In this document: positions 1 through 32,000 of the stretch, in pieces
How positions within the stretch are numbered: position 1 is the first letter of the stretch
Layout: each line of letters begins with the position of its first letter
NCBI GenBank assembly: GCA_046350815.1
Contig: JAXLZO010000001.1
Coordinates: 90,001-122,000 of the forward strand
Source of the DNA: Candidatus Saccharimonadota bacterium
Lineage (GTDB): Bacteria > Patescibacteriota > Gracilibacteria > BD1-5 > UBA2023
Length of the DNA stretch: 32,000 nt
Reading direction: 5' to 3'
Position numbers and translations under genes: made by a program
Notes under the pieces: generated by a model
What the model was told of the DNA's origin: nothing
The model's input: only the letters and a program-made list of their open reading frames with translations
The model's database searches: none

Positions 1-574
1 TCCGCTCAAAATATTTGCCATATACGAAGGAGGAATGAGTTTTCACGGTTGACTCATTGGAGTGATAATTGCAACCTTTTTCATTGCTCGCTGACTTCCA
101 CAGTCTGATTGGATCAATTATGCAAGGTCATTTCGAGAGAGATTCCTGATACTTATTGACCATCTTGCTTTGATAGCGCCATTTGGGATTGCTCTCGGAA
201 GATTTGGTAATTATATGAATCATGAGCTCCTTGGAGCAAGTGGCTATACCTGACCACTTGCGGTAGCGATCAATAACATTTCCTATTTTCCATCACCACT
301 CCTCGAGATGTTACTTGAAGGAATTCTCCTTGGAACCATTATTCTCTGTATATCAATTTTCAAAAAACAAAGACGAAGTGGAACACTTGCTCTTATATTT
401 GCTATTGGATATAGTATCGCTCGTTTTATTTCCGAATTCTTTCGTGAACCAGATGCACAACTAGGATATCTCCTTGGAGGAATGAGTATGGGACAAATTC
501 TCTCCATCGTGATGTGTATATTTGGATCTTTATTTCTTCTCTCTTTGATGTATGCGCCGAATCGAAAAAAATAA
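1..574 (+). CDS. lgt: prolipoprotein diacylglyceryl transferase, 5' end cut by window edge
   Basis: Frame starting at base 2 reads ...IYEGGMSFHG[TGA 50-52]LIGV...GRFGNYMNHELLG...FPSPLLEMLLEG...FREPDAQLGY..SMGQILS, the Lgt signature blocks. It has three in-frame TGA and a TAA stop at 572-574. Confidence 0.85.
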
Positions 575-1151
575 TGCACCTCTCACCAAAATCCTCACTG
601 TCTCAGCCATTATTGTTACCATGCTCACTACTGCAGAAATTGCAGGTTATAGCAATCTTGGACTCTGGCAATACACTGGAATTCAGTTGAATAATATCAT
701 AGATACTATCGTTCAAGGTCTTTTTATGCCACTACGTCACGCTGGAGTGCTCCATCTTCTGGGCAATCTCCTATTTCTCTGGTATTTCGGTGGACCAATC
801 GAGCGATACATCGGTACCTATGGTTATTTTATAGGATATATTCTCACGCTCATTGTGACACTCATTGGACTCTCACTGTTTGCACAATGACCAACTGCTG
901 GAATGAGTGGATTCTGACTTGCACTTCTCACTTTTCTCGCCATGCATCTGACGAAAATACATTCATCAGAAGCAAAAGGAGCATGGGTATTTGTCGTACT
1001 CAATATTGCCATGGGACTCTTTGGAGGAATATCACTCACAGCTCACCTCTTCGGTGCAATCGGCTGAGTTATGTGGTATCTCGGTTGGAGAGCACTCTGA
1101 TCACCACATACCAGTGAGAATCTTAATCTACCTGGACTTTCGACAAGATAG
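552..1151 (+). CDS. rhomboid-family intramembrane serine protease
   Basis: ATG at 552 overlaps the lgt end. Motifs: HAGVLHLLGNLLFLWYFGGPIERYIG, a GxSG block (AGMSGFGLALL) after in-frame TGA 888-890, and AHLFGAIGG (second catalytic His). TAG stop at 1149-1151. The start could instead be the internal ATG at 621. Confidence 0.8.
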
Positions 1152-1189
1152 GATGAATCTTTTAGTTTACTTTGAATAACAAAATACAA

Positions 1190-1214
1190 ACCCCCTTATC
1201 GGGGGTTATTTTAT
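1190..1214. terminator. bidirectional intrinsic terminator between convergent rhomboid and PPIase genes
   Basis: Stem aaccccc (1190-1196) / gggggtt (1202-1208), loop ttatc, followed by attttat. An A/T-rich run sits on the other side. Confidence 0.7.
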
Positions 1215-1248
1215 CTGTCATCCTGAACTTGATTCAACATCTTGATTC

Positions 1249-1833
1249 CTACTCAACTGATTTCACCTCTACTTCCAATGTAAGAGACTTTCCGGCAAGG
1301 GGATGTTGTCTCGGATGTGAGAGGACTACAAATTCATCATCAAGAATCTGTTTGATAGTATACTTTTGATTGTTCCAAGTCGTAGTGGCTCAAGTTGCAA
1401 TTTTGTCTGGATCAAACCATTCTTCCATACCGGAAGCATCAGATCGAGTGATCTGTGATCTTCGGACGATATCTTCTTGTTCGGCAGTTCCATATGCTAC
1501 GGATGGATCGAGAAGTACCGATTTTTTGTCTCAGGATTTCATACCAAATAACTGTCGATCAAGCTCCGGGAGTTTGTTGTAAGATCCGAGTTGTTCCTCT
1601 TTTCCGATATGTATCTGTATTCAGAGTTTTTCTTGAACAATAACACCGGAAGAATAGAGACGATAATCGATCATTGCTACGGATCCTGAAGCAATCGCAA
1701 TAAGGGGTTTTGATACTCTATCATCTTTCTGCGACGAGAGAGTCGTTTTCTCCGATGAATTACCACCTGAAAGCGAACAAGAGGCAAGGGCGAGGGCGAT
1801 GATTGTGAGAAGGGTGGTTGTTTTGATATGCAT
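1249..1833 (-). CDS. FKBP-type peptidyl-prolyl cis-trans isomerase, predicted lipoprotein
   Basis: Starts MHIKTTTLLTIIALALASC (lipobox LASC). After merging across TGA 1621-1623, 1531-1533 and 1390-1392 it reads ...IDYRLY..G...LFGMKSGDKKSVLLDPSVAYG...HPLAGKSLTLEVEVKSVE, typical of SlyD/FkpA-type FKBP domains. TAG stop at 1249-1251. Confidence 0.75.
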
Positions 1834-1842
1834 AGTGCAAGA

Positions 1843-3495
1843 TTAATAATTAGCAGTTCATGATATGGTACTTTGAACAGAAGATCAATCATCGTTGTAA
1901 CATGTCAGTGTTGTATTTACAATAGGATTGATGTGGCTTATTGCTACACTATAAGTACCGGTCGTTGCTACATTATTCTGATAACCTGAGAGATTACAAT
2001 ACTTGGTATAACTTGACTGCCACTGTATCTCTGCACTTTTATTACTGTTCGCAAGGCCAAGATTGTTTATTTGCAAAAGGTTGATTTTGGGTTCTGGTGG
2101 AGGTAAAGTAAGTTCCGCTGTAGACATAGTACCTCAGAGTCCATAGCAAGTTATCATATATGTTCTACTACCTGTGGTAGGCATCTCAAAATACTTTTTA
2201 TCGGAATATACCCCACTTATTCCTTGCTTAACTAAATCAATCTCCTGTGTGTCATTACTCACAAAATAATAAGAATAAGAAGTATAAGGGTCGCTCACTA
2301 AGCTCTTAAAATTCTTCAATTGACATTTTTGTGCATTCGTGACAGACCAAGAAAGTGTAGCGGGAATCATCTGAATGTGATCTCTACTAACGAAGTGTCT
2401 ATAATCGGTCCTATCTGCACTCAAGAGAATAGTTGGTCTCTGTGGGTCAAGAACTTGTACAGTGATAGATTTTGATGTTGATCACTCTCAATTGATACAT
2501 GTAAGCGTATAGGTTTGAGAGCTTGTGAGATTTGTGAGTCTTTCAAATTCATAATTTCCAGTAGCCTTTGACCCCGACCAATCATTACTTGCCGTACAAG
2601 ACGTAGCATTCGTTGTCGACCATATCAGGACAGTCGATCAATTGTATGCTACAGTATTGCCGCTCGCACTGAAAGAAACAATCGGTAGATTCTTTGTTGC
2701 GACAACCACGGATGTTGAATCGACTTGACTTTTTGTATTCTTATTGATACAACGAATCACAAAGGGTCCAATATTACCGGATGCGGATCAAACACTTATG
2801 GCAACACCACTTGGTACCAAATATCATCCGGATGTGTTCGTCGCATCTAATCCAGGCGATCATTGAATAAAGGAACAAGACTCGAGGTTCTCACCGATAG
2901 ACCAATACAAACTGAAGGAAGATTGCTTATCAATAATTGGTGAGCTTGGTTGTAAAAGAATTTCATCTGGATTCGGCTGTGTCGAGGACGAAGTTCCGTT
3001 CTGTGTCGAGGACGAAGTTCCGTTCTGTGTCGAGGACGAAGTTCCGTTCTGTGTCGAGGACGAAGTTCCGTTCTGTGTCGAGGACGAAGTTCCGTTCTGT
3101 GTTGTGGACGGAGTTCCGTTCTGTGTCGAGGACGAAGTTCCGTTCTGTGTTGTGGACGGAGTTCCGTTCGGTTGTGTGATTTGTGTTATTTGCTGAAATA
3201 TTTGTTGCGTGGCTGCATTTACGATACATCGAGGTGTGCCATCTCCTTCAAAACCTATAATAACACCGTTGGGACAACTTTGTCAGGTGGTTGCGTCTCC
3301 AAAAGCATTTCGAAAATAATTCATCATTGTGCCACCTTCAGCTTCTCCTGCTGGAGCCGAATTTGGCCAGGTAATCGGTGTATTTGCCCATACAATGGAG
3401 CCGGTAAATACGACGCCAAGAGCCACACTACATGTACCAAATGCCACAAGTCATTTGGTCCATTGCGATTTTCGTCACTTTCAGATGAATTTCAT
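1843..3495 (-). CDS. secreted or surface protein: N-terminal signal anchor, Ser/Thr-rich octapeptide repeat linker, four Ig-like modules
   Basis: ATG at 3495 gives MKFIGKGRKSQWTKGLVAFGTCSVALGVVFTGSIVWA. This is followed by QNGT(S/P)S(S/T)T x8 and then four roughly 85-110-aa modules, each ending in a ...TY.LTC(I/Y)N-like strand (for example WSTTNATSCTASNDWSGSKATG...TYTLTCINGEGS). It is one open frame in code 25 with TAA at 1843-1845. Standard-code fragments 2134..2424 and 1885..2127 share its frame. Confidence 0.7.
2979..3170. repeat. 8 x 24-bp head-to-tail tandem repeat inside the surface-protein CDS
   Basis: Unit is gtgtcgaggacgaagttccgttct. Copies 1-5 and 7 are identical. Copies 6 and 8 are the variant gtgttgtggacggagttccgttc(t/g). 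It encodes QNGTSSST / QNGTPSTT on the minus strand. Confidence 0.95.
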
Positions 3496-3551
3496 AAAAA
3501 ACAAATAATACTACTTTGCTCAGTGTAACATAAGAAAATCGAAATTGCAAA

Positions 3552-3595
3552 AAAAACATACAAATCATCTTGTAAAAGATGATTTGTATGTTTTT
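3552..3595. terminator. intrinsic terminator (19-bp perfect stem)
   Basis: aaaaacatacaaatcatct (3552-3570), loop tgtaaa, agatgatttgtatgttttt (3577-3595). It lies downstream of the 3655..4317 gene. Confidence 0.8.
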
Positions 3596-3654
3596 AGTAA
3601 GTATTATCTTATCACCCGATACGGTGTGTTTTCAAGGAGATATATTCTCGGAGA

Positions 3655-4317
3655 TTATCTCAATTGCATCGCGGGTTTCACTTCCTTGTAGTACAATTCC
3701 TTTGGCACCTCAATAATCACAGCTCTTCCATCAAAGCTCGTAAGAAACCGCACCATGCTCTGGTTATCTGGATTGACTGGATTAATAAAGAACGTTCGTC
3801 CTCAGAGTGCTGTAGTTTCCGTAGTTGTATAGAGCTCACCGATAGCGCTTGGGAGTTTCTCACGTACTGTGTTGTAGTTTGCTCAACAGACTGTGACAAT
3901 CAGTCCATTATCAGCCCTATAGGTTGTTGTCGCGATGAGACGAGATAGTGTGAGGAGCACACGTGATCATTTTGGATCTACTTGAAGTTCTGTTGAGCCA
4001 AATATTTTCACGAGTGATGGTGGTAATGCAAGGGACTTTGCATTCGTGTTATCTTCTTTATTTTCTTGTTTTTGTGGGTTCTCAATGGGTTTTGTCTCAG
4101 ATGTCTTTGATGGTACTACACTACTTGTACTCGATAATAATGATTGTCTCCCATCCTGAAACCCTATAGGAATCTGTCCTGTTTGTTGTGATGGTTGACT
4201 GAGACGCTCTGCGAGAGAAGTAACCTGCTTACGATAATCTGGTGAAAACCAAGACATGAGCAGGTTTACAAAGAAAAAAGCGAGAAGCGAATAAATAAGG
4301 ACAATTCCCGTGCGCAT
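3655..4317 (-). CDS. hypothetical membrane-anchored protein
   Basis: MRTGIVLIYSLLAFFFVNLLMSWF is an N-terminal TM segment, followed by a Ser/Thr/Gln-rich linker. The frame continues through TGA 3967-3969, 3883-3885 and 3802-3804 to TAA at 3655-3657. I recognise no family motif. Confidence 0.6.
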
Positions 4318-4344
4318 GTGGATAATAAAAGCTCTCTCAACAAA

Positions 4345-4896
4345 TTAGTGAGAGCGAATGCTTGCAAAATCAAGCTCTACTGGCGTTTCACGTCCAAGGA
4401 GATTTACGCTTACTGTTACCTTTCCAACAGTCTCGTCAATCTTGGTTATCACACCTTCGGATCCCTCAAATGGAGCTACTGTAATTGTCACGATATCGCC
4501 AACTTGATACTTGATATTATAGGTTGCACTTTGTTCAGAAAGCACCCCTTTGAGACGTTCAAGCTCTTCACCACGAACTGGAACTGGTACAGTACCAGCA
4601 CCCAGAAACCCAGTTACATTTGGAGTATTACGAACAATATACCAAGATTCATTCGTCACAAGCATCTTCACGAGAATATATCCTGGAAAAATATTCTTCT
4701 TACGTACGGTTTGTTTTCCAGCTTGAGAAATATTGATCGTATCATGAAGCGGAACAAATACATCTAAGAGAAAATTCTCAAGACCAAATGCCTCACGACG
4801 CTGCATAAGAGACTGACGAACATTCTCCTCAGTTCCAGAAATTACACGGATGACATACCAATCACCCTCTTCAGCAGAAATGCTATCGAAAAACAT
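4345..4896 (-). CDS. nusG: transcription termination/antitermination factor NusG
   Basis: ...GDWYVIRVISGTEENV...IFPGYILVKM...TPNVTGFLG... plus a C-terminal KOW block (YQVGDIVTITVAPFEGSEGVITKID). TAA stop at 4345-4347. Classic secE-nusG order. An ATG at 4896 is preferred over the TTG at 4911. Confidence 0.9.
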   Translation of the reverse strand: MFFDSISAEEGDWYVIRVISGTEENVRQSLMQRREAFGLENFLLDVFVPLHDTINISQAGKQTVRKKNIFPGYILVKMLVTNESWYIVRNTPNVTGFLGAGTVPVPVRGEELERLKGVLSEQSATYNIKYQVGDIVTITVAPFEGSEGVITKIDETVGKVTVSVNLLGRETPVELDFASIRSH

Positions 4897-4898
4897 AT

Positions 4899-5297
4899 TT
4901 ATTGTGCTCAAGAATTAGAACGTGTACCAGTTGAGGACGATGGAGATACAAGATTGGCCCCTGTCATGCTTCCTGTTGCTGTTATTGCACCAGTTGATAG
5001 AGTTACACCACTTGCCGAGAGAAGCTTGTTAATATCAAAATCTTCTGGGAGATTCGATTGCGTTGTACTATCTTGAATATGTAATTTTTCACGAATGATA
5101 TCTCGAGCTCCAAAAAGTGATTCTCGGAAAGCAATACCAATAATTGAGAGAAGAATGGTCATACTAATAATTACTCCAAGAGTAATTAAGAGGTATTTGA
5201 TAGCATCAGGGCGACTTGGCCATGCAACATGTTCGAACTCTTTGACAGAATTTGTCAAAGGTGAAAATAATGAAGAACTTTCTTTTTTCTGTGACAT
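4899..5297 (-). CDS. secE: preprotein translocase subunit SecE with a long C-terminal extension
   Basis: MSQKKESSS..VKEFEHVAWPSRPDAIKYLLITLGVIISMTILLSIIGIAF matches the SecE (V/L)xWP + TM pattern. The track stop at 4908-4910 is TGA, so in code 25 the frame runs three more codons to TAA at 4899-4901. It sits immediately upstream of nusG. Confidence 0.8.
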
Positions 5298-5353
5298 AGG
5301 AATTTTTGCGATTGAGTATAGGAAAACTTGAAAAGAAGTCAAAACAGAACTCG

Positions 5354-5375
5354 AAAATCCCCACATGGGGATTTT
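5354..5375. terminator. intrinsic terminator overlapping the stop of the giant ORF
   Basis: aaaatcccc (5354-5362), loop acat, ggggatttt (5367-5375). The TAA of the giant gene is at 5375-5377. Confidence 0.65.
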
Positions 5376-8300
5376 TACTCATAAATTCCATTAAAACGGT
5401 AACATGTTCAAGAACCATTAGGACAGGTATCCGAATAAATAATTCAAGGAAGTCACCAACACGTCGTTTGTCCATTATTTTTGAGTGCACATGTCTGGTA
5501 TCCACCGACTATTGCAATCTCAGTCACATCTGAAAGTCCGATTGGAACAGCTGTTTGACCATGATCATTCGAACCCCAGCACTCCACCGTCCCATCATTC
5601 TTAACTACACATCCATGTTGATAACCAATATTGAACTTAGACACATTAGTAATAGCTGGAATACTGGAATCAACAGTAGGAGATCCACTCACGTTATACT
5701 GCCAACATACCAATCGAGAATTAGGTTGTTGAATAGCACAAACATCATTTGTTGTTCACCAATGAGTACCAACCAAATTGGTCAAAGAAGATGTTCATGG
5801 AACAACAGATGCGTATGAATTATAGTTTTCACAAATCGCTCAGCCACCTGATTTTAATCAGCAAAGATGATGTAGATTTGTTATCTGAACAATATCATAA
5901 AAGGTACTAGATAGGTCAGTTCCATTGCCATAACTCGATCATCACCAACAAAGAACGGTATGATCCGATCGAATAACACATGCTGATGCAGGATAACTTT
6001 CAGAAACAGCAACTTGCAAAATACCTGATAATCAAGATGGCATATTTGCAGCTATATCTCACCAACATTGAACATCACCATCGGTGCTCAAGGCACACCC
6101 ACCATATTGTCAATTTTGAATCTGATGAAAGGTACCAGAAAGCGCTGGTGTTGTATCAGCCCATATATTGATGCCACAATTAATATGATTAGAGAGATAT
6201 GTTTCCATGTGATGAGAATTACAGAAACGTGGAACATTTTCAGCAAAATTAAACTGATCTGGGGTGAGTAGCATGGTATCCAGAGGACTTATAGGAGTAG
6301 GAACATTAACCGGATGACCATTACCATCATCGTCCAGAACTCCATCATCATTCATATCATAGAGTGTTTTATCATCTAAATAACCACACGTCAGACTTTG
6401 GTCAGAATTAATTCTACAAACTTCTGGATATACAGGACTAAACCATGGACTCCATTGTTTTGTACTACTCATGTTTTGGTCGTTAAACACGACATTTGGT
6501 AGATTCATCTGAAACTCTCAAGGCACATCTTGGAGGGCACCTGTCAATGGATGAAAACAAGTTATTGTCTCATCATTTTTTAGTACACACGTACTATCAA
6601 TATCTGTCTCATGATGGTCAAAATTTGGAGCACTATCGATGTCAAGGATATTATTTATAAGTGTATTCGGTATGGATCAATTGTTATTAACAAAAGACAG
6701 AGCGTTGATATGTGATATATCGGTTGTATTTGATGAGTTATTCGAGTAAAATCCCCAAGAAATAACGTTACCATCAGATTTTCTTGCATAAGTTCTTCAA
6801 GCCGTATTAGTAATCTGTGTTACTCAAGAAAGACCCGAAGGAACATGCGTCTGACTATATCAACTACTTCACCAACATTGTACAGTACCATTATTTTTAA
6901 GAGCACACACATGCTCTGCTCATACTGATACCTGCTTTACATTCGTCACATTTGACGGAACATTTGTTTGGCCATATTGGTTATTACCCCAACAAACGAC
7001 ACTGCCATCGTTGCGAACAACACACAACGTTGATATCTTTGGAACCATTGTTGTTCCTTGATCTACACTATTAAACCCAGATATTTGTCGCACCGAGTCA
7101 ATCGGAAAGTTTGGCTTTGATGCTGACCAAGAGAATCACCAACAAACCAGCTGACCGTCAGATTTTACCGCACATGTTTCCCCATTGAGTACAAGAATTT
7201 GTATTACACCTGAGAGTCAACCCGGTACATTATTTTGCCCAAGAGCATTGTCTCATCACCAACATGCAACCGTACTATCAGAGCGAATAGCACACTTATG
7301 ATCACTTGCAACACCAATTCTCTTCTGATCATATGAAGCTACGTTCGATCCAGTTACTCATTGTGGAATCTCGAGCAGATTTTGAAATGAAACCTGGGAT
7401 CGGTCATTTCGTCCCCAACATACGATAGTACTATCAGATTTGAGAGCACAAGTATGAGCTCAACCGGCAGACACTTCAGCAATATCACTCAGACCTGATG
7501 GAGTGTTATTTTGCCCATAGCTATTCGATCACCAACAACTCATGGTGCTATCAGATTTGAGGGCACAAGTATGTCCATATCAAGAAGAAATACTTACTAC
7601 ATCGGATAGTCATGATGGTATATTTGTTTGACCGTTGCCGTTATACCCCCAACAGCGAACAAATCCTGTTTGGATCAAGCTACAAGTAAAATTCGAACCA
7701 GCTGATACCTCCATAACTCCTGAAAGGTCTCATGGAACCAACGATTGATTCGATCTGTTGTCACCCCAACATTCCACTGTTTTATCAGATTTGAGGGCAC
7801 AGGAATGATAGGATCAGAGTGAAATACTAACAACTCAGGTGAGTCCAGGAGGAACATCTATTTTTCCATATTCATTATCTCACCAGCATTCGACGGTTCC
7901 ATCTGATTTGAGGGCACAAGCATGATTATCTCATACGGAAACAGCAGTTGTAGAGCTCAATCATAATGGAACCTCGAGGAGACTACAATCAACAGTACTA
8001 TCGGATCGTAGGTTACAGGTATTCATACTACCAGCAGCAACTTGAACAACGTTGTTCTGTATAGTATCATTATTTGCAGAACATAGTGCTGATCATGATC
8101 GTAGAACACAGGTATGGTCAGCTCACAGACTTATATTTGCACCTTCATGAACAAAACTCGTAATCGTAATCGGTCGAAGATCCTCTGGAATATCCGTTTG
8201 TCCGTTATCATTGTTTCACCAACAAACGACCGAATTATCAGACTTGAGGACACAAACATGATACGATCCAACGGTGATATCAATAACGTTAGATAATCAA

Positions 8301-11300
8301 CTTGGTATATTTCATTGACCATTGCTATTATCTCACCAACATTCCACGGTTCCATCAGATTTAAGTGCACACGCATCAGTATTACTATTTGCCACCTTCA
8401 CGGCATTCGTTATTGGTGATGGAGGTGTTACGGAGTTACACATAACACTTGTATCATATTGCACAGAGCATATTTCTATACCCAACATGGTAGATCAAAT
8501 TGTATCAACCTCATTACGAAATCAAAGAGAATTTCCCCCAATACATTGCATTTTTCCATTTGTTTGGAGAACACACGTAGTATAGTTGCCTGCAACTACT
8601 TCAATAATATCATGATTCAAACCATCTGGAATACTACTTTCAGAATAATTATTACTTCACCAACACTCTACCGTATTATCAGATTTAAGTGCACAGGTAT
8701 GACCATCTCATGCGGAGATTTGGACTACATTCGTAAGTCAAATGGGTACATCGTTTTCACCAGAATAATTAAATCACCAGCACTCTATTGTTCCATCTGA
8801 TTTGAGGGCACAGGTGTGAGTTTGACCACTCGTTATCTGAATAACGTCATTGAGTCCTGATGGTGGTGTTGCAAGACCTAAATAATTATTTCACCAACAT
8901 TCTACTGTCTCATCAGTCTTAATAGCACAACTAAATGCATGTCCAGCAGAGATTCTCTGATCTTCATAACGAGTGCTGGCGAGATTAAGTGGTGTGAATC
9001 CAGAACCAAATGGAACTGGGGAGTCACTCTCTCATTCCCAATTTGATCACCAACAGATAACCTGATTACTCGCATCTCTCGCACAGACATGAGTAGGACT
9101 CGTAGCAATATCAATGGCAGAAAGTGAAGATGGAATCATATTTTCACCATGTATGAAGGTGCTTTGAGTAAAACATTCAACACTACCATCAGCCTTCATA
9201 GTACAAAGATTACCTCCTCCAGCACTGATTTTCACGACATTATCCACTCAGATATCACCAGATATTGTTCACCAGCAGAAGACTCGACCAGTCTCACGGA
9301 GAGCACACGTATAAGCAGATCATGCAGCAAGCTGTGCAACACGAGTCAAAGTCGGAACATCCGTTTGTCCCTCACTATCAGATCACCAACATGTGAGAGT
9401 TCTATCAGATCTCAAAGCACATGAATGATAGTCCCCACTTACAACTTGTACCACATCAGTGAGTCATGAAGGTGGAGTGGTTTGCCCATTATCATTGAGA
9501 CCCCAACATTCGACGGTTCCATCTGATTTGAGAGCACAGACATGGCTTGCTCCTGCTGAAATCTGAGTTACATTTGAGAGTCATGAAGGTGTGGTGGTTT
9601 GTCCATCGTCATTAAGTCACCAACATTCGACGGTTCCATCTGATTTGAGAGCACAGGTATGAGATGCTCAAGCACTGATTTGAGTGACATTCGTGAGTCC
9701 AGATGGTACGGTAGTTTGCCCATCAGCATTGAGACCCCAACATTCCACAGTAGCATCAGATTTGAGAGCACAGGTAAACTGATAACCAGTCGTCATACCT
9801 TGATCCTCAAATACTGGTTCTGTTATTGGACTACTTGCTATTCCGCCAAACCCGGGTGGAACTTCGGTTTGACCATCCATTCATTGTCACCAACATGCAA
9901 TGGTATTATCCGATTTGAGGGCACATGTATGAGATCCTCACATAGAGGTGCTAATTTCAGTAACACCAGAAAGTGTCATTGGCACGTCGGCTTGACCATC
10001 ACCATTATCCCCATCACACTCGACACTACCATCAGTATGAACCAAGCAAGAGTAATATTCTCCGGCACTGATATGAGCAACATTCGAAGCTCCTGAGAGA
10101 TCCCCATTCGATCACCAGCAAACTACCGAATCATCAGTCTTAATAGCACAAATATGTTCATCACCAGCTGATATTTGCTTCACAGTACCAATGTCACTTG
10201 GGAAATTATCTTGTCACGATCACATATTTCACCAACACTGCATTCGTCATGTATCTTTGAGTGCGCAAGCAAAATTCCAACCAGTTGCAATTTGAACAAT
10301 ATGATTTAGTTCGCTTGGCACATTTGTTTGTCCATCACTATTATCTCACCAACACGTAACGGTTCCATCAGATTTGAGGGCACATACATTATTATAGCCA
10401 ACACTCATCTGAACAACACCACTTAATCATACCGGAACATCCGTCTGTCATCACGATGGGTCTCACCAACATGATACTATTCAGTCAGATGAAAGAGTAC
10501 ATGCAAAACGATATCATGCACTGATCGCTATAACATTATCGAGACCGATAGGTATATCAAGCTGTCATGCGTCATTTGCACCCCAGCACTCTACCCCACC
10601 AGTTGAGGTAATTGCACATGTAAAGTTATTACCTGTTGTGAGGCGATGATCGTCAAAAACAACTGAATTAAGGATAACAGGAAAGTTTTGAAGCTCTTCA
10701 GGAACCGGTAAGTATCCAAAAAGATTCCAGCATACAACACTACTATCGGATTTGATAACACAAGTGTGTTCCCTGCCAGCGGATATTTGAACTACGTTTG
10801 AAAGATCAGGTGGAACATAATTTGAGCTCACACTCCAACCATCACTATTCCAATATTCTCACCAACACTCGACGCTACCGTCGGATTTGAGTGCACAATT
10901 ATATGAAGAATCAGATGAAATTTGTGTAACATCCGCAAGTCATGGAGGTACATATGCAGCCGGGTTTTCTCATTCCATATTTATACCCCAACACTCGACG
11001 GTCGCGTCGGATTTGAGGGCGCAAGTATGGTATTTACCAGCTGATACCTGAGTAATATTAGAGAGTCATAAAGGAATATCGATTTGACCATTATCATTCG
11101 AACCCCAACACTCGACGGTCGCGTCGGATTTGAGGGCGCAAGTATGGTATTCTCAGGCGGAGATTTGAACTACATTGGTCAATCATGACGGCGGAGTAGA
11201 TTGTCAGTACCAATCAGCTCCAACACACTCTACGGTTCCATCAGATTTGAGGGCACAGGTATGTTCTCATCAGGCGGAAATTTGTGTAACATCAGAGAAG

Positions 11301-12337
11301 CTTCAAACAGCAGTTCGTCAATCTTCATTATCATATCCCCAGCAAGCTACTACTCCATCCGATTGAAGTGCACAGCTATGATAATACCCAACTGATATTT
11401 GCACCACATCAACGAGACCTGATGGCACATCTGTTTGACCATCATAATTATCTCACCAGCATACCACACTCTGATCTGCTTTCAGAACACAAGAATGACC
11501 TTGTCCAACTCATACCATCATTCCCGATGTATCAATCGTATTTCCCGATCAAGTTGACCCGGTGTTGTTATTGACAGGTGGAGTCAGTCATTGTTGCACT
11601 GGAGCATTGGTTCCTTTATCAAGTACGATGCCAAGTCGATCTCCCCAAACATACGGGTATCTCTTCGTGTAGTCCGCATCAGCCGCATTTGCTTCATCGG
11701 ATATATTCTTCCAGAGAAGAGGAGTTTGATTTTCATGTTCCGGATTCTCAAGATACGCCAAAAATTGACTCTTGTCACGATTCTGTCAGAGACGATAGGT
11801 AAAGAGGGTTTGATCCTGAGGATCTACCGTATCACTATAGTTGAGATTACCAGCAATAGAAGAGTCAGCATATCACTGCCAACCGAGATTTTGATTACTG
11901 AGAGTACCTGAAAAGGTTCATCCGGCAAGCAAAGAATCAACTCAACCATCTCGTGTGAGAGCTAAAAGTCTTGATCCAGTCAGAGTACTCAGCTGTGTGC
12001 TGCCATCTACAAACACAGCATATTGTGACGTGGCACCCGATATAGTCAGATCAATCGTACCACTTCCACCACCGATAGAGATAGGAATAGCCTGATAGGG
12101 CATAGGAAGAACATGAAGGGAAGCAGCTTGAAGTCGAGTCGCATCATGCAACTGTCGTATATTAGCAATACGCTGACTATCTCGAGCTGTGGCCGTGGTA
12201 TTTCCGAGGAGCAAAAATCACACAACTGTAAGAATTGCAAGTATTGCAATAATCACAAGAAGTTCGACGAGAGTAAAACCCGCAACTGTATGGTGCGAGT
12301 GATTTCTCTCCCGAAAATATAGAAACCGTAGTGTCAT
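5375..12337 (-). CDS. giant (2,320 aa) modular type IV pilin-like protein: prepilin N-terminus fused to about 38 RCC1-like beta-propeller blades
   Basis: ATG at 12337 gives [20 protein letters not shown]|[32 protein letters not shown] (G-1, F+1, E+5). I checked every codon of this frame by hand from 12337 to 5375. There is no TAA or TAG, about 90 TGA, and TAA at 5375-5377. Standard-code fragments 11942..12214, 10565..10831, 9668..9880, 9047..9247, 6110..6508 and 5453..5713 all share the frame. The repeated unit is ..H(T)[25 protein letters not shown]. Confidence 0.85.
5450..11480 (-). repeat. array of about 38 RCC1/ATS1-like blade repeats (protein-level and partly DNA-level)
   Basis: Recurrent plus-strand string tca/acc cca aca .. 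(reverse complement TGT TGG TGA/GGT = C-W-G). The period is about 117-160 bp. Includes a 50-bp exact duplicate at 10985-11034 and 11102-11151. Confidence 0.85.
12203..12337 (-). other. class III (prepilin-type) signal peptide and N-terminal hydrophobic helix of the giant ORF
   Basis: A 20-aa basic leader ends in Gly, followed by [25 protein letters not shown]. This is the prepilin peptidase cleavage/methylation motif G|FTL(I/V)E. Confidence 0.8.
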
Positions 12338-12401
12338 ACGAAGAAAAATAGATATTCACTACAGTATCATATAGATTGAGGAAATTTGCAAAAATTTGAG
12401 C

Positions 12402-12429
12402 AAAAAATACCTTGCATAAGGTATTTTTT
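12402..12429. terminator. intrinsic terminator downstream of the GT4 transferase gene
   Basis: aaaaaatacctt (12402-12413), loop gcat, aaggtatttttt (12418-12429). Confidence 0.75.
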
Positions 12430-12446
12430 GATATGTAACACAGAAT

Positions 12447-13616
12447 CTACTCTTCTCTTGATTTAGTTGATTCGATAATCTGTGCGATCGAGAAGATTAA
12501 AAGTGTTATGAAAAGGAGAAAAAAGATTTTTCCAATTTTATCAAGAAATATAGCAGCAATAGCAAAAAAAGTTGTGAGAGTGAGGACGATTTGACGAATA
12601 GCTGATCTTCTCATGCCAAGAGCAATGAGTCGAAAATGGAGATGATGAATTCGATCTCATTTGAGTGGATTTTTTCCATTCATCAATCGCGCGACAATAA
12701 CATAGAAAAAATCTATAAAATATACACCGAGCACTGTAGCAACAGTAGCTATCTTCCCACCAGATATGATTGCAAGAGTTGCGATCATGAATCCGAGAAA
12801 CATAGTTCCTGAATCAGCACCCCAAATTCTTGGTTTGAGCGAGAGAAAGAAATAAATCAGAACACCCGGTATCAAAAGCGCTAAGAGCACGAGCACAAAT
12901 TGAGAATTTGCCTGAGAAGTAATAGTCTGATCAATGAGAAATAATTTTATCGAGAGAGCAAGGAGCGCCAAAAAGGTGATGAGTGATATACCTGTTGATA
13001 CGCCAGGAACCTCATCTGACCAGTTGATAACATTAAGCAAAAGAACATACCAAATCACGCTCACCAAGAGTGCAACAGGATATATGATTATACCACCGAG
13101 AGAAAACTCACCAACTGTCAGTGGTATAATCCCATCAAGAAGTCACGAAATATATGCAATCTTGATACTCGTCAGGCCAATAATAACCCCAATCGATATC
13201 TGAAAAAAAAGTCGAAGCCATGGTGGTATTCTCACAGCAAATGGGTGCTCGATCGTTACCAAATCATCCAAAAACGTATAGAGAACGAGAAATCCACCAA
13301 GAGCAAGAATAATTGCAAGCTTCGGGGTTATATTTACAAACAAAAGACAGTTGATCAGAAAACCAAGATAGAGACCACAACCAACAGCAAAAGGCACAGG
13401 TGCACGTTTCAGCCCATATTTATCGGGACGGTCGAGAAGTCCAACTCTACGAAATCCAAAAAAGAGAAGTCCAAAGATGATCGCAAAGATACAAGTAGCA
13501 CACAGAGAGAGGAGGAGAAGCTCTGAAAGAAAATTAAGATTTCCAAAAGAAGTCTCCAATGATTTTCCAAAATCAAGACGATTATGACTCAAAAGTGGCG
13601 CAAAGAAATCCAACAT
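12447..13616 (-). CDS. glycosyltransferase family 4, polyprenyl-phosphate sugar-1-phosphate transferase (WecA/MraY superfamily)
   Basis: Fragments 13143..13616 and 12657..13067 share a frame and join through TGA. The protein is multi-TM with YTFLDDL (DD Mg site), NVINWSDEVPGVSTG (a divergent NxxNxxDGxDGL block) and GADSG...GDRIHHLHFRL (WecA-like D..H.HH.L). TAG stop at 12447-12449. Confidence 0.8.
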
Positions 13617-13627
13617 AGAGCAATATG

Positions 13628-14380
13628 TTATTTAATTTTTGCGCGCTCCATTTCTTCGATCTCCAATTCCTTTTCTCGCCAATATCGTTTGACACTCTCA
13701 CGCTTGAATATGAGAAGATATGCAATCACACAAATAGCAAACATACCAAGAATTTTTCCGATATTATCGATGATTTTTTCATAATGTTCAGCGAAAAGTC
13801 GACCAATAATGCTCATAACACCCACCCATAATACAATTCCAAATGAATTAGGAATAAAAAATTTCATGAACGACATACCAGATGATCCAGCCAAGAGAGC
13901 ACCAATAGATGCAGTGAGATTATGAAATTTTCAGAGGATCAGAAACCATGATCCGTGCTTCTCAAATCCACGCTCGATATACGATCGCTCTGTTTTTCCT
14001 ATACCAAATCCAGGGCCGAAATGAGTAAGAAAATAATCACCATAACGTCGCCCGAGAAAATACGACACGATATTGCCTACAAACATAGCAGCAATGCCGG
14101 TCAGAATCATAGCAGGTAACACTTCACCATGACTGAATCCAAGGGTGAGAACAAAAAGTTGTTGTCCGGGAATAAAGAGTCCGAGAAATGGAAGTGCTTC
14201 TATAAGCACAATAATAGCAAGAATTCCAGCTCAGTAGAGACCAAAAGATTTGATCAATCAGGAAAATTGCATGACAAAATCTTTGATCATTTCACGCTCA
14301 AAGAGTGCTAAAAGTAAGAGTCCAAGAAAGAAAAATGTTGTGAGATACTGCACTACTTTAATAATCCAATTGAGTTTCAT
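13628..14380 (-). CDS. DedA/VTT-domain family membrane protein
   Basis: ATG at 14380. ...EALPFLGLFIPGQ...GNIVSYFLGRRYG...HG.WFLIL[TGA]KFHNLTASIGALLAGSSGMSFMKFFIPNSFGIVLW is the DedA pattern. Four in-frame TGA and TAA at 13628-13630. Confidence 0.85.
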
Positions 14381-14439
14381 GAAAACATATTATGTGTGGA
14401 TTGTATCTCATAGCGAGTGTGAGGCAAATGTTTTTCTCA

Positions 14440-14469
14440 AAAAATATATCCCTTTAGGGATATATTTTT
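14440..14469. terminator. intrinsic terminator overlapping the stop of the 14468..15322 gene
   Basis: aaaaatatatccc (14440-14452), loop ttta, gggatatattttt (14457-14469). Confidence 0.75.
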
Positions 14470-15322
14470 ATGCAGTGAGTGTTTGTGGTTTTTGAGAAGA
14501 AGATTCATTATCATCTCGATCGATTCAAAGTGCACTTTTCGCCTGGATCGAGACACGTTGTTCATCGAGAGGTACCGGATAAAAACGCATACTTGCAAAC
14601 CTCGGGTGCTTTGAGGCCTCGAAGGTCATTCCACGAGGCTTACCTGGTTCAACCTGAAAATATGGATCATAGATCATCATCACGCCCGTCTTATCAATGT
14701 ATGCGAGACATGCATGGCCGAGAGGCTTTGTGCTACCAGCATCTTTTGGGCGATCAGTAAAAGCATGAAAAATAACTCATTTATGCTCTCCTTGATAAGT
14801 GATAGCTTGCTTCATATTCATTTTTGCTGAAGATGAATATTTAGTTTTTTCAACCATATAAGCACTCTCAGCACGTGGCAATTGTACGCCGAACATTTCC
14901 TCAGCGAAAGTACGTGCAGATTTTGCACAGTAGGTCATCTTATTTTGAATAATAGGACCAGCACCAACGAGAGCAATTCATTTTGTACCGGATCTTACTT
15001 TAGCAAGATATTCTTCGAGACCTTTGATATCATTTTTCTCCCGAAATTTTGCGATCTCATCATCATATCCACCTGCAAGAGAAAAATCCTCATCTTCATC
15101 AATATTACCATCTGGACTCACCGTTTCTTCAGGAAGAGTTTTTCATGTAATTTGTGCAAAAAGAGATTTCATTTTATCATACTGTGAAAAGAGACTCTTC
15201 GCAAGATCCATAGCAGTGATATCCTGAGCACCATCTTTGAGCTTGATGTTCTCAAGTACCTTAACTGCAAGGGGATTCTCTGATGTAAATTTCCCAACGG
15301 TTGTTGAATTTGTTTCGTTCAT
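14468..15322 (-). CDS. hypothetical protein, possible papain-like (CHAP/NlpC-type) Cys/His hydrolase
   Basis: ATG at 15322, four in-frame TGA, TAA at 14468-14470, no N-terminal signal peptide. Candidate catalytic pattern: ..MTYCAKSARTFAEEMFG.. then about 70 aa later ..PLGHACLAYIDKTGVMMIYDP... The start is 6 nt downstream of the SLT gene stop. The functional call is weak. Confidence 0.55.
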
Positions 15323-15327
15323 ATGCT

Positions 15328-16707
15328 TTAACTAACAGGTAAATCGACACCAAAATACTTTCTCGTAGCTATGAGATAACCATCCCAAGTCTGCGACGGC
15401 ATAAGGCGTGCGACGGCAGGATTAGCACGCATATAAGAAGTGAGATGTTTTTCAGATGCCCAAGCACCAACATGATAATAAACAACTACATCTCACCAAT
15501 TCCTACAATCTCGAAGATCACAAAGATAACGTAGAAGCCAAGTCATTGCCAGAATCTGATGTTCCGGATTGGACCTCTGCCAATTATGATTGCCTGATGT
15601 TGTCAGAATATGTGTCCATGTTTGGTCGGTGATCTGACCAAGTCAATATGCAGATCATTTTGGTGGATGGGCTACTGGATTTCATCCACTCTCATTCGAG
15701 ATAATCTGTGCTATGACACTGGCTGGAACATGATATTGAGCTGAAGCATGGTTTATATATTCTCCAAAACGCGACATAATACCTTCTGCTCATTTCACCT
15801 GTTTTTGGTACTTCTTCTCCATATCTCGTGCCATCTTTTCATCTGTTTCATAATCACGAGACGCAGATTGATATCGCGCGTCATCACCTCGCTTATGAGC
15901 AAGAAGAGCAATATCTTTGCTATTGGATCGCATAAGCACCTCATACTCCAACTCTCGTACTTTATCCTCTCGTTTTTGTCATTGCAGAACAAGGGATTGT
16001 GCCAAATTTTTATTCGGTTCTCATATTTTCAAGATCTTTACTACGCTTCCGTTATAAATTGGTAAATATATCTGTGTGTGGTTTTTATCTCATTTATCAA
16101 AGTAATAGCCTGGGCGCGGGGTAGATCGTAGATTTCCTATTTTTCCATCCACTTCTACTTGACTCACACGTGTTGGAAGTAGATCACCAAGACCAAGAAG
16201 TTCATTTGCATGTTCGTTTACATTTTCATGAGAACCAAAATTTACAATCATCTTCTGACCAATTGCTTCTGCACTAAAACCACGATCTTCAACTGCTTGG
16301 CCACTCTGAGAGAGGAGAAAATATCGAGCATCCTCAGGGAAGTTACGAAGGTGAGAGAGAAGATCACTCGTGCGAACCTCAGAAAAGTTCTTCGGAGCAC
16401 CCAAGAGAAAACTATTCTTCTCTTGAATATGTTTGAAAGCTTCTTGGAGATACTGCTCTTTTGTTGATTCTGAAATTGATTCCTGTGCAGATTGAGCGAG
16501 TTGATGAGCCTTTTTTTGCGTTGTTGAAGCAATTATTTTTTTCTCGCTTCCATTTTGTAGTGCTGCAATTTGCGTATCAGTTTTCGTCTTTTCATTAGAA
16601 TCTGCTGTATTACGAGAGAAGGTATCTATTTTCATAATCCAAGAAGACGTGCGTTCTACAGCCTTATGATAGATTTGAGACAGATCCGATAGTTTTTCTG
16701 CGGGCAT
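15328..16707 (-). CDS. lytic transglycosylase (SLT/GH23 domain) with a roughly 300-aa N-terminal domain of unknown function
   Basis: Fragment 16090..16707 continues through TGA 16090-16092 in the same frame to TAA at 15328-15330. The C-terminal domain reads HVPASVIAQIISNESGGNPVAHPPKGSAYGLGQITDQTW ... VVVYYHVGAW (ES / GLxQ / AYNAG-like SLT motifs). I see no signal peptide. Confidence 0.8.
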
Positions 16708-16763
16708 AATAAAAAAATTTAGTTCCTACTCATCTTCTCACACTTTCTCAAATTCGTCAAAAA

Positions 16764-16788
16764 AATCTCCAATTATTCATTGGAGATT
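16764..16788. terminator. intrinsic terminator overlapping the pgi stop
   Basis: aatctccaa (16764-16772), loop ttattca, ttggagatt (16780-16788). A T-run follows on the minus strand (16757-16763). Confidence 0.7.
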
Positions 16789-17969
16789 GTATTTTTTCAT
16801 TCAAGATACTCTCGAGCGCGGGACTTGTAGAGCTCAACCAACGGCTGATCAAAGGCATCCACCTCACAAATCGCCGAAAGGAGCATAATTACCAACATCT
16901 TCTGTTGCATCCATTCTGCAATATCATATTCAGAACGACGAATGAATGTTTTGCGACAAGGAATCCCTTGATCAATTGCGGCGTGAAGTGCACCGTGATA
17001 GAGCGCATCTCGCGCCTCACGAAACACGTCATTATCCTCTTGGGGAATACAACGAATCCACTCAATCAGCCATGGATGACCTTGAGCATAGACAGACTGG
17101 GCGATCGAATGAAGATCCATTGTGCCAGTTGCTGATACAGGAAAAAGATAAGTAGGATTTGATTCTTTTCCAAAGCTCTCAGCAAAAAGCTGAACAAACC
17201 ATCGACCAATATGCACAGAACTCGTATCGAAAAAGAAATTCAGATACCAATTTCTTCCACGAGAGAGTCAATCCATAATCCACAAAGTCTCACGTGAAAC
17301 AGCATGAGTATAAGGATCCCTTACAAACTCATCTACGACAGATTGAGCGCCTTGTAAAAGTAACTCAATATTATAACCTCAGAGATAGAGTGGAACGAGA
17401 CCAACATGGGAAAAGACAGAAAAGCGCCCTCATACCATTTTTTCAAGATGAAAGACAATATCGTTCTGTACAAGTGCCGAACTCTCAAGTTGACTTCCCT
17501 GACCTGTAATGACAATACGGAGTGGACGCGATCAAAAATTCTTTTCGAGCGTATCGTAAATATATTCTGAGAGAAGTTTGGTCTCAAGAGTACCACCAGA
17601 CTTGGATATCTCGCAGAGAGCGAGCTCTTCAATATTTGTAACTGATGAAATAATCGAGTGAAGACGCCCATAAGTAGCGTCACCATCAATCGTCTCAAAA
17701 AAATGCAATTCAGCGTATCACCTACGTTTCCGCCCCAAGAATTTCATAATCGCTTTCGCTCCAAGGGAAGATCAACCAATACCAATGATAATGAGATGTT
17801 TAATATTCTGATGAATCGATACAAGTTTTGTTTCAATTTCTCGAATTTTTTTAGATCCAATGAGTGGTAATACGATAGATGCTTCTTTTGAGTCAAGATT
17901 CTTATTCTGAAGAACATTTACAAGTATTTCAATACTCGATTCAAAGTTCTTATCTACAAAATTTTTCAT
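16773..17969 (-). CDS. pgi: glucose-6-phosphate isomerase
   Basis: ...HLIIIGIG[TGA 17772-17774]SSLGAKAI..., GRWFVQLFAESFGK, and GTMDLHSIAQSVYAQG (equivalent to GTTDQHSQ.Q). Fragments 17772..17981 and 16797..17216 share the frame. In code 25 the frame ends at TAA 16773-16775. ATG at 17969, with an alternative TTG at 17981. Confidence 0.9.
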
Positions 17970-17981
17970 AGGAAAGAACAA

Positions 17982-18839
17982 CTAATGAGCAAGGGGTTGT
18001 ATACATGCGAGAATTTTTGGACGCATATCATCCCTCTTGAGAGCATAATGAATCGATGCAGCAATATATTCAGATTTATCACCCACATCAAAACGTTTGC
18101 CTTCTATTCTGCATGCAGCAATGGAGACATTATTCATGAGAGCAACGTTGAGTGCTTCAGCAATAGTAATTCGACCATCTCGTCCACTCGCCATACTCTC
18201 AAGAATATCAAAAACTTGCTTAGTAACAATGAATTTTCCTATCATCGCCTGAGTACTTTCAGTCTCATGATTCTGAGGTTTCTCAAAAATTTTGACAATA
18301 TTGTCCGTGTTCATTTCGACCACTCCATAACTCCCCTGACGATCGAGAGTAATATCCCCAATACCAGCCGTAATATTTCATCCAGAAGCTTCAAAACCTT
18401 TCAAAAGCTGAAGGACTGAAGTATTATTATTATCAATAAGTTCATCACCAAAGAGCACAACACACGGCTCATCCCCTATCCACGATTTTGTCTTCAAGAG
18501 AGCATCTCCATCACCACGAGGCTCGCGCTGTCGAACATAGGCAATATTTGCAAGTCGAGACACTTCATCTACTTGAGAGAGGAGATGATATTTTCCCTTC
18601 TCCACAAGATTCTTCTGAAGATCGAATGACGCATCAAAATGCTCTTCAATAGCCCGTCCACCTCGACCAGTCACAATCATAATATCCTCAATTCCCGCAG
18701 CAACACAGTCCTCAACAAGATATTGAATAATAGGTTTGTCAATAAGTGTGAGCATTTCTTTTGGGAGCGCCTTCGTCGCAGGGAGAAAACCAGTACCATA
18801 TCATGCCGCGAGAATTACCGCCTTCTTAATTGGTTTCAT
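17982..18839 (-). CDS. galU: UTP--glucose-1-phosphate uridylyltransferase
   Basis: MKPIKKAVILAA[TGA 18801-18803]YGTGFLPATKALPKEMLTLIDKPIIQYLVED..AGIEDIMIVTGRGGRAIEEHFD... Fragments 18378..18755 and 17982..18323 share the frame. TAG stop at 17982-17984. Confidence 0.9.
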
Positions 18840-19683
18840 AATGAGAAAGAAATGGATTTAAAAATGAATATGTTTGATGAAACGATCGAACCTCAACACT
18901 CATCACATTTGGAAGAACACGAGGAATACTTTCATCACCTCATAGAGTGATTTCATCACCAAAGAACACTACTTTCTTTCCCTGATATTGTGCGAGCATG
19001 AGAATTTTTTCAAGATTATGACCTTTGAGAGCACCAATTGATTTGATATCAATGCTTGTTGCTCCCGAAATCATCCATTCGTACTCACGAGCAACCTCAT
19101 CATTTTGTGCCCGCAAGAGACGAACGATCTCAGAGCGTACTATTTTATCAGGATCAGCTGCTGCTCTTTCTTCACGAGAGATTTTACTCTGCTCTCATGT
19201 ATGGATATCCGTACGAAATCGAGGAACAACAACAACCGTCAAATTACTGATACGATCCTCAATACTTGCTCATGTATGAAGGTGAGGTATGATTCACGAA
19301 TGTTTTATTGCCTCGAAATCAGAGCAAATCTTCGCACGAAAGTCTCTTGGCATTTCATAAATTGACTCGTATTCACAAAATTCTTCCCCACTATATTTTG
19401 CTGTCTGTCAACCATTCGCACCAGCAATCAGCCAATTTTCCCAATTGGTTTCCTTTGGAAGATATTTAAGAATGTGGGATTCTACCGTTTGAAAATCTCG
19501 AGCTGTGAGAATAATAATTTTCTTTTCATGACTGAGTTTCGAGAGAATATTCGCATGCTCTCCAAAAATATCCTGATTTGGTTCAGTAAGAGTACCATCA
19601 ATATCAAACACAAATACATCAGATCATGCAATATTATGAAAAATATCATCCGATTCTTGAGAGGCGTCATAAATATGACCCAT
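18826..19683 (-). CDS. HAD-IIB family protein (phosphomannomutase-like sugar-phosphate mutase/phosphatase)
   Basis: ATG at 19683. Motif I is FVFDIDGTLT, motif II is IIILTARD, then SIDIKSIGALKGHNLEKIL and FFGDEITLGGDESI (compare eukaryotic-type PMM FFGD....GGND.E). Six in-frame TGA. TAA at 18826-18828 overlaps the galU start by 14 nt. Confidence 0.7.
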
Positions 19684-19697
19684 GAAATGAACAAAAA

Positions 19698-21618
<1,921 letters not shown>

Positions 21619-21620
<2 letters not shown>

Positions 21621-22379
21621 GGAGAGAGATGGAAAATGAGGAGCGGATTATACTTCAGAGAACAAAAATTGCAATAAATGGGAGAGAGGGAATTTGTATT
21701 TTCTTTTAAAATATGCTATATTCTTCACAGAACAATCTAGATGTTATGAATTCAGTCAACTACGGGCAAAATTTTGTAGAGTATCTCACATACTTGAAAA
21801 ACCATATCTCCAAGAAAATATTCATCTTCACCGAGTAACGTACACCACCTACATTGTATTTATCATCATTCTAGTATTTATCATCATTCTAGTATTTATC
21901 ATGATGATAGTATTACAGGGATTCTTTTTTATTATTCTTGTGGGTCTTTTTTATTGAATACAAAAGTCAAAACAAATAGAAAAGCGTGGTATAATCAGTG
22001 ATTTTTTCGCAGCATTGCATGCATATATTCATATAAAACCAGAACGATTCCAAGAAGCATATATCTGACTTCAATGATATCACCAGGTACTCTATCCACT
22101 CATATTCATACAACAATTTCTCAATCCGCAACTTTTGATAAAACCATCTGCATACATAGACTGCACATTATCAAAGAATCATAACAGTATAATTCAACCA
22201 CAAGCAATACCACAAAAAACACAAGATTATTGAGGGCTCTACTGAAATTTTTGAACGCAAAAAAATATGTCCGAAAAGAACTTCACAACATATGAAGAAA
22301 ACAAACATCTCTCTATTCAAGAACAGGTGGAAAAATTTTTTCAAGAACAGAAAACGGGAGCAAAGAGTAAAAAACAATA
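21619..22379 (+). CDS. hypothetical membrane protein (code-25 ORF only; start uncertain)
   Basis: Reading frame 1 has no TAA or TAG for about 253 codons of very AT-rich sequence, with six in-frame TGA, and ends at TAA 22377-22379. The hydrophobic core is IVFIIILVFIIILVFIMMIVLQGFFFIILVGLF. The ATG at 21619 abuts the gyrB start on the other strand, and a TTG at 21694 is an alternative. No family motif recognised. Confidence 0.4.
21856..21909. repeat. 3 x 18-bp tandem repeat
   Basis: gtatttatcatcattcta x2 (21856-21873, 21874-21891), then gtatttatcatgatgata (21892-21909). If the surrounding ORF is real it encodes VFIIIL/VFIMMI. Confidence 0.9.
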
Positions 22380-22516
22380 ATTCGCTTGCGCTTTGCATAT
22401 TTCGTGTATAATCTGAAGTGAGGAAGGGCTATCTTCCGTGTTTACTGGGCTCATGATAGCTTTGGTCCGAGTTTAATTACTTGGAATGAGTGGGTCTCTG
22501 TTTTGTTTTTTGTTTT

Positions 22517-22792
22517 ATGGTACAAGGTACTAAGCTCTACGTTGGAAACCTCTCTTGGAAGACCAGCGATGATTCACTTCGAGCATTTTTTGCTTCAACT
22601 GGTGATGTTACTTCAGCAAGTGTTGCACTTGAGCGTGATACTGGACGTTCTCGTGGATTTGGTTTTGTCGAAATGGCAACTCCTGAGGCTGCACAAGCTG
22701 CAATCGACGCACTCAACGAGCAAGAGCTCGACGGTCGAAAAGTATTCGTTTCCGAGGCTCGTCCTCGCGAAGATCGCCCTGCACGATACTAA
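22517..22792 (+). CDS. RRM-type (RNP-1/RNP-2) RNA-binding protein
   Basis: MVQGTKLYVGNLSW (RNP-2) ... RGFGFVEM (RNP-1) ... RP.EDRPARY tail. TAA at 22790-22792 and no in-frame TGA. Visibly GC-richer than its neighbours. Confidence 0.9.
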   Translation: MVQGTKLYVGNLSWKTSDDSLRAFFASTGDVTSASVALERDTGRSRGFGFVEMATPEAAQAAIDALNEQELDGRKVFVSEARPREDRPARY

Positions 22793-22797
22793 TCGTT

Positions 22798-22839
22798 AGA
22801 GATAATAAAAACCGCCAATCGGCGGTTTTTATTATCTCT
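22798..22839. terminator. strong intrinsic terminator (19-bp perfect stem)
   Basis: agagataataaaaaccgcc (22798-22816), loop aatc, ggcggtttttattatctct (22821-22839). Confidence 0.85.
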
Positions 22840-22953
22840 TTTTCATTCTTTATTAAGTGATGAGTTGATTTGTAGAATATTTGTCAAGCTGCTTTATTGC
22901 AGAAGGGGGGGTAATGTGCTATCATTTCTGTGTTATTTTATTTTATATTTTAT

Positions 22954-25900
22954 ATGGCATCACCAGACAAATATAGCCCCTCCGTAGAACAAAAAGATTG
23001 CCCACCAGAGCTCAAAGTGAAACTCAAGTGAAAAAAGAATGAATGGCAGGACAGAGCAAAGTCTTTTAATACAAAATCTTTTGAAGAACATAAATCAGAA
23101 ATATCAGATGTCAAAAAGGCAGCTGATACTTTTATGGCTCAGTCAGTACTTGAAAACATCACCCTCAATGCTGATGACAAGGCATTACTCAAATACATGC
23201 GAACTCTCAGCGTGGACAAACCCATAGACATATCCATTATGCAAACAATGCTTCATGATGTCTGTGACAAAACCATTGCAGTGGATGGTCGAATGGGCGA
23301 ACAAACTATAACTGCCATGAAATTGGCAATGGAAAAATTTAAAAGTAAGATCCCTGGTTACCAGGAGTGATTAGTTGTAGGAGCCAAGATTGATGCTGCA
23401 ATAGCACCTGTTATTGATATTCCCTCTGTGAAGATACCAGCAAAACCAGCGCAAGTATCAGGCGATAGTTTGTCTGCGACAGAAAATGATTTTTCCATAT
23501 CAATACAAGAAAAAGTAAATAGTTGCAAAACATTACTAAAAGCAAACTATCCAGGATTGTGAGTCCAAATCAATGAAAAATGAGATCTTTTCATAAGACA
23601 AGATGTGATAGGAAGTTCCGATACGAAACTTCAAAAAATTGCAACTATTGATCTCTCAAAGACAGAAGATATTGCCTGGGATAATATACGAGTTGCTCTT
23701 GAAGAATATATAGCAAAACAGAAAGTCAGTGCACCAGCTGTTATATCAACACAAACGGAGGCAATTTCTACAGACAAACAGACCGTAACGAATGAGTCAA
23801 ATCAGATCGATGTTAAGGCTGAACAAACCAAAAAAATTCAGCTATCTCCAGAGCAAGATTCTGATGATAATCTCAAAACAATAGAAGCAGACTGGAACAA
23901 AGTAATGAATCAAGCAGAAGAATATGCAAGGAAACAATGATTGATTTTAACAATGGTGAAAACAGGTGCTGTTGTCAAATCTATGGGAGCATCAAAATTT
24001 AATCCGATTGAAATTTATGATATTTACGTAAAAAAAGAGGGGCAAACCAAAGCAGAAAAAATAGGAACATCCCACCCTGTACATTTAGAGCGAAAAGTTG
24101 ATATTCAGGGAAAAGTAAAAGATATACAAGTTTTGGTTGATAAGTATCTAAAGCATGATGCTGTCAAACCACAAGAAGTAAGCCAGGAAGCCGTGGATAA
24201 AGCTTGGTATGAAGGTTTTGACGAAGCATCAAACTATGCCAAAGATAAATGATACATCCTTACAAACCAAGCGAGCGAATTGACAGCAAAAGGTTGAAAT
24301 GCGAGCCGTCCTAATATTGATAAAGGGAAACTTCAAACAATTGCTCTCGTAAATAAAAATAAAAAGGAAAGACGAGAACTTTGAACAATTTCAGTAGAAA
24401 AGATTCACCTTGTGTCGATAAAAACCCCTCAGGAAATAAGGGATGAAATACAAAAAAGGATAGATGAATCACTTGCAAGAACAATGACAGAATCACAAGA
24501 AAATAAGACACGGACAGAAAATATCACAAAAATCGATACCCTCCTTCAAAAAATGTGATATTCCTTAGATTATGTTGACGGTAAAGCAGGAAGAATGTAT
24601 AAGAATCAAAATAATGAAAGACTTCAAGTATTTTGATGATTCTCTTGAGTTCCAAAAGATCATACTCTCACAGATTCAGAAATAAGATACAATTTATTAC
24701 AAAACAATAAGCAAAAAGATTTGCAACAACAAATTGATAACGCGATGAACGGTAAAATAAACTCTGAAGCAAATGAACAGCATTCTGAGAAAATATTCAT
24801 ATCAAAAAAAGCTCTTTCTGAATTTAAAACATTAGGAATTACTCTCACAAAACAAGACGATGGTATCCATGGAGATTTTGATCAAAATAAACATTTTATG
24901 GGTCTAAATACATCATTTGATAAGAGTGGAAAATTCATCAAAACCGAAGAATGGCCAGTGAGTAAAAAAGTATGAGAGGAATTTTTTATAGATAACAAGA
25001 CAAAATCTGTAACCTTTGAAAATGGGGTATTCACATTTATAGATAAAGATGGTTCAAAAATGACATCAGTGCTTACCGAAGTAAAAAACCAGCCGATGGA
25101 TCAAGAAATGATCAATAATTTCAAAAATGATGCCCCAAATTCTGTACAGGTTCTCTCAGCGACAGATTTAGAGATCAAGCTCAAAACAATAGCTCCGAGT
25201 GTTAAGACAAGATCATTTAATATAAAGAGCGCTGTAACAACGTGATTTGATGAGGTTCTTTGAGAAATTACTTTTAATGCAACTAAAGAAGATTCATTTA
25301 CAAAGATGCTATGGAAAGACGAGCGAATATCAGGAAGTATTATTGCGCAACTTGCATCTCGAGGATTTGTTCTTGATAATTGGATACAACCAGTTGCTGA
25401 TATAGAATCTCGTTCATGAGACAATGTTATGGTGATACCACATCCAGATGGAAAAGGTTTTGCAACGGTTTGTAAAGGTGGCGGAGTCCATGTTTACAAC
25501 AAGGATAACATAAACCCAAGTACGGTATTTGCACGTAAGCCAGTCATCTATCTCTATCCGATCAAGAAGACGAAAATCTCAGTATCAGTTGAACTCTCAG
25601 GTGCTGATATGATCACAGAATATCCAAGAACTACGAATGGTATATGGAAAGTGGAAGCATCACCGAAAGGAAACCTCGTTGATATATATGACAAGAAGAA
25701 ATACTCATACCTCTTCTGGGAAGCTGCAAAACATACAAGTTTTACGCTCAATCCGGAAAATACGGATTGTATTGCAAATGTCGATGTACAAACTTATCTT
25801 GAAAAGTCTCTCAAAACCCTTGGTCTCAATGCCCGAGAAATGAATGATTTTATGGTATATTGGCTCCCAATACTTGAACAAAATCCATACAGTCTTATCG

Positions 25901-26106
25901 AGTGGAAAACGACTGAATATACTGATATGGCAAAGCTGCATATTTCGCCAAAACCCGAAACACTTATTCGAATATTCATGGTCTTCAAATGATCAGAACA
26001 AATAGTAGCTACGAAGAACGTAGAGCTGCAGAAAACGAGACGAAAAGGATACTCCGTGGTAGAATGGGGCGGATGTAATCTCGATGAGAAGAACAATATC
26101 AAATAA
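22954..26106 (+). CDS. 1,050-aa hypothetical protein with an N-terminal peptidoglycan-binding-like module and a conserved-looking C-terminal domain
   Basis: Fragments 23134.., 23605.., 23941.., 24721.., 25060.. and 25429..25992 all lie in frame 1. I read every codon from 22954 to 26106 and found only TGA interruptions, with TAA at 26104-26106. ...LLKYMRTLSVDKPIDI..IAVDGRMGEQTITAMKLAMEKFKSKIPG resembles PG_binding_1 (xDGxxGxxTxxAvxxFQ). The C-terminus reads KPVIYLYP...YSYLFWE...LGLNAREMNDFMVYWLP. No signal peptide or TM segment seen. Confidence 0.7.
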
Positions 26107-26116
26107 TTATTTCCCT

Positions 26117-26284
26117 ATGAAAACCTATCAAAAAATGATCGAAGAGAAGAAACAAGAGCTCACCAATGAGCTCGAACTTTCTGATCAACTTGAGAACCTC
26201 AAGCATCTCTCGATAACGCTGGAACAATCACTCGAACACGACCAAGAAGTCCTCGAGGCGCATAAGAATATCACTAACATCTAG
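26117..26284 (+). CDS. small (55 aa) acidic coiled-coil protein
   Basis: ATG at 26117, MKTYQKMIEEKKQELTNELELSDQLENLKHLSITLEQSLEHDQEVLEAHKNITNI, TAG at 26282-26284. It sits between the 1,050-aa gene (10-nt gap) and the caspase-like gene (5-nt gap). Confidence 0.45.
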   Translation: MKTYQKMIEEKKQELTNELELSDQLENLKHLSITLEQSLEHDQEVLEAHKNITNI

Positions 26285-26289
26285 AATAT

Positions 26290-27594
26290 ATGTCAGAAGT
26301 TCCATCATATCAAGCAACTCGTGGGTTCGATCCGGAAATAGGTCCTGGCTACGACCCAAATGCGAAAGTGGAAGAAAAAATAGCTAAACCCAAAGATCCT
26401 CTCATAAAAACGGAAAAACTTGATAAAATCAAGTGATTAACGAGTACGGATTTACGTACAAATCTTCTGAATACTGACACATCCAAATTGAATCTCGAGA
26501 CGACAACTCGCTATCTTATTGCACTCACGCAAGAAATTAACATCGCAAAACTACAAAATCAAGATACAATGCAACAATTTCTTGGGAAATTTCAAGCAAT
26601 TCAAGAATCTTATCACAATCTCATCGGTTCATGAACCATTAGCGAATGATCTCAAAAACTTAGAGAACAAATAGAACTATGTCTGGAGTCTATTCAAAAA
26701 GGTCTAGAATCAAAAGATAAAGCACCATGATATATCTATGAACCACTTGAACAAGAACTTACAGAAATGGAAATAGACGACACAATAAAAAATGTCGATC
26801 AGCTCCTCAAAAATAAGCCATCTATGATATTCGTATGAGTAAATAAATACAACCACAATAGGAATATGAATCAAATGATGGCAAGATACTTAACAGCTAA
26901 TAAGCCGATTCCAAATTGGGAGTTGCGTGGTGCTGTGGATGACGCAAAAATTGTCGCTCAAAAAATTGAGTGATATCCATCATCAAACAAAGTAGAACTT
27001 CATGATGAGATGGCAACAAAAGAGGCAATTCTTAATGCCATAAAAACTTCACCATCAGACAAAGATATCTTCCTCTATATGTCCTGACATGGTGTGGATG
27101 GACACTTTGTACCTTATACAAAAGGTGTTATAAGTAATATGGATAAATCCGTTTTACAAATCATGATCAGTCCAGTGGAGCTATTTGAGGCAATCGGAAA
27201 AAGAAAGGCAGTTGTTATTGTTGATCATTGTTTTAGTGGTGATCTTGTAATGTCAGCACCAGACAATATCACCATTATCTGAGCAAGTGACTCTATGACA
27301 ACAGCACTAGATACTATCAAGAATGATAGTAGTATAAAATCAGAAAAAGGATTAGTAATAAGGAATGAAATAGTGACTGGAAAAAGAGAAAAAATACAGA
27401 TTGTAAAAGGAGAGAAAGTGATGAAAAGTGAGGATATCTTTTGATGAAAAGCAACCTTTGGTCTTACAGGTAATAAAAACATTCCACTTGATATCCGTTG
27501 ATTTGTAGACAGTGCAAGAGCAGTAAGTCATCTACGTGATCACAATCAACAACCTACAATCAATGCAGGAATAACAAGTAGCACAAATCTATAA
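26290..27594 (+). CDS. caspase-like cysteine protease (peptidase C14 / caspase-HetF fold) with an N-terminal helical domain
   Basis: ATG at 26290, frame 1, eleven in-frame TGA, TAA at 27592-27594. Hallmarks: MIFVGVNKYN, RGAVDDAKIVAQKI, catalytic His in IFLYMS[TGA 27085-27087]HG (YxSGHG), and catalytic Cys (27229-27231) in AVVIVDHCFSGD (DxCxSG). Confidence 0.85.
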
Positions 27595-27616
27595 GAAATA
27601 TTTCAAAGCTACTCAA

Positions 27617-27647
27617 AAAAATAGAGTGTCATTGGCACTCTATTTTT
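27617..27647. terminator. bidirectional terminator between the convergent caspase-like and kinase/HExxH genes
   Basis: aaaaatagagtg (27617-27628), loop tcattgg, cactctattttt (27636-27647). Confidence 0.75.
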
Positions 27648-29628
27648 CTATATCATTTCTATCTTGACTCTCATCAATAACATCCGCTGGCTCCGTCTTG
27701 ATACGATCCATCCATACTTGCTCTTCACCAAGAATATCACTTGGTTCAGTGTCAATACGATTCCTCCAAGCTCTCCGCTCAATCAGAGATGCGAACATTT
27801 TCCAATCAGAAACTGGAAGAAAAGAAAGAATCTCAATAACATTATCTCTTCCTTCTATTGTATTGCCATATACTCGCATAATATATGTAAGTATATCAAA
27901 CATGATCTCATCAAACTGAGGATGGGTATCTACCCTATAGAGGTCATCTATCAGAAAGATTCTTGTTATCTCTCGTATATCATCCCCATTCGAGAGATAA
28001 GCGATGATCTCCTCTTTGAGTTTCCAAAGAAGTCGATCTTCTTCCCTATCATCGGAGAATAATGCCTTGTTGATGGTGGCGTGTCTCGCCTCATGTATGA
28101 GCGCTCTCTCGTTTGGAGTTGTGATGATGACACTATATTTTTTTCAAGAATCAAGATATTTTCTCGTTGCGAATGCGCCCATTCTACCTCTTTCTTCTGG
28201 TATGAGAGATTGATTAAACGCATCTCGATCAGAAAAAACTACCCCAACAGCATTCCCTATGAGACATAACCGTGCATTCTTTGATGTAACCTCAGCAAGG
28301 TCTCAAAAACCATCGATTCAACCAAGAATTTTCTTTGGATCACCTCAGGAATATAAAAGTGCTTCGAGAGAATTCTCAAAACCATCTCGGTATATACCCA
28401 GAGATTCAAAAGCAATTTTCAGAATAGTTATTGTGAGTAATCTTTGTTGTTCTTGGGTGGCTTGACTAAAGAATAACGTCATATGATCAACAATCGGTAA
28501 CAAAGGCTGACGATCAAAAGATGATCGGATAAATCGAACCATAGCACCACCCAGTTCAAGTTGCCGAAGTATAACTTCTGAAATAGGAAGATGGAGAATT
28601 TTTGCCTTTGATTTTAGATCCTCATCCAATCGAATATTTTCAAATTCTAACATTCGACTGATACAAAATTCACTATAATCCCCCGATACTCCTCCAGAAA
28701 GACGTGGTGCTGAACCATGAATAACAGATAATATATTATTCTCGGGGAAATCAGCAAAATTTAATCATCAAACTTCCACTTTGACAGAAATATCAGAATC
28801 ATCATATTCCTCATTCTGAGGAGTTCTGATTGATATTTCTGTTGGTGTTCTCGTAGGTGTATCAATAGGTGTCGTATCCTTTATTGATAAATGAAGGTTC
28901 TGATGATCAACTATTGCCTGCGAAAGCCATAATATATCATCCAAATCTTTCTGTTTACATTGCTCAAAATATGGACTATTCTTATCTATACCAACTGGAT
29001 CAAATATAGAAAATTCTATCGTGCTCGTTCAACAGTTATTATCGATACGCATAAGGATATTTCACAAAATATCACCATGAGCAATACCTGCTTGATGATA
29101 TTTATCAATCGTATCAGAGAGCTGTTCGAGAAAGAGTGGAATGGTTATTTCAGTGAATTCTTCCGAATCATTACGATTGAGAATCTGCAATAGATTTGTA
29201 ATGTGCCAACCCTCAACCTTCTTTGTCACCAGAAATCATGCGTCTGCATGAAAAGTTATTGGACTAACAGTGTGATACGGATCAACACTATACATACTAC
29301 AAAGAACCCTATATTCCGCCTCAAAATCATCAAAAACCTGACCAAATAATTTTGGCACGGTTCTTTTCTTTTGATATTTCACGTAATAGTCATCAGGAGG
29401 ATACTTAACCGTGATTTTTCCTTCACCAACATTAATCATTCAATCACAAATACTCTTAATAGGTGGAATATACCCATGAGAACTATTTTCATTCACAGCA
29501 GATATATCCTGAAAAGACGAAAGAATATCCCAAACACGGGAGGCAGTATTTACTGGCATATCTGTGAGAATTTCATGAGGGATTACGGATCCTTTTTCAC
29601 TCCCGTACGATACTTGTTGATTTTTCAT
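27640..29628 (-). CDS. fusion protein: N-terminal protein-kinase-like domain plus C-terminal HExxH (zincin-like) domain
   Basis: I read each codon from 29652 to 27640 and found only TGA interruptions, with TAG at 27640-27642. The kinase-like catalytic loop is IAHGDIL[TGA]NIL (H 29077-29079, D 29071-29073, N 29059-29061). Also FSIFDPVG (DFG-like), ITVKY and FEAEYRVL upstream, a TPxxTP linker, then VIITTPNERALIHEARHA (HEARH = 28081-28095). ATG at 29628, with an alternative TTG at 29652. Confidence 0.75.
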
Positions 29629-29732
29629 TGTTACGTATTCTAATAATTTCAATCATCATAGCATAACTCTTTATTTTTTACAAAAAATAGCAAGTTCTTT
29701 GTCATTTAAAAAATACTTGTCAAGTAACTTTA

Positions 29733-29761
29733 TTGCTAAGTTTAGTATAGTGTGATATTAT
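29733..29761 (+). promoter_or_regulatory. sigma70-like promoter candidate for the 29793 gene
   Basis: TTGCTA (29733-29738), 17-nt spacer, TATTAT (29756-29761), about 30 nt upstream of the ATG. It lies in a 164-bp AT-rich divergent intergenic region. Pattern match only. Confidence 0.25.
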
Positions 29762-29792
29762 TTTTTTGTTACTTATTTTCATATACTATTTT

Positions 29793-30944
29793 ATGTTTGA
29801 AAATTTCCAACCCACTCAATCAGACTCTGAATGTAAGAGAAAATGAAGAGAATCTCGTGAAAGAAATCCTTCATCACGCAATGTGAGAGAAGAACTTAGA
29901 AAGCACCAAGCAAGTATAGATGCACGTGTGTGAGACAAAAAACCAAGTGTAGCGATCAACAAAAAAACTCTCCTCGACGCAGATATTACTCGTATTGGCC
30001 GAGGGAGTGTTATGGCATGGATGCTCAATGGCGGTAAAGAAGATATTGGACGGAAAAAGGGCATAGATGTAAACGAAATAGAATCTATCAATTTTTACAA
30101 AGCCCTCGACCGAGCATGGCAGATGAAACTTCGAAAATACGGAGCACGCAACCCATGACTCCATAAATTCTATCAGGAACGTATTATCCCATTCACAAGA
30201 TGAGGTCAGAATTTCTCAGCCATATCACGAACTGATTTTAACAACAAGGTTTCCCATGCGTTGAATAATGTAGATAAGCATCTTGAGCTAAATACCATTT
30301 TTTCTCAGGATCCACTACGAAAAAAAACATTTCTGAAGATCAAAGAAATTATGGGAGTCAATCAAGTTATTGCTGTTATGTACAGTGAAATGATTGACTC
30401 ACAGAATCCCAAAAAAGCAAATACCTTCTTTAATTTTATTCTCAATAATGCGGGGGAAGAATTTCTTGAGCTTTTTCCAGCCATGTGAGATAAGTATCTC
30501 TCATATGGCCCAGCACAGTTTACAAAGTTTACAATAGGAAAAGATGGAAGTGCTATTGCATTTCAAGATGATCATCTTAGCGCTAATATTATTGCAGAGA
30601 ATATGCGAGATATCAAAAAACAAGATCACTACGAAGGTATCTACATTATCATGTTATCTTCACTTCAGTGACTCCTTCGTAGTTTAGATAAAAATGAAAT
30701 ACGAAAACTTGAAAAGTATATTATACAATCCCCGGAAAAAGCACGAAATCTCCTTGTACAATATATAGCTGCCGCTCACAATGGACCAACTGCGGCAAAA
30801 AGAGCTTTTATATGACATATTCATGCTAATATTCGTAACGACACATTGAATGTTCATGGAAGGAAAGAAGCCTCAAATAATGCAAAGAAAGCGAAAAAGA
30901 ATGAACGAAAACTTTCACAAAGTTATCCACATCGAAATGGATAG
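29793..30944 (+). CDS. hypothetical protein, possible divergent GH23 (lytic transglycosylase/lysozyme-like) fold
   Basis: ATG at 29793, seven in-frame TGA, TAG at 30942-30944. The N-terminus is basic. VNQVIAVMYSEM.., ..LSYGPAQFT.. and ..LLVQYIAAAHNGPTAAKRAF parallel the ES / GLxQ / AYNAG blocks of the SLT domain at 15328..16707, but with a roughly 30-aa insertion. Weak. Confidence 0.6.
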
Positions 30945-30958
30945 CTAAATTAATATTT

Positions 30959-30994
30959 AAAAACAATAACCAAGATTTCTTGATTATTGTTTTT
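30959..30994. terminator. bidirectional terminator between convergent genes
   Basis: aaaaacaataaccaag (30959-30974), loop attt, cttgattattgttttt (30979-30994). 16-bp stem with one mismatch. Confidence 0.65.
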
Positions 30995-31016
30995 CGTAAT
31001 TCTTTGATAAATGAGC

Positions 31017-31901
31017 CTATCTCCTCTCCTTCCGAATCTTCTCCGAATACTGACTATCATTTGCAAACTCTTCCGAAAGATCATTGATCTGATAGTACTC
31101 ACGCGCCTCCGCAAGTGGCAATGAAGTATCAATGAGTCAAAGGTCATAAGCAATCTCATCAGAATGCGATGGAAGAAGGATTCTCTTGTCCCAACCAACC
31201 TTGTCTGTTCGGAGAGCATTCACATGACGAAGAATGCTCGTAGTGCAGGTATTCCAGATAGTATTATAGAATTCAGGTTCCTTTGTCAGTTTGTCCGCTC
31301 GGTGCATAGCCGAGAGAAACAGTCATTGCATCTTATCCTTGGATGTTTTGATTGGATACATATATACAGCATCTTTTCGATAGTTTGCACGTAATTTTAC
31401 CAAATCGTTCTCATCACCAACAATATAAGTAATTTCGAACTGATTCATCAGTCCTGGGAGAACATCGAATGACTCTCCTTTTTCCTTGCGAACTTCAGCT
31501 GAAACCGTCACAAACACTCCTCATGAAAATCAGAATGAGAGCATGGTATGAGCAGGTCCATCATGTCTGGAGAATGGTTCTATTATGTAGTAAACTGACT
31601 CAATCTCATCGAGATTATAACTACGATTATAATATCATGGAGTATAATCAGTTGTCGATCGATAGGTAAAATTTCGAACATTCTTCACATCCACAAGATT
31701 TCCAGAAAAGGTGATAGCTGGGAGTACAGCATGATCTGTGGCCCAGTCACGATACAGTGAAGGCTTCTGAGAGAGCCACCAAGCAAGTCCAACCGTGAGA
31801 GCAATCATCAAACTAACAAGGAATACTCGCTCCCATATATACCAGGTGGCTTTTACAAAAAAGAAAAGAACTTTAAGAATTTTTTTTAGAAGAGGTGGCA
31901 T
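31017..31901 (-). CDS. DUF4105 (Lnb N-terminal-like) membrane protein
   Basis: ATG at 31901 with an N-terminal TM segment (VFLVSLMIALTVGLAWWL). ..VDVKNVRNFTY.., ..GPAHTMLSFGFS.., ..VSAEVRKEKGESF.., ..YNTIWNTCTTSIL.. match my recollection of the DUF4105 pattern. Fragments 31635..31901 and 31323..31517 share the frame. TAG at 31017-31019. Confidence 0.7.
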
Positions 31902-31947
31902 AAAATGAAATGGGGCTATTAATTTCTACACTAAAAAGGGACAAAAT

Positions 31948-32000
31948 ATGAAAAGTGTAGAGATGAAGAGAATTTTTGCAAAGGATTTATGAGAAAAATT
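31948..32000 (+). CDS. possible start of a gene running off the window (17 codons only)
   Basis: ATG at 31948, MKSVEMKRIFAKDL[TGA]EK.. Too short to evaluate. Confidence 0.2.

Follow-up and report, generated by a model that had tools for sequence, protein, structure and literature searches.

Reading frames and stop codons

The question raised by this locus is how its UGA codons are read. With translation table 11, the longest ORF in the window (the whole stretch of 32,000 nt analyzed here) is 211 aa. When TGA is dropped as a stop, ORFs of 2327, 1063, 695, 676, and 649 aa appear; dropping TAA or TAG instead yields longest ORFs of only 355 and 215 aa. Modeled with TGA as a sense codon, the window holds 22 genes (Table 1), which cover 93% of it and contain 212 in-frame TGA codons. 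Of the 22 genes, 20 carry at least one of these, including all those above roughly 190 codons, and UGA, counted as glycine, makes up about 26% of the glycine codons. The genes end in TAA (15 of 22) or TAG (7 of 22), never in TGA.

An earlier sequence-only reading of this DNA had claimed that its conserved genes are broken by TGA and never by TAA or TAG, and had proposed comparing gene calls under table 25 with those under tables 11 and 4. The ORF calls bear this out, as do the Pfam matches: single matches to LGT, Rhomboid, Glycos_transf_4, VTT, SLT, PGI, NTP_transferase, and Hydrolase_3 span TGA codons, and the four GyrB domains, Lnb_N, and 33 RCC1_2 repeats are likewise unbroken across them. 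No TAA or TAG interruption was seen in the conserved genes of the window. All seven of the TGA positions listed in that reading are in-frame TGA codons, in exactly the peptide contexts it quoted.

ORF length carries this argument only so far. First, tables 4 and 25 open identical frames, so length alone cannot tell them apart. Second, a code with only two stop codons gives rise to long spurious antisense ORFs, such as one of 695 aa opposite gyrB, and length alone is thus no evidence for a gene in the window.

Table 1. Gene models in the window with TGA read as sense. On minus-strand genes, TGA reads TCA on the plus strand.
Feature	Coordinates	Strand	In-frame TGA	Remarks
lgt, 3' part	2..574	+	3	cut by window start; Pfam LGT E 1e-35, unbroken across TGAs
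Rhomboid protease gene	552..1151	+	4	Pfam Rhomboid E 5e-16
small lipoprotein-like gene	1249..1842	-	3	ORF span, start codon unrefined
550-aa secreted protein, NGTSSSTQ tandem repeat	1843..3495	-	13	no known family
220-aa protein	3655..4317	-	3	no known family; gene also called in L081, L082
nusG	4345..4896	-	0	0/15 Gly codons are TGA; Pfam NusG E 1e-24
secE	4899..5366	-	1	Pfam SecE E 8e-6
2320-aa RCC1-repeat protein	5375..12337	-	93	33 RCC1_2 repeats (Pfam E 2e-269)
glycosyltransferase family 4 (MraY/WecA-like) gene	12447..13616	-	2	Pfam Glycos_transf_4 E 5e-12
DedA/VTT-domain membrane protein gene	13628..14380	-	3	Pfam VTT_dom E 6e-12
284-aa protein	14468..15322	-	4	no known family
lytic transglycosylase (SLT domain) gene	15328..16707	-	8	Pfam SLT E 1e-9
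pgi	16773..17969	-	7	Pfam PGI
galU	17982..18839	-	2	Pfam NTP_transferase E 9e-29
HAD-family hydrolase (Cof-type) gene	18826..19683	-	6	Pfam Hydrolase_3 E 4e-11
gyrB	19698..21620	-	8	four Pfam GyrB domains
RRM-type RNA-binding protein gene	22517..22792	+	0	tblastn with L088 RRM_1 protein, 94.5% identity
1050-aa protein	22954..26106	+	17	no known family
clan-CD (caspase/legumain-like) peptidase gene	26290..27594	+	11	Pfam Peptidase_C14 21.4 bits, equal to cut-off
674-aa protein	27640..29664	-	12	no known family; public calls start 12 codons later (662 aa)
383-aa protein	29793..30944	+	7	no known family
Lnb_N-domain protein gene	31017..31901	-	5	Pfam Lnb_N E 2e-32

Several gene models have counterparts elsewhere. 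A 182-aa protein is called at the place matching the lipoprotein-like gene in L081, a contig of a same-species MAG; the 284-aa protein is matched in synteny by genes of equal length in L089/L090 and by one of 287 aa in L088; the 1050-aa protein is called at its full 1050 aa in L090 and at 806 aa in L089; and a protein identical to NusG is present in GCA_964536125.1 and in Logan contigs. The true start of secE may sit further downstream, public calls being 133–152 aa. The RCC1-repeat protein has a pilin-type N terminus (Pfam N_methyl, 20.2 bits), and a hairpin terminator lies 3' of the RRM gene at about 22797–22840. A search against Rfam at gathering thresholds found nothing in the window. UGA usage varies among the genes: conserved genes that are probably highly expressed (nusG, the RRM gene, galU, gyrB) hardly use the codon. 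In the RCC1 surface protein, which is giant and varies between strains, and in the caspase-like peptidase, it makes up more than one-third of the glycine codons.

The amino acid encoded by UGA

Four independent tests support the assignment of UGA to glycine, as in table 25: alignment to standard-code homologues, the RCC1 repeats, codon swaps among relatives, and composition. First, the eight TGA codons of gyrB (residues 22, 41, 111, 121, 218, 348, 403, and 531, including 21555–21557, 21258–21260, and 20028–20030) were compared with 77 standard-code homologues. Glycine is the commonest residue at all eight columns and reaches at least 90% at five, and tryptophan is absent from all eight. Summed log10 likelihoods favor glycine (−1.2) over the runner-up residue (−16.2) and over tryptophan (−25.5). 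The codon TGG, on the other hand, aligns with the conserved tryptophan of LWETTMDP in 74 of the 77 homologues. Escherichia coli GyrB has glycine at six of the eight sites, and the two proteins end at equivalent residues.

The same pattern recurs when GyrB, GalU, Pgi, and Lgt are aligned with their best PDB homologues: of 19 aligned TGA codons, 11 face glycine and none faces tryptophan. In lgt, the TGA at 50–52 is the second G of MSFHG-G-LIG, opposite which E. coli Lgt (5azb) has GGMSFHGGLIGV. In galU, 18801–18803 is the G of AA-G-xGTxFLPATKA, and PDB 7o2n has AAGLGTRFLPATKA opposite. In pgi, 17772–17774 is the last G of GIG-G-SSLG; the motifs GIGGSYLG and (I/V)GGRYSV of PDB 1b0z and 3ff1 face two of the TGA codons of this gene. 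A minority of TGA codons fall at variable positions (D/N at GyrB 111; T, A, I, and F in GalU, Pgi, and Lgt homologues), as is expected of any codon. The sequence-only reading had placed TGA on glycines of gyrB, pgi, galU, lgt, and the caspase-like gene, had judged tryptophan a misfit, and had proposed aligning GyrB, Pgi, and GalU. The alignments now obtained, with TGA mostly opposite glycine and never opposite tryptophan, agree for the first four genes. The caspase-like gene is the weakest case: its TGA at 27085–27087 directly precedes the predicted catalytic His-Gly, and in the sole PDB alignment, a weak one to legumain (E 0.14), the H-G and C-x-S-G motifs align and asparagine stands opposite the TGA.

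Second, the RCC1 protein offers an internal comparison. At the C-W-G blade motif, to which that reading had correctly drawn attention, the G is encoded by TGA in 16 blades and by GGN in 7. More broadly, 43 of the 50 TGA codons in well-occupied columns sit where other blades have a GGN glycine, and the log10 likelihoods again favor glycine (−22.7) over the runner-up (−81.4) and over tryptophan (−117.8). Third, against three related strains or species (L089/L081, the same-species MAG; L088; and L087), exchanges of TGA number 52 with GGN, 1 with TGG, 0 with TAA or TAG, and 17 with other codons. Among close relatives, UGA and GGN can stand in for each other. Finally, reading TGA as glycine raises glycine content from 6.0% to 8.2%, and reading it as tryptophan would bring tryptophan to 3.5%, which we consider implausible. 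Of the features by which table 25 is recognized, in-frame UGA, alignment to conserved glycines, synonymy with GGN, UAA/UAG stops, and clade membership are found here.

Alternative readings

Several other readings of these codons can be weighed against glycine. In the first, decoding of UGA is ambiguous or context-dependent, mostly glycine with some termination or tryptophan misreading, making it a costly or regulatory codon and not a clean synonym of GGN. The TGA share of glycine codons is indeed uneven, low in nusG (0/15), the RRM gene (0/7), the glycosyltransferase gene (2/31), and gyrB (8/58) and high in the RCC1 protein (93/255) and the caspase-like gene (11/29); moreover, a U34 tRNA-Gly(UCA) could in principle read UGG too (PMC8629427). 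However, no gene requires UGA as a stop, the sample is 22 genes, and the unevenness fits equally well with expression-linked codon bias or with faster turnover in fast-evolving genes. We consider this reading highly improbable. A related suggestion concerns the lineage: that UGA is not a neutral GGN synonym there, and that tRNA-Gly(UCA) may read it slowly or ambiguously, for example through UGG cross-reading or residual termination, which might be tolerated or even exploited in fast-evolving surface proteins. It seems to us a doubtful one, which would probably not hold.

In the second reading, UGA encodes tryptophan. This is table 4, used by Mycoplasmatales, Hodgkinia, Zinderia, Nasuia, and some Eggerthellaceae, and by several insect endosymbionts. 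As in table 4, UGA in the window has lost its stop meaning, and read-through gives an equal ORF picture; public gene calls even include exactly this GyrB with tryptophan at all eight TGA sites (P0131). The residue inserted, however, appears to be glycine. The GyrB and RCC1 likelihoods, the tryptophan-free GyrB columns with TGG meeting the conserved tryptophan, and the composition all run against table 4, and exchanges with TGG are nearly lacking, although TGA to TGG is a single transition. On the alignments, tryptophan is already refuted, and we give it scarcely any credence.

A third reading, decayed pseudogene debris or bad assembly under the standard code, could draw on the want of any table 11 ORF above 211 aa and on the 76–265-aa fragments that some public pipelines give for these genes, but it is already refuted, and the least credible of all, as only one stop codon of the three interrupts genes, frames stay intact across 2320 codons, 106 TGA positions are common to the window and L089, protein domains score at full length, and several sequencing runs independently gave an assembly of 100% identity. 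Selenocysteine or programmed readthrough was also considered and rejected, given 212 in-frame TGA codons over 20 of 22 genes.

Decoding machinery

With UGA read as glycine, the window is almost certainly a normal piece of chromosome from an uncultured bacterium of the Gracilibacteria type (Patescibacteria/CPR; class JAEDAM01 of current GTDB releases). This organism would translate by table 25, with UAA and UAG as its sole terminators. By analogy with the clade, a dedicated tRNA-Gly with anticodon UCA would read UGA, and release factor 2, which recognizes UGA, would have been lost, leaving RF1 alone to terminate at UAA and UAG; table 25, tRNA-Gly(UCA), and RF2 loss are all described for this clade (PMC8629427; PMC11452946; bioRxiv 10.64898/2026.05.24.727570). 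A tRNA of the table 25 type was defined by anticodon UCA together with the glycine identity elements G1:C72, C2:G71, G3:C70, and U73. ARAGORN found no tRNA in the 32-kb window or in related TGA-sense contigs, and no UCA-anticodon tRNA in 80 genome loci or related contigs. A scan of metagenome contigs with a pattern of anticodon loop, T-arm, and glycine acceptor end returned mainly tRNA-Glu(UUC), its only three UCA calls being SeC-type predictions on unrelated contigs. A 56-mer taken from the window's right end, used to extend the sequence, had no exact match in metagenome_contigs.

Taxonomic placement and comparison with known codes

In a rough neighbor-joining tree of GyrB, built without support values, the window nests among Candidatus Gracilibacteria/Altimarinota proteins and the TGA-sense contigs L001, L003, and L004; standard-code Peregrinibacteria-like contigs lie outside its group. 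Beyond its own species cluster, the nearest GyrB proteins are P0002 (89%) and those of “Patescibacteria group bacterium” (75–76%). The best GyrB matches that bear a name are Candidatus Gracilibacteria or Altimarinota. Identity is 69–71% to proteins named Candidatus Gracilibacteria and 68% to the best match among GTDB species representatives, which do not include the source contig, and no protein named Absconditabacteria is among the best 120 matches. The nearest GTDB contigs, labeled “Peribacteria”, were considered as standard-code relatives, which would have set the window at a code boundary; this was rejected because TGA stands at glycine-conserved columns in L001 (1), L003 (5), and L004 (15). 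L002, which clusters with L001, has a gyrB free of TGA and neighboring genes with many, and is likewise TGA-sense.

As in table 25 of Gracilibacteria, in-frame UGA falls on conserved glycines, stops are UAA and UAG only, and CGA/CGG are still arginine. Other shared traits are a moderate GC content (39%), a CPR gene set typical of small genomes, large surface proteins, and a pilin-like protein, and the window does not differ in kind from these organisms. Absconditabacteria (SR1), sister to Gracilibacteria inside JAEDAM01, also read UGA as glycine, as Campbell et al. reportedly described in 2013. There, however, CGA and CGG are predicted to encode tryptophan (PMC8629427). That extended code, in which the two codons are rare and aligned to tryptophan, is not seen in the window: CGA occurs 110 times per 10,000 codons (fewer than 37 are reported for SR1) and CGG 16 times, and in conserved GyrB columns arginine is found at 4 of 4 CGA and 1 of 1 CGG codons. 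Both align and swap with arginine, lysine, and glutamine codons, never with TGG, and no further reassignment appears in conserved GyrB columns. That CGA and CGG are still arginine argues against Absconditabacteria. The sequence-only reading had left Gracilibacteria or Absconditabacteria as the source; the GyrB tree agrees, and tree and arginine codons together point toward a Gracilibacteria-type organism and away from Absconditabacteria.

Public records

The window brings no new biology. UGA as glycine is already known and counts as textbook knowledge in this clade (PMC8629427; PMC11452946; bioRxiv 10.64898/2026.05.24.727570). For Gracilibacteria (BD1-5/GN02; “Candidatus Altimarinota”), passages of PMC8629427 and PMC11452946 credit table 25 to Rinke et al. 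2013 and Hanke et al. 2014. NCBI has listed UGA as glycine under table 25 since 2013, catalogues contain hundreds of genomes that use it, and automatic detection is available in tools such as Codetta and gTranslate (PMC8629427; bioRxiv 10.64898/2026.05.24.727570). The code setting must nevertheless precede any interpretation of the window. With table 4, about 2% of residues per protein are wrong, tryptophan replacing glycine, often at catalytic or nucleotide-binding positions; with table 11, every gene is fragmented, and the earlier warning that such a pipeline would report pseudogene debris is borne out by public fragments of these genes. Short table 11 fragments are stored beside the tryptophan version of GyrB, and one gyrB fragment is held at NCBI as a hypothetical protein of “Candidatus Peregrinibacteria”.

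Open reading frames and gene model

Read with the standard bacterial code (table 11), the window (32,000 bp, GC 39%) contains no open reading frame (ORF) longer than 211 amino acids in any of the six frames. When TGA is dropped from the set of stop codons, ORFs of 2327, 1063, 695, 676, and 649 amino acids appear; dropping TAA or TAG instead changes little, the longest ORFs then being just 355 and 215 amino acids, respectively. The seven TGA codons located by an earlier sequence-only reading, which had proposed that UGA encodes glycine here (table 25), are all in frame, and the peptide context quoted for each matched exactly; in minus-strand genes these codons appear as TCA on the plus strand.

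The read-through ORFs were searched against Pfam with every TGA masked by an X, to leave the amino acid open. LGT, Rhomboid, NusG, Glycos_transf_4, VTT/DedA, SLT, PGI, NTP_transferase (GalU), HAD Hydrolase_3, four GyrB domains, and Lnb_N were matched, each as one unbroken stretch spanning the masked codons. With glycine in place of TGA, SecE is matched as well, and so are 33 RCC1_2 repeats in a protein that begins with a pilin-type N-terminus; a caspase domain also scores, exactly at the Pfam cut-off. The resulting 22-gene model accounts for 93% of the window, with 212 TGA codons in frame; all 22 genes end in TAA (15) or TAG (7). The in-frame TGA pattern is real and far beyond chance.

A code with two stops also produces long antisense "shadow" ORFs, two of which are listed in the table. 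They match no family and overlap real genes, and for these reasons should not be called genes.

Coordinates of individual features in the window
Feature	Position	Strand	Description
Secreted protein	1843-3495	-	550 aa; eight tandem NGT(S/P)S(S/T)TQ copies
RCC1-repeat protein	5375-12337	-	2320 aa; 33 RCC1_2 repeats; type-IV-pilin-like N-terminus
Shadow ORF opposite RCC1 gene	8882-10309	+	475 aa
Shadow ORF opposite gyrB	19590-21677	+	695 aa; 14 TGA
gyrB-RRM gap	21676-22406		non-coding except for a 37-codon ORF
17-bp tandem repeat	near 21860-21900		tatttatcatcattctag
37-codon ORF	22267-22380
RRM_1 RNA-binding protein gene	22517-22792	+	91 aa; no TGA
Terminator	22797-22840		clear hairpin plus T-run, after the RRM_1 gene
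Large gene, protein family not recognised	22954-26106	+	1050 aa

The amino acid at TGA

Four independent tests (homologues, internal repeats, codon swaps, and composition) uphold the reading of UGA as glycine rather than as tryptophan, its meaning in table 4. First, the window GyrB was aligned to 77 standard-code GyrB genes, from genome contigs without in-frame TGA. Glycine is the commonest residue in all eight TGA columns (76, 76, 46, 74, 19, 73, 44, and 70 of the 77), and tryptophan occurs in none of them; a TGG codon of the window aligns with the invariant tryptophan of LWETTMDP. Summed over the eight columns, the log10 likelihood is -1.2 for glycine, -16.2 for the runner-up, asparagine, and -25.5 for tryptophan. 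Homologues of solved structure point the same way: E. coli GyrB has glycine at six of the eight sites, and the aligned TGA regions read AAGLGTRFLPATKA in YngB/GalU, GIGGSYLG and IGGRYSV in B. stearothermophilus PGI, and GGMSFHGGLIGV in E. coli Lgt. Overall, glycine stands opposite 11 of the 19 aligned TGA codons in these structures and tryptophan opposite none.

Second, 24 blades (repeats) of the 2320-residue RCC1 protein were aligned with one another, a comparison in which no database translation is used. TGA is concentrated in columns where other blades carry a GGN glycine. The G of the C-W-G motif, singled out in the sequence-only reading, is TGA in 16 blades and glycine in 7, with no other residue; the A-G before H-x-C gives TGA 9, glycine 14, and aspartate 1, and the G of G-Q gives TGA 6, glycine 16, and serine 2. 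Glycine has a log10 likelihood of -22.7, against -81.4 for the runner-up and -117.8 for tryptophan.

Third, orthologous codons were compared with three sources: the same-species MAG GCA_964536125.1 (contigs L081 and L089), the ENA contig L088, and the Logan contig L087, the last two with GyrB 95% and 89% identical to that of the window. Where one codon of a differing pair is TGA, the other is GGN in 52 cases, TGG in 1, TAA or TAG in none, and something else in 17. Many of the GGN partners are GGT, GGC, or GGG, two base changes away from TGA; TGA to TGG is a single transition, yet it was hardly ever observed. Finally, glycine content is 6.0% from GGN alone and 8.2% with TGA included, and reading TGA as tryptophan would put that residue at 3.5%. 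In the window, UGA is translated and behaves as glycine, and UAA and UAG terminate.

The share of glycine codons that are TGA is uneven, the sole feature that is mildly unexplained. It is low in nusG (0/15), the RRM gene (0/7), the GT4 gene (2/31), galU (2/24), and gyrB (8/58), and high in the RCC1 protein (93/255), the caspase-like gene (11/29), and the Lnb_N gene (5/13). Most likely this reflects ordinary codon bias; expression-linked codon bias, or quicker turnover in lineage-specific genes, may be involved.

Lineage and other codons

At GyrB columns at least 80% conserved, all other codons match the standard code. Shulgina and Eddy predicted that CGA and CGG encode tryptophan in Absconditabacteria and some Gracilibacteria (PMC8629427). 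In the window, by contrast, CGA is common (110 per 10,000 codons; CGG, 16), and both codons behave as arginine: in alignments and in exchanges between relatives they pair with arginine, lysine, and glutamine codons, never with TGG.

The closest GyrB matches are metagenome proteins at 95% and 89% identity, followed at 75-76% by "Patescibacteria group bacterium" and at 69-71% by one "Candidatus Altimarinota" protein and numerous proteins of "Candidatus Gracilibacteria"; the best 120 matches include none from Absconditabacteria. In a rough neighbour-joining tree of GyrB, the window is nested within a Gracilibacteria/Altimarinota group that includes the TGA-sense contigs L003 and L004. L001 and L002 form the sister branch of this group, and standard-code Peregrinibacteria-like contigs lie outside. 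The proposed source, Gracilibacteria or Absconditabacteria, thus holds, with the evidence leaning towards Gracilibacteria.

Three of these relatives, L001 (CAYUVP010000080.1), L002 (CAZJBQ010000006.1), and L003 (CP060226.1), are titled "Candidatus Peribacteria" in the genome collection and use TGA as a sense codon. The L003 gyrB has 5 TGA codons, all in columns with glycine as the commonest residue; the L002 gyrB has none, and adjoining genes have 5-14. What is wrong is the NCBI label "Peribacteria", misleading as to genetic code, and not the distribution of the code. The gTranslate preprint (bioRxiv 10.64898/2026.05.24.727570) describes the same kind of NCBI/GTDB conflict and assigns every table-25 genome to the orders BD1-5 and Absconditabacterales of GTDB class JAEDAM01.

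From published work on the clade, UGA would be read by a tRNA-Gly with anticodon UCA, and release factor 2 would have been lost (for the latter, PMC8629427; bioRxiv 10.64898/2026.05.24.727570). For proteomics on the alternative Gracilibacteria code, PMC11452946 cites Hanke et al. 2014. The 32-kb window has no tRNA gene and no Rfam match; the related contigs fetched contain no UCA-anticodon tRNA, and a pattern search of metagenome contigs did not bring up the tRNA-Gly. An exact 56-mer from the right end of the window had no match among metagenome contigs that would extend it.

Public records

Logan assemblies of SRR26348419/22/23 match the window at 100% identity, and its NusG and GyrB coding sequences are identical to those of GCA_964536125.1. 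The GyrB cluster of the species in the protein collection (P0001) has 70 members, P0127 among them. One, P0131, is the window GyrB in table-4 translation, with tryptophan at all eight TGA sites; many others are 76-265-residue pieces from table 11, one of them (NCBI MCA9378279.1) entered as [quoted passage not shown] On some Logan contigs, gene calls are fragmented likewise. The warning that table-11 pipelines would turn this locus into pseudogene debris is correct, and public data already show it.

The sequence-only reading was accurate in observation, interpretation, and taxonomic inference. The finding is a clean re-detection of a code already known, described in 2013, and seen here in its expected clade. 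Current tools handle it routinely, and any other reading of the window depends on setting the code correctly.

Individual loci

The RCC1 protein has the look of a giant surface or pilus-tip protein that varies between strains. Its N-terminus scores 20.2 bits against Pfam N_methyl, slightly below the 21.2 cut-off. The gene matches the same-species contig L081 patchily, at 97% over 1.4 kb and elsewhere at about 70%, repeat to repeat. The 550-residue secreted protein has several Ig-like segments containing cysteine and matches no Pfam family.

The RRM_1 protein is 94.5% identical to its L088 orthologue (GyrB, 95%). The gap between gyrB and the RRM gene is about 730 bp here versus about 117 bp in L088, and the 17-bp repeat lies within it. 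The large gene downstream is called at the same length in the Logan contig L090 and at 806 amino acids in L089; it is a second large gene of variable length in the locus.

Follow-up and report, generated by a model that had tools for sequence, protein, structure and literature searches.

A 2,320-residue modular pilin with seven predicted tandem RCC1-type propellers, a candidate host-contact adhesin of a code-25 Gracilibacteria cell

What is a protein that starts as a type IV prepilin and continues, in one reading frame, as a long array of propeller blades, and what might it do for an ultrasmall bacterium? The question is raised by a locus in the window analyzed here (the whole 32-kb stretch of DNA), for which a first-pass annotation had proposed a 2,320-aa uninterrupted code-25 frame at positions 5375 to 12337, a prepilin N-terminus and an undescribed architecture serving host contact. 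These coordinates are exact, but they have to be read on the minus strand, where the following features were recognized or predicted:

5375 to 12337, minus strand: complete code-25 ORF, 2,320 aa plus TAA stop (ATG at 12337, TAA at 5377..5375)
12278 to 12337, minus strand: predicted leader peptide, aa 1-20; its last residue is the -1 Gly of a class III (prepilin) signal
11588 to 12277, minus strand: predicted pilin module, aa 21-250, with a hydrophobic alpha1 helix (~aa 23-74) and a beta-sheet head
11522 to 11587, minus strand: linker rich in Gly, Ser, Thr, Asn and Pro, aa 251-272 (from sequence; pLDDT <50)
10718 to 11521, minus strand: propeller 1, aa 273-540, 7 blades of ~39 aa (self-built blade HMM, Pfam RCC1_2/WD40_RLD); 65% identity to ortholog L087
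9857 to 10645, minus strand: propeller 2, aa 565-827, 7 blades (blade HMM, Pfam); 86% identity to L087
9017 to 9799, minus strand: propeller 3, aa 847-1107, 7 blades (blade HMM)
8186 to 8959, minus strand: propeller 4, aa 1127-1384, 6 clear blades and 1 degenerate (blade HMM)
7382 to 8140, minus strand: propeller 5, aa 1400-1652, 7 blades (blade HMM); 79% identity to L087
6554 to 7324, minus strand: propeller 6, aa 1672-1928, 6 detected blades and a degenerate 39-aa gap (blade HMM); 65% identity to L087
5444 to 6430, minus strand: propeller 7, aa 1970-2298, 7 weaker blades and an 80-aa insert at aa 1990-2069 (blade HMM)
5375 to 5443, minus strand: C-terminal tail, aa 2299-2320, plus stop; 30% identity to L087

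Whether so long a frame is real depends on how TGA is read. The ORF (6,960 nt) contains 93 in-frame TGA codons and no TAA or TAG in 2,320 codons, close to the earlier estimate that about 90 TGA codons split the gene under table 11, with which ORFs in the region reach 145 aa at most. The two other frames of the same strand and span hold 50 and 117 TAA/TAG codons, from which the probability of a stop-free frame arising by chance is ∼e^-50. TGA falls at conserved glycine sites (CWx against CWG, SAx against SAG): in the blade match columns, 47 of 62 TGA codons lie in four consensus-Gly columns, while the Trp column holds none, all 38 Trp being encoded by TGG. In a codon alignment with L087, a syntenic ortholog of 2,360 aa with 84 TGA codons, TGA is opposite TGA 45 times, GGN 45 times and TGG never. 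Since TGA marks conserved Gly positions, never Trp, and swaps with GGN in the ortholog, the genetic code is code 25 (UGA = Gly; Gracilibacteria/SR1). An identical protein is already deposited at NCBI under the organism name Candidatus Gracilibacteria bacterium (MFO0763341.1, “hypothetical protein”, on a 1,283,673-bp contig).

An artefact (a pseudogene, a misassembled repeat array or a chance frame opened by taking TGA as sense) might be suspected of a region that is repetitive at the protein level and breaks under table 11 into pieces of ≤145 aa. The confinement of TGA to glycine positions and the difference in stop content between frames speak against it, as does the scarcity of repeats at the DNA level: the only tandem repeat in the gene is 117 nt × 2.7 (positions 9461-9773, within propeller 3), which indicates that the blades are old and diverged. 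Logan assemblies from three independent runs are 100% identical over window positions 7453..3121, making an assembly artefact unlikely in the C-terminal third. The ortholog is full length and keeps the whole architecture with a dN/dS of 0.21, and a second strain keeps an intact frame as well. An artefactual origin is thereby effectively refuted, and the locus is a real, intact coding gene under purifying selection.

The N-terminus carries what had been described as a canonical prepilin signature, and this description held. A polar leader ends in HHTVAG and is followed directly by FTLVE (AG/FTLVE, the slash marking the predicted cleavage site), giving F at +1, Glu at +5 and ∼20 hydrophobic residues, with ARDSQRI further downstream. 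The sole hydrophobic segment of the protein is aa 14-51, with no other transmembrane segment. The prepilin family N_methyl (PF07963) scored 23.7 bits on aa 1-272 (cut-off 21.2); on the full-length protein the match, at residues 19-39, was just under the cut-off (20.2 bits). TIGR02532 scored 14.3 on the window protein (under its cut-off of 16.3) and 17.4 on the ortholog (above it), and the weak NCBIfam matches were all to pilins or pseudopilins. The leader shares only 25% identity with that of L087, but from F21 onward identity rises to 96%; a step of this kind, placed right at the predicted cleavage site, is what a cleaved leader should produce.

Beyond the signal, the predicted pilin module includes a variable loop (aa 94-138) and the conserved motifs ARDSQR and YLENPE. 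A pilin-family profile compared with solved structures matched PilA, PilE, PpdD, MshA, GspG and geopilin through alpha1 only. An AlphaFold2 (AF2) model built on an alignment of 81 sequences (pLDDT 73.3, pTM 0.66) shows a “lollipop” with a 52-residue helix (aa 23-74) followed by five strands (aa 81-88, 149-156, 180-184, 190-196 and 227-232). Structure prediction thus returned a pilin-like order of elements but no PDB counterpart, as Foldseek found no match with E<1 for the model, and an earlier AF2 model had reached a pLDDT of 42; fold-level support for the pilin module is therefore support from topology. Judged from its sequence, the N-terminus is a complete prepilin-type pilin module, and the succession of pilin module (aa 21-250), linker (aa 251-272) and stretches matching RCC1_2 and WD40_RLD makes the protein a modular pilin in the sense of Raynaud et al. 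(2021; PMC8179133).

This pilin module has many relatives. Searches of the sequence library returned 3,218 (E≤1e-3); the 235 of these with E≤1e-10 are mostly pilins of ∼400-600 aa with fibrinogen-like, lectin or LRR modules. N_methyl was found in 64 of 81 sequences scanned (80 relatives and the query), and the cargo modules of those 80 relatives included Fibrinogen_C (13), Laminin_G_3 (9), LRR and others. The module therefore belongs to a large CPR pilin family that carries interchangeable, adhesin-like C-terminal modules.

The cargo of the protein in the window is of a different kind. The repeats had been called RCC1-like blades, and profile searches agree: Pfam RCC1_2 (PF13540) matched in 35 stretches (E = 2.3e-269), as did WD40_RLD (PF25390) in 10 stretches (E = 2e-201), and the solved relatives of propeller 3 are BLIP-II (3qhy_B, E = 1.3e-39), ACR4 (4e-22), UVR8 (5e-16) and RCC1 (2e-13). 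The original count of about 38 blades was too low. The blade HMM detected 47 here and 49 in the ortholog, each of ∼39 aa and grouped 7 × 7, and in both proteins conserved linkers of 15-41 aa separate the seven-blade groups; that before propeller 2 is 24 aa long with the motif VFxD...TTGxxFTC. Each unit has the length of BLIP-II. At the level of sequence, the cargo is thus shown to consist of about 47-49 blades predicted to form seven tandem seven-bladed propellers of RCC1/BLIP-II type. The mature protein would have a mass of ∼242 kDa and a pI of 4.4. It contains 98 Cys, all in the propellers and two conserved per blade, and 35.9% Gly, Ala, Ser and Thr (GAST); the Cys content, acidic pI and GAST value of about 36% support a putative extracellular location. 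Inspection of the C-terminal tail revealed neither a hydrophobic anchor nor a recognizable sorting motif.

The two ends of the protein evolve differently. The mature pilin module is 91% identical to that of L087 (dN/dS 0.09), against 46-86% for the propellers, the most variable being propeller 7 (46%, dN/dS 0.35). A second strain, L001, shares 98.9% nucleotide identity over window positions 9515..8185 and then diverges with its frame intact: its recombination breakpoint is the C-terminal edge of propeller 4, so that the swap falls exactly at the propeller 4/5 linker, and propellers 5-7 together are only ∼35% identical. A conserved anchor, diverging propellers and the replacement of the distal three in L001 argue for adhesin-like evolution.

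How would such a protein be used? The reading we lean toward, with somewhat better than even confidence, is that of a modular minor type IV pilin of a code-25 Gracilibacteria cell, with the propellers as a host-contact arm. The protein would be inserted via Sec, its ∼2,050-aa cargo folding outside the membrane, and the 20-aa leader would be removed by prepilin peptidase. The alpha1 helix and conserved head may then dock it into a pilus, probably at the tip or in the priming complex, since a cargo of this bulk appears not to fit into the filament body. No secretin is listed among the components of patescibacterial pilus loci described to date, which means that a large subunit at the tip would not have to cross an outer-membrane pore. 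Displayed there, the propeller string could act as a long, multivalent ligand-binding arm making first contact with the host cell surface, with distal propellers setting specificity and being traded among strains through recombination at the linkers. The earlier proposal of a pilus-associated host adhesin is a reasonable one, for which PilX2 and Streptococcus sanguinis PilB are precedents. A more far-reaching version, which we offer tentatively, is that this is the largest known type IV pilin, a tip or priming subunit of a predatory or epibiotic Gracilibacteria cell, bearing a host-recognition string of seven propellers ∼30-40 nm long, in which the pilin serves as a universal adaptor and the propellers, especially the distal three, are swapped at linkers to retarget host range. 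To our knowledge, incorporation into a filament is established for no pilin of similar size.

The genomic setting bears on the main competing explanation. The gene lies between a GT4 gene upstream and secE-nusG downstream, and no T2SSE, T2SSF, PilMNO, prepilin peptidase or second pilin is encoded within the 32-kb window; Gracilibacteria are generally reported to encode and express type IV pili. Related Gracilibacteria modular pilins of ∼440 aa are orphans as well: no T2SSE gene lies within 10 kb of them. A gene standing alone among housekeeping genes would suit a surface fibril that is never polymerized, whose class III N-terminus only inserts and retains it in the cytoplasmic membrane, or in a short pseudopilus-like stub, while the propellers form part of a fibrous coat. 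A fibrous surface has been attributed to giant surface proteins in Vampirococcus (PMC8080830), and a cargo of ∼220 kDa is without precedent for a filament subunit. Such a fibril may be likened to the giant membrane proteins of Vampirococcus or to archaeal binding proteins with class III signals. What weighs against it is that not the helix alone but also the globular head (aa 75-250) is conserved (89% identity to L087, dN/dS ∼0.09), and that this head is common to hundreds of pilins, which a mere membrane anchor would not need; moreover, the studied analogues, S. sanguinis PilB and TM7x PilX2, act through pili. We consider a non-polymerizing fibril rather unlikely, yet a serious competitor. 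Much less plausible is a role for the propellers mainly as tight protein binders or inhibitors that, tethered or delivered by the pilin end, would neutralize enzymes of the host or of competitors where the cells meet: the closest solved relative of each unit is indeed the seven-bladed BLIP-II with its ∼40-aa blades, but the similarity extends to the shared fold and repeat consensus and not to the BLIP-II binding surface, no beta-lactamase-related context was found, and proteins with this fold include receptor domains (ACR4, UVR8) as well as a lectin-like adhesin (PilX2).

Among known systems, the nearest counterpart comes from Nanosynbacter lyticus TM7x (Saccharibacteria): its thin T4P-2 pilus has PilX2 as a minor pilin, and deletion of PilX2 approximately halves host binding (bioRxiv 2024.11.25.624915; PMC11623550). 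Compared by its published description, PilX2 is likewise from Patescibacteria, combines a pilin lollipop with a seven-bladed RCC1 propeller, is a proposed tip adhesin and has a similar GAST content (36.4%, against 35.9% here). It differs in having one propeller and not seven, in lacking a predicted PilD signal peptide where the giant pilin has a canonical G/FTLVE, and in being encoded in a pilin locus, whereas the giant pilin gene is an orphan beside secE-nusG. PilB (vWA) and PilC (lectin) of S. sanguinis share the plan of a pilin module (IPR012902/PF07963), a short linker and a non-pilus module, with a predicted tip location and adhesive role. PilY1/PilC-type tip adhesins of type IVa pili are also large beta-propeller proteins of analogous action, but they are not pilins, dock onto a minor-pilin complex and carry a single propeller of a different family (IPR008707). 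Identity with these was rejected, as the giant pilin has a pilin N-terminus and no PilY1-type propeller (no match to Pfam Neisseria_PilC/IPR008707 at E≤0.1).

Among propeller proteins, BLIP-II (PDB 3qhy/1jtd) resembles the cargo in its ∼40-aa blades, seven per domain, but is a single soluble 28-kDa propeller without two Cys per blade and without a pilin end. Extracellular proteins annotated “alpha-tubulin suppressor-like RCC1 family protein” in Verrucomicrobiota, Planctomycetota and Oscillospiraceae reach 1,300-4,000 aa with many propellers (25-41% identity). Their propellers are joined to Ig, FN3, cadherin or other domains, and for export or anchoring they rely on different signals; PF07963 was absent from all of the best 120 giant multi-propeller RCC1 proteins. 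The giant proteins of Vampirococcus lugosii (1,392-4,163 aa; PMC8080830), a code-25 CPR relative, are interaction-rich and proposed to act in host recognition; that account mentions WD40, TPR and PKD domains and, in the passages covered, reports no pilin N-terminus.

Novelty lies in scale. That known modular pilins graft one small module onto the pilin, as the first-pass annotation had it, was overstated: Raynaud et al. counted 264 architectures, some of them rich in repeats, among >1,200 modular pilins, and their Dataset S1 lists IPR012902 fused to PF13540/IPR000408 (RCC1) (PMC8179133). With RCC1-modular pilins catalogued, PilX2 known and giant RCC1 proteins common, the architecture cannot be called undescribed in kind; its size is nonetheless extreme, far above the largest modular pilin found in the literature, the case of 860 aa with 12 short repeats named by Raynaud et al. 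(PMC8179133). Experimentally characterized modular pilins carry one module. With 2,320 aa, 242 kDa and ∼49 blades, predicted to make up seven complete propellers, the giant pilin marks a new extreme among modular pilins. It is probably an outsized form of the host adhesins that related ultrasmall bacteria are known to bear on their pili.

Proteins of this kind sit in an annotation blind spot: this one carries the label “hypothetical”, translations of its relatives were stored wrongly under code 4, and a 132-aa fragment represents its cluster, so that routine searches miss them. If mounted on a pilus, a cargo of ∼220 kDa would stretch the load a type IV filament is presumed to bear and extend the modular-pilin concept from one module to seven. 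The contrast between a conserved pilin anchor (91%) and a fast-diverging, strain-exchanged propeller cargo suggests a division of labor, and from the strain-specific swap of the distal three propellers it can be predicted where in the protein host specificity is set. Should retargeting by propeller exchange prove true, it would parallel, on a pilus, the way phage receptor-binding proteins diversify. The gene is thus a concrete candidate for how code-25 CPR bacteria (Gracilibacteria, Absconditabacteria) may find and hold their hosts.

The giant pilin gene lies on the minus strand of the window, running from an ATG at 12337 to a TAA at 5377..5375, and comprises 2,320 sense codons, of which 93 are TGA and none is an in-frame TAA or TAG. 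The uninterrupted code 25 frame that the first-pass annotation had placed at 5375-12337 was thus recovered in full; a plus-strand reading of the same interval contains 22 TAA/TAG, which puts the gene on the minus strand. The other two minus-strand frames across these 6,963 nt contain 50 and 117 TAA/TAG, which excludes an open frame arising by chance (~e^-50). Translation with table 11 gave only fragments of ≤145 aa, in keeping with the earlier remark that about 90 TGA codons would hide the ORF under that table. An identical 2,320-aa protein is deposited in GenBank as MFO0763341.1 ([quoted passage not shown]) on a 1,283,673-bp contig, and three sequencing runs, each assembled independently, gave contigs 100% identical to window positions 7453..3121.

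In a translation with TGA marked, TGA positions corresponded to Gly in other repeats (CWx versus CWG, SAx versus SAG, SxL versus SGL). Codons were then counted by column for 47 blades aligned to a profile made from the giant protein itself: four consensus-Gly columns took 47 of the 62 match-column TGA codons, and the Trp column had none, all 38 Trp being TGG. Compared with codons of the ortholog on L087 (a syntenic metagenome contig), TGA stood opposite TGA in 45 cases and opposite GGN in another 45, and was never opposite TGG. These patterns indicate that the giant gene uses code 25, as originally proposed, with TGA as its commonest Gly codon (93 of 255). Code 4 (TGA = Trp) was ruled out by the lack of TGA in the Trp column and of TGA/TGG pairs with the ortholog. 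Scans of the 32-kb window for tRNA and Rfam families returned no match, hence no tRNA-Gly(UCA) within the window.

Segments of the giant pilin (all encoded on the minus strand), with identity to the L087 ortholog where calculated
aa 1-20 (12278-12337), minus strand: leader, ends at the predicted prepilin cleavage site; 25% identity
from aa 21, minus strand: hydrophobic start of the mature protein, Glu at +5, sole hydrophobic segment of the giant protein
to ~aa 250, minus strand: pilin module with ARDSQR, DP..Y.Y and YLENPE; alpha1 96% identity, head 89% identity
aa 251-272, minus strand: linker, G/S/T/N/P-rich; 91% identity
aa 273-540, minus strand: propeller 1, seven-blade group; 65% identity
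aa 565-827, minus strand: propeller 2, seven-blade group; 86% identity
aa 847-1107, minus strand: propeller 3, seven-blade group; 63% identity
aa 1127-1384, minus strand: propeller 4, seven-blade group; 53% identity
aa 1400-1652, minus strand: propeller 5, seven-blade group; 79% identity
aa 1672-1928, minus strand: propeller 6, seven-blade group; 65% identity
aa 1970-2298, minus strand: propeller 7, seven-blade group with an 80-aa insert; 46% identity
aa 2299-2320, minus strand: C-terminal tail without anchor motif; 30% identity

The prepilin N-terminus with Glu at +5 described in the first-pass annotation is present in the translation; PF07963 scored 23.7 bits on aa 1-272 (cut-off 21.2), the full-length giant falling just below that cut-off at 20.2 bits. 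TIGR02532 scored 14.3 for the giant against a cut-off of 16.3 and 17.4 for the L087 ortholog, a gap due to the leader (12278-12337 versus L087:10001-10060), as the mature N-termini are identical; the sub-cut-off score probably explains the “hypothetical” label given by NCBI. Weak NCBIfam matches of the giant were nearly all to pilins or pseudopilins. When aa 1-272 served as query for an exhaustive HMMER search across 1.84 billion representatives, 3,218 relatives passed E ≤ 1e-3 and 235 passed E ≤ 1e-10; a word-indexed homology search with the N-terminus gave 13 matches, all weak. Relatives usually aligned over two stretches (about 16-92 and 145-265), and therefore the globular head is homologous, not the alpha1 helix alone. 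The motifs ARDSQR, DP..Y.Y and YLENPE are common to the giant’s pilin module and short CPR pilins, R56, D172, Y181 and E197 are invariant columns in an 81-sequence alignment, and the module has no Cys. A profile of this family matched solved structures of geopilin, PilA, PpdD, PilE, MshA, GspG and PilA5 through alpha1. AF2 modeling of the module was uninformative with a 14-sequence alignment (pLDDT 42); with 81 sequences (pLDDT 73, pTM 0.66) the predicted structure had the lollipop topology: a helix at 23-74 precedes five strands, and confidence is low in the loop at 94-138. A Foldseek search of this model against the PDB found no significant match. The structure prediction for the N-terminus that had been suggested as a check is therefore consistent with a pilin fold without demonstrating it. 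Evidence for a pilin front end is good from sequence and weaker from structure.

In the propeller array (aa 273-2298), an HMM made from the giant’s own blades detected 47 units of ~39 aa, to which two degenerate blades are added, so that the earlier count of ~38 blades, which is near the 35 stretches scored by Pfam, is corrected to about 49. The same 7 × 7 grouping was repeated in the L087 ortholog, where 49 blades were detected. Identification of the repeats as RCC1-like propeller blades was upheld by Pfam matches to RCC1_2 (E = 2e-269, 35 stretches) and whole-domain WD40_RLD (E = 2e-201, 10 stretches). Two Cys are nearly invariant in each blade (46/47 and 45/46), giving 98 Cys in the propellers, and linkers of 15-41 aa with the common motif ..VF.DQ...TTG..F[TS]C separate the propellers of a mature protein of about 242 kDa and pI 4.4. 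One propeller unit searched against all PDB sequences matched BLIP-II best (E = 1.3e-39), followed by ACR4, UVR8, RCC1/SRM1, HERC2 and RPGR. BLIP-II is a seven-bladed propeller with ~40-aa blades, which the 39-aa period and ~270-aa length of the giant’s units match, and we infer that each seven-blade group would close into a ring.

The L087 contig (ERZ724510 NODE-120) keeps the gene order of the window from gyrB to nusG, including the GT4 gene, the giant gene and secE, and its ortholog (2,360 aa, 84 TGA, no TAA/TAG) is 64% identical to the giant overall. The step in conservation between the two proteins coincides exactly with the predicted cleavage site. Nei-Gojobori dN/dS was 0.09 in the pilin module, 0.10-0.35 in the propellers and 0.21 overall (dS near saturation); thus, the whole giant is under purifying selection, strongest in the anchor. 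A second, closer strain, represented by contigs L001, L002 and L005, has flanking housekeeping genes 92-93% identical to the window at the nucleotide level (secE/nusG, 91.8%), and its propellers 3-4 are 98.9% identical, above the flanking secE/nusG. At window position 8185/8186, in the propeller 4/5 linker, this strain switches to three other propellers of only ~35% amino acid identity, and the frame remains intact past the switch with 57 TGA (L001:1-4099, L002:1-2676). By this comparison, the distal three propellers are exchanged in a cassette-like manner; no spare or silent RCC1 cassettes were found elsewhere in the 32-kb window.

Among 81 sequences scanned with Pfam (the giant and 80 relatives), 64 had N_methyl; C-terminal modules of the 80 relatives included Fibrinogen_C (13), Laminin_G_3 (9), Flg_new, LRR types, SBBP or Reg_prop propeller repeats and others, and none carried RCC1. 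The closest relatives (P0162-P0165) are deposited as code 4 translations with W for Gly, even “AW|FTLVE” at -1, and therefore come from code 25 organisms; in two of them this pilin module carries LRR modules. The best 120 homologs in a full-length search were all RCC1 giants, and none had PF07963; giant multi-propeller RCC1 proteins are common, and these homologs, unlike the giant here, lack a pilin end. The 90% cluster of the giant is represented by a 132-aa fragment in the protein collection, so the absence of pilin-RCC1 giants there is weak evidence, and code 4 mistranslation together with fragment representatives makes representative-based searches blind to such proteins. The pilin-family profile matched at least 80 prepilin loci in GTDB genomes, mostly of Planctomycetota and Verrucomicrobiota; none of the loci listed had an RCC1-blade fusion, and the source genome was not among the matches listed. 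A large family of CPR proteins of ~400-600 aa also begins with this module and continues into Fibrinogen_C, ConA-like lectin, LRR or other modules; its Gracilibacteria members (L007:10049; L008:7202 and 8601, the latter two in tandem) are orphans. The family resembles a set of exchangeable pilus adhesins.

The giant gene’s neighbors, read with code 25, are by annotation housekeeping or envelope genes: Lgt, rhomboid, FKBP lipoprotein, two unknown proteins, NusG and SecE on one side, and GT4 transferase, DedA/VTT protein, SLT transglycosylase, PGI, GalU, HAD protein and GyrB on the other. A promoter and terminator scan gave nothing above chance; an AT-rich hairpin with a T-run at about 12429-12402, after the upstream GT4 gene, seen by eye, and a weak TTGCAA-17-GATACT (8/12 matches) 5' of the giant ATG were not counted as evidence. 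Elsewhere in the window, a 550-aa protein (1843-3495, minus strand) with an N-terminal hydrophobic segment and a 24-nt repeat × 8 encoding TQNGTSSS (tandem repeat 2977-3169) had no Pfam match; a related strain has a 643-aa gene in the same position, and this is probably another variable surface protein. A gene-poor region of ~1.3 kb upstream of gyrB (21650-22950) contains an 18-nt × 3.3 tandem repeat (21856-21914). GC falls to 0.35-0.37 at ~22900-31000, where large ORFs without family match (1,050 aa, 22954-26106, plus strand; 674 aa, 27640-29664, minus strand; 383 aa, 29793-30944, plus strand) and a weak caspase-like ORF (434 aa, 26290-27594, plus strand) are located.

Taken together, sequence comparisons establish the giant as a protein of secreted type under selection, in which a prepilin N-terminus and conserved pilin head are joined by a flexible linker to seven Cys-rich propellers. 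We lean towards a pilus tip or priming subunit with a host-binding propeller arm, on the basis of established type IV filament biology and two experimental precedents. Of these, Streptococcus sanguinis PilB is a modular pilin (Raynaud et al., PMC8179133), and PilX2, a minor pilin of Nanosynbacter lyticus TM7x, has a single RCC1 propeller, and its deletion cuts host binding by half (PMC11623550). The giant would be inserted into the membrane Sec-dependently, prepilin peptidase would remove the leader, and alpha1 and the head would dock into a pilus, most plausibly in its tip or priming complex, since the filament body has no room for 220 kDa of cargo. The TM7x pilus loci are described as PilB/C/D/M/N/O/T with no secretin listed, and a bulky tip subunit would therefore meet no outer-membrane pore. 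The propeller string could then act as a long multivalent arm binding host surface ligands, with the distal propellers, variable between strains, setting specificity.

The main rival, in which the class III signal merely anchors a surface fibril, appears possible but rather unlikely. No pilus machinery genes and no second prepilin motif occur within the 32-kb window, and pilin clusters of other Patescibacteria adjoin a T2SSE ATPase; ~440-aa modular pilins of other Gracilibacteria are likewise orphan genes, and Gracilibacteria in general are reported to encode and express type IV pili. The BLIP-II match of the propellers would also suit an inhibitor role like that of BLIP-II, which we consider distinctly improbable. 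The sole DNA-level repeat stretch of the gene is at 9461-9773 (117 nt × 2.7, 79% identity), and therefore the array is old and not an assembly product; that the ORF is an artefact is exceedingly improbable.

No description of a seven-propeller prepilin was found in the literature, and the architecture, which the first-pass annotation had called undescribed, is so in scale and combination and not in kind: RCC1-repeat modular pilins are included in Dataset S1 of Raynaud et al. (PMC8179133), and PilX2 provides functional evidence for an RCC1-propeller pilin in a CPR bacterium. The novelty lies in a canonical prepilin that bears seven complete propellers and is almost three times as large as the biggest modular pilin that Raynaud et al. 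cite. In one Gracilibacteria lineage, conservation of the giant extends to at least three alleles, and its cargo is modularly diversified.

Follow-up and report, generated by a model that had tools for sequence, protein, structure and literature searches.

A three-gene operon at positions 22954-27594 of the window, i.e., the 32,000-nt stretch of Gracilibacteria DNA analysed here, encodes a 1,050-aa mosaic protein (gene 1), a 55-aa helical protein (gene 2) and a 434-aa caspase-like protease (gene 3). We tentatively interpret this operon as a lineage-restricted, strain-variable accessory unit that may act at the cell envelope or in host interaction, with the protease in a processing role (probability ca. 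0.35).

Genetic code and operon organisation

In-frame TGA codons were found at universally conserved glycines of GyrB (YKVSgGLHGVG and KLgNPE), PGI (IGIGgSSLG) and UGPase (AAgYGTGF). The summed length of ORFs of at least 100 aa in the window was 30,415 aa under a TGA-sense code and 7,554 aa, in fragments only, under table 11. Because the TGA codons sit on conserved Gly positions, the code is 25 (TGA = Gly) and not 4. NCBI MFO0763351.1, a hypothetical protein recorded for a Candidatus Gracilibacteria MAG, has the same sequence as the gene 1 product. The operon is flanked by housekeeping genes (gyrB, pgi) and not by a defence island. Elsewhere in the window are genes for a 2,320-aa pilin-like protein, an Lnb_N protein and an SLT lytic transglycosylase that lacks a signal peptide. 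Members of the Gracilibacteria and Absconditabacteria live as host-dependent or predatory bacteria with many surface and cell-wall-active proteins (PMC8080830; PMC11452946), and 104 proteins in a closed Gracilibacteria genome were predicted to be exported without signal peptides (bioRxiv 10.1101/595074).

The three genes lie on the forward strand (gene 1: 22954-26106, with 17 in-frame TGA codons; gene 2: 26117-26284; gene 3: 26290-27594, with 11), separated by only 10 and 5 nt. On the left, an intrinsic terminator on the same strand (22798-22839; 19-pair stem with seven GC pairs and a T-run, -28.8 kcal/mol) terminates the upstream gene for an RRM RNA-binding protein, whose ORF ends at 22792, and sets the boundary of the unit. 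On the right, a hairpin flanked by an A-run and a T-run (27617-27647, -15.7 kcal/mol) separates gene 3 from the convergent neighbour g22; it is also present 3' of the protease gene in the related locus L006 and is probably a bidirectional terminator. The tight packing between strong terminators noted in the preliminary description was thus reproduced, no forward-strand terminator was found within the unit, and the genes appear to be transcribed together. A block 5' of gene 1, TTGCAG-N17-TGCTATCAT (22897-22925, forward strand), is kept in all relatives and includes a poly-G tract (G7 at 22905-22911) of 7, 8 or 9 G depending on the strain, giving a spacer of 17-18 nt. A consensus promoter scan made no call at this block, which we regard from its sequence as a putative promoter.

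All three are real coding genes under purifying selection (dN/dS: gene 1, 0.12-0.41; gene 2, 0.06-0.26; gene 3, ca. 0.2). The earlier statement that none of the products has a signal peptide was confirmed by a 19-residue Kyte-Doolittle scan, which found neither signal peptides nor TM segments (maxima of 1.41, < 0.4 and 0.98 for genes 1, 2 and 3, respectively); such signals are evident in other proteins of the window. No secretion apparatus was found linked to the locus.

The mosaic protein and its C-terminal domain

At the level of its sequence, gene 1 was shown to be a recombining mosaic of modules, which have been gained or lost among homologues of 806, 1,139, 1,150 and 1,259 aa; a recombination mosaic was seen within gene 3 as well. 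Divergence peaks in the N-terminal region (dS > 1.2), constraint is weakest in the pre-C-terminal region (aa 654-861; 24913-25536; dN/dS 0.40), and conservation is highest in the C-terminal domain (KPVIYLYP...YLFWE...YWLP...VVEWGG; last ca. 190 residues, 25537-26103; dN/dS 0.12). BLASTP matches to the proteins P0008, P0011 and P0012 reached back into the pre-C-terminal region as far as aa 654-717, and this region together with the C-terminal domain is common to proteins of other code-25 organisms with differing N-terminal parts. In the related locus L004, the C-terminus of gene 1 has been replaced and the KPVIYLYP domain is absent, with genes 2 and 3 still located downstream.

The peptidoglycan-binding-like helix bundle previously ascribed to gene 1 did not hold beyond sub-threshold matches. 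The region at aa 93-129 (...IAVDGRMGEQTITAMKLAMEKF; 23230-23340) matched Pfam PF09374 (PG_binding_3) with E = 0.052 and 14.2 bits against a cut-off of 24.6, and an NCBIfam holin-associated muramidase model with E = 0.045; the corresponding region of the L004 homologue was also below threshold (PG_binding_3, E = 0.018). A second, PG_binding_1-like motif at aa 530-551 (LLQKMGYSLDYVDGKAGRMYKN; 24541-24606) was likewise sub-threshold, and the homologous L004 module matched PF01471 with E = 0.084. The two L004 scores were 15.6 bits against a cut-off of 24.6 and 13.5 bits against a cut-off of 23, and a PDB profile search gave no match. Membership of PG_binding_1 or PG_binding_3 was rejected, since every score fell under the Pfam gathering cut-off.

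The C-terminal domain (aa 862-1040) could, from its alignment, clearly be assigned to a KPVIYLYP/VVEWGG family, with E values of 6e-80 to 1e-30 against hundreds of representatives. Gene 1 keeps all 22 columns that are invariant in a 61-sequence family alignment, including K862, P863, Y866, Y868, W898, E962, W970, R1006, R1030, E1037 and W1038. The preliminary description could not place this domain. At E ≤ 1e-3 the family comprises 5,778 representative clusters (50% identity), and at E ≤ 1e-10 it still has 4,245; neither Pfam nor NCBIfam has a model covering it. The structure-based annotation proposed there yielded a confident AF2 fold (pLDDT 91.7), although this fold had no PDB counterpart.

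Within the family, the domain is always at the C-terminus, and 160 of the 217 full-length relatives (74%) have an N-terminal signal, lipobox or TM segment. Fusion partners include SH3_3, dockerin, glycoside hydrolases, LRR_5, Big_2 and CarboxypepD_reg; one relative carries RHS repeats, and in many bacteria the domain stands alone as a lipoprotein. The family is spread over many different bacteria, among them Flavobacterium, recoded lineages and producers of clostridial-type dockerin proteins, and reaches giant viruses and eukaryote-like ubiquitin fusions. Some relatives, namely ubiquitin and ankyrin fusions and signal-less proteins of code-25 organisms, are probably intracellular. Whereas most members are short exported proteins or equipped with SH3, dockerin or hydrolase modules, the domain in gene 1 is joined to a long signal-less mosaic protein beside a protease.

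The protease and the small helical protein

Gene 3 consists of a predicted helical N-terminal region of ca. 175 aa (26290-26814), the most variable part of the protease, and a caspase/legumain-like catalytic region (26815-27594). The latter contains the His motif YMSgHG (YMSGHG; aa 263-268, 27076-27093) and the Cys motif DHCFSG (aa 312-317, 27223-27240), in which His267 and Cys314 align with the catalytic residues of legumain and are both kept in intact homologues. SGHG and DxCxSG contexts with a His-then-Cys dyad are typical of metacaspases. The region at aa 211-332 matched Pfam PF00656 (Peptidase_C14) at 21.4 bits (E = 2.2e-4), a borderline score equal to the cut-off of 21.4; the generic PADLOC caspase model was matched with E = 1e-4, NCBIfam caspase_w_EACC1 with E = 0.002 and PDB legumain with E = 0.3-0.6. 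Membership of peptidase family C13 (PF01650, legumain) was rejected at 17.5 bits, under the gathering cut-off of 22.8. Because four independent profiles all cover the His/Cys region, gene 3 is, judged by its sequence, a cysteine protease of clan CD whose His267/Cys314 dyad is intact. The dyad of the "unambiguous C14" protease described earlier therefore stands, but "unambiguous" was too strong for a C14 score at the cut-off. For the putative caspase-hemoglobinase fold, an AF2 model built from three sequences with Trp at the TGA sites had a pLDDT of only 46; its strand/helix order was consistent and placed low-confidence N-terminal helices at residues 38-173, and the 40th rank of caspase-2 in a Foldseek search with this model carries no meaning.

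Gene 3 resembles metacaspases and orthocaspases (MEROPS C14, clan CD) in its His-then-Cys dyad and in reaching the Pfam C14 cut-off. Unlike known prokaryotic caspase homologues, it is very divergent (21.4 bits), nearly as close to legumain C13, and possesses a private helical N-domain; its homologues occur in one Gracilibacteria lineage only, and database searches returned none more distant. Prokaryotic caspase homologues occupy very diverse operons, 70 of 217 of them without inferable function (PMC3501461), and many sit with function-unassigned genes, as gene 3 does.

The gene 2 product is helical and acidic, with 12 D/E against 6 K/R residues and Leu/Ile spaced in a heptad-like pattern; it had no family match in Pfam, PADLOC, NCBIfam or PHROGs. 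It is 89%-95% identical among relatives and near-invariant while the protease N-domain drops to ca. 40% identity. In L006, where the N-region is 40%-45% identical to that of gene 3, the 3' end of gene 2 is almost unchanged 5' of this most divergent protease. Against L004, gene 3 showed a dS of 0.5-0.75 in the N-region and ca. 0 in the catalytic half. The gene 2 product may partner the conserved catalytic half of the protease, and might be an inhibitor or chaperone that silences the protease in the producer, comparable to the small inhibitors of some secreted cysteine proteases. Staphopain and SpeB, two secreted cysteine proteases, have small cytoplasmic inhibitors encoded next to them, staphostatin and Spi, respectively. 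As in those cases, a small conserved protein is here the immediate operon neighbour of a cysteine protease, and an inhibitor role of this kind would account for how strongly gene 2 is conserved. However, those proteases belong to clan CA rather than clan CD, gene 3 lacks a signal peptide, and the known inhibitors are beta-barrel or propeptide-like, whereas gene 2 is a 55-aa helix.

Recurrence and variation among relatives

The trio recurred on at least seven other contigs. The preliminary description would have abandoned its proposal had the genes co-occurred nowhere else; the recurrence is nevertheless of limited weight, because all these contigs are close relatives (77%-91% identity) in which synteny is expected anyway. 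Genome-collection scans found no trio beyond close relatives, and in L006 the contig ends at the protease that follows gene 2. The locus is often damaged in the relatives, where deletions, an allele with a frameshift and a lost His codon were observed, and in L002 the trio genes have been lost or damaged as a block. The C-terminal domain is present without the protease in L017 and L020, and C-terminal-domain proteins in other code-25 organisms have no gene 2- or gene 3-like neighbours. Given that L004 lacks the domain and L017 and L020 lack the protease, the partnership of the protease appears independent of the domain, and the comparison argues against a specific link between the two. The substrate and adaptor roles that the preliminary description proposed for genes 1 and 2 drew no support from any of the analyses.

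The convergent neighbour g22 (27640-29664, reverse strand; 674 aa, start uncertain, 657-670 aa in relatives) has a weak kinase-like N-domain (Pfam Kdo, E = 0.059) and a HEARH (HExxH) motif. It matched the PADLOC model PD-T4-6 (E = 3e-4) and, weakly, the kinase-like MkoA model. This gene lies beside the trio in L001, L004, L007, L011 and L012, and is deleted with gene 3 or next to gene 3 in L002 and L006; it is possibly associated with the trio.

Possible functions of the operon

As an envelope or host-interaction module, the operon would release the gene 1 product without a Sec signal, by a non-classical route or lysis, to bind or act on cell-envelope material of the producer or a host cell, and the protease might process this product or envelope or host proteins. 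Consistent with this are the exported-type relatives of the C-terminal domain, the two sub-threshold PG_binding-like motifs, the transglycosylase, pilin-like and Lnb_N proteins in the window, and the accessory, fast-changing nature of the locus, together with the operon layout, the purifying selection on each gene, the clan-CD profile matches and the near-invariance of gene 2. Points against it are the lack of signal and TM segments in all three proteins, the lack of a linked secretion apparatus, the sub-threshold PG-binding scores, the probably intracellular relatives of the domain and a protease partnership independent of that domain. The host-directed weapon suggested earlier is conceivable. 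It is somewhat unlikely that the genes are co-transcribed and functionally independent, the protease, for example, breaking down host-derived protein that supplies an amino-acid-dependent symbiont or serving general turnover, and gene 1 being an unrelated surface or structural protein. The diversity of caspase-homologue operons, the little information in synteny confined to close relatives, and the occurrence of domain and protease without each other would fit independence; however, the short gaps and shared putative promoter and terminator point to co-regulation, block loss in L002 and repeated protease inactivation misfit a housekeeping enzyme, and no homologues were found beyond this lineage.

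An intracellular anti-phage or abortive-infection module, in which an infection-activated protease would cleave gene 1 as effector or decoy under regulation by gene 2, is unlikely. The idea draws on the analogy of caspase-like proteases cleaving a neighbouring gasdermin or Csx30. Bacterial gasdermin operons in which a caspase-like protease gene is the neighbour were reportedly described by Johnson et al. in Science in 2022; as there, a caspase-like protease gene here lies beside a potential cleavage target in a strain-variable locus. The absence of export signals, the weak PADLOC caspase match, the defence-like g22 matches, and presence/absence variation, pseudogenisation and recombination typical of defence loci agree with this idea. 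However, the known conflict-system layout invoked in the preliminary description was not recovered: PADLOC 2.0 detected no full system, only the generic caspase and weak kinase-like g22 matches, and no sensor NTPase, gasdermin, TPR-CHAT, CARD or nuclease is present. Genes 1 and 2 matched neither PADLOC nor PHROGs and have no pore-forming signature, and no gasdermin-type match was obtained from Pfam, PADLOC or NCBIfam in gene 1, gene 2, g22 or g23. In addition, gene 1 is a modular 1,050-aa protein whose C-terminal domain occurs mainly in exported proteins, and the flanking genes are housekeeping genes. We consider a polymorphic-toxin-like effector, with a conserved N-terminal part, an exchangeable C-terminal "warhead" freed by the protease and gene 2 as immunity gene, highly improbable. 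Polymorphic toxin systems, said to have been described by Zhang, Aravind et al. in 2012, share with this locus a big modular protein, a strain-exchanged C-terminus (as in L004) and a small ORF downstream; module copy number varies in gene 1, and one domain relative is fused to RHS repeats. Yet gene 2 is ca. 90% identical behind both C-terminal types and thus does not co-vary as expected of an immunity gene. The domain is no known toxin and can stand alone as a lipoprotein. Within gene 1 it is the best-conserved segment and the N-terminal region the most divergent, the opposite of the expected pattern; gene 1 also lacks known trafficking or toxin domains. Assignment to these systems was rejected on the exchanged L004 C-terminus with unchanged gene 2 and on the conservation of the domain.

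Biological implications

The operon pairs a caspase-like protease with a mosaic protein that carries an exported-type domain, a combination testable with recoded genes. With little confidence, we also raise the idea that genes 1-3 might represent a novel type of protease-armed effector module in CPR episymbionts, in which gene 1 would be exported by an unknown route. The 55-aa protein would keep the protease inactive, and the protease would free or activate the C-terminal domain as a new enzyme or binding fold on host envelopes. If true, this would provide the first function for a family of thousands of uncharacterised proteins. Whatever the operon does, the domain family merits definition and functional study. 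Gracilibacteria are uncultured and host-dependent, and this operon is a concrete candidate for their poorly understood interface with hosts.

Operon Structure and Genetic Code

Genes 1–3 form a compact unit on the forward strand: gene 1 (22954–26106; 1,050 aa) is followed after 10 nt by gene 2 (26117–26284; 55 aa, helical) and after a further 5 nt by gene 3 (26290–27594; 434 aa), all read in code 25. A hairpin with a T-run at 22798–22839 (19 pairs, −28.8 kcal/mol) terminates the upstream gene for an RRM RNA-binding protein, and a second one, at 27617–27647 (−15.7 kcal/mol), has A and T runs on its flanks and sits where gene 3 meets the convergent gene g22. No forward-strand terminator was found within the unit. 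These features agree with the preliminary description of three packed genes bracketed by terminators, as does the lack of signal peptides: none of the three products has a hydrophobic N-terminus or transmembrane segment, unlike the lipoprotein, pilin-like protein and Lnb_N protein of the same window, which clearly do. Upstream of gene 1, a conserved promoter-like block (22897–22925) encloses a poly-G tract (22905–22911), which is G7 in the window and G7, G8 or G9 among related strains. Tract length shifts the putative −35/−10 spacing from 17 to 18 nt, and its change could mean phase-variable expression of gene 1.

A mobile-element or phage origin of the trio was unsupported; the flanking gyrB/pgi and Lnb_N genes keep their synteny. 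A PHROGs search gave nothing significant (its one match, E 0.004, was to a family without a known function), and no paralogues or internal repeats were detected at the BLAST level within the window. The neighbour g22 (27640–29664, −; 674 aa), which shares its terminator with gene 3, has an N-domain that weakly resembles kinases (Kdo, PD-T4-6 and MkoA-type matches) as well as a HEARH zinc-protease-like motif.

With table 11, open reading frames of at least 100 aa in the window came to 7,554 aa in total; reading through TGA raised this to 30,415 aa. In-frame TGA codons sit at glycines invariant across bacteria in GyrB (YKVSgGLHGVG and KLgNPE), PGI (IGIGgSSLG) and UGPase (AAgYGTGF); thus, the code is 25 (TGA read as Gly) and not 4. 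Because code 25 leaves only two stop codons, long spurious antisense ORFs arise, here of 494 aa (17985–19469, +) and 683 aa (19626–21677, +) overlying the genuine genes (NTP_transferase, Hydrolase_3 and gyrB), and naive longest-ORF calling chooses the wrong strand at both places. The entries P0001–P0007 of a public protein collection are translations of this lineage's contigs by code 4, with Trp at TGA. Every such protein therefore carries Gly-to-Trp errors, including one beside the catalytic His of the protease (YMSWHG). Code-4 translations in databases make homologues harder to find and structures harder to predict in organisms that use code 25.

A Divergent Clan-CD Protease

Four independent profiles converged on one stretch of gene 3 containing YMSgHG (His267) and DHCFSG (Cys314): Pfam Peptidase_C14 (21.4 bits, exactly the gathering score), Pfam Peptidase_C13 (17.5 bits), the PADLOC ‘caspase’ model (E 1e-4) and NCBIfam caspase_w_EACC1 (E 0.002). 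In a phmmer alignment, the same two residues matched the catalytic His and Cys of legumain; the Gly preceding the catalytic His is encoded by TGA. Since the profiles and the legumain alignment all cover His267 and Cys314, gene 3 encodes a protease of clan CD whose dyad is intact. The dyad described earlier therefore stands, but the label ‘unambiguous C14’ was overstated, the C14 score being just at the gathering score. We take the SGHG and DxCxSG contexts, the subsequent IIGASDSMTTA and the later GKATFGL to be metacaspase-like signatures. The AF2 model, built from three sequences carrying Trp at TGA sites, was poor (pLDDT 46) and did not confirm the fold; its predicted strand/helix order would be compatible with a caspase-like alpha/beta sandwich, and Foldseek with this model was uninformative. 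Run as a profile against PDB sequences, the gene 3 alignment returned nothing significant. Residues 1–175 are predicted to be helical, in line with the helical N-domain first noted, and occur in this lineage alone. Gene 3 adds a new, divergent protease to a known clan.

Gene 1 and Its C-Terminal Domain

Translated by code 25, gene 1 is 100% identical to NCBI MFO0763351.1 (‘MAG: hypothetical protein U0518_00570 [Candidatus Gracilibacteria bacterium]’), on a 1.28-Mb contig. None of the Pfam, NCBIfam, PADLOC or PHROGs models matched it significantly. The initial ‘PG-binding-like’ call rests on PG_binding_3 at aa 93–129 (E 0.05; E 0.018 in a homologue 65% identical). A second motif, PG_binding_1-like, was found at aa 530–551 (E 0.08 in that homologue). 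Both are suggestive but fall under every cut-off. The N-terminal alignment, used as a profile against PDB sequences, found nothing significant and added no support for PG binding. The whole protein retrieved only four close matches because the search word filter was saturated; the C-terminal domain was therefore searched separately.

This domain (25537–26103; aa 862–1050; KPVIYLYP...YLFWE...YWLP...VVEWGG), which could not be placed at first, can now be assigned to a very large family. A TGA-free 187-aa fragment used as the query matched 5,778 representative clusters (formed at 50% identity) with E ≤ 1e-3, of which 4,245 reached E ≤ 1e-10. No Pfam model covered the domain, either in gene 1 itself or in any of 60 homologues, and no NCBIfam model covered it in gene 1. 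The KPVIYLYP motif lay 151–266 residues before the C-terminus in 241 relatives, indicating that the domain is always terminal. A signal, lipobox or transmembrane segment was present at the N-terminus in 160 of the 217 full-length relatives. The N-terminal partners included SH3_3, dockerin, GH8/9/11, CarboxypepD_reg, LRR_5, Big_2, RHS, ankyrin and also ubiquitin. In proteins P0226 and P0232, ubiquitin is joined directly to the domain and ends in ...LVLRKPVIYVYP, not LRGG, which suggests eukaryotic or giant-virus family members in an intracellular setting.

AF2 predicted the domain from 61 sequences with confidence (pLDDT 91.7), but Foldseek found no fold match in PDB (best E 0.1, TM < 0.25) and a single match in BFVD, an uncharacterised giant-virus homologue. 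The closest relatives (50%–70% identity) come from other recoded organisms and lack a signal peptide; they also share the preceding ca. 200 residues with gene 1 and differ in their N-terminal parts. Genes resembling gene 2 or 3 were not found 3′ of domain-containing proteins in other code-25 organisms. The genomic settings of homologues (a Firmicute sigF neighbourhood, code-25 contigs and prophage-like elements) were uninformative.

Distribution and Evolution

Homologues of genes 1 and 3 were found in close relatives only. Among the contigs with related loci (L001–L012), the whole trio, with g22 and Lnb_N downstream, occurred on L001, L004, L007, L008, L011 and L012, and partial copies on L003, L005, L009 and L010. 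The three genes thus do co-occur beyond this genome, as the preliminary description had asked, but within close relatives. A metagenome scan added just two more close relatives. The trio was not found in two scans of species-representative genomes, one with a pattern that included a TGA-encoded Gly; the species representative probably does not have these genes. The operon is restricted to one Gracilibacteria lineage.

Within this lineage, gene 1 measures 806, 1,050, 1,139, 1,150 or 1,259 aa, with modules of ca. 100 aa gained or lost. The 806-aa version on L004 is without the C-terminal domain and has an unrelated end sequence, yet the same genes 2 and 3 follow. Inactivating changes occurred independently. 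L001 (3804–3960) and L012 (10001–10140) have in common a 1-nt deletion at protease codon ca. 35. On L006, the protease has an N-domain only ca. 40% identical and has lost ca. 10 nt including the His codon (1000–1100); gene 2 before it is nearly unchanged, and g22 beside it is a mere remnant. On L002 (GCA_035905065.1; 199–2461), a multi-gene deletion has removed gene 3 and g22 together with the 3′ portion of gene 1 and the end of gene 2, joining truncated gene 1 to truncated gene 2.

Estimates of dN/dS were 0.06–0.26 for gene 2, about 0.2 for gene 3 and, along gene 1, 0.13–0.20 in the N-terminal region, 0.40 just before the C-terminal domain and 0.12 within it, pointing to purifying selection on all three genes. 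Synonymous divergence was very uneven. In gene 3, dS against L004 (10001–11305) was 0.5–0.75 over codons 1–200 and about 0 over codons 250–434, in the catalytic half; in gene 1, dS exceeded 1.2 in the N-terminal region and was 0.18–0.4 in the C-terminal half. Genes 1 and 3 are therefore recombination mosaics.

Possible Functions

Our results support a single transcription unit whose products are kept by selection and are dispensable in some strains. We favour, at a probability of roughly 35%, an envelope or host-interaction role, in which the protease would act as a processing enzyme and the gene 2 product as its putative small partner. The indirect evidence leans this way, since the relatives found for the C-terminal domain look like exported proteins, PG-binding-like motifs occur in gene 1, genes for surface and cell-wall proteins lie in the window (those for the signal-less SLT, pilin-like and Lnb_N proteins), these bacteria are host-dependent (PMC8080830, PMC11452946), and a Gracilibacteria genome is reported to encode numerous proteins that are predicted to be exported but have no signal peptide (10.1101/595074).

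The window also encodes a 2,320-aa giant pilin-like surface protein with a prepilin N-terminal methylation motif (5375–12337, −; PF07963, E 2e-6). The 459-aa SLT lytic transglycosylase domain protein (15328–16707, −) is one more example from this genome of a cell-wall-active domain that has no Sec signal; it adjoins a 284-aa protein without a family match (14468–15322, −). A 550-aa protein with a hydrophobic N-terminal segment and a tandem QNGTSSST repeat array (1843–3495, −) is probably a Ser/Thr-rich surface protein and is possibly glycosylated.

Operons of unknown function are common in CPR genomes. The absence of an export signal from all three proteins would suit both an intracellular conflict role and simple co-transcription of functionally unrelated genes. 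The latter is a tentative possibility, strengthened by the occurrence of caspase homologues in many kinds of unknown-function operons (PMC3501461). The conflict role, however, appears unlikely: gasdermin, NTPase sensor, CHAT/TPR and nuclease components were absent, PADLOC, NCBIfam and PHROGs gave no system-level match, and the operon is flanked by housekeeping genes whose synteny is conserved. No result supported placing the operon in a known conflict system. A polymorphic-toxin pattern was not seen either. Unlike in polymorphic toxin systems, the C-terminal domain is the conserved rather than the variable part of gene 1, and gene 2 stays constant behind both C-terminus types instead of co-varying with them. 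The operon is at most a variant, in one Gracilibacteria lineage, of the theme of a caspase-like protease plus partner proteins. No mention of caspases was found in the Gracilibacteria/Absconditabacteria literature searched, and a search by accession numbers found no paper.

Separately from the operon, the C-terminal domain family is a useful by-product and a candidate for a new family definition. Should the operon be a protease-activated effector module, which we consider very unlikely, it would supply a function for this whole family.

What the first reader, a model, noticed from the sequence alone, without database searches (positions are those of the whole stretch)
27640..29628. Single polypeptide combining a protein-kinase-like domain and an HExxH metalloprotease-like domain
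The N-terminal half has the HxD....N catalytic loop (IAHGDILGNIL), a DFG-like FDP, and plausible beta3-Lys/alphaC-Glu elements, resembling small atypical kinases (RIO, Bud32, WaaP-like). After a TP-rich linker, the C-terminal half contains ..TPNERALIHEARHA.. . I do not know of a characterised kinase-zincin fusion. It converges on the caspase-like gene and shares its terminator, so the two proteases and the kinase may act in one pathway.
Basis: partly seen in the sequence, partly recalled or inferred. Interest (0 to 1): 0.65.

Follow-up and report, generated by a model that had tools for sequence, protein, structure and literature searches.

The report
Minimal kinase fused to HExxH metalloenzyme module
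A gene from a candidate-phyla-radiation bacterium, readable only when TGA is translated as glycine, encodes a small but apparently active protein-kinase domain fused to a previously undescribed HExxH…Glu metal-enzyme module that looks like a zinc protease; the same two modules are fused in both orders in related bacteria, so they probably work together.

Summary
Under genetic code 25 (TGA = Gly, shown with GyrB and with TGA/GGA swaps between orthologues), 27640..29628 (-) is one 662-aa gene under purifying selection.

- **Kinase half (residues ~85-255):** a minimal protein-kinase-like domain. All top Foldseek matches are kinases (Bud32, Rio2, Wee1). The Lys/Glu/HxD/Asn/Asp catalytic set is nearly invariant in 60 related domains, and some relatives pass Pfam RIO1/Kdo thresholds.
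- **HExxH half (residues ~456-640):** an orphan module with no match in Pfam, NCBIfam, PHROGs or PDB sequences. H-E-x-R-H and a Glu 24 residues later are invariant at 19-31% identity. Predicted secondary structure (strands, HExxH helix, Glu helix) fits the zincin core. Fold similarity to a solved zincin could not be shown.
- **New result:** the same module sits immediately upstream of the same kinase in other proteins (P0011-P0014). The pair therefore occurs in both orders and the HExxH module never demonstrably alone.
- **Distribution:** very rare (about a dozen proteins carrying both modules among 1.84 billion representatives), seemingly restricted to CPR bacteria, and always called "hypothetical".
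- **Context:** differs in every lineage. The caspase-like neighbour is shared only with close relatives, so a joint pathway is unsupported.

Function remains inferred.

The parts
27640..29628 (-). Complete gene (662 codons plus TAG stop) read with genetic code 25; contains 10 TGA = Gly codons
29413..29628 (-). N-terminal tail (residues 13-84 in 674-aa numbering); predicted disordered and poorly conserved
   Evidence: pLDDT 20-40; dN/dS 0.27
28900..29412 (-). Minimal protein-kinase-like domain (residues 85-255): beta3 Lys96, alphaC Glu117, HGD196-198, Asn202, DPVG222-225, followed by a single C-terminal helix
   Evidence: dN/dS 0.085
29059..29079 (-). Catalytic loop H-G-D-I-L-G(TGA)-N
   Evidence: H 57/57, D 57/57, N 55/57 among related domains
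28990..29001 (-). D-P-V-G, the equivalent of the kinase DFG metal-binding motif
   Evidence: D 52/53, P 52/52
28678..28899 (-). Disordered Thr-Pro-rich linker (residues 256-329)
   Evidence: pLDDT below 50; dN/dS 0.39 and indels between orthologues; TP enrichment
28300..28677 (-). All-helical middle region (residues 330-455); conserved within the kinase-first family, no known relatives
27745..28299 (-). Orphan HExxH...Glu module (residues 456-640): two beta-hairpins, the HExxH helix, the Glu helix, then four more helices
   Evidence: dN/dS 0.14
28081..28095 (-). H-E-A-R-H (His524, Glu525, His528)
   Evidence: invariant in 11 of 11 sequences from both architectures
28009..28014 (-). Glu551-Glu552; Glu552 is invariant and is the candidate third metal ligand, lying on the helix after the HExxH helix
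27643..27744 (-). Acidic C-terminal tail with the tandem repeat RIDTEPSDIL / RIKTEPADVI
27617..27647 (.). Bidirectional terminator-like hairpin shared with the convergent caspase-like gene; it overlaps the last codons and the stop codon of the target
29655..29683 (-). Promoter-like site TTGTAA-17-TATGAT (with a TG extension), 27 bp upstream of the ATG at 29628 and overlapping the alternative ATG at 29664; a consensus match only

Best explanation
This is a genuine, expressed-looking chromosomal gene of a code-25 CPR bacterium (Gracilibacteria/Absconditabacteria type). It encodes a soluble cytoplasmic protein with two enzymatic modules. Module 1 is a minimal kinase of about 170 residues from the Bud32/RIO/Kdo-like branch of the protein-kinase-like superfamily. 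It keeps the full ATP-binding and phosphotransfer residue set (Lys96, Glu117, Asp198, Asn202, Asp222) but has a reduced N-lobe and almost no C-lobe. Module 2 is an orphan metal-binding domain of about 185 residues, with invariant His524-Glu525-x-Arg-His528 on one helix and invariant Glu552 on the next, preceded by beta-strands. That is the arrangement of a gluzincin-type zinc metallopeptidase. The two modules are evolutionarily locked together: they are fused in both orders, the HExxH module is never demonstrably found alone, and no partner gene is conserved. Inferred mechanism: the two activities are coupled within one molecule or on one substrate. Most likely the kinase phosphorylates Thr in the Thr-Pro motifs that cluster in the disordered linker and C-terminal tail, or acts as an ATP-driven switch as Bud32 and RIO do, and this gates the metallopeptidase. 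Alternatively the peptidase cuts in that linker. Shown here: the gene, the genetic code, the kinase fold and residues, motif conservation, the permuted fusions and purifying selection. Inferred only: metal binding, proteolysis, phosphotransfer, and any coupling between them.
For: Code and gene. Purifying selection on both modules (dN/dS 0.085 and 0.14) versus the linker (0.39). Kinase: weak but concordant matches to Kdo, Bud32, WaaP, LanKC, PD-T4-6 and MkoA kinase regions. Relatives of the module pass Pfam RIO1 and Kdo cut-offs. All top-50 Foldseek matches in PDB, and nearly all named top matches in BFVD, are kinases, led by Bud32 4wwa_A at E = 8.5e-4. Catalytic residues are conserved in 60 domain instances. 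HExxH module: H, E, H and Glu(+24) are invariant across 11 sequences of 19-31% identity drawn from two architectures. Predicted topology is strands 464-469, 472-477, 500-504 and 510-515, helix 519-536 with HExxH, and helix 544-558 with Glu552. This matches the published zincin core definition of a beta-sheet, an HEXXH helix and a Glu helix (PMC5512222). Coupling: a profile built only from kinase-first proteins finds the module directly upstream of the kinase in P0011 (45 bits), P0013 (44 bits), P0012, P0014 and P0052. P0054, the only apparent stand-alone copy, is a fragment. No neighbour is conserved across seven lineages. There is no hydrophobic segment, so the protein is cytoplasmic. TP motifs are concentrated in the linker and tail, 19 of 29 in 13% of the length.
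Against: No significant structural or profile match links the C-terminal module to any zincin. Foldseek output was filled with kinase hits. The low-confidence model gave only noise-level hits, including the M48-like 3c37 at E = 6.6. Profile searches of PDB sequences, Pfam, NCBIfam and PHROGs were empty. hhalign against thermolysin aligned the strand plus HExxH in register, but at 1.9% probability. Arg at the second x of HExxH is unusual for peptidases (my own knowledge). HExxH enzymes that are not hydrolases exist (PMC12636437). The kinase lacks a conserved Gly-rich loop and the window protein itself is below every curated family threshold. The TP enrichment used windows chosen after seeing the data, and disordered regions are often rich in Pro and Thr. 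There are no expression or biochemical data.
Confidence: 0.5

Rival explanations
1. Self-processing toxin or effector. As in polymorphic and polyvalent toxin proteins, the HExxH domain would be a releasing peptidase that cuts its own polypeptide in the disordered linker and frees the minimal kinase, which then acts as a toxin by phosphorylating a cellular or host target.
For: There are computational precedents for a metallopeptidase and a kinase toxin in one polypeptide (PMC3482391, PVC-metallopeptidase with Tox-Peptide Kinase; PMC5512222). The permuted relatives have long N-terminal extensions followed by HExxH module and then a C-terminal kinase, which is the polarity of such toxins. The kinase module also sits at the C-terminus of large proteins and inside giant proteins of up to 6530 aa, and occurs as ~180-aa stand-alone cassettes. 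In one lineage the gene starts 9 bp after a Phd/YefM antitoxin gene. The kinase gives weak matches to defence kinases PD-T4-6 and MkoA.
Against: No signal peptide, secretion-associated domain or repeats are present. No immunity-like gene is conserved downstream. The partner of the HExxH module is always the same kinase rather than a variable toxin. In the window's architecture the peptidase is C-terminal to the kinase. Neighbours are mostly housekeeping genes, such as CTP synthase, SHMT, GyrA and Der. The family is absent from viral contigs. Strong purifying selection with no sign of diversification.
Confidence: 0.2
2. The HExxH module is a metalloenzyme or metal-binding regulatory domain but not a peptidase. 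It could be an Fe/alpha-ketoglutarate-type HExxH oxygenase, another hydrolase, or a substrate-binding or regulatory domain for the kinase.
For: There is no detectable relationship to any peptidase family. alphaKG-HExxH hydroxylases show that a zincin-reminiscent fold with HExxH can carry out non-hydrolytic chemistry on peptides (PMC12636437). The invariant Arg inside the motif and the invariant Asn after it are not typical zincin features (typicality from my own knowledge). LanKC-type peptide kinases were among the kinase matches.
Against: The NCBIfam scan, which I expected to include the alphaKG-HExxH family model, gave no hit even at E <= 10. No RiPP-like genes are nearby. The His-Glu-His plus Glu-on-the-next-helix arrangement, with the strands before it, is the classical gluzincin layout.
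Confidence: 0.2
3. The kinase-HExxH protein and the convergent caspase-like protease form one functional system.
For: The genes are adjacent and convergent with a shared hairpin terminator. The arrangement is kept in loci L002-L005, L010 and L011.
Against: Those loci come from close relatives (75-98% identity), where synteny is expected anyway. Six more distant members lie in six different contexts with no caspase-like gene. Convergent genes are separate transcription units.
Confidence: 0.05
4. Artefact: a pseudogene or non-coding stretch full of stop codons, with HExxH and HGD occurring by chance.
For: Under table 11 the frame holds 10 stops.
Against: All the stops are TGA, and the whole window behaves the same way. 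TGA aligns with Gly. Full-length orthologues and distant homologues exist. dN/dS is 0.16 overall. The motifs are invariant across the family.
Confidence: 0.01

Closest known systems
Bud32 / RIO / Kdo-WaaP small atypical kinases (protein-kinase-like superfamily)
   Same: Small size. Lys-Glu pair, HxD...N catalytic loop and a metal-binding Asp are present. No activation segment and a truncated C-lobe. These are the best structural matches (4wwa_A Bud32, Rio2) and the best profile matches.
   Different: Scores are far below family cut-offs (13-20 bits against 125-199 for Bud32 models). The DFG equivalent is DPVG, and there are family-specific invariant Arg101 and Pro104. There is no conserved Gly-rich loop. 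The core is even smaller, about 150-170 residues. There is no KEOPS or ribosome-biogenesis context. The family is bacterial and apparently CPR-restricted.
Gluzincin metallopeptidases (thermolysin-like HExxH + Glu; minimal forms such as ImmA/IrrE M78 and the minigluzincins)
   Same: HExxH on one helix, an invariant Glu about 24 residues later on the following helix, and beta-strands immediately before the active-site helix. The spacing is comparable to thermolysin, His146 to Glu166 (my own knowledge).
   Different: No significant sequence, profile or fold match to any member. The motif is H-E-x-R-H-x(2,3)-N, with an invariant Arg and Asn. Metal binding and proteolysis are untested.
PVC-metallopeptidase + Tox-Peptide-Kinase polymorphic toxins (Zhang et al. 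2012, PMC3482391)
   Same: A HExxH peptidase domain and a reduced kinase domain in one polypeptide. The permuted relatives share the polarity of peptidase first and kinase last.
   Different: There the peptidase is a constant N-terminal releasing domain joined to many alternative toxins and linked to PVC/eCIS loci. Here the partner is always the same kinase, both orders occur, there are no PVC genes, and Pfam finds no match. That kinase has different motifs (DxH, YKP[KR], DxHxEN).
Polyvalent proteins of phages and conjugative elements with zincin-like MPTase and C-lobe-less kinase domains (Iyer et al. 2017, PMC5512222)
   Same: Minimal kinases that have lost the C-terminal subdomain but keep the active-site residues. 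They occur stand-alone and inside giant multidomain proteins that also carry HExxH domains.
   Different: Those kinases have an insert between the catalytic His and Asp, whereas here the sequence is H-G-D. They come from Verrucomicrobia/Chlamydia/Bacteroidetes prophages. The window gene is a compact two-domain chromosomal gene, and the family is absent from viral contigs.
Kae1-Bud32 fusion of Methanocaldococcus ('kinase + putative endopeptidase', KEOPS)
   Same: A Bud32-like kinase fused to a metal-binding domain once annotated as an endopeptidase. It is a precedent for a kinase-fold ATPase regulating a fused metalloenzyme. 3en9_B was a weak Foldseek hit through its kinase part.
   Different: Kae1 has an ASKHA fold and an HxxxH motif and is readily recognised by Pfam. 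The C-terminal half here matches nothing of that kind.

Membership tests
Protein-kinase-like (PKL) superfamily | beta3 Lys and alphaC Glu ion pair | tested here: met
   Lys96 is on predicted strand 93-97 and Glu117 on helix 114-127. Conserved 41/43 and 54/57 in related domains.
Protein-kinase-like (PKL) superfamily | Catalytic loop HxD...N and a metal-binding Asp (DFG equivalent) | tested here: met
   H196-G-D198...N202 and D222-P-V-G. Conserved 57/57, 57/57, 55/57 and 52/53.
Protein-kinase-like (PKL) superfamily | Bilobal kinase fold by structure comparison | tested here: met
   All 50 top PDB matches are kinases (Bud32 E = 8.5e-4, prob 1.00; Rio2 rmsd 4.0 over 139 columns), and nearly all named top BFVD matches are kinases too. 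The model's pLDDT is 75-95 in this region. TM-scores are modest (0.3-0.45).
Protein-kinase-like (PKL) superfamily | Gly-rich ATP-binding loop (beta1-beta2) | tested here: inconclusive
   The window has 'VGEGK' at residues 78-82, but with low pLDDT and no conservation in distant relatives. The N-lobe appears reduced.
Protein-kinase-like (PKL) superfamily | Score above a curated family threshold | tested here: not met
   The window protein scores 13.2 bits against Kdo (cut-off 21.3). Relatives P0016, P0029 and P0033 do pass RIO1 or Kdo cut-offs, so membership rests on transitive homology.
Bud32 (KEOPS) or RIO family proper | Equivalog-level sequence score and the matching functional context (Kae1 partner or ribosome biogenesis) | tested here: not met
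   NCBIfam Bud32 models score 13-20 bits against cut-offs of 125-199. No such context appears in any locus.
Zincin / gluzincin metallopeptidases | Conserved HExxH on a helix | tested here: met
   H524, E525 and H528 are invariant in 11 of 11 sequences and lie on predicted helix 519-536.
Zincin / gluzincin metallopeptidases | Third ligand Glu on the next helix | tested here: met
   Glu552 is invariant and lies on predicted helix 544-558. This holds only at the level of sequence and secondary structure; 3-D convergence was not checked.
Zincin / gluzincin metallopeptidases | [quoted passage not shown] | tested here: inconclusive
   The predicted order of secondary-structure elements fits. No zincin appears among significant Foldseek hits. 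hhalign against thermolysin gives 1.9% probability.
Zincin / gluzincin metallopeptidases | Membership of a described peptidase family by profile | tested here: not met
   No consistent hit in Pfam or PHROGs and none at all in NCBIfam or PDB sequences, even at E <= 10.
Zincin / gluzincin metallopeptidases | Zinc binding and peptide-bond hydrolysis | not testable with these tools
   Requires biochemistry.
PVC-metallopeptidase polymorphic toxins | [quoted passage not shown] | tested here: not met
   The partner is invariably the same kinase. No such neighbours were found. No Pfam match.
alphaKG-dependent HExxH hydroxylases (IPR026337) | Profile membership and a RiPP gene-cluster context | tested here: not met
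   NCBIfam gave no hit at E <= 10, and no RiPP-like neighbours were found. That the family model is in NCBIfam is my assumption.
Type II toxin-antitoxin module (Phd/YefM-partnered toxin) | Small antitoxin gene immediately upstream, conserved across members | tested here: not met
   Seen only for P0004 (9-bp gap). In the window, 164 bp of non-coding DNA and a divergent gene lie upstream.
Genetic code 25 organism | TGA read as Gly | tested here: met

The most novel reading that the evidence does not exclude
An obligate kinase-metalloprotease enzyme pair specific to CPR/Patescibacteria. A minimal Bud32/RIO-like kinase and a previously unrecognised gluzincin family would have co-evolved as one unit, fused in either order. 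Phosphorylation of Thr-Pro motifs in the flanking disordered segments, or an ATP-driven switch, would license proteolysis, or proteolysis would release the kinase. This would be a new type of phospho-gated protease or self-activating kinase in organisms with minimal regulatory repertoires.
Probability: 0.3. Interest if true: 0.7.

Novelty: new variant of a known kind. Interest (0 to 1): 0.55.

Why it matters
- **Biology:** CPR bacteria have tiny genomes and few recognisable regulators. A conserved, strongly constrained protein that welds a catalytically intact minimal kinase to a probable metalloprotease would be a compact signalling or quality-control device, or a toxin, of a kind not yet characterised experimentally.
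- **Protein families:** it would add a new family to the zincins and a new minimal branch to the kinase superfamily.
- **Evidence type:** fusion in both orders is the kind of evidence usually taken to show direct functional coupling.
- **Annotation:** public records of the closest relatives hold only 130-aa fragments because the genes were called with the wrong genetic code, so architectures like this one are systematically hidden.

Tried and rejected
- **Code-25 translation in capped tools:** I used P0001, the same protein with Trp at the TGA codons, so the models carry 12 Gly-to-Trp substitutions.
- **First AlphaFold run:** the 4-row alignment gave an unusable model (pLDDT 43).
- **Fold search on that poor model:** I hoped the unfolded kinase would let C-terminal matches surface, but only noise came back.
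- **Word-indexed homologue searches with profiles:** nothing was added beyond four proteins and two fragments.
- **Locus search with the 11-row alignment:** failed for lack of a conserved stretch. The 7-row alignment worked, but reference genomes yielded one locus and metagenomes four.
- **HExxH-module profile searches:** Pfam, NCBIfam, PHROGs and PDB sequences gave nothing consistent.
- **hhalign against thermolysin:** It aligned the pre-helix strand and HExxH in register but without significance.
- **Readings considered and rejected:** Kae1/TsaD-like identity for the C-terminal half (no Pfam match); a transmembrane or secreted protein (maximum hydropathy 1.19); P0054 as a stand-alone HExxH protein (it is a fragment); phage origin (no viral contigs); a conserved operon partner (contexts all differ).
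- **Not attempted:** building custom profiles of minimal zincin families (ImmA/IrrE, SprT, M48) for hhalign, because the sequences could not be gathered efficiently with these tools.
Full report
**Numbering.** Residue numbers follow the 674-aa ORF that starts at 29664. Subtract 12 for the true 662-aa protein.

Under the standard bacterial code the claimed span contains only short ORF fragments. The whole 32-kb window has just seven ORFs of 150 aa or more. Translation of the minus strand shows ten in-frame stops, all TGA. Treating TGA as sense restores dense coding across the window.

TGA encodes glycine. In the window's GyrB (19698..21620, -), six of seven TGA codons align with conserved Gly of E. 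coli GyrB. Within the target gene, TGA aligns with GGA in the orthologue at residues 75, 201 and 324. The organism therefore uses genetic code 25, which points to Gracilibacteria/Absconditabacteria-type CPR bacteria.

Read this way, 27640..29628 (-) is a single 662-aa ORF. All quoted motifs are at verified coordinates.

**2. Is it a real gene?**

- It has full-length orthologues at 76-78% identity in independent metagenomes (P0002, P0003).
- It has distant full-length homologues at 22-30% identity (P0004-P0008 and the L013 protein).
- Against the 78% orthologue, dN/dS is 0.085 for the kinase core, 0.16 for the helical middle, 0.14 for the HExxH module and 0.39 for the linker.
- A strong hairpin flanked by A and T runs lies in the 45-bp gap to the convergent caspase-like gene.
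- A promoter-like site lies just upstream of the 29628 start. This is a consensus match only.
- The protein has no hydrophobic segment.

**3. The N-terminal half**

- **Profile matches.** Pfam, NCBIfam and PADLOC give weak matches that all centre on the same region. They are to Kdo/WaaP, Bud32, LanKC kinase domains, and the defence kinases PD-T4-6 and MkoA. All are below the curated thresholds.
- **Exhaustive search.** HMMER over 1.84 billion representatives found 57 proteins. Most share only this ~150-residue module. Some of them pass Pfam's own RIO1 or Kdo cut-offs, which gives transitive membership of the protein-kinase-like superfamily.
- **Structure.** An AlphaFold model from an 11-row alignment has pLDDT 75-95 over residues 85-255. 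All of its top 50 Foldseek matches in the PDB are kinases, led by Bud32, Rio2 and Wee1, and nearly all of its named top matches among viral proteins are kinases too.
- **Catalytic residues.** Across 60 domain instances the canonical residues are nearly invariant: Lys96 41/43, Glu117 54/57, His196 and Asp198 57/57, Asn202 55/57, Asp222 52/53.
- **Shape.** The domain is minimal. The Gly-rich loop is not conserved, and only one helix follows the DFG-equivalent DPVG.

I conclude that this is an active-looking minimal kinase or kinase-fold ATPase. It is not a member of Bud32 or RIO proper.

**4. The C-terminal half**

Residues 456-640 match nothing consistent in Pfam or PHROGs, and nothing at all in NCBIfam or PDB sequences, even at E <= 10.

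Evidence for a zincin-like site:
- His524, Glu525, His528, Asn532, Lys550, Glu552, Ala555, one Tyr and one Leu are invariant across 11 sequences of 19-31% identity.
- The model (pLDDT ~70-85 here) predicts two beta-hairpins, a helix carrying HExxH and a following helix carrying Glu552.
- This is the published definition of the zincin metallopeptidase core (PMC5512222).
- The spacing resembles thermolysin, His146 to Glu166 (my own knowledge).

Evidence that is missing:
- Foldseek output for the good model was filled with kinase hits.
- The poor first model gave only noise.
- hhalign against thermolysin aligned the pre-helix strand and HExxH in register but at 1.9% probability.

Chance occurrence of HExxH is excluded by conservation. 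The zincin fold is likely but not demonstrated. HExxH enzymes with non-hydrolytic chemistry exist (PMC12636437), so peptidase activity is an inference.

**5. The new finding: permuted fusions**

In P0011-P0014 an HExxH motif lies about 125-135 residues upstream of the kinase module. These regions share H-E-x-R-H, AKDEIIAYL, LYDY and LLAIxPxxxW with the window's C-terminal module. A profile built solely from the kinase-first family detects them: 45, 44, 20 and 17.5 bits, ending 1-14 residues before the kinase.

The two modules are therefore fused in both orders. P0054, the only apparent stand-alone HExxH module, is a fragment on a 1.1-kb frameshifted contig. The kinase module, by contrast, is promiscuous:
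- It occurs alone in proteins of about 180 aa.
- It occurs at the C-terminus of large proteins.
- It occurs inside giants of up to 6530 aa.
- It occurs next to a transglutaminase/EDR1-like cysteine-peptidase domain in P0015 and P0021.

**6. Context and distribution**

The family spans both TGA-recoded and standard-code CPR lineages, including a Candidatus Nomurabacteria MAG. It is absent from viral contigs. All sources call it "hypothetical". NCBI holds the close relatives only as 130-aa fragments.

| Member | Neighbouring genes |
|---|---|
| Window and close relatives | Lnb_N-domain gene and the caspase-like gene |
| P0004 | Phd/YefM antitoxin gene 9 bp upstream |
| P0008 | MBL-fold gene and GyrA |
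| P0005 | CTP synthase and SHMT |
| P0007 | Der |
| L013 protein | MacB-type ABC ATPase and FtsX permease genes |
| P0011, P0013 (permuted) | AAA_14/DUF4143 ATPase gene downstream |

No partner is conserved across the family, so the caspase-like gene is a local neighbour and not a system component.

**7. Mechanism**

*Shown:* a constrained two-module protein, intact kinase catalytic residues, an invariant His/Glu/His/Glu set, obligate association of the modules, and a cytoplasmic location.

*Inferred:* the modules act on each other or on one substrate. Thr-Pro motifs cluster in the disordered linker and the C-terminal tail, 19 of 29 in 13% of the sequence (the windows were chosen after seeing the pattern). 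They are candidate phospho-acceptor or cleavage sites.

- **Favoured reading (about 0.5).** A kinase- or ATP-gated metallopeptidase, or more generally a coupled kinase-metallohydrolase.
- **Main rival 1 (about 0.2).** A self-processing kinase toxin of the polymorphic or polyvalent type (PMC3482391, PMC5512222).
- **Main rival 2 (about 0.2).** A non-proteolytic HExxH domain.

**8. Comparison and novelty**

The kinase resembles Bud32/RIO/Kdo but fails their membership thresholds. The HExxH module works like a gluzincin on paper but belongs to no described family. Co-occurrence of a metallopeptidase and a reduced kinase in one polypeptide has computational precedent in conflict systems. This compact, chromosomally encoded, CPR-restricted pair with both domain orders appears undescribed.

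I rate it a new variant of a known kind, with interest 0.55.

Noticed in passing
window 1..32000: The entire window uses genetic code 25 (TGA = Gly). Public NCBI records of the closest relatives carry this gene only as 130-aa 'hypothetical protein' fragments from MAGs labelled Candidatus Peregrinibacteria, evidently called with code 11.
   Followed up: yes
window 5375..12337 (-): A 2320-aa ORF with 93 TGA codons. It has an N-terminal prepilin-like segment ([17 protein letters not shown]) and dozens of RCC1-like '[13 protein letters not shown]' repeats, so it looks like a giant pilin-anchored surface protein. This was recognised by eye only.
   Followed up: no
window 27643..27744 (-): The acidic C-terminal tail of the target has almost no synonymous divergence from the orthologue (dS 0.056, against 0.5-1.0 elsewhere). 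It contains a tandem RIDTEPSDIL / RIKTEPADVI repeat, one copy of which is missing in P0003. The stretch abuts and overlaps the terminator hairpin, so nucleotide-level constraint or recent recombination is possible.
   Followed up: partly
window 29793..30944 (+): A 383-aa ORF with no family match lies between the target and the Lnb_N gene. It is present in the near-identical contig L004 but absent at this position in the 78%-identical relatives L002 and L003, so it looks like an insertion.
   Followed up: partly
window 26290..27594 (+): The convergent neighbour matches Pfam Peptidase_C14 at exactly its threshold and a PADLOC caspase model. It carries SGHG and DHCFSG motifs that fit a His/Cys dyad, preceded by a ~180-aa N-terminal region with no family match that looked coiled-coil by eye.
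   Followed up: partly
L015 3785..4984 and L016 3492..4634: Both permuted (HExxH-then-kinase) relatives that were examined are followed by a gene for an AAA_14 + DUF4143 ATPase. This may be a conserved partner of that sub-family.
   Followed up: no
L013 4096..10256: One family member is inserted between the ATPase gene and the permease genes of a MacAB/FtsX-type ABC exporter operon, starting 15 bp after the ATPase gene.
   Followed up: no
L001 7681..7992: In the NCBI MAG GCA_038912655.1 the homologue P0004 starts 9 bp after a Phd/YefM antitoxin gene, and a separate ParE/YafQ-DUF6364 pair lies just downstream. This is a toxin-antitoxin-like setting seen in this lineage only.
   Followed up: partly
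P0015 and P0021 (relatives): The same minimal kinase module is fused to a transglutaminase/EDR1-CTR1-like cysteine-peptidase domain. This second, unrelated kind of peptidase partner echoes the plant EDR1/CTR1 kinase architecture.
   Followed up: partly
window 28678..28899 (-) and homologous linkers and tails: Thr-Pro dipeptides cluster just after the kinase domain in all seven diverse members, and within the last 11 residues of five of them (TPRNLPD, ITPV, STPRM, TTPRF, TPTRTTRQ). This may be a short linear motif for phosphorylation or cleavage.
   Followed up: partly
L006 3760..4620: The Nomurabacteria locus has a second, unrelated kinase-like ORF (HRD...DFG) 3.4 kb upstream of the family member.
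   Followed up: no
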